From positions 578,879 to 642,878 of the forward strand of contig NIVC01000140.1 in the NCBI GenBank assembly GCA_002269645.1: 64,000 bases of DNA. Reading direction: 5' to 3'. The notes below the pieces were generated by a model. It was not told the DNA's origin and ran no database searches. It saw only the letters and a list, made by a program, of their open reading frames with translations. Positions 1 to 64,000 of the stretch are shown here, one piece after another. Position numbers and translations under genes: made by a program. Each line of letters begins with the position of its first letter. The first letter of the stretch is position 1. This stretch comes from Macrostomum lignano (Eukaryota).

Positions 1-480
1 TCAGAGTCGCAGATTTCCAATCAGAGTCGCAGATTTCCAATCAGAGTCGCAGATTTCCAATCAGAGTCTCAGATTTCCAATCAGAGTAGCAGATTTCCAA
101 TCAGAGTAGCAGATTTCCAACCCAGAGCCGCAGATTTCCAATCAGAGTCGCAGATTTCCAACCAGAGTCGCAGATTTCCAACCAGAGTCGCAGATTTCCA
201 ATCAGAGTCGCAGATTTCCAATCAGAGTCGCAGATTTCCAACCAGAGTCGCAGATTTCTAACCAGAGTCGCAGATTTCCAACCAGAGTCGCAGATTTCTA
301 ACCAGAGTCGCAGGTTTCCAACCAGAGTCGCAGATTTCCAACCAGAGTCGCAGATTTCCAACCAGAGTCGCAGATTTCTAACCAGAGTCGCAGATTTCCA
401 ACCAGAGTCGCAGATTTCTAACCAGAGTCGCAGATTTCCAACCAGAGTCGCAGGTTTCCAATCAGAGTCGCAGATTTTTA
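1..480. repeat. 20-bp tandem repeat (TCAGAGTCGCAGATTTCCAA), ~24 units, runs off the left edge
   Basis: Directly visible 20-bp period; the same unit recurs at 23250-24015. Confidence 0.97.
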
Positions 481-881
481 GCCAAGTCACTTGCAGCGGC
501 GCCGCTTCCACAGCTGGCTGGGCCCGGTTGACCTGATGCTCCAGGATGAAGCGGAGCTGCTGGATAGCATTAAGCCGCGCCGAGTGGAGACCTGGCGCCT
601 GAGGCGCAGAGGCAGAAGTCTGCGCCTCCACTGCCGAGCTGCGCGATTACTTTGTAGGTGCGCGCCGGCTCCGCTGCCAGATGAGCGGCCTGCACTTTTA
701 TAGTGAGTGTACTTTTACACTGCAATGTACTTTCTTTTCCCTAAGGCATCTCTGTGATTCGCAGTTATTTATCGAATTTGATTAATGTTATTTTAATGTT
801 TACTGACTTGTAATTTTTTTAATGCAATGTGCTGTGAATAGAATCTGCCATGACTGCAAGTGGTTAACCATTAGTTTATTA

Positions 882-1917
882 GCTGCATTAGTGTTGTGAA
901 GGCGACTGATGTAATGCTGCATTAGTGAGGTAAAGGCGACTGATGCAATGCTGCATTAGTGTTGTGAATGCGACTGATGTGATGCTGCATTAGTGTTGTG
1001 AATGCGACTGATGTGATGCTGCATTAGTGAGGTGAATGCGACTGATGTGATGCTGCATTAGTGTTGTGAATGCGACTGATGTGATGCTGCATTAGTGAGG
1101 TGAATGCGACTGATGTGATGCTGCATTAGTGTTGTGAATGCGACTGATGTGATGCTGCATTAGTGAGGTGAATGCGACTGATGTGATGCTGCATTAGTGT
1201 TGTGAAGGTGAATGATGTAAAGCTGCATTAGTGTTGTGAAGGTAAATGATGTAAAGCTGCATTAGTGTTGTGAAGGTAAATGATGTAAAGCTGCATTAGT
1301 GTTGTGAAGGCGACTGATGTGATGCTGCATTAGTGAGGTAAAGGCGACTGATGTGATGCTGCATTAGTGAGGTGAAGGCGACTGATGTGAAGCTGCATTA
1401 GTGAGGTGAAGGCGACTGATGTGATGCTGCATTAGTGAGGTGAAGGCGACTGATGTGATGCTGCATTAGTGAGGTGAATGCGACTGATGTGATGCTGCAT
1501 TAGTGAGGTGAAGGTGAATGATGTGATGCTGCATTAGTGAGGTGAAGGTGAATGATGTGATGCTGCATTAGTGAGGTGAAGGTGAATGATGTGATGCTGC
1601 ATAGTGAGGTGAAGGTGAATGATGTGATGCTGCATTAGTGAGGTGGGGTGAATGATGTGATGCTGCATTAGTGAGGTGAATGCGACTGATGTGATGCTGC
1701 ATTAGTGAGGTGAAGGTGAATGATGTGATGCTGCATAGTGAGGTGAAGGTGAATGATGTGATGCTGCATTAGTGAGGTGGGGTGAATGATGTGATGCTGC
1801 ATTAGTGAGGTGGGGTGAATGATGTGATGCTGCATTAGTGAGGTGGGGTGAATGATGTGATGCTGCATTAGTGAGGTGGGGTGAATGATGTGATGCTGCA
1901 CTGCAGAGGTGAAGGCG
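882..1917. repeat. 33/34-bp satellite (GCTGCATTAGTGAGGTGAAGGYGAATGATGTGAT-like)
   Basis: Visible period; the 11-aa periodic ORFs (MQHHIIHPTSL) confirm 33-bp units. Related arrays at 11267, 24840 and 28821. Confidence 0.95.
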
Positions 1918-2565
1918 CACCCGGTCAGCACTCACTCAATCTCGCACGCCCAGTGCATGATACTGTTTTAAATTCTAAATAATTTTCCGGATATTTTAAC
2001 TCAATAAAACAAACGTTAATTTCACTGGAAGGAAATAAACGTTTGAATGCTATTTGTTAAAGCAAATTAGAAATATTTTCCATTTACCTTAACTATTGGG
2101 CCTAATTGAATATTCCTATTTTCTATTTGCTGCGATAATTATTTTATACAAAATTTGAATTATTCCAGTCAGTGCTGCCAGTTCTCCTTCAGTTAAGCCA
2201 CAACTTGAGCCAAAAATTGAAAGGATTCTCAATGGTAAGCTGCACGAATTTTCTGTTTTCCGAAATTTAGGAAAAATTAAACAGAATGAACTGGTTGATC
2301 TTCCTCTCTTGAACAGAGTGAAATATTTTTTCATTATCATAATTTCTATATCTTAAATTCACTAAGTACAAATATTTTATAATAAAGTTATTTATGTATC
2401 AGATGCTAAAATAGAATTAAAAGTACAAGAATACAAGAAATAATTAATGGGTTCAGAAGCACCTTTATAGAATTTATGAATTGAAATCATATCATTATAC
2501 AATGAACCACATAAATGAGCACTACTTCATGATCTACAAATTTTAAACACACATTTTTAGCTACA
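1900..2565 (+). other. AT-rich upstream/intronic segment of the VWA-peptidase duplication unit
   Basis: Near-identical to 12170-12834 and 28960-29636; diverged copy at ~25440-26053. Ends in TTTTTAG|CTACAATG. Confidence 0.85.
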
Positions 2566-5019
2566 ATGTTGTGCATGTCAGGCTTTTCACCGCAACTGCA
2601 GGAGCGTCACGTGAGGTCGGTGCTCACCGGAGCTTTGCTGGACGTGTCCGGCTCCATGCAGCGCAGCTTCGACAGCCAGCAGGCAGCGGGCGCGGCCAGC
2701 TACGCATCGAAGAACAAGTGGGTCCGCTCCATCTTCAAGGTGGCCGACCAACTGGTCAAGCACGACGTGTCACCGACCAACCCGGTGTTCCTGGGCGGTG
2801 TGGGAGCTGAGTCACAGCCCACAGTGTTCGACATCCTGGCCTCACTGGAGGCTGGGCAGAAAGAGCTGGAGAGGAGAAAACCAGAGCTGGACCGTAAAAA
2901 GCAAGAGCTGGAGAGGGGAAAGCAAGAACTGGACAGGAAAAAGCAGGAGCTGGAAGATGAGGCCAGAAGAAAGAAGCAGGAGTATGAAGACCGAATAAAG
3001 AGGTTAGAATCTTCTTCAAAGCAATACATCATTGACCGAGCTCTCTCCATCCTTGAGTCCAGTGGAGCGCCGAGAGTTCGGAGTTGGGCCACAGCGAACA
3101 TGGTGGACAGGAATATAAGCGACAAGCGAACTGCCTGCGTCATTCTGGACGCTCTGCAAACCGACTCGGAATTCAAACGAAAAGTTGTTTATGAGTTTCT
3201 GCCTGAAGAGTGCCGAAATTTTCGCGTCGCGAGTGAAGTCGCTCACAGTCCCGCCACGAAATTCGCTGCGGTCGGAGCTGGAGTACTCGGTGGATTGCTG
3301 ACTGGGGGTTTGCCCCCTCTTGTGATGGGGGCGGCTGCAGCAACGACCGCGTTCGCGGCTGAAGAACAGTCGAAAAAGGCGACGGACTCCGAAGTAAGAG
3401 CTGTTGTGAACAAATGTGAAAACTTCCTTAACGACAAATTTCGAATTGAAGAAGAAGCAGAAAGAAGGAGAGCGGAGAATGAGCTGAGGCCATTGAGTAC
3501 AAATCTCACTGCACTGGCTGAAGATCTCAGAGCACTGACGAAAAATCTCACTGCAAATCTCATTGCACTGACTCATTCGTCTGTTTTTGCTCCTCATGAA
3601 GCTCAGAGAATCCTGCACTCCTGCAACGAAGACTCTGAGCTGACTGACCAGCGAATCAACGAGCTCATTGACACCATCGAGCCCTTCATCTACGGTCTCA
3701 CCCCGCTGATGCAGGCTCTCGAGACGTCTGAAAATATTTTTTGTAGCGAGAAACACAAAACTGAGTTCAAGCTGCTCTTCATCCTTTCTGATGGAGCGCC
3801 GTCGGACAACAGCGGCAGCCGAGACACTGAGATGCGACAGGCACTGCACAATCTCGGGGTGACGGTCGTGTCCTGCTTCATCACGGACACAGACATCTCT
3901 GACCCGCGACGGCTCTACAGCACTATCGACAGCGGCTGGGATCGACCTGCTGAATTTATGTTCCACATGGCCTCGACAGTCTCCACCCAGAAGGTCCCCA
4001 GAACCCTGTTCATCCGAAAGGGCTGGACAATCGACACCGACAACAATGAGACCCGACTGTTCTTCCAGATCAATCACCCCGACCTCATCGATGAGGTCTG
4101 CGACATCGCCAAGAGCTGCGTGTGCTCGCAGGACGCGCTGTCGGACGTGCTGGCCGACGTGGACCTCGACCTGTACATCAACAGGGCCAACGAGGGCTTC
4201 GAGACGCAGCGACAGTCGGAGCTCACCTGCTATGCAGTCGCGTCGGCGACCGTCATGCACCTGAGCATGCTCAGGGTTGTGGGTCGGGACGGCGGATATC
4301 CGGACTTCTTCCAGCTCAGAGACGAGATCGTCGCTCAGTTCGGACAGCGCAGAGCCCGCACAGTCGAGGTGCTGCGGACAGTGTGTCCGGAGTACCGGCT
4401 GCAGTGCAAGGAGGTCGATGAGAGAGCCGCGCTGGACGCCGTCATCGCCAAGCGGCCAGTCGTGGCCACATTCGGCCTCACTAAGAGCGAGTGGGGCAGC
4501 TTCAAGCAGTTCTTCAAGCAAAATCCCGAAGGCATTCTCACTCAGGCCGACCTCACCGGTGGACTCGGAGCTCGGGGAGACTCTGAGCTGCTCGGACACG
4601 CGGTGGTGCTGATGAGCTTCGACAGACACAGCCTGAGGCTGATGAACTCGTGGGGCTCCGGCTGGGGCGACGGCGGCTTCTTCAGAGTGCAGAGCGCAGC
4701 CGTGCTCAGGATGAAGTTCATCGATGTGTTCTGGACCGAGGAGCAGCTGACTGAGGCTGAGAGAGCCGCCTTCAGAGAGCGCGGACTGGGCGTTGCAGAG
4801 AGACTGTTTAAATCTCTGAAGGGTCTGCAGACATGCAAGTACAGGTGCCCGCTGTGCGGTGAGGAGTCTCTGGTGTCGGAGTTCTCGGGACACACGCTGG
4901 AGGCCAGGTGTCCCAAATGCAGGCGCAGCTTCAATGCGAACCTGGCGGGCAGCGACCTGGCGCTGAACCTGTACCTCACCTCGCTGCTGCACAAAGGGGA
5001 TAAGAAGACGCAGCAGTAG
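2566..5019 (+). CDS. VWA domain (split by coiled-coil/helical insert) - papain-like C1 cysteine peptidase - C-terminal CxxC..CxxC Zn ribbon protein, paralog 1
   Basis: MIDAS elements LLDVSGS, GLTPL and ILSDG. Papain-like motifs QRQSELTCYA (Cys), GHAVVL (His) and MNSWGSGWGDGGFFRV (Asn). CPLC-x17-CPKC. 817-aa uninterrupted ORF. The true 5' end may include an upstream exon. Confidence 0.9.
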   Translation: MLCMSGFSPQLQERHVRSVLTGALLDVSGSMQRSFDSQQAAGAASYASKNKWVRSIFKVADQLVKHDVSPTNPVFLGGVGAESQPTVFDILASLEAGQKELERRKPELDRKKQELERGKQELDRKKQELEDEARRKKQEYEDRIKRLESSSKQYIIDRALSILESSGAPRVRSWATANMVDRNISDKRTACVILDALQTDSEFKRKVVYEFLPEECRNFRVASEVAHSPATKFAAVGAGVLGGLLTGGLPPLVMGAAAATTAFAAEEQSKKATDSEVRAVVNKCENFLNDKFRIEEEAERRRAENELRPLSTNLTALAEDLRALTKNLTANLIALTHSSVFAPHEAQRILHSCNEDSELTDQRINELIDTIEPFIYGLTPLMQALETSENIFCSEKHKTEFKLLFILSDGAPSDNSGSRDTEMRQALHNLGVTVVSCFITDTDISDPRRLYSTIDSGWDRPAEFMFHMASTVSTQKVPRTLFIRKGWTIDTDNNETRLFFQINHPDLIDEVCDIAKSCVCSQDALSDVLADVDLDLYINRANEGFETQRQSELTCYAVASATVMHLSMLRVVGRDGGYPDFFQLRDEIVAQFGQRRARTVEVLRTVCPEYRLQCKEVDERAALDAVIAKRPVVATFGLTKSEWGSFKQFFKQNPEGILTQADLTGGLGARGDSELLGHAVVLMSFDRHSLRLMNSWGSGWGDGGFFRVQSAAVLRMKFIDVFWTEEQLTEAERAAFRERGLGVAERLFKSLKGLQTCKYRCPLCGEESLVSEFSGHTLEARCPKCRRSFNANLAGSDLALNLYLTSLLHKGDKKTQQ

Positions 5020-5290
5020 GCGCAGTGAAGCTTCTGGAGCTTTGTGCAGCGAATTGGTGACACAGAGCTGTTGACAAAATCTGACTAAATAAGAGTTCGC
5101 ATAGTTGCTCCCCAAACTGGAAACTTGCAACGTTTTTGTATGATGTCAAGCTTTTTCAGTTTATCAAGCTTTATCAGCTGTATCAGTTTTTCAGGGTTTT
5201 TTAACCTGCCCTCTAATTGTTTTAACCTGCAACATAAGTTCAGTATGTATAAAATATGAAAAAAACGAGTAATTAACTGCTGAAAGGTCT

Positions 5291-6033
5291 TGCACCATTA
5301 CCCAATATCCCATGCGTATCAGCCCAAATCCCAATGCGTTGCACCATTACCCAATATCCCATGCGTATCAGCCCAAATCCCAATGCGTTGCATCATTACC
5401 CAATATCCCATGCGTATCAGCCCAAATCCCAATGCGTTGCATCATTACCCAATATCCCATGCGTATCAGCCCAAATCCCAATGCGTTGCACCATTACCCA
5501 ATATCCCATGCGTATCAGCCCAAATCCCAATGCGTTGCACCATTACCCAATATCCCATGCGTATCAGCCCAAATCCCAATGCGTTGCACCATTACCCAAT
5601 ATCCCATGCGTATCAGCCCAAATCCCAATGCGTTGCACCATTACCCAATATCCCATGCGTATCAGCCCAAATCCCAATGCGTTGCATCATTACCCAATAT
5701 CCCATGCGTATCAGCCCAAATCCCAATGCGTTGCATCATTACCCAATATCCCATGCGTATCAGCCCAAATCCCAATGCGTTGCATCATTACCCAATATCC
5801 CATGCGTATCAGCCCAAATCCCAATGCGTTGCATCATTACCCAATATCCCATGCGTATCAGCCCAAATCCCAATGCGTTGCACCATTACCCAATATCCCA
5901 TGCGTATCAGCCCAAATCCCAATGCGTTGCATCATTACCCAATATCCCATGCGTATCAGCCCAAATCCCAATGCGTTGCATCATTACCCAATATCCCATG
6001 CGTATCAGCCCAAATCCCAATGCGTTGCATAAT
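5291..6033. repeat. 49-bp minisatellite, ~15 units
   Basis: Unit TGCACCATTACCCAATATCCCATGCGTATCAGCCCAAATCCCAATGCGT; the 49-aa periodicity in three frames confirms the period. Confidence 0.96.
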
Positions 6034-6765
6034 TACCCAGCATCCGAAGCCATTTTATGATTTTATCAAATAGGTAAATAAATAATTATTCAATAAATCG
6101 ATCATCAAGTATTCAGGCTCATACAATTGTAAACTCTGTTTCCGCTTAGAGTTTTTGTTAAAATAACATATGCGAGAGCACAATACTCCTCTTTGCTGCC
6201 CTAACCCTCTTGTGGTCCGGCAGCAAGTACTGCTGAGTGCAGCCCCTTTAGCGTGCTCACTGCGCGAGCATATAAGCCATTGATGTTTACAACTCTCCGA
6301 ACTCTTTTTGTTAGATCCCTGAGCTTCGACACAATGTCCAACTCAGCCAATATCTTTTTCTAGACACTAGGCACTGTGGACACGCAGTCTGCCAAAATGA
6401 TAGCTTAGGAGCGACTGTCATTGGTTATTGCGTCAAGCCCCAGTTGCTTGCATGTCCATGCAGTTTTACAAATTTCCTCTGTTTTAGCTTTAAAGTGCGG
6501 TGCGCACCTGTCAGGTGTGCGTTCGAGGTGCTCTCAGATTTTGCAGGCAAAACTGAAGTTCTCTTTCTAGTGTGCAGCTGTGGCAGCTGCAGTGGTCTAA
6601 ATATAAAACAACTCAAGCTCACTCCAGGGCTAACGAAATTCTAACTGGAAAGAAATTTCATTTGAAGTTTGATGAGAAAATATTTTTGCTTTAATTTTTG
6701 TAGTGTGAACTGGATTAGTCAAGTAGAGAGTCTGGTGGCGTGATAAAATTGGTTATTCATCTTTT

Positions 6766-6880
6766 CTCCCCTCTCCTCTCCTCTCCTCTCCTCTCCTCCC
6801 CTCTCCTCTCCTCTCCTCTCCTCTCCTCTCCTCTCCTCTCCTCTCCTCTCCTCTCCTCTCCTCTCCTCTCCTCTCCTCTT
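6766..6880. repeat. (CTCTC)n microsatellite
   Basis: Directly visible. Confidence 0.95.
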
Positions 6881-7308
6881 TTCTCCTCTTATCTCATCTC
6901 GTCTCTACCTCCCATGAATAAACACATTCCTTGATATATATATATCTGTTTTATACGCATCTAAGCTTGGCCAGTCGTGCTCAAAATTTTCTCTCCTGAG
7001 TGTTCACAAGAGTGCAGCAGTGCAGTTTACTCAATGCGCAGGTGCAGCTCGGAGAAGTTCGAACTGAGCAGTGCAGTCCGAATCTTCCTGCGTACATTGG
7101 AGTTGCTTGGGTGCGCTCGGGATTGCGCTGTGAGAATGCAAGTTTAAAGGGCCAAACGACGAATGAAATTGAGTCACAGCATGACGCACAAGACAGCAGC
7201 TTCTTTCTTCTTTCTCGATTAAAATTGTCATGGCTACAGTTGAAAGTGCCATAGAAATAATTGCGGCATTCTTCCATCTCTTTGCCTCCAGTTTCTAAAC
7301 CTTTTGGT

Positions 7309-7518
7309 TATCCTCTGCTCACCTGACTCTCATCTCCGGCCATCAGCTGCCCCACCAGACCCTGAGTAGCCAATTATCCTCATCTGCTCACCTGACTCTC
7401 ATCTCCAGCCATCAGCTGCCCCACCAGACCCTGAGTAGCCAAATATCCTCATCTGCTCACCTGACTCTCATCTCCAGCCATCAGCTGCCCCACCAGACCC
7501 TGAGTAGCCAGTTATCCT
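7309..7518. repeat. Three tandem 69-bp direct repeats
   Basis: CCTGAGTAGCCA recurs at 7361, 7430 and 7499. Confidence 0.92.
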
Positions 7519-8495
7519 TCTTTTAATAGCAGACAGAGGATAAAAACAGAGTGAGCAAAATAAATGCAGGGACAGTTCATTGGAAACCGCACCTCGCACA
7601 GAAGTTGTGTTCTCATAATCCAATGAGAACGCAAGAGCTGAAAAATCTCTGACCATCTCGCCACCGAGCGCAGAGAGAGCGCGGGCCGCAGCCTTGGCTC
7701 AGTTTAAACTGAGGCCTTTTTGTCTCAAGCGCATCATCTGCAAATTGCCCAGAGGCAAAACTGCAATATTTTATTTTGTTGCGTCAGTGGCTGTCATAAA
7801 TAAGAGTTCTCTCAGCCCTTGTATTTCAAGGGTTCACCGCAGTGTTAAATAAGAAAACAAGCAGTTTGTGAGGAGAGACGTCTGGCCTCACAATGCAGTG
7901 CTCGAACCGCTCACAGAGATTTAATTTCTATTTTTGTCTCTTTGCCAAGATGGAAGTTCAGTTAATAATGTGCGCAGCTGCCAGAGAAACCGGTTACAGA
8001 GGCCGTTTTCACCTGATCTGAGCAGCTGAGACCATGAAAATTAAACAATTCTAGTAGAAAGGAAGCTGCAAGGTGACTGGCATGCTACTCTCAGTAGTTA
8101 CTAACATAATTATTGATAATTCTTAATCATCTCAAGTCCCTTGCAATGATCCAGCTAGAAAGGAGAGAATTTAACCAGTTCAGACTGAACTTGGCAGCCT
8201 CTAGGCAGTCTGTGTACTTGGTAACTACCTGTAACAGACTGTACAGGTACGCTTTGGTTGAATTGTGCGCCTCTGGTAACTGCAACGCGACATGGCTACT
8301 CATCATCAGCCAAGACCGACTTACGCGCGATTCGGGATTTGAGAAGCTGAAATCTGAGATGAAACTCGCTGAGACGGCATTTTCTAAAACTTGTTGTAGT
8401 TTTATCGGTGAAAGAGCAGAAGCATTGAAATATGCATTCGATTGGTCTTTGTATTCCCATCTTCATGTCACTCTCTTCTCTTCCTCTTTTCTCCT

Positions 8496-10045
8496 CTCCC
8501 AGCTGCTTCTGTTCCCAATGCGATAATCTGCTGTCCTTGTCTCCCAGCTGCTTCTGTTCCCAATGCGATAATCAGCTGTCCTTGTCTCCCAGCTGCTTCT
8601 CTTCCCAATGCGATAATCAGCTGTCCTTGTCTCCCACCTGCTTCTGTTCCCAATGCGATAATCAGCTGTCCTTGTCTCCCAGCTGCTTCTCTTCCCAATG
8701 CGATAATCAGCTGTCCTTGTCTCCCAGCTGCTTCTCTTCCCAATGCGATAATCAGCTGTCCTTGTCTCCCAGCTGCTTCTCTTCCCAATGCGATAATCAG
8801 CTGTCCTTGTCTCCCAGCTGCTTCTGTTCCCAATGCGATAATCAGCTGTCCTTGTCTCCCAGCTGCTTCTCTTCCCAATGCGATAATCAGCTGTCCTTGT
8901 CTCCCAGCTGCTTCTCTTCCCAATGCGATAATCAGCTGTCCTTGTCTCCCAGCTGCTTCTCTTCCCAATGCGATAATCAGCTGTCCTTGTCTCCCAGCTG
9001 CTTCTCTTCCCAATGCGATAATCAGCTGTCCTTGTCTCCCAGCTGCTTCTCTTCCCAATGCGATAATCAGCTGTCCTTGTCTCCCAGCTGCTTCTGTTCC
9101 CAATGCGATAATCAGCTGTCCTTGTCTCCCAGCTGCTTCTCTTCCCAATGCGATAATCAGCTGTCCTTGTCTCCCAGCTGCTTCTCTTCCCAATGCGATA
9201 ATCAGCTGTCCTTGTCTCCCAGCTGCTTCTGTTCCCAATGCGATAATCAGCTGTCCTTGTCTCCCAGCTGTTTCTCTTCCCAATGCGATAATCTGCTGTC
9301 CTTGTCTCCCAGCTGCTTCTGTTCCCAATGCGATAATCTGCTGTCCTTGTCTCCCAGCTGCTTCTGTTCCCAATGCGATAATCAGCTGTCCTTGTCTCCC
9401 ACCTGCTTCTGTTCCCAATGCGATAATCAGCTGTCCTTGTCTCCCAGCTGCTTCTGTTCCCAATGCGATAATCAGCTGTCCTTGTCTCCCAGCTGCTTCT
9501 GTTCCCAATGCGATAATCAGCTGTCCTTGTCTCCCAGCTGCTTCTCTTCCCAATGCGATAATCAGCTGTCCTTGTCTCCCAGCTGCTTCTCTTCCCAATG
9601 CGATAATCAGCTGTCCTTGTCTCCCAGCTGTTTCTCTTCCCAATGCGATAATCAGCTGTCCTTGTCTCCCAGCTGCTTCTCTTCCCAATGCGATAATCAG
9701 CTGTCCTTGTCTCCCAGCTGCTTCTCTTCCCAATGCGATAATCAGCTGTCCTTGTCTCCCAGCTGCTTCTCTTCCCAATGCGATAATCAGCTGTCCTTGT
9801 CTCCCAGCTGCTTCTCTTCCCAATGCGATAATCAGCTGTCCTTGTCTCCCAGCTGCTTCTGTTCCCAATGCGATAATCAGCTGTCCTTGTCTCCCAGCTG
9901 CTTCTCTTCCCAATGCGATAATCAGCTGTCCTTGTCTCCCAGCTGCTTCTCTTCCCAATGCGATAATCAGCTGTCCTTGTCTCCCAGCTGCTTCTGTTCC
10001 CAATGCGATAATCAGCTGTCCTTGTCTCCCAGCTGCTTCTTTTCC
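8496..10045. repeat. 45-bp minisatellite, ~34 units
   Basis: Unit CCCAGCTGCTTCTSTTCCCAATGCGATAATCAGCTGTCCTTGTCT; 15-aa periodic ORFs. Confidence 0.97.
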
Positions 10046-10049
10046 CAAG

Positions 10050-10162
10050 GCACTGACTGGCACTGACTGGCACTGACTGGCACTGACTGGCACTGGTTGG
10101 CACTGACTGGCACTGACTGGCACTGACTGGCTCTGACTTGCACTGACTGGCACTGACTGACA
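10050..10162. repeat. 10-bp tandem repeat (GCACTGACTG)
   Basis: Directly visible. Confidence 0.92.
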
Positions 10163-11266
10163 CTTTCCAGTATCCGAGAGACAATCAAGCATTCACTGGA
10201 TTTAAAGAAATGAATGAGAAAAGAAAAGTACAGATTTCGACAATGTATTCCTACTTTACCGGCCTTCCATTTTTGTGAGGAACAAAGTATACTATCTGCT
10301 TTTATCATTTAGATTTTTGGATTTTGTTGTGGAATGAAAACATGGTAAAACGGAGACAGGGTCCCTGACGTATTTCTCTATGCATTTCGGACGTTTCAGA
10401 TGCTGCAAAGACCATCAGTAGCAGCGGCAGCACAATGCAATTTCTGACGGGTATCTTCTACTGGGAAAACGCAGTTTGCTGGTGTTGTGACACGGCCGTT
10501 AAACCGATCGTGTGCTTCCCAGTTATTCCCAAGAAATTCAGAGCAGTGATCACTTGATGGAGTCAGTCGCCCTGGCTAGACTGACTTCGGAATCAGATCG
10601 TTCGTCTCTATGACTTCGAGAGACGTGGTCAGCCCGTCCCTATGACTGTCCCGTACAATATGCAGGGTCACCCTCGAAGCAAACGAGCAGACACGCCCAA
10701 TTACTCACAATCAGCAGGCACATGCCCTGCCGGCTGCCCACACATCTTATATTTGGGTTCACAGATTTTTAGCCCCAGGGTCTGAAGACCCACGAGCTCA
10801 AGCCAGGTCGAAAATTACACGAAAACCAGCAGCCAATGAGAAGGCAGAAGAGAGCACAGGCAGCTGGGTGTTGACAGCTGGGGGCCGGTCAGCCAATCAC
10901 AGCAGAATGGGGGAGTGGGGCGGTCGCAGGTCTTGTGTGTAAACAACTCAGAGGGGCAGAGAAAATGGGGTGGGGCACAATCAAGTTAGCAGCTTAGGGG
11001 GCGCAGAGAGAAAGAAACGTGTTGCAGTGCAGTGCCGGGAACCCTTGACTGAGAGCCGGAGGTTGCTCATCAGTGCACCCGGGCACAGCGCTGCAAAAAA
11101 GACTTGCTTTGATTTATTTCGGTATTAAAACCTGAAATTATAAGCTGAACTTTATCGGCTATCAAGAAGATTCCAGACCTAAAAACTCGAATGTACATAC
11201 AGAATTGTTTATCAAAGCTCAAAAAGCTAAAAGCTTAACAGAAGCTTTATCAAATGCAATTTTCAA

Positions 11267-12185
11267 GGCGAATGATGCAATGCTGCATTAGTGAGGTGAA
11301 GCCGAGATATGCAATGCTGCATTAGTGAGGTGAAGGCGAGTGATGCAATGCTGCATTAGTGAGGTGAAGGCGAGTGATGCAATGCTGCATTAGTGAGGTG
11401 AAGCCGAGATATGCAATGCTGCATTAGTGAGGTGAAGGCGAGTGATGCAATGCTGCATTAGTGAGGTGAAGGCGAGTGATGCAATGCTGCATTAGTGAGG
11501 TGGATGCGAATGATGCAATGCTGCATTAGTGAGGTGAATGCGAGTGATGTGATGCTGCATTAGTGAGGTGAATGCGAATGATGTAATGCTGCATTAGTGA
11601 GGTGAATGCGAATGATGTGATGCTGTATTAGTGAGGTGAATGCGAATGATGTAATGCTGCATTAGTGAGGTGAATGCGAATGATGTGATGCTGTATTAGT
11701 GAGGTGAATGCGAATGATGCAATGCTGCATTAGTGAGGTGAATGCGAATGATGTGATGCTGTATTAGTGAGGTGAATGCGAATGATGTGATGCTGCATTA
11801 GTGAGGTGAAGGTGAATGATGTGATGCTGCATTAGTGAGGTGAAGGCGAGTGATGTGATGCTGCATTAGTGAGGTGAATGCGAATGATGTAATGCTGCAT
11901 TAGTGAGGTGAATGCGAATGATGTGATGCTGTATTAGTGAGGTGAAGGCGAGTGATGCAATGCTGCATTAGTGAGGTGGAGGCGAATGATGCAATGCTGC
12001 ATTAGTGAGGTGAAGGTGAATGATGTGATGCTGCATTAGTGAGGTGGGGTGAATGATGTGATGCTGCATTAGTGAGGTGGAAGCGAATGATGTGATGTTG
12101 TATTAGTGAGGTGAAGGCGAATGATGCAATGCTGCATAGTGAGGTGGAGGCGAATGATGCAATGTACACTGCAGAGGTGAAGGCG
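11267..12185. repeat. 33-bp satellite, second array
   Basis: Same GCTGCATTAGTGAGGTG core as 882-1917; precedes paralog 2. Confidence 0.95.
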
Positions 12186-12834
12186 CACCCGGTCAGCACT
12201 CACTCAATCTCGCACGCCCAGTGCATGATACTGTTTTAAATTCTAAATAATTTTTCCGGATATTTTAACTAAATAAAACAAACGTTAATTTCACTGGAAG
12301 GAAATCAACGTTTGAATGCTATTTGTTAAAGCAAATTAGAAATATTTTCCATTTACCTAAACTATTGGGTTTTTATTGAAGATTCCCATTTTCTATCTGC
12401 TGCGATAATCATTTTATACATATTAAAATTATTCCAGTCAGTGCTGCCAGTTCTCCTTAAGTAAAGCCACAACTTGAGCCAAAAATTGAAAGGATTCTCA
12501 ATGGTAAGCTGCACGAATTTTCTGCTTTCCGAAATTTAGGAAAAATTAAACAGAATGAACTGGTTGATCTTCCTCTCTTGAACAGAATGAAATATTTTTT
12601 CATTATCATAATTTCTATATCTTAAATTCACTAAGTACAAATATTTTATAATAAAGTTATTTATGTATCAGATGCTAAAATAGAATTAAAAGTACAAGAA
12701 TACAAGAAATAATTAATGGGTTCAGAAGCACCTTTATAGAATTTATGAATTGAAATCATATCATTATACAATGAACCACATAAATGAGCACTACTTCATG
12801 ATCTACAAATTTTAAACACACATTTTTAGCTACA

Positions 12835-15192
12835 ATGTTGTGCATGTCAGGCTTTTCACCGCAACTGCAGGAGCGTCACGTGAGGTCGGTGCTCACCGGA
12901 GCTTTGCTGGACGTCTCCGGCTCCATGCAGCGCAGCTTCGACAGCCAGCAGGCAGCGGGCGCGGCCAGCTACGCATCGAAGAACAAGTGGGTCCGCTCCA
13001 TCTTCAAGGTGGCCGACCAACTGGTCAAGCACGACGTGTCACCGACCAACCCGGTGTTCCTGGGCGGTGTGGGAGCTGAGTCACAGCCCACAGTGTTCGA
13101 CATCCTGGCCTCACTGGAGGCTGGGCAGAGAAAAAGGGAAGAGCTGGAGAGGAGAAAACCAGAGCTGGACCGTAAAAAGCAAGAGCTGGAGAGGGGAAAG
13201 CAAGAACTGGACAGGAAAAAGCAGGAGCTGGAAGATGAGGCCAGAAGAAAGAAGCAGGAGTATGAAGACCGAATAAAGAGGTTAGAATCTTCTTCAAAGC
13301 AATACATCATTGACCGAGCTCTCTCCATCCTTGAGTCCAGTGGAGCGCCGAGAGTTCGGAGTTGGGCCACAGCGAACATGGTGGACAGGAATATAAGCGA
13401 CAAGCGAACTGCCTGCGTCATTCTGGACGCTCTGCAAACCGACTCGGAATTCAAACGAAAAGTTGTTGATGATTATCTGCCTGAGCAGTGCCGAAATTTT
13501 CACTGGGCGAGCGAAGCCGCGAGAGTCACTTCTGGATTTCTTGGTTCGTTTGTGGGGTCTGAAGACCCGTTGTTGGGGACGGACTCCGAAGTTGAAGCTG
13601 TTGTGAGAAAGTGTGACAACTTCCTTAACGACGAATTTCGACGTAAAGAAGAGGCAGAGAGAAGGAGAGCGGAGAATGAGCTGAGGCCATTGAGTCTAAA
13701 ACTCACTGCACTGGCTGAAGATCTCAGAGCACTGACTGCAGATCTGACTGCAAATCTCACTGCACTGACTCCTTCGTCCGTCTTTGCCCCAGATGAAGCT
13801 CAGAGAATCCTGCGCTCCTGTAACGAAGACGCTGAGCTGACTGACGAGCGAATCACGGAGCTCCTGGACACCATCGAGCCCTTCATCTACGGAGGCACCC
13901 CGCTGATGGAGGCTCTCGAGACATCGAAAAATATTTTTTGTAGCGAGGAACACAAAACTGAGTTCAAGCTGCTCTTCATCCTTTCCGATGGAGAGCCGTC
14001 GGACAGCAGCGGCAGCAGTGACACTGAGATGCGACAGGAACTGCACAACCTCGGGGTGACGGTCGTGTCCTGCTTCATCACGGACACAGACATCTCTGAC
14101 CCGCGACGGCTCTACAGCACTATCGACAGCGGCTGGGATCGACCTGCTGAATTTATGTTCCACATGGCCTCGACAGTCTCCACCCAGAAGATCCCCAGAA
14201 CCCTGTTCATCCGAAAGGGCTGGACAATCGACACCGACAACAATGAGACCCGACTGTTCTTCCAGATCAATCACCCCGACCTCATCGATGAGGTCTGCGA
14301 CATCGCCAAGAGCTGCGTGTGCTCGCAGGACGCGCTGTCGGACGTGCTGGCCGACGTGGACCTCGACCTGTACATCAACAGGGCCAACGAGGGCTTCGAG
14401 CCGCAGCGACAGTCGGAGCTCACCTGCTATGCAGTCGCGTCGGCGACCGTCATGCACCTGAGCATGCTCAGGGTTGTGGGTCGGGACGGCGGATATCCGG
14501 ACTTCTTCCAGCTCAGAGACAAGATCGTCGCTCAGTTCGGACGGCGCAGAGCCCGCACAGTCGAGGTGCTGCGGACAGTGTGTCCGGAGTACCGGCTGCA
14601 GTGCAAGGAGGTCGATGAGAGAGCCGCGCTGGACGCCGTCATCGCCAAGCGGGCAGTCGTGGCGAGGTTCCACCTCACTAAGCGTGAGTGGGACAACTTC
14701 AGGCAGTTCTTTAAGCAGAATCCCGGAGGCATTCTCACCCAGGCCGACCTCACCGGTGGAGACTCTGAAGCAAAGCTGCTCGGACACGCGGTGGTGCTGA
14801 TGAGCTTCGACAGACACAGCCTGAGGCTGATGAACTCGTGGGGCTCCGGCTGGGGCGACGGCGGCTTCTTCAGAGTGCAGAGCGCAGCCGCGCTCAGAAT
14901 AAAGTTCATCGATGTGTTCTGGACCGAGGAGCAGCTGACTGAGGCTGAGAGAGCCGCCTTCAGAGAGCGCGGACTGGGCGTTGCAGAGAGACTGTTTAAA
15001 TCTCTGAAGGGTCTGCAGACATGCAAGTACAGATGCTCGCTGTGTGGCGTTGAGTCTCTGGTGTCGGAGTTCTCGGGACACACGCTGGAGGCCAGGTGTC
15101 CCAGGTGTTTGGGCAGCTTCGATGCGAACCTGGCGGGCAGCGACCTTGCGCTGAACCTGTACCTCACCTCGCTGCTGCACAAAAAGGACTAA
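12835..15192 (+). CDS. VWA - coiled coil - papain-like peptidase - Zn ribbon protein, paralog 2
   Basis: 785-aa ORF; same MIDAS (DVSGS/GGTPL/SDG), Cys-His-Asn and CxxC-x17-CxxC motifs as paralog 1. Confidence 0.9.
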   Translation: MLCMSGFSPQLQERHVRSVLTGALLDVSGSMQRSFDSQQAAGAASYASKNKWVRSIFKVADQLVKHDVSPTNPVFLGGVGAESQPTVFDILASLEAGQRKREELERRKPELDRKKQELERGKQELDRKKQELEDEARRKKQEYEDRIKRLESSSKQYIIDRALSILESSGAPRVRSWATANMVDRNISDKRTACVILDALQTDSEFKRKVVDDYLPEQCRNFHWASEAARVTSGFLGSFVGSEDPLLGTDSEVEAVVRKCDNFLNDEFRRKEEAERRRAENELRPLSLKLTALAEDLRALTADLTANLTALTPSSVFAPDEAQRILRSCNEDAELTDERITELLDTIEPFIYGGTPLMEALETSKNIFCSEEHKTEFKLLFILSDGEPSDSSGSSDTEMRQELHNLGVTVVSCFITDTDISDPRRLYSTIDSGWDRPAEFMFHMASTVSTQKIPRTLFIRKGWTIDTDNNETRLFFQINHPDLIDEVCDIAKSCVCSQDALSDVLADVDLDLYINRANEGFEPQRQSELTCYAVASATVMHLSMLRVVGRDGGYPDFFQLRDKIVAQFGRRRARTVEVLRTVCPEYRLQCKEVDERAALDAVIAKRAVVARFHLTKREWDNFRQFFKQNPGGILTQADLTGGDSEAKLLGHAVVLMSFDRHSLRLMNSWGSGWGDGGFFRVQSAAALRIKFIDVFWTEEQLTEAERAAFRERGLGVAERLFKSLKGLQTCKYRCSLCGVESLVSEFSGHTLEARCPRCLGSFDANLAGSDLALNLYLTSLLHKKD

Positions 15193-15369
15193 GACTTATC
15201 TGCCAAGCTTTTTTCTGACTTGCTATTATCATTATTTTTGTGTCTCTTATGTTTAAGCTAAGACAGCTCTTTTAGTTAGAACTTCTTACTCATCTAGCGT
15301 TTAAAGGGGATGTTCTTTTACTAAATCGCTGTTTTCAGTTGTTTGCTACATAACAGAAATTCTTTCACG

Positions 15370-15601
15370 AATCGGGAACAAAGCGTTTATGACCAAATAG
15401 GGAATCAAGATCTATGACCGAATCGGGAACCATGTGTCTATGACCGAATTGAAAACCAAGTGTCTATGACCGAATTGAAAACCAAGTGTCTATGACCGAA
15501 TTGAAAACCAAGTGTCTATGACCGAATCGGGAACCAGAGTGTCTATGACCGAATCGGGAACCAGAGTGTCTATGACCGAATCTGGAATCAAGATCTATGA
15601 C
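15370..15601. repeat. ~27-bp tandem repeat (GTGTCTATGACCGAATCGGGAACCAGA-like)
   Basis: Visible; 9-aa period SMTESGTRV. Confidence 0.9.
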
Positions 15602-15603
15602 CA

Positions 15604-16750
15604 CGCAGCAGCAGCAGATGTTTCTATTTTTAGGCTTCGATGTGTTGACCCAGGGAAGCCTCTATGGTCGCTGCGCTCCCCAGAAAGGGACACACCCACC
15701 CACAGAATACCACAGAATGCTCAATCGACTAGTAGAATGCGTCTCGAATTAAAACACCATAGATGCTACTCTTCCTGTGAAGATTTATAAGTAGCTGTAA
15801 CTAATTGATAGCATTAAAGTAGTAGTTTACTGCTTGGGCGAGCTCCTAGAGCAGTCGATGTATTTGAAATTATGCGATTGTTATAAAACTTAAGTGGCAA
15901 GATCTTATGGTGGTTAACAATCACTCAACCAGGTAATGGATTCCATACCGTATAAGAAAAAATCTGTAAACAATTTAACTTAAGAACAATAAAAGGTTCA
16001 TAAATAGAAAGAATAGATTACACTTCTGCGGCGCTTAAGTAAACAAATTCAAAACTTAGAGCAATTTTACGTAAGAAAAACAAAATTCGTCTTTCAAAAC
16101 AACATCAAAAGCAGTTTTTTAAATAAATTTCCTCAACATAAATTGCCTGTTCTTAACTGGGATTCAACTGCCTCTTCCATTTGTGTTCGTTTGCCTTTCC
16201 CAGAAGATCAGCTCGAAACAATCGGCGAGCCCAGTCTTCGCACCTGAAAGATGCAAGAGAGTTTGAACACTAAAGAGATTCTAAAATCAAATAAGAAAAC
16301 TCATACCACAGGAGTCAACTATGTGTTCTCTGAAATACATGCCTTGCACTGTCTCCAGAAGGAAATGCATGAAATCGCGTCAAATGCGGGCACCTGTAGG
16401 CATAGGAATTGCAGCCATAAGCTGCGCACTGGGCTCGAGATTTTGTCATGATAGCACTGCACTGCTTTTCACCGCAGAACGCAGAATGTTTGTTGACCTA
16501 CAACGCATGGTTACTAAAAAACACAAGACAAAAATCACAAGCCCATGCGAGTGATATCGTCTATGGTGATTCTTCTCCATACTACTTTCCCACAGCTTCA
16601 CAGGAAGAGTAGCACAAAGCGAAAATAATTTTGCATTGAGATTTTTTCTTCGGGGTGGCTGAATGAGCATTCTGTGGTATTCTGTGCTCCCACCCCACTC
16701 CGCTATACGAGTTTAGGAGTTTAGGTATAGAATGAAATGATGCTGCTGCT
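15604..16750. mobile_element. Non-autonomous foldback/MITE-like element with degenerate long inverted arms
   Basis: Nested exact inverted matches: 15701-15723 with 16664-16686, and 15764-15782 with 16596-16614. Boundaries approximate; no TSD identified. Confidence 0.55.
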
Positions 16751-19363
16751 TATCGATTTCTCGCTAGAGCAGTTTTGTACGCGAACTTTTGTAACACCTC
16801 TCGTATTTAATAGCTTGCTAACTGGAAAAAGAATATATTGACAGTAATACTGCATATTTGCAGCAATCTGCTTTAAACTTTGCTAAAATAAATCATGGTA
16901 TTTAATTGCTGTGCTCCATTCTGTGTCACCAATCTGCCTCGATATGGGAAGAATCCGGCGGCAGTCTCCATGCACAAATTTCTTCCATATACACAGCCGG
17001 AGCTTCTGTAAAAATTGATATTTGCAATTCCCCGAAAGTGGACAGCAGCAGAGTTGGAGAAGTTGCGCAGCGATCCAAAGCACAACTACCGGATCTGGTC
17101 GCTGCATTTTTCGAAAAGGCTATTTTTAACAAACTCTCAGGACTCCAACTCCAGCCGTGCGCGTTCAGCATTTGCAAATGCAGATGGACAAACAAAGAAG
17201 CTGAAAAATTGACGGTTGACTTCTGATGCCGTACCCAGCATCTTCCAAACGCGCCATCCTACTTGAGCAAAACTGTTCCTGTGGAGCGACCTACCACAAT
17301 GACATCTGCTCGGACTCGGCGAGAGAGTGCCATGCGTCGCTGCGAGGATGAGGCAGAAGCATTCCTCGAAAGCGATGTCATTGACTCATTGGGGGCTTCC
17401 CTGATCTACTGGCGTTCGAGCTGCCCGATCATTTGCCTGTTTTTTAAGCACGCACCCGAGTCTCAGGTAACGTTGTTCACCACCCGAGTGTCCTCTGCTG
17501 ATAGCTCGTAGGATCGCAAGATCGCAACACCAGTGACAGTAGATGAAACTTTTGACTTTGAGGTCAGTATTGATGGATCGATGCAGATTGGCTTTGCCAA
17601 TGATCGGGTGCCCGAAAGAAAGTCGAGCACATTTTCTCATCTTGATAATGTACACGCTCGACTGAAAAATTGCGTTGCGGCAGAGGAGTCTGATGCCTAC
17701 CAGCAGCATCTGCTACTGGCTAAGAAGGAAATTTAGTCAATGTGAGGAATGACAACTGGAACAGCGATGAAGCACTGAAGTGCAAGAAGTCAAAACTATC
17801 TGAGAAATGAGCTGTAGCTCTAATGTATACTCGTAGTAGACTTAGCTTTTGTTTTATAGTCATATAAAGTGCTATTTTTATACAGCATGTCTAAGCACTT
17901 TTCTGCTCTGTAGGTAGGTTAATTTCACTCTCTTTTGCTAAAGTATCATCTAAGGGTAATAATTTCATTTTTTGTTTCATTATGTTTGCATGGTCCGACG
18001 GGTTGTGAAGTATTTTTCTCGCACAAAAACAAGTTTTTTGAATAATACAACTTAACCTTGGAGACCTAAAGTTTTGAATGTTTTGCGTTGAATAGTGCAA
18101 ACCGCATCTTTCTATGACTTTTAGTTAAGTCATAGAAAAGTCAAGTTAAGTCATCAGTTAGTTAAGTCATCAGTCATAGAAAAAAACGTTGCATTTTCCT
18201 ATTCATTCACTGCTTTTCAATTAGGCTTTTACCCCTAAACTTGCATGCTGCCTAAACTAGTGTCCCTTCGGAGCGCAGTGACCATGGAGGCTTCCCTGAT
18301 TGACCCCTTCAGCTTCTTAGAATACTGCAAATATTCATTCACATCCAGCTCTATCTATCTGTCCACTTGACCTGCCTGCTGTCAATGAAAGCGCTTTGCA
18401 GCTTTGCAAGCAAAACAATAAAACAATATTAAATATTTATTTACTCAGCTGTTAGCCTATCGAACTGAAGACAAAAGCAAAACCTGCCAAGCCTGATCGA
18501 ATTGTTTAGCGATAGACAAATTGACATTTTTCATCTTTTTGCTCCTCAAAAGGGCACGGCTGCATTTGTACGCTCAGCCTAAAACACGTACATTTTGGCA
18601 TCCAGAATTCCGCTCAAAAACGTACATTTAAAGGATTGTAAAGCACAGAGATGCGGAACTTCTCCAACCCCGAGCCACATCACTGGTTACAGGGAATGGC
18701 TCTGCACTCGGCTTCATGGCTGAAAAACTTGCTTTACGTTCAAAATTAGCACTGACGAAGTTCCCTTTTGCATGACAAGCAATGTCAGGCAGCAAGCAGA
18801 AAAAGTAAAACTGCTTTGCACAGAAATTAGTGTTTTGCAGGCTGTACGGCTACTCAGCAGAGACACGTGATGTGAGAGCTGGATTTCTATCCTGCTGATG
18901 GGGCGACGGGCAGTCGGAATGCTTTTATTTTTAGTCCTGACGAAAGTTCCGTCTTGCTTGGCAATGTCCTTTGGGCTCTTGGCAGGTCTCATACACCGCA
19001 GACGAGTTTTACCTGCTTGTAGAGGAATATTTACTCATTTAAAAGCACTAAATGAGTAAAATAAGTCCGGTAACAACCAGCGTATTCTCGACAAGTATCG
19101 CAACGAATTATTTACTGTTTGTTTCGTGGGTCACACAGTGAAATAACTGACACGCATTGTACTTTGTATTTGCTCGTACATTGTTTGCAGGATGTAGTAT
19201 TATAAAAATCAACAGCATTTTAGCAATATCGAAGCAATTCAAATGCGGTCACTTTACACTACTTGTAAGTAGGCAATCGAATGCGAGCTGTAAAAGGCTT
19301 TAACTTACACCTCTATCCGTTCAAACAGTCATTGAAATTATCGAATTCTGAGTAGAGTGCCAC

Positions 19364-19562
19364 CACGTGAGGTCGGTGCTCACCGGAGCTCTGCTGGACG
19401 TGCCCGGCTCCATGCAGCGAAGCTTCGACTGCCAGCAGATACGTATCGACGAACAAGTGGGTCCGCTCCATCTTCCAGGTGGCCAACCAGCTGGTCGAGC
19501 ACGACGTGTCACGGACAAACTAACGATGGCGTTCGACATCCTGGCCTCTCTGGGAGCTCGGC
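19364..19562 (+). pseudogene. Degenerate 5' fragment of the VWA-peptidase gene
   Basis: Nucleotide match to the first ~250 nt of the paralogs with deletions; MIDAS mutated to DVPGS; diagnostic bases (GCTCTG, TTCCAGG, CAGCTGGTCGAG) match paralog 3. Confidence 0.88.
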
Positions 19563-20523
19563 AGGGAAAATATAGCTCAAGAGCCGGGTGTAGCCATTGA
19601 AAAGGCAAGGCGCCCTTCAAACGATACGGTGCACCAGCAAAGACGCCCACTGAAAAATTCTGACTGGATGCTCTAAAAGCAAGGGCTGGTTGCTGAGGCA
19701 AAAACACTAATTAACCATAATCTCTATAATCTGGGGGGTCTGAGTTCGAGACTGGCTAACTGCCACGACCGGTACTGACGCTGGCGCTAGCTGTCTCCAC
19801 GGCTAATGCCAGCGGAGCAAATTCATTTCCATTGTTGTCATTAAGGTATCTTTTAGTACGCTCGTACGTACGTCCAGTCGCGCACGTCCGAAGCATCAAG
19901 GGCAATGCTCAGATGGATCGCCTTGTAAAACGGCGCTGTTTGTTTTGGCCATGGATCGGCAAGATGGGTGCAACATGGCCAGTAAATCTGGTCTTGTATG
20001 CGTTTACTTGCAAAATGTCTTTGCCCTTAGCATGGCGTTTAGATTGTTGCCATTCCAGAACTTCACTAGTGGTTCTGACATATTCATGCTTACTGATAAT
20101 AAATGGTGCTATCAACTGCATTTTAACCCGAACAATGTGCCTTACTGTACATGGAAATCATCTATAAAATATGTGCTGTGAATTTCTGTTGTGTACGCTG
20201 TCTTCCGCCACCCAGCAGTGCACGCAGCCTGCTAAATTCTAGCTCATAATTGGCTGAGGGCTGTTTGTCTGCCCCACCCCAAGCATTCTCTTTGGTATTT
20301 TGACATCGAATATTTTCCTCAGCAGTGGAGAAAGTTCGCTCAAGCGACAATGCGCTCTGCTGAAAGTAGCGGTGAAGACATTTCTACATGTACGAGTTGA
20401 GTTTATACAAAAAAATTGCCGTCAAAAACAGTGATTCAGCACCACTTGGTCTCATTCTCTTACTGACCCGTGAATTTAGCTGAAGTGATCAATAACTAAG
20501 ATGAGATGAGCACGAAAAGCTCC

Positions 20524-20822
20524 CCGTTGAAAACAAGGGTTAATATAGGGGATTCTATATAACTAATAGCCTGAAGGTTGATTAACGTAATTTTAGATAA
20601 ATGAACGTTACTTGACGTTACTTAATGTTACTTTAATTTACTTAATTTAATTAAGGGTAAATTTACGTTGATTTATCAGTAATTGTTTACCGAAATTAAG
20701 CTACAAAGTGCATGTGGTTAATTAACGTAAATTCGCTGTCGAAAGTTAAACTGCGGTAAACTAACCGACCAGAAGTTACTTTTTATTTATTTACTTTCAA
20801 GATTAACCCTAGTTTTCAACGG
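20524..20822. mobile_element. ~300-bp MITE-like element with 21-bp terminal inverted repeats
   Basis: CCGTTGAAAACAAGGGTTAAT (20524-20544) vs ATTAACCCTAGTTTTCAACGG (20802-20822), one mismatch; AT-rich interior. Confidence 0.6.
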
Positions 20823-20917
20823 ATTGCATATTCGCGTTCAAAGATTGAGAGTAGTGAAAACTGGTATCTTGACTTTCAGGGTAAACATCCGTCACTCTAA
20901 CCGCGTCAAAGTTCGCT

Positions 20918-22186
20918 TCACGACGAGAAGGTAAATTTGTCGTTGGCATTGGAAAATACGGCTACTCCAAGGGCTTTGTTCAAGCGAGTCACTAAGCTTC
21001 TGACCATTGCGTAGCATTCGCCTAGAAATTGATTCTCGAACTCCAGCTCATTGCGTGACGTCTTTTCACTTGATCGGTTGATCATTATTTTCAACTCGGC
21101 ATTTTCCTTCTCCAGCTGAGCGATGCGGTCATCCTTCTCAACGCCTTCCGTCTCCAGCTGAGCGATGCGGTCGTCCTTCTCAAGGCCTTCCGTCTCCAGC
21201 TGAGCGATGCGGTCGTCCTTCTCAAGGCCTTCCGTCTCCAGCTGAGCGATGCGGTCGTCCTTCTCAAGGCCTTCCGTCTCCAGCTGAGCAATGCGGTCGT
21301 CCTTCTCAACGCCTTCCGTCTCCAGCTGAGCGATGCGGTCGTCCCTCTCCACGTCTCGAGTGAAAAACTGCAGAGCAGTCCGCAACGCCTTGATGGCTGC
21401 CTCGTCCACCTGGATGGTCCTGGCAGTGTCGCAGCCGATCCGCAGCATTCTGTGGACAGAGTCCAGCTTCCTGCGGCAGGCACCAGCGCACCTGGCTCGC
21501 TCTCGCCGCTCCTTCAAATCCGTCGCTGTTTTCACGGCCGCGCTGCCCAGCAAAATGCCTGTGGCAAAGCTGGCGATATAAGCAGCTCCGCCATCGAAGA
21601 AGTGAAGTGCCGCGATGCCGAGGGCTCCGACTGTTGCGCAAGCAATCAGCCCGAGCAGCTGTGCTTGGCCTGCCTGCCTGCTCGAACCCTTCTGTATCTG
21701 ACTCAGCCCGTCAGACAGAGTTTTGGTGAGCTCCTGCGACTTGCTCAGCTGACCGGTGAAGGTCGCGAGCGATTCCGAGAAATCACAGGCCATTGTGTGC
21801 AGCTGGTCCAGCTTTTCGCAGAGCTGTTTGAGCAAATCTGGCTCAATATTGGCCTGGATCCTGATCTTCCAGAATGTCTCAAACTCATCGATCTGCCTTT
21901 CAAAACTGTTTATCCAAACCTCTAGGTGAGATCCCGTTACCTGCACTCTCTTGAGCTCTTGCTTCAGTTTCTTGAGAAAGAGACTCAGTCCGTCAAGTTG
22001 TGGCTGCAGTTCCTCCCGATGAGGCTCCTTGGCCAGCTTCAGCTGCTCCACCTCGCTGGCTTGAGCCTTGGTGAGCTCAGTAACCTTCAGCAGCTCATCA
22101 CTCTTACCTCCGATAGACCTCAGCGTCTGGACGGCATCTCGAATTCCCGCCAGAACGTCGCTGATCTCTGCAAGCTTCTCCGTCAT
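20918..22186 (-). CDS. Helical protein with Gly/Ala-rich hydrophobic hairpin and coiled-coil tail (ApoL-like / ClyA-Hbl-like candidate), paralog A, 422 aa
   Basis: Start placed at MTEKLAEISDVL by alignment with paralog B (MAEKLGEIGDVL). Hydrophobic LLGLIACATVGALGIAALHFFDGGAAYIASFATGILLGSAAV; six DDRIAQLE repeats. Fold call is inference. Confidence 0.8.
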   Translation of the reverse strand: MTEKLAEISDVLAGIRDAVQTLRSIGGKSDELLKVTELTKAQASEVEQLKLAKEPHREELQPQLDGLSLFLKKLKQELKRVQVTGSHLEVWINSFERQIDEFETFWKIRIQANIEPDLLKQLCEKLDQLHTMACDFSESLATFTGQLSKSQELTKTLSDGLSQIQKGSSRQAGQAQLLGLIACATVGALGIAALHFFDGGAAYIASFATGILLGSAAVKTATDLKERRERARCAGACRRKLDSVHRMLRIGCDTARTIQVDEAAIKALRTALQFFTRDVERDDRIAQLETEGVEKDDRIAQLETEGLEKDDRIAQLETEGLEKDDRIAQLETEGLEKDDRIAQLETEGVEKDDRIAQLEKENAELKIMINRSSEKTSRNELEFENQFLGECYAMVRSLVTRLNKALGVAVFSNANDKFTFSS

Positions 22187-23249
22187 TTTTACTTCTGCTT
22201 TTAACTGCCTACAGAGCCGGAGCAACTTTAACTGAAATTTGAGTTCCACAGCCTTTATGCAGATCCAATGCGCAGAGCCAGTGAGGCAGCTCAATGTACG
22301 TTCGTTTCACGTTTGAAGTTCCGAAGTCCGAAATTCCGTCTGGTCCCTCACTGTGCCGCCTGGGCCGCTCGTATCAGAAAAGTCTGTCGCAAAATGAAAA
22401 CAGCAGCCAAGACGCCAGTGAATGTTTTGTGGAGACGCCTGCTATCGGTTGCCCTCGTAAACTCATAGTTGGTTGTCATGCCCACCTGCACTGCCCCTCT
22501 CTTACTTTTCTCTTGGCGGGCTTTTCACTACCGCTGCACACAGGGTTATCGCAGTCCCTGTCTGACCGCAGATCATGGAGTCAGTCAGATAAGCCCATCT
22601 GAGCAGCAGTGCAGCAGGGAGACATTCAGGGTGTCAAAACTTCTGCATTTGCTGCTATGCGGTGTCACTGAGGTCTCACTCACTCACTGCTCATGACAGA
22701 TTTTGGACGCTGTGAAGCTGAAGCCTTTGCCCCACTGCATCAGCCTATGCAGGTGCTCATAATTGCTTCCAAAATTTCACGTACACTAGAAAAAGATCAG
22801 AGGCGAGCTGCTGACTGCTGCCGCTTCAAAGACTGTGCATTTGATCTTCTATATGAATAAAAGTTTTTAGTCGGCAGCAAAGCAAGAACTTGCATGTGGA
22901 TAATACAGTAAATATTAACCCTCTCAGCCTTCCCTAATCATCGTACTTTACTCTATCATCGTACTAAGAAAATCATTAGGTAATCAAAATTTAAATAAAT
23001 GAGAGGTAGCTTTGTACAAATATATTTGGTTGTGCCGTCTTAGTGCGAGCTACAACTAATAACTAATGCCAATTTATTGCTGCTATTGATCTGTTGTATC
23101 CCTAGCTTATACATAGCTAGGTTGGACCCTTAAACGTTGTAAATCATAAACTTTATAGTCATGGTAGTTAGCAATTTTAAAATGAAGTCAAGAAAATAGC
23201 AATTTAAGTTGTTAAATCATTGCCAACTTTCCAAATAGATTTCCCGATT

Positions 23250-24015
23250 GTCAGATTTCCAATCAGAGTCGCAGATTTCCAATCAGAGTCGCAGATTTCC
23301 AATCAGAGTCGCAGATTTCCAATCAGAGTCGCAGATTTCCAATCAGAGTCGCAGATTTCCAATTAAAGTCGCAGATTTCCAATCAGAGTCGCAGATTTCC
23401 AATTAGAGTCGCAGATTTCCAATCAGAGTCGCAGATTTCCAATTAGAGTCGCAGATTTCCAATCAGAGTCGCAGATTTCCAATCAGAGTCGCAGATTTCC
23501 AATCAGAGTCGCAGATTTCCAATCAGAGTCGCAGATTTCCAATCAGAGTCGCAGATTTCCAATCAGAGTCGCAGATTTCCAATCAGAGTCGCAGATTTCC
23601 AATCAGAGTCGCAGATTTCCAATCAGAGTCGCAGATTTCCAATCAGAGTCGCAGATTTCCAATCAGAGTCGCAGATTTCCAATTAGAGTCGCAGATTTCC
23701 AATCAGAGTCGCAGATTTCCAACCAGAGTCGCAGATTTCTAACCAGAGTCGCAGATTCTTAACCAGAGTCGCAGATTTCTAATCAGAGTCGCAGATTTCC
23801 AATCAGAGTCGCAGATTTCCAATCAGAGTCGCAGATTCTTAACCAGAGTCGCAGATTTCCAATTAGAGTCGCAGATTTCCAATCAGAGTCGCAGATTTCC
23901 AATCAGAGTCGCAGATTTCCAATCAGAGTCGCAGATTTCCAATCAGAGTCGCAGATTTCCAATCAGAGTCGCAGATTTCCAATCAGAGTCGCAGATTTCC
24001 AATCAGAGTCGCAGA
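23250..24015. repeat. 20-bp tandem repeat, second array (~38 units)
   Basis: Same unit as 1-480. Confidence 0.97.
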
Positions 24016-24839
24016 CAATGCAATATGCTTTTTTCCTCGAAAGCATTTCCGTGGATCGCAGTTGTATTGTACGTTTAATATTCTTTAATGTTCACTGTCT
24101 TGTTTGTAAAGCACCGTACAGTGAATGGAACCTGCCATGACTGCAAGTGGTTTACCCTGTGTATTCGGATTACATGTACGTTTATTTGCAGTGGATGAAA
24201 ATAGCATTGCGTATTGACTTCTGCTGAAATTTATTTTGAATGCACTGAAAGTTCTTTCGTTTGTGTTGGCCGTGATCAAAACTTTCTGCTTGATAGCGGC
24301 TGGAAACAGCGCCCCAGTACAGCTGTGCCTTTGTCAGCCAACAGGTTCCTCCGCTCTGACACCTAGACTCAGCACTATATATCATTTTCGCATGGGAGAC
24401 TTTTTTGTACATAGCTGCTCCGTATTGGCTGAGACCAGGGTCGAATCCTCAGCTTTTGCTGGTTCGACCAGTTGCATTGGTTGGAAATGAGTTCAAAGCA
24501 GGCCGATAACTGATCACCTCACGCGGCCACTCAGTGTTGGCAAGCAGATTTGCTGCATATTTTAGCGCTCTTTGCGAATGTCTGTGCAGAGGCTCTGCGA
24601 CACGGGCATGAGTCGAACGAAGCCTTGAAGCCGCTCTTACAGTTGATTTTACTGTCAGTTGATGTTCTTGTCAGCACTTCGAGCTTCAAGTTGCCAGCTG
24701 CAACAGCCATTGTTCAACAAGACTTGTGTGCGATTTTCTCATTAGAAAGTGCGTCAAGTTTTCTGCAGAAATGAGTTTTATTTGTTCGGAAATCTTCTGG
24801 TCAAACTCAAGTACCACTAGGAACACTTAGCATGCCAGC

Positions 24840-25445
24840 GTGAATGATGTAATGATGAATTGATGAGATGAAGGCGAATGATGCAATGCTGCATTAGTGA
24901 GGTGAATGCGAATGATGCAATGCTGCATTAGTGAGGTGAATGCGAATGATGCAATGCTGCATTAGTGAGGTGAATGCGAATGATGCAATGCTGCATTAGT
25001 GAGGTGAATGCGAATGATGCAATGCTGCATTAGTGAGGTGAAGGCGAGTGATGCAATGCTGCATTAGTGAGGTGGAGGCGAGTGATGCAATGCTGCATTA
25101 GTGAGGTGAAGGCGAGTGATGCAATGCTGCATTAGTGAGGTGAAGGCGAGTGATGCAATGCTGCATTAGTGAGGTGGAGGCAGTGATGCAATGCTGCATT
25201 AGTGAGGTGGAGGCAGTGATGCAATGCTGCATTAGTGAGGTGAAGGCAGTGATGCAATGCTGCATTAGTGAGGTGAAGGCGAGTGATGCAATGCTGCATT
25301 AGTGAGGTGGAGGCAGTGATGCAATGCTGCATTAGTGAGGTGGAGGCAGTGATGCAATGCTGCATTAGTGAGGTGAAGGCAGTGATGCAATGCTGCATTA
25401 GTGAGGTGAAGGCGAGTGATGCAATGCTGCATAGTGAGGTGAAGG
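24840..25445. repeat. 33-bp satellite, third array
   Basis: Same core unit; followed by a diverged copy of the VWA upstream region. Confidence 0.94.
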
Positions 25446-26249
25446 TCATTCGTCAGCGCTCGCTCAGGCTCGGACAACCAGTACATTGTATAGTTTTAAA
25501 TTCTGAATAATTTTTCCGGATATTTTAACTTAAAAACAACAAAACAAATGGTTTGCTAAAAGAAGTATACTACGAGCATTAAATATTTTCTGCCAGAAGC
25601 AGAATGGAAATGTTTTTTTCTATTTTTACGATATGTCGCTTTCTTGAATATTGATTTTTTCATCAGTTGCGATAAAAAATTAATACACAATTTAAATTAA
25701 TTTAGTTGTCTTCTTCAAGGGCAGCCACAACTCGAGAAAAAGCAGAACTGGATTCTCAATGGTAAGCTGCTGGAAATTTCTGCTTTCCAAAAAATGCTGT
25801 GTCCAGAATTCTCTCGCTGTTCTTCCTCTCTGGAAAAGGATAAATTATTTTTCATTATCATAACTCCTATATATTCCAAATTCATTAAGTGTATTTATAT
25901 TGCAACAAAAATAATTTGTGTCAGATATTTAAACGAGATAATAAATATAACATTATAAGAAATAGGAAATGGGTTGAGAAGCACCTTTTTCGAGTTTATG
26001 AATTGCAATCATATAGTTATACAACGAGCGAATCGATTTTTCATATTCTAAACCATTCTTATTTGATTCTGCGTGCAGGATTGCTGATCTGGCACGCCCA
26101 AGCGTGCAGAATTGATGTTGTCTATGGCAAAATATCCTTTAGGTCTAATGCATCTTACGTGCAGGATTGCACTTTATTTTTAGACAACAAGAAAACAACG
26201 AGTGAAAATTGGTTAATATCATTACTATTTTTTCGCTTGCGATCAGATG

Positions 26250-27276
26250 CTACTCAAATACAAATTCAATGACGTTGGTGTCACCATTGGCTCGAATCTT
26301 CAAATTCTTCCGATTTTCCGGAATAACTCGCACACAGCGCACCGAGCCCGACGTAGGATCGTTGATAACGTCAACTAGGTCACTTGCCTCAGTGCCTACA
26401 ACTTGAGGGTCGGCCGTAGTAGCCACCTCCACGGCAGCCGTTAGTTGATGGCTCATAGCACAGATCGCTTGCTCTCGTTTATTCCCTCGTCGAATGTAGC
26501 GCTCAACGGATGCACCTCGCTTGTGGCCAGTCACTTTAGCGATAGTTTCGACATTAAATCCAGCGTCGTGAAGTTCTGTGATTACAGTTGCACGCACACA
26601 ATGCGCAGTGTATGGCTTGGACAATCCGGCGGACGTAGAAATTTTCTTCATCAGAGGCCCAAGGGTGTTGACTCCTACTGCACTCTTGCTGTACGAGCTC
26701 GTACCACTTACCAGATGAACGAAAGTTAGCGTTTGGTCGCAGAAAGAAGTCCACTCCGTTCCATCCTTCAACTTCGGTGACCTTTTGCTTGTACAGTCTG
26801 AACGCCTCAACTGGGCATTTGGCAGAATCTCCCTTTGACACCATCAACGCTTGCTTGTTGTCAACCATGACGGCGACGCTGGTAGAACCATGTAGATTCT
26901 TTGAATCTCCCTGAACAAGCTCAATCGCGTAGAGTCCATTGGCGAGCCGCTTCTCACAAAACCGATCAAACCTCAAACCACGCAACCATTCACGGCCTCT
27001 ATTCCCATAGTAATAAATGACGTTAAAGTATACTTCCTCTTGAAGACGCACCGGATTCGACCGATCGAAGTATTTACCGAGCTTCTTCAGGTCGTCACTC
27101 TCAATAGCATCGTAGTGCTTCACTCTTCCTCCAGATCGAAGGAAAGCGTTGCAAATGTTTTTATAGTGGCAACTAGCTTTCAATTGTAATCTCCTTTCGT
27201 TACCCCCTCCCCTCTTCATCTCCAGCGTGCAAGATTGATTTTGTCTATGGTTAAAATGTGGGGGCTTCGCCCCCAC
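26250..27276 (-). pseudogene. Crypton/DUF3504-type tyrosine recombinase, left arm (frameshifted, N-terminally incomplete)
   Basis: GNRGRE (Arg), DSKN (Lys), CPV, HCVR (HxxR), VTGHK and SVERY (Tyr) across two frames joined by a 10-bp insertion at 26691-26704. Confidence 0.88.
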
Positions 27277-27602
27277 GCCCCCAGCGGGGGCTCTGCCCCC
27301 GCACCCCCGCTAGCAGCGGGTAATGTCTATAGTAATATCAATTATAACCTCCTTTTTTGGGCAGAATTTAAAATGGAAGAATCAAATAAGAATGAGATTC
27401 ATGCACGCCAACTCGTGCGTCTATGGCAAAGAGCACTCGTGCGCTTCTCGTGCCATAGACGCACGAGTTGGCGTGCATGAATCTCATTCTTATTTGATTC
27501 TTCCATTTTAAATTCTGCCCAAAAAAGGAGGTTATAATTGATATTACTATAGACATTACCCGCTGCTAGCGGGGGTGCGGGGGCAGAGCCCCCGCTGGGG
27601 GC

Positions 27603-28629
27603 GTGGGGGCTTCGCCCCCACATTTTAACCATAGACAAAATCAATCTTGCACGCTGGAGATGAAGAGGGGAGGGGGTAACGAAAGGAGATTACAATTGAA
27701 AGCTAGTTGCCACTATAAAAACATTTGCAACGCTTTCCTTCGATCTGGAGGAAGAGTGAAGCACTACGATGCTATTGAGAGTGACGACCTGAAGAAGCTC
27801 GGTAAATACTTCGATCGGTCGAATCCGGTGCGTCTTCAAGAGGAAGTATACTTTAACGTCATTTATTACTATGGGAATAGAGGCCGTGAATGGTTGCGTG
27901 GTTTGAGGTTTGATCGGTTTTGTGAGAAGCGGCTCGCCAATGGACTCTACGCGATTGAGCTTGTTCAGGGAGATTCAAAGAATCTACATGGTTCTACCAG
28001 CGTCGCCGTCATGGTTGACAACAAGCAAGCGTTGATGGTGTCAAAGGGAGATTCTGCCAAATGCCCAGTTGAGGCGTTCAGACTGTACAAGCAAAAGGTC
28101 ACCGAAGTTGAAGGATGGAACGGAGTGGACTTCTTTCTGCGACCAAACGCTAACTTTCGTTCATCTGGTAAGTGGTACGAGCTCGTACAGCAAGAGTGCA
28201 GTAGGAGTCAACACCCTTGGGCCTCTGATGAAGAAAATTTCTACGTCCGCCGGATTGTCCAAGCCATACACTGCGCATTGTGTGCGTGCAACTGTAATCA
28301 CAGAACTTCACGACGCTGGATTTAATGTCGAAACTATCGCTAAAGTGACTGGCCACAAGCGAGGTGCATCCGTTGAGCGCTACATTCGACGAGGGAATAA
28401 ACGAGAGCAAGCGATCTGTGCTATGAGCCATCAACTAACGGCTGCCGTGGAGGTGGCTACTACGGCCGACCCTCAAGTTGTAGGCACTGAGGCAAGTGAC
28501 CTAGTTGACGTTATCAACGATCCTACGTCGGGCTCGGTGCGCTGTGTGCGAGTTATTCCGGAAAATCGGAAGAATTTGAAGATTCGAGCCAATGGTGACA
28601 CCAACGTCATTGAATTTGTATTTGAGTAG
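27603..28629 (+). pseudogene. Crypton/DUF3504-type tyrosine recombinase, right arm (frameshifted)
   Basis: Mirror copy of the left arm; same R-K-HxxR-H-Y catalytic set and the same insertion at 28175-28188. Confidence 0.88.
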
Positions 28630-28820
28630 CATCTGATCGCAAGCGAAAAAATAGTAATGATATTAACCAATTTTCACTCGTTGTTTTCTTGTTGTCTAAA
28701 AATAAAGTGCAATCCTGCACGTAAGATGCATTAGACCTAAAGGATATTTTGCCATAGACAACATCAATTCTGCACGCTTGGGCGTGCCAGATCAGCAATC
28801 CTGCACGCAGAATCAAATAA

Positions 28821-28980
28821 GAATGATGTGATGCTGCATTAGTGAGGTGGGGTGAATGATGTGATGCTGCATTAGTGAGGTGGGGTGAATGATGTGATGC
28901 TGCATTAGTGAGGTGGGGTGAATGATGTGATGCTGCATTAGTGAGGTGGGGTGAATGATGTGATGCTGCACTGCAGAGGT
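28821..28980. repeat. 33-bp satellite, fourth (short) array abutting the palindrome
   Basis: Identical to the last units of the 882-1917 array; shares GAATG with the palindrome end. Confidence 0.92.
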
Positions 28981-29641
28981 GAAGGCGCACCCGGTCAGCA
29001 CTCACTCAATCTCGCACGCCCAGTGCATGATACTGTTTTAAATTCTAAATCATTTTCCGGATATTTTAACTCAATAAAACAAACGTTAATTTCACTGGAA
29101 GGAAATAAACGCTTGAATGCTATTTGTTAAAGCATATTAGAAATATTTTCCATTTACCTTAACTATTGGGCCTAATTGAATATTCCCATTTTCTATCTGC
29201 TGCGATAATTCATTTTATACAAAATTTGAATTACTCCAGTCAGTGCTGCCAGTTCTCTTTCAGTTAAGCCACAACTTGAGAAAAAAATTGAAAGGATTCT
29301 CAATGGTAAGCTGCACGAATTTTCTGTTTTCCGAAATTTAGAAAAAATTAAACAGAATGAACTGGTTGATCTTCCTCTCTTGAACAGAATGAAATATTTT
29401 TTCATTATCATAATTTCTATATCTTAAATTCACTAAGTACAAATATTTTATAATAAAGTTATCTATGTATCAGATGCTAAAATAGAATTAAAAGTACAAG
29501 AATACAAGAAATAATTAATGGGTTCAGAAGCACCTTTATAGAATTTATGAATTGAAATCATATCATTATACAATGAACCACATAAATGAGCACTACTTTA
29601 TGTTCTACAAATTTTAAACACACATTTTTAGCTACAATGTT

Positions 29642-31957
29642 GTGCATGTCAAGCTGAACTTTCCACCGCAACTGCAGGAGCGTCACGTGAGGTCGGTGCT
29701 CACCGGAGCTCTGCTGGACGTCTCCGGCTCCATGCAGCGCAGCTTCGACCGTCAGCAGGCAGCGGGCGCAGCCAGCTACGCATCGAAGAACAGGTGGGTC
29801 CGCTCCATCTTCCAGGTGGCCGACCAGCTGGTCGAGCACGACGTGTCACCGACCAACCAGGTGTTCCTGGGCGGTGTGGGAGCTGAGTCACAGCCCACAG
29901 TGTTCGACATCTTGGCCTCACTGGAGGCTGGGCAGAGAAAAAAGCCAGAGCTGGAGAGGAAAAAGAAAGAACTGGAGAGGAGAAAGCAAGAGCTGGAAGA
30001 TGAGGCCAGAAGAAAGAAGCAGGAGTATGAAGACCGAATAAAGAGGTTAGAATCTTCTTCAAAGCAATACATCATTGACCGAGCTCTCTCCATCCTTGAG
30101 TCCAGTGGAGCGCCGAGAGTTCGGAGTTGGGCCACAGCGAACATGGTGGACAGGAATATAAGAGACAAGCGAACTGCCTGCGTCATTCTGGACGCTCTGC
30201 AAACCGACTCGGAATTCAAACGAAAAGTTGTTGATGATTATCTGCCTGAGCAGTGCCGAAATTTTCACTGGGCGAGCGAAGCCGCGAGAGTCACTTCTGG
30301 ATTTCTTGGTTCGTTTGTGGGGTCAGAAGACCCGTTGTTGGGGACGGACTCCGAAGTTAGAGCTGTTGTGAACAAATGTGAAAACTTCCTTAACGCCAAA
30401 AAGAAGCAGAAAGAAACAGAAGTAAAAGCAGAAGTAGAAGCAGAAGCAGAAGCTGAAAGAAGGAGAGCGGAGAATGAGTTGAGGGCATTGAGTCCTTTGA
30501 CTCAGTTGACTCCTTTGTCCGTCTTTGCCCCAGATGAAGCTCAGAAAATCCTGCACTCCTGCAACGAAGACGCTGAGCTGACTGACGAGCGAATCACGGA
30601 GCTCCTGGACACCATCGAGCCCTTCATCTACGGAGGCACCCCGCTGATGGAGGCTCTCGAGACATCGAAAAATATTTTTTGTAGCGAGAAACGCAAAACT
30701 GAGTTCAAGCTGCTCTTCATCCTTTCTGATGGAGAGCCGGCGGACAGCAGCGGCAGCCGAGACACTGAGATGCGACAGAAACTGCACAATCTCGGGGTGA
30801 CGGTCGTGTCCTGCTTCATCACGGACACTGACATCTCTGACCCGCGACGGCTCTACAGCACACTCGACAGCGGCTGGGATCGACCTGCTGAATTTATGTT
30901 CCACATGGCCTCGACAGTCTCCACCCAGAAGGTCCCCAGAACCCTGTTCATCCGAAAAGGCTGGACAATCGACACCGACAACAATGAGACCCGACTGTTC
31001 TTCCAGATCAATCACCCCGACCTCATCGATGAGGTCTGCGACATCGCCAAGAGCTGCGTGTGCTCGCAGGACGCGCTGTCGGACGTGCTGGCCGACGTGG
31101 ACCTCGACCTGTACATCAACAGGGCCAACGAGGGCTTCGAGCCGCAGCGACAGTCGGAGCTCACCTGCTATGCAGTCGCGTCGGCGACCGTCATGCACCT
31201 GAGCATGCTCAGGGTTGTGGGTCGGGACGGCGGATATCCGGACTTCTTCCAGCTCAGAGACGAGATCGTCACTCAGTTCGGACAGCGCAGAGCCCGCACA
31301 GTCGAGGTGCTGCGGACAGTGTGCCCGGAGTACCGGCTGCAGTGCAAGGAGGTCGATGAGAGAGCCGCGCTGGACGCCGTCATCGCCAAGCGGCCAGTCG
31401 TGGCCACATTCGGCCTCACTAAGAGCGAGTGGGGCAGCTTCAAGCAGTTCTTCAAGCAGAATCCCGAAGGCATTCTCACTCAGTCCGACCTCACCGGTGG
31501 ACTCGGAGCTCGGGGAGACTCTGAGCTGTTCGGACACGCGGTGGTGCTGATGAGCTTCGACAGACACAGCCTGAGGCTGATGAACTCGTGGGGCTCCGGC
31601 TGGGGCGACGGCGGCTTCTTCAGAGTGCAGAGCGCAGCCGTGCTCAGGATGAAGTTCATCGATGTGTTCTGGACCGAGGAGCAGCTGACTGAGGCCGAGA
31701 GAGCCGCCTTCAGAGAGCGCGGACCGGGCGTCGCTGAAAAGCTGTTCGCCTCACTGAAGGGTCTGCAGACATGCATGTACAGGTGCCCGCTGTGCGGTGA
31801 GGAGTCTCTGGTGTCGGAGTTCTCGGGACACACGCTGGAGGCCAGGTGTCCCAAATGCAGGCGCAGCTTCGATGCGAACCTTGCGGGCAGCGACCTGGCG
31901 CTGAACCTGTACCTCACCTCGCTGCTGCACAAAGGGAATAAGAAGACACAGCAGTAG
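29642..31957 (+). CDS. VWA - coiled coil - papain-like peptidase - Zn ribbon protein, paralog 3
   Basis: 771-aa open frame with all catalytic and MIDAS motifs. The ATG at 29637 is put out of frame by a net +5-nt change, so the start is uncertain (splice acceptor at 29677 likely, or 5'-damaged gene). Confidence 0.82.
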   Translation: MHVKLNFPPQLQERHVRSVLTGALLDVSGSMQRSFDRQQAAGAASYASKNRWVRSIFQVADQLVEHDVSPTNQVFLGGVGAESQPTVFDILASLEAGQRKKPELERKKKELERRKQELEDEARRKKQEYEDRIKRLESSSKQYIIDRALSILESSGAPRVRSWATANMVDRNIRDKRTACVILDALQTDSEFKRKVVDDYLPEQCRNFHWASEAARVTSGFLGSFVGSEDPLLGTDSEVRAVVNKCENFLNAKKKQKETEVKAEVEAEAEAERRRAENELRALSPLTQLTPLSVFAPDEAQKILHSCNEDAELTDERITELLDTIEPFIYGGTPLMEALETSKNIFCSEKRKTEFKLLFILSDGEPADSSGSRDTEMRQKLHNLGVTVVSCFITDTDISDPRRLYSTLDSGWDRPAEFMFHMASTVSTQKVPRTLFIRKGWTIDTDNNETRLFFQINHPDLIDEVCDIAKSCVCSQDALSDVLADVDLDLYINRANEGFEPQRQSELTCYAVASATVMHLSMLRVVGRDGGYPDFFQLRDEIVTQFGQRRARTVEVLRTVCPEYRLQCKEVDERAALDAVIAKRPVVATFGLTKSEWGSFKQFFKQNPEGILTQSDLTGGLGARGDSELFGHAVVLMSFDRHSLRLMNSWGSGWGDGGFFRVQSAAVLRMKFIDVFWTEEQLTEAERAAFRERGPGVAEKLFASLKGLQTCMYRCPLCGEESLVSEFSGHTLEARCPKCRRSFDANLAGSDLALNLYLTSLLHKGNKKTQQ

Positions 31958-32755
31958 CGCAGTGGCATTTTATATTGAAAGCTTCCATTTGGAAAATCGC
32001 ATCGGAGCTTTGAGCTGTGCCCAATTGTGACAAACTTTATTCAGTTTTGTGTCTACCATTTGGGGTCTAATAAGAGAAGCTGTCGGAGAGAGGACATCGA
32101 ATTATCGATTGATTTGCATGCTGGCGATTGCACGATAACCAATCATTTTCCAGTAAATCACAATTATATTCACGTTTTTTATTCTAATATCAACCTGAAT
32201 TGATTTAAAACTTGCGATTTTCTCCCACCGAGATGACTACTTTTGATACCTGTGATTGTAATTTTATAACTTTGCTAAAATTCAAACATTTCTCTTGATA
32301 ATTTTCGCTTTCGAAATCTATTCCTGCCAGTTTAACAATAACAAATCATGAAATGCTTTGCCAATATGCAGCAGAGGCCGGAAGCTGAGATGGAAGTTCC
32401 ACTCCTTGCTTCTGGCGAAAGGCTTTGATGCTGGCTGATAGCAAATCTTTATGACTGTTTCTTTAGAAAACCTGCGCCTATTTCTGCGCATCCAGCTGGC
32501 AATGGCTGGGTGGCTATCATAGCGATCTCAGTGCTGCAGAACCGCAGTGCTTTTACTGCCGTTGCAGTGTCTGAACGGAAAGTTTGCCTGATTTTCACAC
32601 ACTAATAAAATTCGTTCGATATACACTTGCTGCTCACTCTGTTAACAGTAGTCTCGTTGGGTCTTTTTTGTTGTCTCTTGTCTAAATGTAAAAGTGAGCA
32701 TTCTGAGAACATGTTCATAGATATGGACATAGAGAAGCGGAACTTCCCTGGCTAC

Positions 32756-32821
32756 AGCCATGTTGTACAGCCATGTTGTACAGCCATGTTGTACTGCCAT
32801 GTTGTACAGCCATGTTGTACT
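32756..32821. repeat. 13-bp tandem repeat (AGCCATGTTGTAC) x5
   Basis: Directly visible. Confidence 0.88.
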
Positions 32822-33002
32822 ACTGCGAGCCAATTAACGCAGATGCGAGAAGCGATTGCAGGGTAGAAAAGTCACAGAGGCTTGGAAGGCTGGTGCGCAC
32901 ATGCATTTATAGTTTAAAGATAACTGGCATGATTTAACAAACATTCAAAACCACTGCGCAGCCTAGGCCGTAGGTGTATCGGTAGATGCAGGCCTACCGG
33001 TA

Positions 33003-33214
33003 GATAGCCAGCTGTCGCTTGAGCTCGGCGAAGGCAGAGTCGCACTCGCTCTTCCAGAGGAAGGCGGTGTCCTACAGCTCTCGCAGTGATATCGCTGTCT
33101 TTGCAAAGTCAGGGATGAAATGACGCATTAATCCCCATTGCGCTGGGATGCGGATCACCTCTTTGACGGTCGAACTCCACCAGCTGAAATCCCGTAGGGC
33201 CCAGGAACTCGGCC
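33003..33214 (-). mobile_element. Ty3/Gypsy pol remnant (RT thumb/connection)
   Basis: Minus strand reads ...EFLG...TVKEV...RHFIPDFAKTAISLREL*DTAFLWKSECDSAFAELKRQL, matching the Gypsy 'rrFIpdfa..a.pL..l....f.W..ec..AF..lK' pattern. Confidence 0.6.
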
Positions 33215-34318
33215 TGGCATTACTCCTGGTGCACTGTCAGCCTCTTTTCGCTGAGTCCTTCTGAGTCCTCCTGAAGGACTCAGACCGCCTGAAGCTGCTT
33301 GCTGTGCTCATCCGAGTTGACAGCAGGTGTTCAAGGGTTAGCAGTAATGCAAAACATTTCATAACAAAAATAGAATAACATTAAAACTGAACCATTGGGT
33401 CACTGATTAATATGCTCCTGCCATTGGGTGCTAAACTTCCATGTATACCCAGGACAAAGAGCATCTGGTAAATCTGGGGACTGTGCACGAAATTTTCACT
33501 GCAATCTACACCCACAATCTACACCCATCCACTTCTTTTGTAATTGTTATTTTTCAATATTCTCTGTACCTGAATATTCTACTAATAATCCAGCGCACTT
33601 TTGATAATAATAATAGCGGTAGCCATTCAGGCAGCTCTGGTAGGTGTTTTTGAAAGCCTACTTTAAGTAGTGCTAGAACGAATCAGTACCGAACCTTCAA
33701 ATTGTGAAATATAGTTTGTTTTTTGGCCTTTTATCGTCGGCAACTTTAAGCTAGCTGAAAATTTGAACCTAAAATTTCGAATTGGCTGCTTACAGAGTGC
33801 AGTCTAACATAGCTCAAGGACGAATTAAGGAGTCCTTGAACAACAGAAAAGCATAGGAAATTCAGTCCCATACTTTGTGCGAATTTAGAAACAAAGAACT
33901 GTGCGGACTCTGCAGTTGTTCCTACTTGTTAGCTTTCCTGGAAAACTGTCTACTGGCTGATCTTCAGCTGTCTTCAGTCCAAACCGAAACACGGAACTAA
34001 ATGAACAGTCATTTTTTGCTCTACTGGTGCAGTGTCTCTGAGCGTCTCAAAAAGGGAACTTTGAATGTACATTTAAACCGGGAGGAACTCGAACAGTGGC
34101 AAAATAAGCTGAGCCAATGAGGGTAGCGCCAGTCATACGAGTAGCTGCACTTTGATCATCTTTTTTACATTCCCAATTAAGTCTGCTTCCTCTTGGTACC
34201 TGCTGGAAAACCATTGTCTCAGATATACCTGTTTAAACTTCTGAGAAGACTTGCTAAGGCTATAGGTAGAGCTGTTTCCATAGAATACGGTGGACCACAA
34301 GCAGTAGACATCGGAGTC

Positions 34319-35230
34319 ATGGCTGAGAAGCTGGGAGAGATCGGCGACGTCCTGAGCGGCATCAGCAAGGCTGTCACGACGATGAAGTCGCTCCGAGACG
34401 ATAGAACCGAGCTGTACAGAGTTATCGAGCAAACGAAGAAGCACGCCGGCGTGGTGGAGCAACTCGACCTGCCCAATGAGCCGCAGCTGAAGGAACTGAA
34501 GCTGCAGCTGGTAGAAGTGCGGAGCTCCGGATCCAAGCTGGAAGTCTGGCTCCAGAGCTTCGGGAAAGAAATCCAAGTGTTCGAGAGATTCGTAACAACA
34601 AAAATCAAGAGCAGCATCCCTCCAGAAGTAGTCAGAGAGTTCTGTGAGATGCTCATCTCTACTCATAGAATGGCGAGCGACTTCTCAGCCGCATTCGATG
34701 ACTTCATCGGCCACTTGCTCAAAGCACAGAAAATCGCCACGCAACTCACTGATAAGCTGAAGCAGAAAGCGGATGAGCAGGAGAAGAAAGCGAACAGCAC
34801 GAGAAACAGGGGAGCGGCAGCGACTACCGGCCTGGCGATCGGAGCGATCGGTCTCGCGGCTCTCGGCTTCTTCACCGGCGGACTCGCCTGGATTGCCGCT
34901 GGCGCCGCTGCTGGTTGTGTGGTTGGGGCCGGTGTGGCGGCCAGGAAAACTGTGGTCGACGTGAAGGCGATGCGTGAGCTGGCCAGAGGCTTCAGAGACG
35001 ACTCAAACCAACTGGAAGTCATCGCCAAGCAGCTGGAGAGCAGCGGAGACAAAGCCGAAACCATCCAGCTGGACAAGAAGGCGATCGAAGCGCTGCAGAC
35101 CGCACTGGAATTCTTTCGCAAAGACCTGGAGAAGGACGACCGCATCGCTCTGCAGCAGGAGCAGCTCGATGAGCAGAGGGCAGAGATCGCCGAGTTGAAG
35201 AACAAGATGAGGATTCAAGGCATCAAATAG
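34319..35230 (+). CDS. Helical protein with Gly/Ala-rich hydrophobic hairpin (ApoL-like / ClyA-Hbl-like candidate), paralog B, 303 aa
   Basis: Alignable end to end with paralog A (e.g. GSKLEVWLQSF/GSHLEVWINSF, MASDFS/MACDFS, AIEALQTALEFF/AIKALRTALQFF). Hydrophobic AAATTGLAIGAIGLAALGFFTGGLAWIAAGAAAGCVVGAGVAA. Confidence 0.82.
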   Translation: MAEKLGEIGDVLSGISKAVTTMKSLRDDRTELYRVIEQTKKHAGVVEQLDLPNEPQLKELKLQLVEVRSSGSKLEVWLQSFGKEIQVFERFVTTKIKSSIPPEVVREFCEMLISTHRMASDFSAAFDDFIGHLLKAQKIATQLTDKLKQKADEQEKKANSTRNRGAAATTGLAIGAIGLAALGFFTGGLAWIAAGAAAGCVVGAGVAARKTVVDVKAMRELARGFRDDSNQLEVIAKQLESSGDKAETIQLDKKAIEALQTALEFFRKDLEKDDRIALQQEQLDEQRAEIAELKNKMRIQGIK

Positions 35231-36169
35231 GTGGAATATTCCTACGTAACATTCTTTTAACTAAACTAACTAACTTTTTACTTAATTACTTGATTTACTC
35301 TACTTACAACTAACACGGGATACTGAAAATTATTGATTCAATTATTTATTGAATTTATTTTCGTCATCTGCCGTATTTTTATTGTTAAAACTATGTATTC
35401 ATCCCTGTCTCAAAAAGCTGTCAATTTACTCTTGTGACTACTTTAAATGGTACATCACTATGTATCCTAGTCAACTCTATCCAATTATATTAAATTCTCT
35501 CTGTGTTCAAATTTTAGATCTCTAAGCGTTTAATAACCTTTAACAATTTAAACTTCTCTCGTACTCGACACAAATCTTGTATAAGTGCCTGGAAGCTGAC
35601 TAAATTATTGATCTGGTCCACCTTTTTATCTAAACTGTGAGTAAAAATGCTCACATGAAGTGGCACTTTCTATTTTGTAGCTTTTTTCTAACTCACTCAA
35701 ATAGTATTGAACAAAACTTGACAAACTACTAAAATATACTATTAAACATAAAAATAGAGAAATATTAAACTTCGAAATCCAATTTTTTAAAATAGGCTCA
35801 TATGGAAAACCCAGAGTTTTTTCCCTGCTTTTTCAACAGGGAACTTCGAGCCGCACATTGTACTTTTAGCTGTGCCTTTATCCAGGAGGTCCGAGACACC
35901 CAGGAGTTGGCATCTAAGACAAATTGGTCATTGTACCAACATAGGGCTGACTGAGACCCTGCGAGCTGTCAGGGGAGGCTAAACTAACACTCCCTCATCA
36001 AGAGCTGCTGGTTGCGTGTTGGTTCAACAACTCTCTGCCTTCCCACGGCCCAGTTGGGAAGAGCAATAGAGGATCGAACCAAGGACCACCAGGCGATTCC
36101 ACAGTGCATTGGCGATCACCCAAGGAGAGCTATAGTTCGCTTATAGTACAACAGTGTGAATATCGGAAG

Positions 36170-36297
36170 TGAGCTGGAGATGTAAGCTGGAGATGTGAGC
36201 TGGAGATGTGATCTGGAGATGTAAGCTGGAGATGTGAGCTGGAGATGTGAGCTGGAGATGTGAGCTGGAGATGTGAGCTGGAGATGTGAGCTGGAGA
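36170..36297. repeat. 13-bp tandem repeat (GAGCTGGAGATGT)
   Basis: Directly visible. Confidence 0.88.
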
Positions 36298-37099
36298 TTA
36301 TTATAAACATATTAGATATTAAACAGTGTACTGTGAAATGCAAGCAAAATGCAATCTCTAACAAGGTACCAGCAAGGGGGGCAAATGGCAATTTAAACCG
36401 ACGGACTCTGTGACATCCGCCAGTTTTCGTTTCGCTTAGGCCTGGCGTGGAAGCGGCCAGCTTCCTCGTTTTGGTCTGCTGCTGAAGGACGAATCCCCCT
36501 GCTGCCTTTATGCAGGGCAGGTGGCTGCTAAGCAGTTGGCTGCTGGCTAAGCGCCAACTACCCATCAACAGCCCATAGTTGCAACTGGTACAACGCGGGT
36601 TCTCGAGAGCCTGTGGGGGAGGGCTCGGGCGTCGGCTGTCAACCGGACCTGGCGCCTGTGTCCCAAGCCCGCAGCCGGCCTCCCGCCCCTGATCTTGCAG
36701 AGTGTGGACCGGGTGCCTGCCGGAGCCTCGCCTGGGAGCAATCCTGGGTTAAGACGGCAACCCAAAGCTTCTCTGCTGTTTACCGTGGCAGAGGGTAGCT
36801 CCACGGAGCTGGCTGGGGGTATATCCAGTCCCCAAGCGGTTACCACCCCTCCCATTTTTCTACATTTCAGTTTTTCTTTTCCAGACTACTCTACATAGAT
36901 AATTCAAAACCTGACGCGGCTCGGGAACCGACATTGCCCGCGGCGGGGGTCCGTCAATCCCCAAACCCTCCAACAGGGAGGTTGACTCTGCCGCGAACCC
37001 CGCGGAAACCCCCGCACCTCGTGTCCAGGTGCGTCTACCTCCACCCCCGCTGCACGGGCATCTCAAAATGACGGCTTTCAGGTCGTCACCCGTCGCAGG

Positions 37100-37229
37100 C
37101 GCGATGAGAAAACCTTGGCTGGCCCTGAGCAAAAAATGGCAGCGGCCAGACGAGCGCACCGATCCCTCGTTGGACCTCAAAAGGCAAATTGAATTGAAGG
37201 CCAAGATGAGGATGCACGGCATCGAATAG
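37100..37229 (+). pseudogene. Probable 3' remnant of a third hydrophobic-hairpin paralog
   Basis: Ends ELKAKMRMHGIE* vs paralog B ELKNKMRIQGIK*, with matching nucleotides (AAGATGAGGAT..A.GGCATC.AATAG); upstream similarity is weak. Confidence 0.5.
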
Positions 37230-38613
37230 ACAATGTTGGCTGGCGCCTACATGCTGTTTTCGAAGGCTATGAAGAACTTTTTGATCTGTTGGATCCGATT
37301 ATTGTTTATCTGTTTGATAAATTTAAAATTTATCAAAACGTTTCAGCTGCCTTTTCGTTTTTCCCATGCGATTTTTAAAAGTCTGGTGATAGAAACGACT
37401 TCATAATTTGATGCTGACAATTATCTCTATGCACATTCTTTCTACTATTTCTCGCACTATACGGTCCTATGTTCTAAATTACTTTATAGGGTTAATTTAA
37501 ACTGTTACACATACATGTAAATTTACATAACTAACTCAGCAACCCTTCATGATTTACACTTGTCTACATACTTTGAGACTAATTATAATTACATGAATAA
37601 AAATTTTCTGACGTAAAAGTTGTTTCCAATTAGTATTAGTATTTAGTATATTGTGATTGGGAGTTTATTTTTCTGTATTCATTACGAGCGTATAATGCTT
37701 TGTATTGATGATTTAGAATGAGCAGCAGGACGCAGAACTCTCACGAGCAAAAAGTAACCCCAGCGTTATAAATTTGATTATTAAGACTGCTCGGCTGAAG
37801 ACGCTTTCGAGTTGGCGATCTCAATTGAGTCGGTCGCAACAAGGAGTCGTACCTCTACCTAGAAACGGCAAATTACATGTGCGTGTATGAGCTGCGCGAG
37901 TTCTCCATCCCACGGAAAATTCACCTGAAATCCATTCAATGCCCTCTATCCACTCCGACTCACAAAAGTCGTGGATTCGGGTCGACGAAAGCAGCTGTTC
38001 ACGTTTCTACAGAGCGAAACCGGCAGACTGTGAGGTCCAAATGGTGTCGCACGTGACATTAGGAATGAGCCGGTCAGGAAAGGAAGAGGTCGAAACCTTG
38101 GAGAAAGTTGCAGCTTTCGGGTCCCTTCAGGCAAAGTACAAGACGTACAGCTGCTAGACCCGAAAGAGATTTTTGTGTAGATAGGACTGTCTTGGAATCC
38201 ACGACACTTTGGTGGGTTGGGCCACGCAGTTGCCAAATGCAGCTTCTAGCACTGCGATGGTTAATCGACAGGCTGCTACTTCGTCATTCAAGACGTACGT
38301 AGATCGTTTGCTGGAGGAGCAGTAGTATGATAGCAGTAGCTAGATATTACTTTGTTTAATATAACTAATCAATGATTTAGTATGTCAAATAAAGGGAATT
38401 TTTCCTGGAGAACAGGGGGGGGGGGCAGTAAGGCCATGCTTTTTGAAACGTTCCTACGCCTATGCTCTGTTTTCTCTCTTTCTCTGTCTAGTGCAATCTT
38501 GATATTCTTATCTCTTCCTCGCCGCCTTCTGATCTGCTCTCCATTCTCGCCTCTCTTTAGTCCACTCCACCCCTCCTTTTTTTCTGGACTCAACCCCCTA
38601 AGTTATAATAATA

Positions 38614-39539
38614 TGTTGTGTTGTGCACTTTTGCGGTGCCTGTGCACCTAGCCCCGGCGGGCTGAGTCACCTGTTGGCCTACGGGTTTTTTGTTATTCCC
38701 CCCCTTTTTGCGTTGCCGCAGCCAGAGGCTTAAGTCGGTTTGAGTTTTGGAATTTGTTCGCTCGCCCTGCGCGGCGATTGGTCGCGGCCAGCTAGTCGCG
38801 TAGTGATTGGCTGGTCCGGCGGCGGGCTTGGGGCTGCCGTCCCCGGGGGGGTTGGCTGGGGGGGGGGTTGGTGAAGTGGTGGGGTGGAGAGCGCGTGGCC
38901 CTCCCCCCTCCGGGGGCGTGTGCTATTTAAAATCGCTCGCGGCGGGTTGGAGCGGTGCGCGTCTCGGCCATTCACCTCTCCGTGAAACCTGCTTTCCGAC
39001 GGCGCTAGACAGCCATAGTTACGATCGTGCTACGATTACTTGAAATAGAAATATATCGATAAAGCCACCTACCCACACCGGCCCTGAGCGACAGCCGCCA
39101 GCTGAGTAAGTGTGCATTCTGCCTTCCTTCTTTCGGTTTCCTAGGGGGGGGTAGAGAGTCCGTGTGTCCAGACGCCGACTCAGCTAGTTGGGAGGGAGAC
39201 GTCGGAAGGATACCTACCGTACGCCTCTACGCCAGCCAGTGCGTCCCGACGCCTCGCTGAAGGCGGCCCGCACCACTGCGTCCCGACGCGTGGGAAGGCT
39301 GCGTGGGTGCGTCCTGACGCCCCAGACTGTCCGGGGAAGTGCTCGCCCTAGCGCCCGTGCGCAGGCTAATCAAGGACCACTTGTACACGATACTGTACCC
39401 TGTAGGACCACCCTACTGCCGGGCTGGGGGCTGCAGGGATACAACAAATAAATATACTAGTTTCGGCCCTGCGCCACTCACTTCGCTCTTATTATTTAAT
39501 TTACTGCAATAAAGACTAGTTATTTTTATTTTCTTAACA
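38614..39539 (+). mobile_element. Possible solo LTR
   Basis: TGTT...TAACA ends, two ATTGG (CCAAT) boxes, TATA-like CTATTTAAAA near 38925, AATAAA near 39508. No TSD found. Confidence 0.3.
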
Positions 39540-39880
39540 GGTGCCGCTTTCTCGCTTGGCAAAAGACGCCGATGCCGACCCAACAGGACGGTTGCGTCGC
39601 GGTGACCCACTTCGCCAACGGAGGCGTCGTGAGCGTCTCGCTTAACAGCGACAGGACGCCCAAAATAAGGCGGCTGGTGTCCCTGTTGAAGACCACGGTA
39701 CTGCTGAACCGACTGTCCATAAGGAGGTTGAGTAGATGGATTCCCCCGATGTGCTGTTAGAGGAGGCAGGATGGTCGGATGATGATGGAGACGGAGACCA
39801 TCGGGGTGCGTCGAGGATGACGTAAATAACGAGCAGGCTGCACCCTTGTCCGACGGAGACTTCCATAGCAGCAGCAGCAG

Positions 39881-40030
39881 TGTGGAGGCAAATGCTCGTC
39901 CACATCATGCTGGACCTCCAGGCCCCGGCCCCGCTGGTCAGATGGTGCTTTGCCTTCCTTTGCGACCGCTCCGCCCGCGTTAATGTTAATGGCGCCTTGA
40001 GCCACCCACTGCCTCTCCGCCAAGGCCCGA
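39881..40030 (+). mobile_element. LINE reverse-transcriptase fragment after an (AGC)n tract
   Basis: VWRQML...LVRWCFAFLCDRSARVNVNGALS..LPLRQG corresponds to RT domains upstream of PQG. Confidence 0.7.
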
Positions 40031-40910
40031 ATCCGATTAACTGGTCTGCCTTGCTAGACAGCGTACTCCAAATATCATGTACTCCAAATGAGCAATAGCT
40101 GCTACCTCCGTTCATGAGTGAATATCTTGGATGAGAATATTATTTAACTGCTACATCCGTTCAAATGAGGAATAGATGCTACCTCCGTTCATGAGTATGT
40201 GACGCCGGTGGACGCCAGGGTTATATAGCAGTATGAACCAAGGACCACTAGAATGATGTAGATTTAACAGGAATTAAAGCCTCGACAACGCATGAGTACA
40301 CACGTAAACGAGCGAGCCTTCAAAAATGTGCAACAATTAAGAGTTTTACCTCCTGATTCAACAAAGTTCTGGTGGTTCTTGGTTCCCACTGTAAGATTGC
40401 AAGTATATACACGTGTATACACAAGTATGTACGCACGTTTTTGGACTGCATGTGGATTTTTAAATTCTCGTGTATCGTCGTCTCAATTATTTTTATACCC
40501 TTTTCAGTCAATGTAGCTAGTAGTTGTTGTACCAACACTGGCAGTTTAGAGTAGGAGTCTATTTATTTAACAAGCACCTCATCACAAAATACTTGTCCGA
40601 AAATGTCTGCAACGCTATTATGGCTGACAGGGCGGCCCAGTGGAAGGTTTATCGGCGCAGGGAGCGCAAAGCTGCTGATGCCGACCTAAAATGAGATCCC
40701 CGTAGAAGACCACGGTGCTGCAGAACCGACTATCCACCTGGAGGTTGAGCAAACGGATTCCCCAATGTGCTGTTAGAGGAGGCAGGATGGTTGGATGATA
40801 ATGGAGACGGAGATCATCGGGGTGACGTCGAGGATGACGTAAATATCGAGCAGGCTGCACCCTTGTCCGACGGAGACTTCCATAGCAGCAGCAGCAGCAG
40901 CAGCAGCAGC

Positions 40911-42303
40911 ACGCCGACTACGCGTGCGGAATCTGGGGTGCCTTTGCGGCGCCGAGCAGCAGGCTTCTCATCGAACGGCAACAGTTCTGCTGCGCCAGGA
41001 TCGTCTCGGGGTGCATTAAGCCCACGAACGTCAGGGCGCTCCTCGCGGCCGCAGACCTGCCGCCCATCGGACACCTGATCCTGGAGAGAGCGGCGACCTT
41101 GCGGGAACGGGCTCTGAGGCTGCCCGGGGAGGTCCCGGTGCACCAGACTGCCGCTAGACCCTGCCCGCCCCGCCTGAAATCCCGTGCTCACGAGGCGTGG
41201 CTACGGGAGCAACACCCGGTGGATGACCGGGTCCTGCTGGAGAGCGACTACCGCAGGCCTTTCCGTGGTTGCTGGAGGCGCGCCGCACTGGAGCTCGGCA
41301 TCAACGCCTTCGAGCCAGCGGGGAAGCGCGCCCCCTTCCCAATGCCCGAGCCGCCATGGCAGTCACCCAGCGAAGTCAGCTTCGACACCAGCCTGCAGGT
41401 CACCTGCGGCCGCAAAGTGCCGGACAGCATCAGACGGGAGAGAGCCATCAACGCCCTGGAATCCAGACCTCAACACGATATCGTCATCTGGACAGACGGC
41501 AGCGCCACGGACGGCTACCGGGACGGCCGTGGCGCGGCCGTCCTGCACACCCTCCTGTGGGGCGAAGTACACACGACAGCCGCTGGCTCCATCTGCAGCA
41601 GCACGACGGCGGAGCTAGCGGCTATAGCTCTAGGCATCCGCCGCTGCCTACAGCTCCAGCAACCACACGGGGGCAGCATCGACATTCTCACGGACAGCTT
41701 GGCGGGCATCCTCACCCTGCAGCGCGGGCCAGCTGACCAACGCGAGCCCATGGGACAGCTGGTGTGGAGCCTGCTCAGTCAAGAAGCCCGCCCGGTCCGC
41801 ATTACCTGGGTGCCGGCCCACGTCGGCGTCGATGGCAACGAAAGAGCCGACAAGGCGGCGAACCGGGCTTCGGACCTGACCAGGACCAGCCCATCGCCTT
41901 CGAAGCCGCCAGGGCTGCCATCAAACGAGCCAGGCGACACCTCGATCTCAAGCTCTCGAATCGTAGCTCGCCCTGGAAGCGCTACGGCGGCCTGACTCGT
42001 GGCGAGACGGTGGCGGTTTGCCAATTGAGGGCCGGCTGCAGCACAGCCTGCGCGGCCACCCGCTACCGTATCGGCCTTACCGAGACTCCGCTCTGTCCGG
42101 ACTGCGGAGACGAAGACACAGAAGAGCACCTCCTGCAGCAGTGTCCACGCGGAGACTCCGCCCGCCTTGCTCACCCTCTCGACCTCAACGACGCGGGCGG
42201 AATCTGCCGGTATCTGAGGATGATGGGGCGGCCTGCAGGTCGCCCCCCCCCAGCCGCCGGACAGCGGCGACGCGGGGGCTGCGTAGAAGAAGAAGAAGAA
42301 GAA
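40911..42303 (+). mobile_element. 5'-truncated RNase H-containing non-LTR retrotransposon (I-group-like) with (GAA)n tail
   Basis: RNase H motifs IWTDGSA, TAELAAI, ILTDSL, WVPAHVGVDGNERAD; C-terminal CPDC..EDTEEHLLQQC knuckle; (GAA)6 tail at 42286-42303; one frameshift. Confidence 0.9.
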
Positions 42304-42317
42304 GCAGCAGCAGTTCC

Positions 42318-44532
42318 TGCTGGAATCCAAGGGCACTCTCAGCAAAGTCCAAGCTGGTTTCCTCGTGCGAAGAGCAGATCGCCCGCATCGCCCAGCTTAT
42401 CTTTGACGGGCTGGAAGAGACTCCTGCGCTTAGAGCGATCCTCTGTTTACTCGACTTCAGCAGAGCCTACGACAAGGTGTGGCGGAAGTCTCTGATCTGC
42501 AAGCTCGAGAAGCTGGGAGTCCCCGCCTGCGTCCTGCGCTGGACCAACAGCTTCCTAAGCGACAGGAGAGCGCGCGTCCGATTCGGCAATAGCCTCAGCA
42601 GAGAGCGCATCTTCCGGGAAGGCCTGCCCCAAGGCTCGGTGATCGCCCCTCTGCTTTGGCTGGTCTACGTTAACGACCTGCCAACTGCCATCGCGGAAGC
42701 ATCGCCGGAAGCCGAGATCAGTCTGTATGCCGACGACTCGGCCATCCTGGCGCGCCATACGGACCTCGAAAGCTGCGGGCACATCGTGCAACCGGCCCTG
42801 CACTCCGTGGCCCGCTGGTGCGACCAGAACAAGTTCGTGCTCAGCACTGGGAAGTGCAGTTACAGCACTTTCACGCTGTGCCCCAACGAGAACCGCGGCA
42901 AGACCAGAGTCGAACTCAGCATCGGCGGCAGCGAGCTTCGTTTCGAGCCCAACCCGGTCTTCCTCGGCGTTAAGTTCGACGACCACCTTGGGTTCGCGGA
43001 GCACGCCAAAGATATCCGTCGCCGCATGGCTGCCAGAAGACGCCCACTGCAGGCCATCGCACACCGGCAAACGGGTGCGACGCACAGCATCCTCCGCACC
43101 GTTTACGTTGCCACCATCCGAGCTGTGGCGGACTACGGCAGCGGCGTATGGCTTGCGGGAGCGGCACCGAGCACCAGGCTCCTAGTCGAGCGCCAGCAGA
43201 ACGCATGCGCGCGCCTGATCACTGGCTGCATATTCACGGCCCGCACTGAAAAACTCCTTAGCATCGCCGAGCTGCCGCCCCTCAGCCACGTTGCCATCGA
43301 ACGCGCGTGCACGCTAAGAGAGCGGATGGCTCGCCTCCCGGACGGATCGCCATCGCAGAGCATCGCGACAGCGGTCACAACCCCGCGCCTCAAAAACCGC
43401 GCCTTCGAAGCCGCCAACCGGCCGAATCAGGCCGAGGGGGTCAATCAGCGCCTCCCGGACAGGGACCTCGACGCTCGACGCCCGTCGTCAATTCCGCGGC
43501 TGCTGGACGCCCCGGGCCCACCGACCCCTCGGTCCCCCACCGTGGGAAGTGGCCGAGGCCGGCCGCGTCCAGTTCGATGTCTCGCTCAGCAAGGTTATCA
43601 GCCGCGACATGCCGGCGGCCATGAAAGCTAACATCGCCAGGCAAATCGTCGGCTCATTGGAGACCTCCGGACACGTCATCTGGACGGACGGATCCGCGGC
43701 TGGCGGTTTCACGAACGGAGGCGGTGCGGCGATCGCCCAGTGGCTACCGGACAACGACGCCCGCCTCGTCGCGGCTGGCGCGCTCTGCAGCAGCTTTACC
43801 ACAGAACTCTGCGCCATCAGGGAGGCCTTAGACATCGCCCGCCACCCGGCACCGCCCACGGGCGCCATAACTATCGCCACGGACAGCCTCAGCGCCATCC
43901 AGGCGCTCAGCGCCATCCAGGCGCTCAGCGCCGGACCCCTGTGCCAGCAAAACTCAGTTGCCGCGGACTGCTGGAGTAAACTCCTCAACCTGATCGCCAT
44001 GAACCGCCCTGTTCACTTCGCTTGGGTGCCATCCCGCTGCGGGGTCGCCGGCAACGAGGCGGCCGACCGCGCCGCCGCCAACGCGGCCGGGCTCGACCAA
44101 CAGGCGGTGCCGATCGAGCTTGACGCGGCAAGGGCAGCCGCTCGTCGCTCTCGCAGAATGCTGGACGCCAGAGTCCTGCCGCCGAGACTGCAGCCGCCGA
44201 CCAGCCTCCCTAGACGTCTCCAGGTCCTGGTCAACCAGCTTCGGTCCGGCGCCAGCACCATCAACTTTAGCACCAGACACCGCCTGGGCTTGGAACAGTC
44301 CCCCGCCTGCCCCGAGTGTGGCGCGGAGGACTCGGCTGAGCATCTGCTCCTCCACTGCCCCCGCGGTGACCATTTCCGGAGAAGAAGCGGCCTGGCCCCG
44401 GGCGACCTGATGGGGTCCCCGGAGGCCATCGTCAGACTACTACGCAGCATGGGGCGGCTCCCCTCGGGATCCACGCCCCCCTCCAGATCGGCCTAGCCGG
44501 AACGGAGGCGCTCCAAAGAAGAAGAAGAAGAA
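42318..44532 (+). mobile_element. Second 5'-truncated RT + RNase H non-LTR retrotransposon with (GAA)n tail and 12-bp TSD
   Basis: RT motifs LDFSRAYDKVW, GLPQGSVIAP, LYADD; RNase H IWTDGSA...GVAGNEAAD; CPEC..EDSAEHLLLHC; TSD AGCAGCAGTTCC at 42306-42317 and 44532-44543. Confidence 0.92.
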
Positions 44533-44663
44533 GCAGCAGTTCCGATTACGAAGCTCATTCAAGACTGCATGATCCAGGAAGTGGGCATACGTACGGGAGC
44601 TTTGTTGTTGCAATGCAGAAATTGTGACCAGGTAAAGTAAATGGTAGCGTCATCCGTGCTGTC

Positions 44664-45832
44664 TATCTATCTATTATTCTATCTACTTCAAACCCACAGA
44701 CTCTCGCCAACTGTTTAACCCAGACTCTCACCAACTGTTTAACCCAGACTCTCACCAACTGTTTACCCAGACTCTTTTAATCCTACGCATACATCCTACG
44801 CATAAAGGCATTGTCCAATCTCAGTTCCTTCGCTATGCTCGCCGCTGTACTTTCAACGTAGACTTCGACCAGGCCAGCAGTGGGTATTCTGTCCGAATTA
44901 TTCAAGACGCAAAAACCTCTGCTCTCACTCAACTAGGTAACTACATGGACTGCAGGTGGGAATTCGGTTTTATTAGATGCAAAAATTCGAGCTGCCACCT
45001 GTATGGACACTAATAAATGCCACTAAAATTGTCTACAGAATCAACCAAAGAGTCTGCTGTGACTCCAGAGACGTGGTCTATGCGATTCTCTGTAAGACTT
45101 GTAATGGTCACTGCGTCTACATTGGGGAGACAGGTGGTGCTCTAAAAGTCAGAATATAAGCCCACCTGAGCGACATCAAGTTGAAAAAAGACGCGCCAGT
45201 GTCGAGACAGTCGATACTTGAGCACTGAGTGCAAAGCCGACAAGAAAGGAGCCCAGCGCCGTAGAAGGAACATGGAACAAAAACTGATCGGCTTGCTTAG
45301 CACCCGATTCCCAAGTGGCCTAAACACGGTTGAAACGACCAATCATGCTTGCATTCCCATAGTGATTCCGCACACTGACCACTCTGCCCGCTTTGTACAC
45401 CGAGTCCGCACGGTGATCTCAGACAATGCTCGTGAGCTGGACACTGTGGCGGCGTACACCAGATCGAGCTCGATTCAAGACATTCTCTGTCCGTCTAAGC
45501 TGTCCACTCTCACCATTGCCACGTCGTAACCATTTTCAGATCAATAACCTGCAACTGCATTGTACACCCTGCTCAATTAGGAGCACAACGTGCGGCCCAG
45601 CACCCGTCGGACTTTTGAACGTATTCAAACTGATCTTTATCTCCCGCATTTATTAATTTTCTCGAATTTTTTCTTTGTAACAATATAAACTAAATCGGAT
45701 TATAAGCTTTGCTTTTCGACCCTGACGAAGGCCAGGCAATAGGCCGAAATATTGTTCACCTTTGATTTTAATCTGTTAATATAATCTTTGGTGTTTGCTG
45801 ACTCTGAGTGAGCGCTTTTTTGTATCTATCTA
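44664..45832 (+). mobile_element. Penelope-like element 3' part (degenerate GIY-YIG endonuclease plus pLTR-like region)
   Basis: VVYAILCKTC..YIGETGGALKVRI...EQKLIGLLSTRFPSGLN; hammerhead motif downstream; flanked by ~37-bp direct repeats (44628-44663, 45833-45870). Confidence 0.8.
45718..45757 (+). ncRNA. Minimal type I hammerhead ribozyme motif
   Basis: GACC-CUGACGA-a-GGCC(aggcaata)GGCC-GAAA-UA-U-U-GUUC: intact core boxes and stem II, loopless palindromic stem III, one mismatch in stem I. Confidence 0.65.
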
Positions 45833-45869
45833 CCAGGTACGTTTAAAATGGTAGCGTCGTCCGTGCTGT

Positions 45870-46500
45870 CCTGATTTTGATCGACGAGACTCTGCCTGCT
45901 AGTGGGTGCATTCCCACGTCGAAGCATCTTTTGCGCCAGGCCTTAGGGCTGCGTCGACGGAAACCCAAATGCACCAATTTCTGCCTGAAGTGCCTCACTC
46001 GAGTGGATACAGCTGACACTGTCTGTGACAACTGCACAGCTTCACTGACGCCGGACAAGATCTGCACTGACGCAGCTTCAGTTGCGGATAGAGGCGGAAG
46101 GATTGCTCCAGAAAGCCATATTTCCCGCAGATCAGAAGTTCGAGCCTGGTTTTCTTGGACTTGGCTCTTCTGAAGGGTACTGGAAAATTTAAGACTTTCA
46201 TTTCTCTGGACTCCCGGCAGGCCCTGAGTGACGTTGTTTGGATTGACGGATTTCCGGTAAGTAAGGGGACTTTCTTAGTTGCAGTTTTGTCCCGTGTTCT
46301 CGATAGTTTTAAACGCTCTGACAAATTAATTACAGTCGGGAAATTCAACGCTTCATTTTATTTGCAACAGGCATTCCGCCATTCTGTCATGGAAATCTGT
46401 CCTGTGTACCTATCCGTCGTGGAGCTGCCGGACCGCCTGAAAGCCAACAGCGTGGTGACCTGCGGCTACTGGTGCTGAGCCTGGATGGAGTTGCATGCAG
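45870..46500 (+). pseudogene. Degenerate EnSpm/CACTA-like transposase fragment (host of the nested insertions)
   Basis: LILIDETLPASGCIPTSKHLLRQAL..CLKC..CDNC and ICPVYLSVVELPDRLKANSVVTCGYW resemble the CACTA 'LP.S.y.l.k...CxxC..CxxC' and 'WP+.l.i.ELP...R..N+++.GlW' blocks. Pattern recall only. Confidence 0.5.
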
Positions 46501-47239
46501 AAGAGGACGCGGCCCTGATGCGACTCAGGCCGGTGTAAACTGCAATTTTATTCTGGGGTCCAGCTGACAAACGGGAAGCCAAAGCCAAAGAGAGAGAATG
46601 TTTAAAAAAACTCCCGCCCTTACATTGTCCTGTAGCGCCACGCACATGCTCGCAGTGCGCCGTGCGGGACGTGAAGTTGCAGAAAACTGCGACCTCGCTG
46701 CAGGCTCTACAGGAAACAGATCTGGCAGCCTGAGATCTGACGGTTGACCGGTTGGCCAAAGAAAATGCGGAGCTGCTTCTCAAGGTTAGGAGCATGGAGC
46801 GCGAGCTGGACAAAATGCAGGCGGCACTAATTAAGGTGAGGCAGGCCCTACTGATGCACTAGAAATGAAACTACATACTCGTTCCAATTCTTAAAAACAC
46901 ACATCATCAAATGCCACTGCTTGCACAGGCCCAGCAGGACCGTGCCCGTACGAACGACGGAGTGATGCAGCAGCATCTGCCAATTCGCTGATGCAATAAA
47001 AGCTGCCGCAGTCGGAACACTGGCACAGTGGCAGTGACGGCGCTGGAGTCTCGCGACCTGACGAGGCAGGCGATCTAATGGCGGAGCTGCTGGCCGAGGA
47101 AACGCCGTCAGGTGCCGTTGCCACTGCCGCTGTTGCAACCGCCCGTTACCACTGCCCCGTAGATGCAATTGCAAAGTCCACTATCGCTCTGCAGCCTAAA
47201 ATTCAACCCCTTCTACGAGTACTACAGGTCAAGGCTCGC

Positions 47240-47560
47240 AGCTACTTAACGCTTATGTCCGCGGTGGAAACACACGGGGAGCGGAAAAGCGAGCATACCC
47301 AGATGCTTGTGCTCAGAGCGCTTCTCCGTGCTGTTTTCAGCGAGGAGGACTTGCGTACGAAGTCATTGACAGGCCGGTAAGGGACTGTGTAGCGGAGAAG
47401 ACCCTGGACGTGGGAAAATCATTTCTAGTTCGAATTGTAAAGGCCCACGTCCCTCATTCGCGACTGCAGTTGGCGTTTCGGCGGTTGCGCAGTGAACTGA
47501 TGAAAGCCAGGCGAGCTAACGACCAACGTGCCGAAGAGGAGCCAGACGACACGGAAGCTA
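47240..47560 (+). pseudogene. BEN-domain-like ORF remnant
   Basis: RALLRAVFSEEDLRTKSLTG...LD resembles the BEN consensus L...lFs.eeL...sltG....LD; interrupted by a stop/frameshift; preceded by a coiled-coil remnant. Confidence 0.5.
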
Positions 47561-50500
47561 ATCAGGGGAACGGATTTAAGGCAAAAATTAAACTAATCAT
47601 TAATTCAACAAGCATTTTAATTTTTCGGGAATATAAGCTTGTTGGGAATTTTTTCACATTTGTCACTAGTTCATTCAATGTAAAAGTTTTCTGTACTGCC
47701 TGTTCTGTTCTGTAAAAGCAGCATCAAATTCATACTCTTTGAAAACGGCGGAAAAGCGCGCTGAATCCCAAAAAAGGATGAAAAATCCTAATGGGTTAAA
47801 AATCATCGCTGTTATTGATGAGCTGCTGCGATTAAATGGAATATCTAGCAATGTCCCAATTCCACCAAGCAACGGCCTTTCTGGACAACGTGGCACCACG
47901 CCCGTCCCTGCGTTGCGTTTAATCCCTGCGTCCCTGCGGTGAAGTCCCACTGGTTGAGGCTTAGAAATAAAACTAAACTAAATAAAGCCGTTTCATTTTT
48001 TTCATTAAGACAAACCTTAGAGATTTAGTATATTGTGATGATTAGAGATTAGTACGAGTATTTTGTGAGTAAAAAAACGCCACGTTTTCAGCTTTTCTTT
48101 TTCGCTAGCTGTCTTTTTCTTTTAAAGTCGCCTGTCTGTGTGTTTGTGATAGTCGGTCGCCGCCTGGGTCATGCTAAGACTTGATACGGACCCGACGGTA
48201 GTAAGTTGGTTGATAGGGAAGGCGAGGCAGACGAGAGTAGGTTGAAGACAGGTAGCACTAGCAGTGAGACCGGAAAGGTTGGAGGTGAGACAAAAGACAA
48301 GAGCATGGCGAGTGCAACCACATCGGAAGGTGGAGAGATAGATATGGAGGGAGGTGGTCCACCATCGTCAGAGTGCGAGACTTCCCTTAGCCATCTTGCC
48401 AAGAAGTTAGCCGAAATCCATGACAGCACTAGCTTTCGAACCCCGAAAAACTTCTGTAGTGCATGCGCCCTTGTCGGTTTGCAGAGCGCGATGTACTTTG
48501 AGGTTGGCTAGGGGGTTGGCGGGCGTGGCAGGGTCTGGCCGGCGGCCCAACTTTGCGGGTGCCCCTCCCCAGCCGTGCCCCCTGCCCGTGCTCAGGGCTG
48601 GTTAGCTGCGGCCGGGCCGGTTTTGGCGCGGGTGCTGCCCCCCCCCCCAGAGGCGGGGTTTTGATTGGCTGGCGCGGCCCATCTCTATTTCTCTGGTTTG
48701 CTCGTTTTGGCCACTGGTAAGCCGCCTGCTTAAGTTCACTAATTTCTGGGGAGCTTGTTGGGCTGCAGGGAGTTCTTGCCAGAGCGTCATAACGCCGGGA
48801 GAGCATATAGCTCGTACTAAACGGTACCTCTACTTTATACTGTATCCCCACTGTATAAGCACTCGAGAGTATAACCACACTTCTGGTCTGGTCTGTCTGG
48901 TCTGTCTGGTCTGTCTGGTCTGTCTAGTCTGTCTGGTCTGGTCTCTCTGGTCTGTCTAGTCTGTCTCGTCTGTCTGGTCTGGTCTCTCTGGTCTGTCTGT
49001 CTGAAACTCGTTAAAAAATTCTTAAGATAATTAAATTTTTAGTTAAATTATTTTTCTTGGTGCCCGACTGCACCTGGCCCAAAATCTCTTGGTCAAAAAC
49101 CTCGAAATTTTCCAGGGCGTCTCAATTGATTAGAGAAACGTGCGAAATTTAACAGTCCCAGACTACTACTGTTCCCATAAAATTTGAAACAGTGAGACAA
49201 GGCCTCCTGCAGAGCAGGCCCATAGAAATTTTCTGATGCCCAAACTAATATTGGATTTTAGAGGAATAACACATACCGTACGGGCCTAATTTTGCGCTAG
49301 ATTCCTAAATATTTACACGTTGCTAATTGAGCGCAGGGCTACTACATAAAACTGAACATTATGGAAACGCTTGCGTAATAAATAAGCGAAAATCGGTATC
49401 CTACGGGCCAACAAGCGCAAAATTCGATACGCTAAGCGGGAGGGAATTAAGCAATCACGGTCAAATGGTCAGTCCACCACTCAGCGGGGGTTAAAAGGGA
49501 GACTGACTAGTAAATAGACCTTCTCGGTTCTGTAATCGATGATTGCGTGAGTGCCAGCTAGAAAAGCTGACGGCCTGCGTGTGAAAACATTCAAGGCTTA
49601 TTTCTGAAAGTCATTTACTTACAATCTATTGTTACTATGGTTGAAGGTTACAGTTGAGGGACTTTCTGTTCATAGATTTTCCAATAATTGCTTGTGTTGT
49701 TAACCTTTGAAATTCGTCGAGATTTGTTACTATTTGGCTATGACGCTTTCACTCTGCTAGTGTCCTATCACATTGTCTGCTCAACTTTGGCAATACTAAT
49801 TGCTTAAATGGCTTTCGACAAGCATAAAGGTCAAAGGTCAAACGCTGTTGTTATGTCATGCACGCGCACATGGAGATCGATATTTATGCATACACAAGAG
49901 TCAAATATAGACTTCCAAGATTGAAAACGAAATTAAAATCGCCTCCCTATACGCAATCATAATTTGTGTTAACTTCCTGCTAAATCCCTGTAATTTGATT
50001 TGCTGCTTAACATACGGCGGCAACAATGGAAAGTACGTACTGTTGGTATTTAGAGTGTTACATCAATTAACCTCCTAATCCTAACAAATTCGTGGCTCTT
50101 GTCAATGTAGGTTGCGTTTAGTAGATTCACACCAATATAGTTTCATTGTTTGCGCAACGCTTGGTTACTTGACAGTTAAATTAACGTTGCCACCGTTTAA
50201 TACTGCCTTATTTTCAGAGATATTTACATGAGGCATAGACGACAGCCAGCCCGTACACTGACTCACTATTAGCGGCGGGTTGTGTGGGGTTAGGGGCATA
50301 ATATATAGAGGATTTGAGTTGACTTTAAGTCCGCATATACAAATAATATACTATCTTCGACCTATACTGAATATAAAACTATTTTAAATTAATAGCAACA
50401 ATGAACAAACCTGTTCGCCGCGTAATAAAAAAGAAAATTATTAAATTCGTCCTGTACAGAGGCCAGGGAAGCCGAGAGCCGGTCCATCTTACCCCTAAAA

Positions 50501-52129
50501 ACTATCGGGAGAAAGTAGTCAATCAACGACTCTAAATTTGGTCCAATATCGAAGAAGCAGGCGACTCGACTCGCACCAGAAATGGTGAACTTCTGGAAAT
50601 GCCTTTTTCAAGAGGCCAGGATAAACGCTAAACATGGCTAAGCCATACATGGCTAACTGACGATACTTCGGCGCTGAGCTTCGATCTGCGTTTTTTGGTA
50701 AGTCCCGTCACCAGATAACTCATTTGGATCAATGGCTAGATTTTAGGATTAAGATGCCCGTCCGCCTTAGTTTTTACCACTAAGAAAAAACAAGCAATCA
50801 TAGAATGTCTTGACAAGTTTTGTCTCCGTGCCCGGACAACTACAAAAAACATCAGCCATCTACAATTTTGAAACCAAACGCCCCTTATTTATTCACTTAG
50901 AAAAGACGCTATATGATAAAATGTATAAGTCTCCCAAAATATAGTGACGCCCTGCTTCCCAGATTCTACCCATCTAGGGGGGGGGGCAAATACGAATGAC
51001 TGCTTCCAACTCTTATCTAACACGCGGCCCGCCTCTGCTATCTTTACTCCCTGCAGAGTTCTCATGGCCTACGGCGCCAGGAACGCCGTCTCTTCAGGCC
51101 AGTGACTGGGCCATCTGGCCATCGCCCAATGGGCCATCGGAGCCGTCGAAGCCGTCGCAGCCGTCAGAAGACCATGAAATTCGTGTCGCAGTATGATGTA
51201 TATATAATGTATAATGTATAATATATAATGTATATCCTCGTTTGCTTATTATTTCATTAATCATTTTCGATTTAATCATTTTATTAATCATTTTTATTAT
51301 AAAATATACTTATATCGCATCATATTTTAGCTGTTTAGCCTGTAGAATTATACATGTATGAACATGCGATCATGCTTATGCCTGTATATTGTTTTCTTTT
51401 CTTGTCCAATTGTTGAATCTAGCTGTATGAATTGATTGTCGAAATTAAGAAGACCATGAAAATCGTGTCGCAGTTTTTGCCTTCTAATCTCTTTTTCAAG
51501 CGTGTTTAGTATACACAGGAACTGCTGGCTACTCAGTAAGAAATTTATTAATTTTTCTAAGAAATTTAAATGGTAAGTAGCGTGCGGTAAGGCTGATTGA
51601 TGATACTCTTTATTAGGATTTAAAGTTTAAGTTATTGGTGCAGCTAAACGATATTTATCTGGTGAGATACAGACTCAATCTTGATGAGTACAGACTACAC
51701 TGATCGATATTGGTGAATTTTATTTAGGTCATTAATGGGTTAGCTTGTGCAGAAAAAACAGACAGCGGCTTTACATCTGAAAATATGATTTGTCAAGAAT
51801 TCAAACTCACAAGTTTTGGACATTAACAATATTAATTTTTACTACAAATTTTACTAAGATACAAACATCCACTTATATATTAATACTTGCAGTAGCAAAA
51901 CTGCATGTCAATTTTAGCGATCCCCACAAAATTCTAATTGAGGGTAGCTGGCGGGGTTTGATGCTGGCTGCATAACCGTCATAGTGCCGCACAATTGAGT
52001 ACAATTGAGTACAAATTTATAAATTTTTGTGCAGCCAAAGTGTGAGCGAGCTGGCTACCTCATGAGCTGAGCTGCGCAACTCATGGAAATTGTACTCATG
52101 GCAACTCACCATTAGGGTTAACTAAGACA

Positions 52130-54815
52130 GACAGAAAAGTGAGCTCCATAACCCTGAGAACGCTTTTCGAGTCCCTGAGAACGCTTTTTGAGTCCCTGAG
52201 AACGCTTTTAAGGCCGTTAGAGCGGCTCAAACTAAAAACAGAAAAGTGAGCTCCATAACCTTGAGAGCGCTTTTTGAGTCCCTGAGAACGCTTTTTGAGT
52301 CCCTGAGAACGCTTTTTGCTTTTTGAGTCCCTGAGAACGCTTTTTGAGTACCTGAGAACGCTTTTAAGGCCGTTAGAGCGGCTCAAACTAAATACAGAAA
52401 AGTGAGCTCCATAACCCTGAGAACGCTTTTTGAGTCCCTGAGAACGCTTTTTGAGGCCGTTAGAGCTGCTCAAACTAAAAACAGAAAAGTGAGCTCCATA
52501 ACCTTGAGAGCGCTTTTTGAGTCCCTGAGAACGCTTTTTGAGTCCCTGAGAACGCTTTTTGAGTCCCTGAGAACGCTTTTTGAGTCCCTGAGAACGGCTT
52601 TTTGAGTCCCTGAGAACGCTTTTTGAGTCCCTGAGAACGCTTTTTTGAGTCCCTGAGAACGCTTTTTGAGTCCCTGAGAACGCATTTTGAGTCCCTGAAA
52701 ACGCTTTTTGAGTCCCTGAGAACGCTTTTTGAGTCCCTGAGAACGCTTTTTGAGGCCGTTAGAGCTGCTCAAACTAAATACAGAAAAGTGAGCTCCATAA
52801 CCCTGAGAACGCTTTTTGAGTCCCTGAGAACGCTTTTTGAGGCCGTTAGAGCTGCTCAAACTTCAGAAAAGTGAGCTCCATAACCTTGAGAGCGCTTTTT
52901 GAGTCCCTGAGAACGCTTTTTGAGTCCCTGAGAACGCTTTTTGAGTCCCTGAGAACGGCTTTTTGAGTCCCTGAGAACGCTTTTTGAGTCCCTGAGAACG
53001 CTTTTTGAGTCCCTGAGAACGGCTTTTTGAGTCCCTGAGAACGCTTTTTGAGTCCCTGAGAACGCTTTTTTGAGTCCCTGAGAACGCTTTTTGAGTCCCT
53101 GAGAACGCATTTTGAGTCCCTGAAAACGCTTTTTGAGTCCCTGAGAACGCTTTTTGAGTCCCTGAGAACGCTTTTTGAGGCCGTTAGAGCGGCTCAAACT
53201 AAATACAGAAAAGTGAGCTCCATAACCCTGAGAACGCTTTTTGAGTCCCTGAGAACGCTTTTTGAGGCCGTTAGAGCTGCTCAAACTTCAGAAAAGTGAG
53301 CTCCATAACCTTGAGAGCGCTTTTTGAGTCCCTGAGAACGCTTTTTGAGTTCCTGAGAACGCTTTTTGAGTCCCTGAGAACGCTTTTTGAGTCCCTGAGA
53401 ACGCTTTCTGAGTCCCTGAGAACGCTTTTTGAGGCCGTTAGAGCGGCTCAAACTAAATACAGAAAAGTGAGCTCCATAACCCTGAGAACGCTTTTTGAGT
53501 CCCTGAGAACGCTTTTTGAGTCCCTGAGAACGGCTTTTTGAGTCCCTGAGAACGCTTTTTGAGTCCCTGAGAACGCTTTTTGAGGCCGTTAGAGCTGCTC
53601 AAACTAAAAACAGAAAAGTGAGCTCCATAACCTTGAGAGCGCTTTTTGAGTCCCTGAGAACGCTTTTTGCTTTTTGAGTCCCTGAGAACGCTTTTTGAGT
53701 CCCTGAGAACGCTTTTTGAGTCCCTGAGAACGTTTTTAATGCCGTTAGAGCGGCTCAAACTAAATACAGAAAAGTGAGCTCCATAACCCTGAGAACGCTT
53801 TTTGAGTCCCTGAGAACGCTTTTTGAGGCCGTTAGAGCTGCTCAAACTAAAAACAGAAAAGTGAGCTCCATCACCTTGAGAGCGCTTTTTGAGTCCCTGA
53901 GAACGCTTTTTGAGTCCCTGAGAACGCTTTTTGAGTCCCTGAAAACGCTTTTTGAGTCCCTGAGAACGCTTTTTGAGTCCCTGAGAACGCTTTTTGAGTC
54001 CCTGAGAACGCTTTTTGAGTCCCTGAGAACGTTTTTAATGCCGTTAGAGCGGCTCAAACTAAATACAGAAAAGTGAGCTCCATAACCCTGAGAACGCTTT
54101 TTGAGTCCCTGAGAACGCTTTTTGAGGCCGTTAGAGCTGCTCAAACTAAAAACAGAAAAGTGAGCTCCATAACCTTGAGAGCGCTTTTTGAGTCCCTGAG
54201 AACGCTTTTTGAGTCCCTGAGAACGCTTTTTGAGTCCCTGAGAACGGCTTTTTGAGTCCCTGAGAACGCTTTTTGCTTTTTGAGTCCCTGAGAACGCTTT
54301 TTGAGTCCCTGAGAACGCTTTTTGAGTCCCTGAGAACGCTTTTTGAGGCCGTTAGAGCTGCTCAAACTAAATACAGAAAAGTGAGCTCCATAACCCTGAG
54401 AACGCTTTTTGAGTCCCTGAGAACGCTTTTTGAGGCCGTTAGAGCTGCTCAAACTAAAAACAGAGAAGTGAGCTCCATCACCTTGAGAGCGCTTTTTGAG
54501 TCCCTGAGAACGCTTTTTGAGTCCCTGAGAACGCTTTTTGAGTCCCTGAAAACGCTTTTTGAGTCCCTGAGAACGCTTTTTGAGTACCTGAGAACGCTTT
54601 TAAGGCCGTTAGAGCTGCTCAAACTAAAAACAGAGAAGTGAGCTCCATCACCTTGAGAGCGCTTTTTGAGTCCCTGAGAACGCTTTTTTAGTCCCTGAAA
54701 ACGCTTTTTGAGTCCTTGAGAACGCTTTTTGAGTCCCTGAGAACGCTTTTTGAGTCCCTGAGAACGCTTTTTGAGTCCCTGAGAACACTTTTAAGGCCGT
54801 TAGAGCGGCTCAAAC
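52130..54815. repeat. Two-level satellite: 21-bp monomers (GAGTCCCTGAGAACGCTTTTT) punctuated by a recurring ~50-bp cassette
   Basis: Cassette GGCCGTTAGAGCKGCTCAAACTAAAWACAGAAAAGTGAGCTCCATAACC recurs between variable monomer runs. Confidence 0.95.
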
Positions 54816-55084
54816 TTTTTGACTTGCTGCACTAGCATGCACTATGCTTTCCTAATTTCTTACACCCTGGGATGTTCTCCATCCCATTCCCATTTCATTA
54901 GTTTTTATCTAATGTGCCTAGTGCTTTTAGTGCAGGGGTCAGCAAACTTGTTACCTCAGTCATCAAGGGCCGAATTGAGAACCCAGCTCATGACTGCCCT
55001 TCTGGGTCCGCTTCGCTGGGTCCCTTAAGCGAAGCGGGCCCAGTAGTCCTGATGACTGCAGACGAGGGAGACAGGATAAGGAAT

Positions 55085-55330
55085 AGAGAATAAATATGAG
55101 CATAGGTGAAAGGAGGCGAAGAAATAAAGGAGAAGATAGTAGGCGAGATGAGAGATGAAAAAGGATAGGGTTGAGAGAAGGGAGATGAATGAGGAGAGAG
55201 GAGAGAAGGGAGGAAAATGGAGATGAGAGGAAGGGAAAGAGGTGAGGATATGAGATGAGATGAGAGAGGAGAGGAAAGAGAAGAGGAGAGAGGAGAAGAG
55301 ATGAAAGGAGATGAAAGAGGAGAGGAGCAT
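55085..55330. repeat. Polypurine (GA-rich) low-complexity tract
   Basis: Directly visible. Confidence 0.85.
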
Positions 55331-56811
55331 TTTCACACTTTTTATTACTACTTTCAACACAATTGAATATTGGCCTGGTTGTCACAATGTCACAAACTGA
55401 CATCATAACAGCAAGAGTTAGGGTGCCCTTAGATTAAAAAAATAATGTGCGAAGTGCCCCCCCACCAATAGCCCTCCTTTGAAAAATGTTCCAACACTGC
55501 TGTCTATGTATGACTCTATGTTAAAAGCCCAGTCATCCGGTGGTATTAACTGGTTTAATCTTTCATTTTCTGCTTTTCATTGTCAGAAGGGGGATTAGTA
55601 GTATAGGAAAAGTAGGTTTGAGCGCAACCCATTTTGAAAAATCACAAAAAACAGATAAAAATCGACTAAAAACAGGTGAAAATTGTCTGAAAACAGTGAT
55701 TTTAGTGATTTTTCAAAAGTTTCGAAAAATTGCTTTTTGCGCGATTTCGTGAGTAAAACCACAAGAAATTTTTGATTCGTGGGTTAAAATAACCTATTTT
55801 CAGGTTTCATCATTTCAAAACTAGCATCAAATTTAATAATAGTCTTTTCTCCCATTGCATAACGCCCTTCAATAAGCCAATCTTACTAGCTTTGCTTTTA
55901 ACGATCAGTCAGCTACCATCTATGCATAAAAATTGTCCACTCGAGGCATACAATGCTTCTACAAAAGTCAATAATTTGCTCCTGCACATTCGCTTTGTCC
56001 CGAGGCTTTGAAATGGCTTTAATGCTGTTCTAGATTTGTACTTAAAGATAATAGAAGACATTCAAGAACATGGAGCGCTAATTTAAATTTTTCGTGGCAT
56101 GCATACTCGACTACTAGAGCACTAACCGCAGCACTCAACATTTCTATTGGCTGCCAAAATTTCTGCCAAAACCAAAATTTTTGCCAAAATTTCTGCCAAA
56201 AAGTGTTTGGTTTTGGCATCCAATAGGAGTGGCTCGTGCAAATCTTTTGTGTTCACCCTCTATCTAGCTGTAAAAAAAGACATGAAGTGGGCCACGCAAG
56301 TTACAAACGAACAATGCTCGCGACCCTACCTACGGACGATTTCACTAACCCTTTTCTAAATTATGTATCTTAAAAATGGAACAAATAGCAGGAGAAATTC
56401 TCCTCAAAGCAATTTTTATATTGTGACTCAGCTTTAACGTCGTGCGAAACCCACACTGAGTGAAGCGTATGGTCAAATAGGCTCTCGCAGGAACTCTAAA
56501 AATTGGTCAAGGACAGCTTCCATTACACAAAGTTAAATTTAATTCACGTAAATCAAAATTGCTATAATGAAAATTAATTATAAAAAATTAAAAAAGATAA
56601 CAGCTCCTTAAAATCCGTTCTTAGGATACACTTCGCATAACTTATGCAAATAATAACAATGGTTTTGTATTTTAAATATTAAAGTAGTGATTATTAAAAC
56701 AGTAACAAAAAGTCCTCAAACGCCTATGAAGAACAAAATTAAAACATTAGAGCAATTTATTAATATTGACAAATTAGTCCATGATCGCCACAAGTCATCA
56801 ATCATCTAGTT

Positions 56812-57393
56812 TTAGTTAGCTGATGAAGCAGCAGTACCTCGGTTGTCAGCAGTGCCTCGGTTGTCAGCAGTGCCTCGGATGTCAGCAGTGCCTTGGATGT
56901 CAGCAGTGCCTCGGTTGTCAGCAGTGCCTCGGTTGTCAGCAGTGCCTCGGTTGTCAGCAGTGCCTTGGATGTCAGCAGTGCCTTGGATGTCAGCAGTGCC
57001 TTGGATGTCAGCAGTGCCTTGGATGTCAGCAGTGCCTTGGATGTCAGCAGTGCCTCGGTTGTCAGCAGCGATCTCATAGGGTGGTGGAAGGCTATCATCT
57101 TCAGTATCCAAATCACCAATCGCTTGCATGGCTTGAGCTTGGTTTTGATAGGATAGTGCAATAGCTTGCATGCTTTTTCTTTTTGCCACATTTTCCTTCA
57201 GAAGCTTCAGGAGCTTATCCTCCTCCGTAAAGGACTTGAATGTATCTAAACCTTGTAGCTTATTGATTAGTCTCTCAGAACCTAGATCTGCAAATATAGT
57301 TAATGGCATGAGCCTTCGAATCTTTTGCTTTGTGAGTTCGAATTCCTTTCGATGATCCCTATATCTCTTGCGAAGTTCCTTTTCGGATGGCAT
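56812..57393 (-). CDS. Hypothetical Polinton accessory protein with coiled coil, PPPY motif and 6-aa repeats
   Basis: 193-aa ATG ORF; SLPPPYE followed by ~13 GTAD(I/N)(Q/R) units (18-bp repeat, 56830-57070). Confidence 0.6.
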   Translation of the reverse strand: MPSEKELRKRYRDHRKEFELTKQKIRRLMPLTIFADLGSERLINKLQGLDTFKSFTEEDKLLKLLKENVAKRKSMQAIALSYQNQAQAMQAIGDLDTEDDSLPPPYEIAADNRGTADIQGTADIQGTADIQGTADIQGTADIQGTADNRGTADNRGTADNRGTADIQGTADIRGTADNRGTADNRGTAASSAN

Positions 57394-58105
57394 GTCTATT
57401 AAAGCTTTTTATTGTTGCAATGAATTTGGAGAGAATTATCAGCCATCTTTCCAAATTCATTCCTGTATTAATATTATGTGAAAATACAAAAGCAGCGCAT
57501 AACCTCAATTCTCATTGGTATCTCATTGATGACAACCAATGAGAAAGCGACACCGGGTGAATGGAATGCAACTTTGCAGGCTCATGCCAGATGCAGAAAA
57601 AATTCTATCCACATGAGTCAGAATTGTAGTTACTTGAGATGCATGGCATCGCACTGCACAATGCACACTGAAAGAAACTATGTTCCTTTTTTCTTTAAAG
57701 CAGAATGACTCAACATTCTTTCTAGCTTTTCGCATCAAGAATGAAGCAAAGCAACTAACCTAACCCTAACAGTTTAGCAGTTGAGTCAATAAGAATTTAT
57801 TGTTCCTTTATCAATAGGTTTTGAATATCAGCATGCTGCAGCAGGAATTGAGCACCTCTTAAACCCCAACTCTAAAGCACGGCCATGGCAGTTTTTTCTC
57901 TATTTTCATGACTCAGTGCGCATGTAAGAAGTCGCTTAGGTGGCTTGATAAAAACCCGCTTTAGTTTTGGAAGCAATACAACACACGTTTATCAGACAGA
58001 CTAAAGCAAACAGAGTGAACATATAAATCACACAACTCAGCAACAACGAAAAGGTAAGAAATAAGAGTTTTGTTCTTGTGTTGATTTTGATACTAAATAG
58101 TTATA

Positions 58106-58480
58106 ATGCCCTACATTTTAGAATCCCGTATGGAGGCAGCAATGGCATCATTCGAATCCGACCTCGATAGTCTTATCAAGGAGATTTTTTGTAGTGGGGA
58201 TTTAAAGCATTGTAAGAAATGGATAGGAGAATATAACAAGGTTGCTAGAAAATTTAATAGGAAGAAGTTTGCTATTCCAACTTTTCGAGGTAGATTGGAG
58301 AGAGTGGACAAGACAAAGGAACGAATAGCAGAAGCTGCTAAAATACTGCGGGATTCGATGGAGCATCAAGAGCCGGGAGAGATTAATGAATTTATGGACG
58401 GAGAGTATCAATTTCAGGATGCAATTACAGAACTTAATTCCATTGATAAAATGATAAACGAGCTACAGTGCCGGGGCTAG
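58106..58480 (+). CDS. Hypothetical protein (Polinton accessory)
   Basis: 124-aa ATG ORF with non-repetitive, protein-like composition; no recognisable family. Confidence 0.5.
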   Translation: MPYILESRMEAAMASFESDLDSLIKEIFCSGDLKHCKKWIGEYNKVARKFNRKKFAIPTFRGRLERVDKTKERIAEAAKILRDSMEHQEPGEINEFMDGEYQFQDAITELNSIDKMINELQCRG

Positions 58481-58516
58481 CAGTATGGAATTAAGTCTGG
58501 TCAGATATTAATAAGA

Positions 58517-64000: not shown

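Follow-up and report, generated by a model that had tools for sequence, protein, structure and literature searches.

VWA-papain genes interleaved with hairpin-protein genes in a repeat-rich contig end of Macrostomum lignano

Genes and repeats at the contig end

The stretch of DNA analyzed here (the window) comprises the last 64 kb of the Macrostomum lignano contig NIVC01000140.1, up to the contig end. Embedded in satellites and transposon debris, it carries three intact, intronless VWA-papain open reading frames (ORFs), two intact hairpin ORFs, one VWA fragment and one 3′ hairpin remnant (Table 1). An earlier, sequence-only reading had listed these seven elements as VWA1, VWA2, psiVWA, hairpin-A, VWA3, hairpin-B and psi-hairpin; all were found, in the order claimed, and each intact copy is indeed one unbroken ORF, colinear with full-length homologs. 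That only two intact gene families occur in 37 kb also held, since the other ORFs in 1–37 kb have no Pfam match. Beyond the two families, this region showed only satellites (20, 34, 45 and 49 nt) and a 1375-nt inverted repeat that carries tyrosine-recombinase fragments (Pfam Phage_integrase 1.7e-7; weak DUF3504) and represents either what is left of a transposon or a palindrome created by the assembly. The 45-nt satellite explains why long ORFs overlap on the two strands at 8495–10048, and the orphan VWA upstream copy at 24842–26024 ends 64 nt before the expected position of the ATG.

Table 1. Coordinates of genes, motifs and repeats in the window
Feature	Position	Strand	Evidence and remarks
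20-nt satellite	2..477	.	TRF; ~93% match to 23252-24015; ends left copy of block [psiVWA - hairpin-A - 20-mer]
34-nt satellite	882..1917	.	TRF; ~650 bp upstream of VWA1; kindred arrays upstream of VWA2, VWA3
VWA1, 817 aa, intact	2566..5019	+	translation; homologs, invariant residues, AF2, Foldseek
VWA1 MIDAS D26-V-S28-G-S30	2641..2655	+	D26, S28, S30 invariant in 30 homologs
VWA1 catalytic Cys555 codon	4228..4230	+	partners Q550, H678 (4597-4599), N694 (4645-4647)
VWA1 zinc ribbon C761, C764, C782, C785	4846..4920	+	4/4 cysteines invariant in 30 homologs; weak Zn_ribbon Pfam matches
49-nt satellite	5290..6039	.	TRF; directly 3′ of VWA1
45-nt satellite, 34.5 copies	8495..10048	.	TRF, ORF list
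34-nt satellite	11265..12185	.	TRF, self-blastn; upstream of VWA2
VWA2, 785 aa, intact	12835..15192	+	87% aa identity to VWA1; insert without hydrophobic stretch
psiVWA	19364..19582	+	tblastn; fragment, aa ~15-104 of VWA-papain gene only
Hairpin-A, 422 aa	20918..22186	-	translation, TRF; head-to-head with downstream VWA gene
20-nt satellite	23252..24015	.	TRF; between hairpin-A and VWA3
34-nt satellite and diverged orphan copy of VWA upstream region	24842..26024	.	1312-2502 matches 24842-26024 at 77%
Perfect inverted repeat	26054..28825	.	arms 2 x 1375 nt, 100% complementary, spacer 22 nt
VWA3, 771-codon open frame	29642..31957	+	83% aa identity to VWA1
Hairpin-B, 303 aa	34319..35230	+	40% aa identity to hairpin-A
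psi-hairpin, 3′ stub	37190..37428	+	last 13 codons and 3′ flank of P0126-like paralog; remaining gene absent
Broken retroelement: reverse transcriptase and RNase H, several frames	40889..44567	+	Pfam RVT_1 1e-20, RNase_H 1e-12 to 1e-13; tblastn of P0123

Both families had been described as intact, which is correct for the two hairpin genes, VWA1 and VWA2 but uncertain for VWA3, where, owing to a 5-nt indel, the ATG at which VWA1 and VWA2 start is no longer in frame. VWA3, which is 96.6% identical to aa 37–809 of UniRef A0A1I8I0H8, may need an alternative start or be a very young pseudogene. The array extends leftward past the window with an extra hairpin-A copy (hpA2, with a stop at codon 16) and an extra psiVWA. 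A birth-and-death pattern, as proposed from the sequence, is thus seen in psiVWA, psi-hairpin, the stop codon of hpA2 and the start defect of VWA3. In psi-hairpin, positions 37190–37229 match the last 13 codons of hairpin-B (blastn, 85% over 39 nt), and 37190–37428 together with 37702–37826 correspond to the 3′ end of paralog P0126 on contig L006 and the sequence flanking it (blastn, 76%, 251 nt, E 3e-26).

The reverse complement of the NIVC01000140.1 record (L004) is identical to the window over 32,186 nt, and over window positions 1–32186, the part compared, the GenBank annotation has a hairpin gene as its sole gene model. The retroelement at 40889–44567 lies outside the span considered here; a UniRef model joins it to VWA3 and hairpin-B.

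The VWA-papain family

VWA1 consists of a VWA/MIDAS domain interrupted by a coiled-coil insert (aa ~90–345), a papain-like C1 peptidase (aa ~546–725) and a C-terminal CxxC...CxxC zinc ribbon; a signal peptide is not evident in its sequence. The insert bears a Gly/Ala-rich hydrophobic stretch (aa 233–265), and a hydrophobic Gly-rich stretch occurs there in 9 of 123 family members. The MIDAS is complete (D26, S28, S30, T379 and D409), with T379 and D409 at least 90% conserved in 30 homologs from several phyla; of the papain-type site, C555, H678 and N694 do not vary among 30 homologs, and Q550 reaches at least 90% conservation. Foldseek matched the AF2 model of VWA1 (pLDDT 72.7) to papain (E 8e-5) and to the integrin I-domain and MDN1 MIDAS (E 0.02–0.07). 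With these residues conserved and these folds matched, the assignment of both domains stands.

As in the papain family (MEROPS C1, Pfam PF00112), the active site of the VWA-papain proteins is composed of Gln, Cys, His and Asn, a GHAV...NSWG.GWG..G block of VWA1 (GHAV...NSWG..WG..GFFR in the comparison of the families) aligns with papain and cathepsin C (phmmer), and the predicted fold of VWA1 resembles papain, ervatamin and cathepsin B (E 8e-5 to 1e-3). The VWA-papain proteins differ in having neither signal peptide nor propeptide and in the position of the peptidase, which is C-terminal to the VWA domain and followed by the zinc ribbon; those of the window stay below the Pfam gathering score (18 vs 20.7 bits). 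Like bleomycin hydrolase, they are probably cytosolic and not lysosomal or secreted. With VWA and integrin I-domains they share the complete MIDAS (DxSxS...T...D) and, in the VWA1 model, a Rossmann-like beta-alpha pattern with Foldseek matches to the integrin alpha2 I-domain and MDN1 MIDAS; many homologs have precomputed PF00092 or PF13519 matches, whereas the window proteins are sub-threshold on Pfam and their domain is broken after the third strand by a coiled-coil/helical insert of ~250 aa.

More than 170 homologs, every one labelled ‘uncharacterized’, were found in Acropora, Montipora, Owenia and Tubulanus (corals, annelids, nemerteans), homologs of VWA1 showing 40–56% identity across 97% of its length. 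The full architecture was not found in the bacterial genomes, archaeal genomes or viral contigs searched. VWA-papain appears to be a metazoan family in which a long coiled-coil stalk interrupts a MIDAS-competent VWA domain, followed by a predicted active C1 cysteine peptidase and, at the C terminus, a zinc ribbon.

In our best explanation one ancestral copy of this family was recently amplified here to VWA1–3, which are 93–96% identical in nucleotide sequence, are gene-conversion mosaics and show relaxed constraint. The dN/dS ratio is 0.63 for VWA1 vs VWA2 and ranges pairwise from 0.47 to 0.63 among the copies. Alternatively, the VWA-papain copies could be decaying or non-functional duplicates in a satellite- and transposon-rich, fast-rearranging contig end, with the hairpin genes alone working. 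The relaxed constraint, the out-of-frame ATG of VWA3, the psiVWA fragment and orphan upstream copy, and the satellites and tyrosine-recombinase palindrome on the flanks would fit such decay, as would the transcript-based Mlig_3_7 annotation, which models hairpin genes but has no model for any VWA ORF. We consider it unlikely, however: three ORFs of 771–817 codons are still open with all catalytic, MIDAS and zinc-ribbon residues intact, dN/dS is clearly below 1, replacements are very few in the linker and papain regions, and multi-mapping of copies that are 93–96% identical could alone suppress transcript models.

The hairpin proteins

Hairpin-A is composed of an N-terminal helical region, a Gly/Ala-rich hydrophobic hairpin, further helices and a coiled-coil repeat of 14 aa x ~6 (‘DDRIAQLETEG’), which TRF detects as a 42-nt period at 21104–21353; the protein is 94% identical to M. 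lignano PAA56324.1. The AF2 model of hairpin-B (pLDDT 70.8) shows five long helices and a C-terminal coiled coil, helices 3 and 4 being joined by a hairpin of 44 uncharged Gly/Ala-rich residues (aa ~165–208) with the turn ‘FFTGG’. The two share only 40% identity and so diverged long before the VWA copies. Elsewhere in the M. lignano genome hairpin genes form their own small tandem clusters, such as three tandem paralogs at L001.

An exhaustive HMMER search of 1.84 billion representatives with the hairpin profile gave eight strong matches, all from M. lignano; apart from these, the profile matched only three ~300-aa sequences of Logan SRA assemblies and three that Pfam assigns to ApoL. In hhalign the hairpin profile matched an ApoL-like set with 96.8% probability over 147 columns (score 78; the reversed control scored 43 and column shuffles no more than 16.4), and reciprocally the ApoL-like HMM matched hairpin-B and P0124 at ~40 bits. 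The annotated matches outside the own family thus being bona fide ApoL proteins, found reciprocally, the label ‘pore-former-like’ given from the sequence is reasonable.

Apolipoprotein L (Pfam PF05461; APOL1, APOL3; architecture and pore activity reviewed in PMC7891394) resembles the hairpin proteins in being all-helical and ~300–400 aa long, in its Gly/Ala-rich transmembrane hairpin, whose short turn in the middle aligns as ‘FTGG’, in the helices that follow, in the C-terminal coiled coil or leucine zipper and in its multi-copy, fast-evolving nature, besides the reciprocal matches. The window proteins, however, go unscored by the Pfam model of ApoL, the hydrophobic hairpin supplies much of the profile score, as the reversed control indicates, and no similarity to the N-terminal domain of APOL was detected in their first ~160 aa; in named organisms the family is known from M. 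lignano alone, and its pore or channel activity is putative. Among natural proteins, the folds that best matched the hairpin-B model were those of alpha-pore-forming toxins of the ClyA family (ClyA, AhlB, SmhB); like them, it has a ~300-aa five-helix bundle in which helices 3 and 4 enclose a hydrophobic ‘head’. These matches are weak (E 8e-3 to 0.1, TM 0.3–0.45) and equalled in score by de novo helical bundles, sequence similarity is not significant, and the hairpin region of the model is of low confidence. The profile comparisons suggest that the hairpin proteins are most likely divergent, membrane-inserting relatives of ApoL. In our best explanation they form a Macrostomum-restricted family of ~300-aa proteins that are predicted to be all-helical and combine a Gly/Ala-rich membrane hairpin with a coiled coil at the C terminus.

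Linkage of the two families

The region 18500–24015 recurs at −6241 to +477, from left of the window into its first 477 nt, with 96–98.7% identity, psiVWA being co-duplicated with hairpin-A in that block. By self-blastn the VWA blocks match each other at 93–96% (1001–3242 with 11265–13520, 93%; 1751–3242 with 28821–30285, 94.5%). The head-to-head hairpin-A/VWA pair is present in all three copies seen, a psiVWA lies beyond hairpin-A, and VWA3 is followed after 2.4 kb by hairpin-B; this tight local association could reflect shared regulation. Contig L003 carries the same arrangement (hairpin-A 97.9% identical in nucleotides), a redundancy consistent with the 180 Mb of non-repetitive duplicated blocks at least 95% identical in assembly Mlig_3_7 (PMC5730564). 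Since one ~12 kb head-to-head cassette was duplicated (~96% identity) and L003 is redundant, the linkage represents one event among the loci retrieved. A cluster of hairpin genes (hairpin-A, hairpin-B, psi-hairpin) would first have acquired a VWA-papain gene, placed head-to-head with hairpin-A; duplication of a ~12 kb block, psiVWA, hairpin-A(−), 20-mer, 34-mer and VWA(+), would then have produced the interleaving.

The duplicated blocks of the assembly, L003, the perfect (100%) 1375-nt palindrome at 26054–28825 and the position at a contig end raise the question whether uncollapsed haplotypes or homeologs, or PacBio palindromes, have inflated the expansion. This is very improbable, as VWA1, VWA2 and VWA3 lie on one contig, are 4–7% apart in nucleotides and differ in insert structures and 3′ flanks, hairpin-A and hairpin-B are so dissimilar, and an older, independent assembly also has a VWA3-like gene adjoining a hairpin-B-like gene (P0123).

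The sequence-only reading saw in the interleaving a two-component conflict or immunity locus, in which a sensor-protease cleaves the hairpin protein. At the two non-flatworm VWA-papain loci inspected, one in Owenia (L009) and one on a eukaryote contig with three tandem VWA-papain genes (L008), neither a homolog of the hairpin genes nor an ORF resembling them occurred within 10 kb on either side, and five of five other M. lignano hairpin loci (L001, L002, L005, L006, L007) had no VWA-papain gene within 10 kb. The search for co-occurrence or synteny found the hairpin family confidently in M. lignano only and VWA-papain in the corals, Owenia and Tubulanus. Among the loci inspected, linkage is confined to this one, and a protease/pore-former system is therefore not supported; the cleavage has no comparative support, absence of linkage elsewhere being what that reading had itself named as speaking against it. 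Its comparison with protease-activated pore formers and vWA ternary conflict systems captures a shared general idea, key parts being absent. Caspase/gasdermin and bacterial vWA-MoxR ternary systems likewise pair, in an expanding locus, a protease gene with the gene of a membrane-active protein, and nothing more is shared: the window has neither a gasdermin-like fold or sequence nor a caspase-type protease, and neither a MoxR AAA+ ATPase nor a VMAP gene, and the linkage is not conserved. PADLOC found only coiled-coil noise in the window, and a 2020 survey of vWA conflict systems in eLife does not describe the VWA-papain architecture.

A pair functional in Macrostomum only, in which VWA and insert sense a signal, the peptidase cleaves the APOL-like hairpin protein and the product enters membranes, would agree with the duplication of the head-to-head cassette as one unit and its retention in the redundant contig, with the proximity (within 37 kb) of VWA genes to three hairpin subfamilies (hairpin-A, hairpin-B, P0126-like), with the intact protease site and MIDAS, with the resemblance to a known pore-forming family and with birth-and-death turnover in both families. 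We nevertheless regard it as quite improbable. Co-occurrence was not found beyond this locus, the majority of hairpin paralogs are unlinked to VWA, and the duplicated unit of VWA2 has no hairpin partner. VWA-papain is conserved in phyla without a detectable hairpin family, so that its ancestral substrate was something else, although a fast-evolving helical partner there could lie beyond sequence detection. The Mlig_3_7 models, covering hairpin genes and not VWA ORFs, speak against constitutive co-expression, and deletion of the C-terminal leucine-zipper helix of APOL1 does not activate but inactivates pore formation (PMC7891394).

We therefore favor, with reasonable though not high confidence, a lineage-specific, repeat-rich gene cluster at a contig end of M. 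lignano and not a conserved two-gene system. Each family would work separately, in processes of innate immunity or of the cell-death type. In the VWA-papain proteins the MIDAS may bind a protein ligand and hand it to the peptidase, and the hairpin proteins may insert into membranes as APOL does. Both are under-described families, probably of the immunity type.

Gene content and annotation of the locus

The window is the final 64 kb of contig NIVC01000140.1 (642,878 bp; assembly Mlig_3_7, GCA_002269645.1) of Macrostomum lignano, a free-living flatworm, and the reverse complement of locus L004 (NIVC01000140.1 566296-611064) is identical to it over the first 32,186 bases. All seven genes and gene remnants (7/7) named in the sequence-only reading were found, in the order given there (Table), and its description of the rest of the stretch as repeats and transposon debris proved apt: the intergenic DNA is entirely satellite or transposon remains, and no further ORF of at least 90 codons between the genes has a Pfam match. 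The psi-hairpin is genuine though small; it retains the final 13 codons and the 3' flank of a hairpin paralog, and its nearest relative is P0126 on a different contig (76% over 251 nt, E 3e-26). The array extends leftward beyond the window with a further hairpin-A copy and a further psiVWA.

Table. Coordinates of genes, remnants, repeats and mobile elements (positions in the window unless another contig or locus is named)
Feature	Coordinates	Strand	Description
VWA1	2566-5019	+	817 aa
VWA2	12835-15192	+	785 aa
psiVWA	19364-19582	+	aa ~15-104 only
hairpin-A	22186-20918	-	422 aa
VWA3	29642-31957	+	771 codons
hairpin-B	34319-35230	+	303 aa
psi-hairpin	37190-37428	+	3' stub
34-nt satellite	882-1917, 11265-12185, 24842-25445, 28821-28970
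20-nt satellite	2-477, 23252-24015		follows each hairpin-A copy
Inverted repeat	26054-27428 and 27451-28825		1375 nt, 100% perfect, 22-nt spacer
Broken retroelement	40889-44567		RVT_1 and two RNase_H segments, GC up to 65%
21/42-nt repeat array	52120-54817		2.7 kb
48-nt satellite	58803-59266
ORF with Endonuclease VII-like domain	60303-61199		Pfam 4.6e-8
Tandem hairpin paralogs of locus L001 (NIVC01000020.1 1062583-1083428)	L001 2493-3407, 5039-5869, 9983-10846

Repeats make up more than half of the M. lignano genome, and its assembly contains 180 Mb of duplicated blocks that are at least 95% identical (PMC5730564). The satellites between the genes have units of 20, 34, 45 and 49 nt; each VWA-papain gene is preceded, at a distance of about 650 bp, by the 34-nt satellite, which is part of the duplicated unit. 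Both arms of the inverted repeat, which has the true upstream region of VWA3 on one side and an orphan VWA upstream region on the other, encode tyrosine-recombinase fragments (Pfam Phage_integrase 1.7e-7, weak DUF3504); the palindrome either arose by the very recent foldback of a Crypton/DIRS-like element or is a product of long-read assembly. The upstream neighbour of the Endonuclease VII-like ORF (ORF 59377-60357) gave no Pfam match.

Several errors in the public records came to light. GenBank annotates the gene stretch with one hairpin model only, and 0/3 VWA-papain ORFs have a CDS in the record. The NCBI model PAA89764.1 (P0136) runs from the start of one hairpin-A copy over a 23 kb 'intron' into the body of the other; it is chimeric because it joins two copies and skips the in-frame stop at codon 16 of the second copy (L004 33459-34766, about 1.3-2.6 kb left of window position 1, 96.7% nt identity). 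UniRef A0A1I8I0H8 (P0123), a 'ribonuclease H' of 3511 aa that maps to window 29678-47593, consists of a VWA3-like part (aa 37-809, 96.6%), a hairpin-B-like part (aa 1029-1317, 92%) and the RT/RNase H ORFs of a retroelement, and is thus a fused model of three unrelated genes.

The VWA-papain family

More than 170 relatives of the VWA-papain proteins were retrieved from 5.8 billion proteins (E ≤ 0.001); the best 120 listed all have E < 1e-155, with 40-56% identity, usually across 97% of the length, and 680-850 aa. They include proteins of Acropora millepora, A. muricata, A. digitifera, Montipora, the annelid Owenia fusiformis and the nemertean Tubulanus, as well as many from ENA assemblies, of which at least one is a Tara metagenome. 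The family is present in at least four phyla. The named relatives among the matches listed are all labelled 'uncharacterized'.

The two domains assigned from the sequence, VWA and papain, were called correctly despite Pfam scores below threshold. In a 30-sequence alignment (numbering of VWA1) the MIDAS motif DxSxS...T...D shows no variation at D26, S28 or S30, and conservation of at least 90% at T379 and D409. The catalytic residues keep the order and spacing of papain, with C555, H678 and N694 invariant and Q550 conserved in at least 90%, and all four cysteines of a zinc ribbon are invariant (4/4). VWA1-3 reach 17.6-18.2 bits against the PF00112 gathering threshold of 20.7, and 13-17 bits against the cut-off of 27 of the Pfam VWA models, with precomputed matches to PF00112 for some homologs (P0024, P0037, P0045, P0051) and to PF00092 or PF13519 for many. 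With phmmer the His/Asn block aligns to papain (E 1.5e-4 to 3e-3). In a Foldseek search an AF2 model (pLDDT 72.7) matched the C1 peptidases papain, ervatamin and cathepsin B at E 8e-5 to 1e-3; the target-normalised TM was 0.28-0.54, and 0.38-0.54 where papain and ervatamin were matched at full length. More weakly, it matched the integrin I-domain and MDN1 MIDAS (E 0.02-0.07, target TM 0.45-0.47). In the model two helices of about 57 residues form a stalk that interrupts the VWA domain and is capped by a small helical domain. The architecture VWA(MIDAS)-coiled-coil stalk-papain-zinc-ribbon is conserved across corals, annelids, nemerteans and a flatworm, where its genes are multi-copy and as a rule lack introns.

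Neither a signal peptide nor an inhibitory propeptide, which are typical of C1A enzymes, was evident on reading the sequences; the N-terminus leads straight into the VWA beta1/MIDAS strand, and most homologs begin 7 residues before DVSGS. A cytosolic location is probable, given that a signal peptide is not evident.

In the literature searched we found no name or description of this architecture, nor did the full architecture appear in a survey of vWA conflict systems (PMC7159879). Bacterial vWA-MoxR ternary systems differ in having a MoxR AAA+ ATPase and VMAP partners, neither of which is among the window ORFs scanned. Pattern scans of 185,579 prokaryotic genomes retrieved only a generic VWA segment in two MAGs, the IMG/VR viral contigs scanned gave no match, and PADLOC matched neither VWA1 nor VWA3; as far as these scans reach, a bacterial or viral origin of the family is rejected. 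The widespread and so far undescribed architecture is new, though the gain is modest.

The tip of the coiled-coil insert of VWA1 carries a Gly/Ala-rich uncharged stretch (FAAVGAGVLGGLLTGGLPPLVMGAAAATTAFAA; aa 233-265, window 3262-3360), at the position of which VWA2 and VWA3 have a deletion. Such a stretch of 26-39 uncharged residues occurs at the same position in 9/123 family members including VWA1, in different clades, and may be a facultative membrane anchor. We considered whether the insert is itself a homolog of the hairpin or ApoL, which would be a single-chain version of the proposed protease/pore-former pair. This was rejected because hhalign gave 0.3% probability, HMM searches against the 123 members produced matches at the level of composition only (E ≥ 0.006 in the 123-sequence set) and the stretch is present in so few of them.

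Pairwise dN/dS of the VWA copies is 0.47-0.63. Their divergence is mosaic, with an identical N-terminus in VWA1 and VWA2 and a near-identical papain domain in VWA1 and VWA3, a pattern typical of gene conversion. Positive selection on the insert, the supposed 'variable region', was not demonstrable: it is the most divergent part of the protein, with dN/dS of 0.48-0.72 and dS likewise raised, which therefore points to older or unconverted sequence.

VWA3, which had been counted as intact, is so in that its 771 codons are open, but owing to a 5-nt indel the start codon of VWA1 and VWA2 is not in frame with them. Compared with VWA1 (2566-2600), the start of VWA3 (29618-29665) has 5 extra nt directly after the ancestral ATG. 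Translation from that ATG would therefore meet a TGA after 6 codons, and ahead of the MIDAS motif the long ORF lacks an ATG in frame. The copy on the redundant contig L003 shares the N-terminal variant of VWA3 (LKLNFSP...); the variant may thus be a real allele type using another start or exon and not a sequencing error.

The hairpin family and apolipoprotein L

A word-indexed search retrieved one relative of the hairpin family only. An exhaustive HMMER search with the hairpin profile, covering 1.84 billion representatives (E ≤ 0.001), gave 14 matches in total, of which the 8 strong ones are all from M. lignano, 3 are proteins of about 300 aa from Logan SRA assemblies, and the other 3 are P0131, P0133 and P0132 (whole-library E 1.5e-4 to 3.2e-4). 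These last score 26.1, 31.1 and 23.8 bits, respectively, with Pfam ApoL (gathering threshold 25.9, so that P0132 falls just under). Unrelated Gly-zipper proteins are absent from the 14 matches, which argues against a purely compositional match.

For hhalign an ApoL-like alignment of four sequences was used; a homology search seeded with P0133 had yielded one additional sequence only. The hairpin alignment matched it with 96.8% probability over 147 columns spanning the hairpin, in which an 'FTGG' turn is aligned, together with the helix ahead of it and the helices behind it. The reversed template gave 43 vs 78, and 20/20 column shuffles gave at most 16.4. Reciprocally, the ApoL-like HMM scored hairpin proteins at 30-40 bits (hairpin-B and the paralogs P0124 and P0121 at 37-40 bits). 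The hydrophobic hairpin accounts for much of the score that links the two families. Pfam ApoL (PF05461) matched neither hairpin-A nor hairpin-B at E ≤ 1, was absent for hairpin-B at E ≤ 10, and is not among the 25 Pfam families most matched by 11 family members; the family is therefore not an ApoL member at Pfam level. The other Pfam and PDB candidates (among them SLATT_1, Holin-X, SesA and Prominin) were sub-threshold coiled-coil or TM noise.

Hairpin-B has an uncharged hairpin of 44 residues. Its AF2 model (pLDDT 70.8) contains five long helices with the hydrophobic hairpin, at low confidence, between helices 3 and 4, followed by helices 215-246 and 253-299. This is the layout of APOL, in which helices, the C-terminal one a leucine zipper, come after a TM hairpin (PMC7891394); hairpin-B ends in a C-terminal coiled coil. 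The best natural fold match was to ClyA-family alpha-PFTs (Foldseek E 8e-3 to 0.1, TM 0.3-0.45), equalled by designed helical bundles; against the PDB the hairpin profile found HlyE at E 0.11. From the profile comparisons and the layout, the hairpin proteins are probably a divergent APOL-like family. The APOL link lends support to the label 'pore-former-like' given to them earlier. Literature searches on APOL-like genes of Macrostomum and on the Mlig gene ids brought up no pertinent work.

The C-terminal region of hairpin-A (window 21104-21353) is a 42-nt tandem repeat that encodes 14-aa 'EKDDRIAQLETEG[LV]' units. The window copy has one unit fewer than both other copies (436 aa), so that the length of the coiled-coil tail is polymorphic. 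Between hairpin-A and the L003 copy dN/dS is 0.27. Besides the three tandem paralogs of L001, the middle one of which is unannotated, the same 1.55 Mb contig carries two more (P0124 and P0127), and therefore holds the main hairpin cluster of the genome.

Linkage of the two families

It had been proposed that the VWA-papain protein senses a ligand and cleaves the hairpin protein, and conserved linkage of the two families was set beforehand as the test. Among the loci examined, linkage was found only here and on the redundant contig L003. The hairpin family was not detected with confidence outside M. lignano, whereas VWA-papain proteins occur in at least four phyla. The VWA-papain gene of Owenia is a solitary single-exon gene adjoined by a Na/Ca exchanger, and an ENA eukaryote contig has three in tandem; at both of these non-flatworm loci (2/2) a hairpin homolog or hairpin-like ORF is absent within 10 kb. 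Conversely, tblastn found no VWA-papain gene within 10 kb at 5/5 other M. lignano hairpin loci (L001 with three tandem paralogs, L002, L005, L006 with two and L007 with two). Phyletic spread, other genomes and other M. lignano loci thus leave the pairing of sensor-protease and effector unsupported. In addition, the Mlig_3_7 annotation, which rests on transcript evidence (PMC5730564), has models for hairpin genes and none for the VWA ORFs, which hints at low expression or mapping ambiguity of the latter; constitutive co-expression with the hairpin genes is not favoured.

How the two families came to be interleaved is simply explained. A second copy of window 18500-24015, which comprises psiVWA, hairpin-A and the 20-mer satellite, lies at -6241..+477 (96-98.7% identity). 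The adjoining blocks, each made up of 34-mer satellite, upstream region and VWA ORF, share 93-96% identity up to the stop codon, where they end; one head-to-head cassette of about 12 kb was therefore copied once. By the same comparison VWA2 is an additional copy of the VWA half only. L003 has the same arrangement (hairpin-A 97.9% nt identity) and is best read as homeologous or haplotypic redundancy. Since hairpin-A and hairpin-B are only 40% identical, an old hairpin cluster like L001 must have existed, within which a VWA-papain gene came to lie. On the loci examined, the interleaving is thus one linkage event and has no statistical weight.

The only argument for a coupling specific to Macrostomum is the preserved head-to-head arrangement. 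It seems to us improbable that in this genus a cytosolic MIDAS-gated papain-type protease was recruited as activator or regulator of an APOL-like membrane-inserting effector, with the two genes maintained head-to-head and duplicating jointly. For an experimental look at such a coupling the locus is a sensible choice, but it is not evidence of one.

The copy-number turnover of both families is typical of immunity genes. If the pairing were true, animals would have an immune module of protease and pore former that is unrelated to caspase/gasdermin, and there would be a first hint that proteolysis can control APOL-type proteins; such a system would have been striking, but the comparative evidence fails to back it. 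What is new besides the VWA-papain-zinc-ribbon architecture is a flatworm-restricted, probably APOL-like family. If this is confirmed, APOL-type membrane effectors extend into Platyhelminthes, and since M. lignano is amenable to transgenesis (PMC5730564), APOL-like proteins could be studied there.
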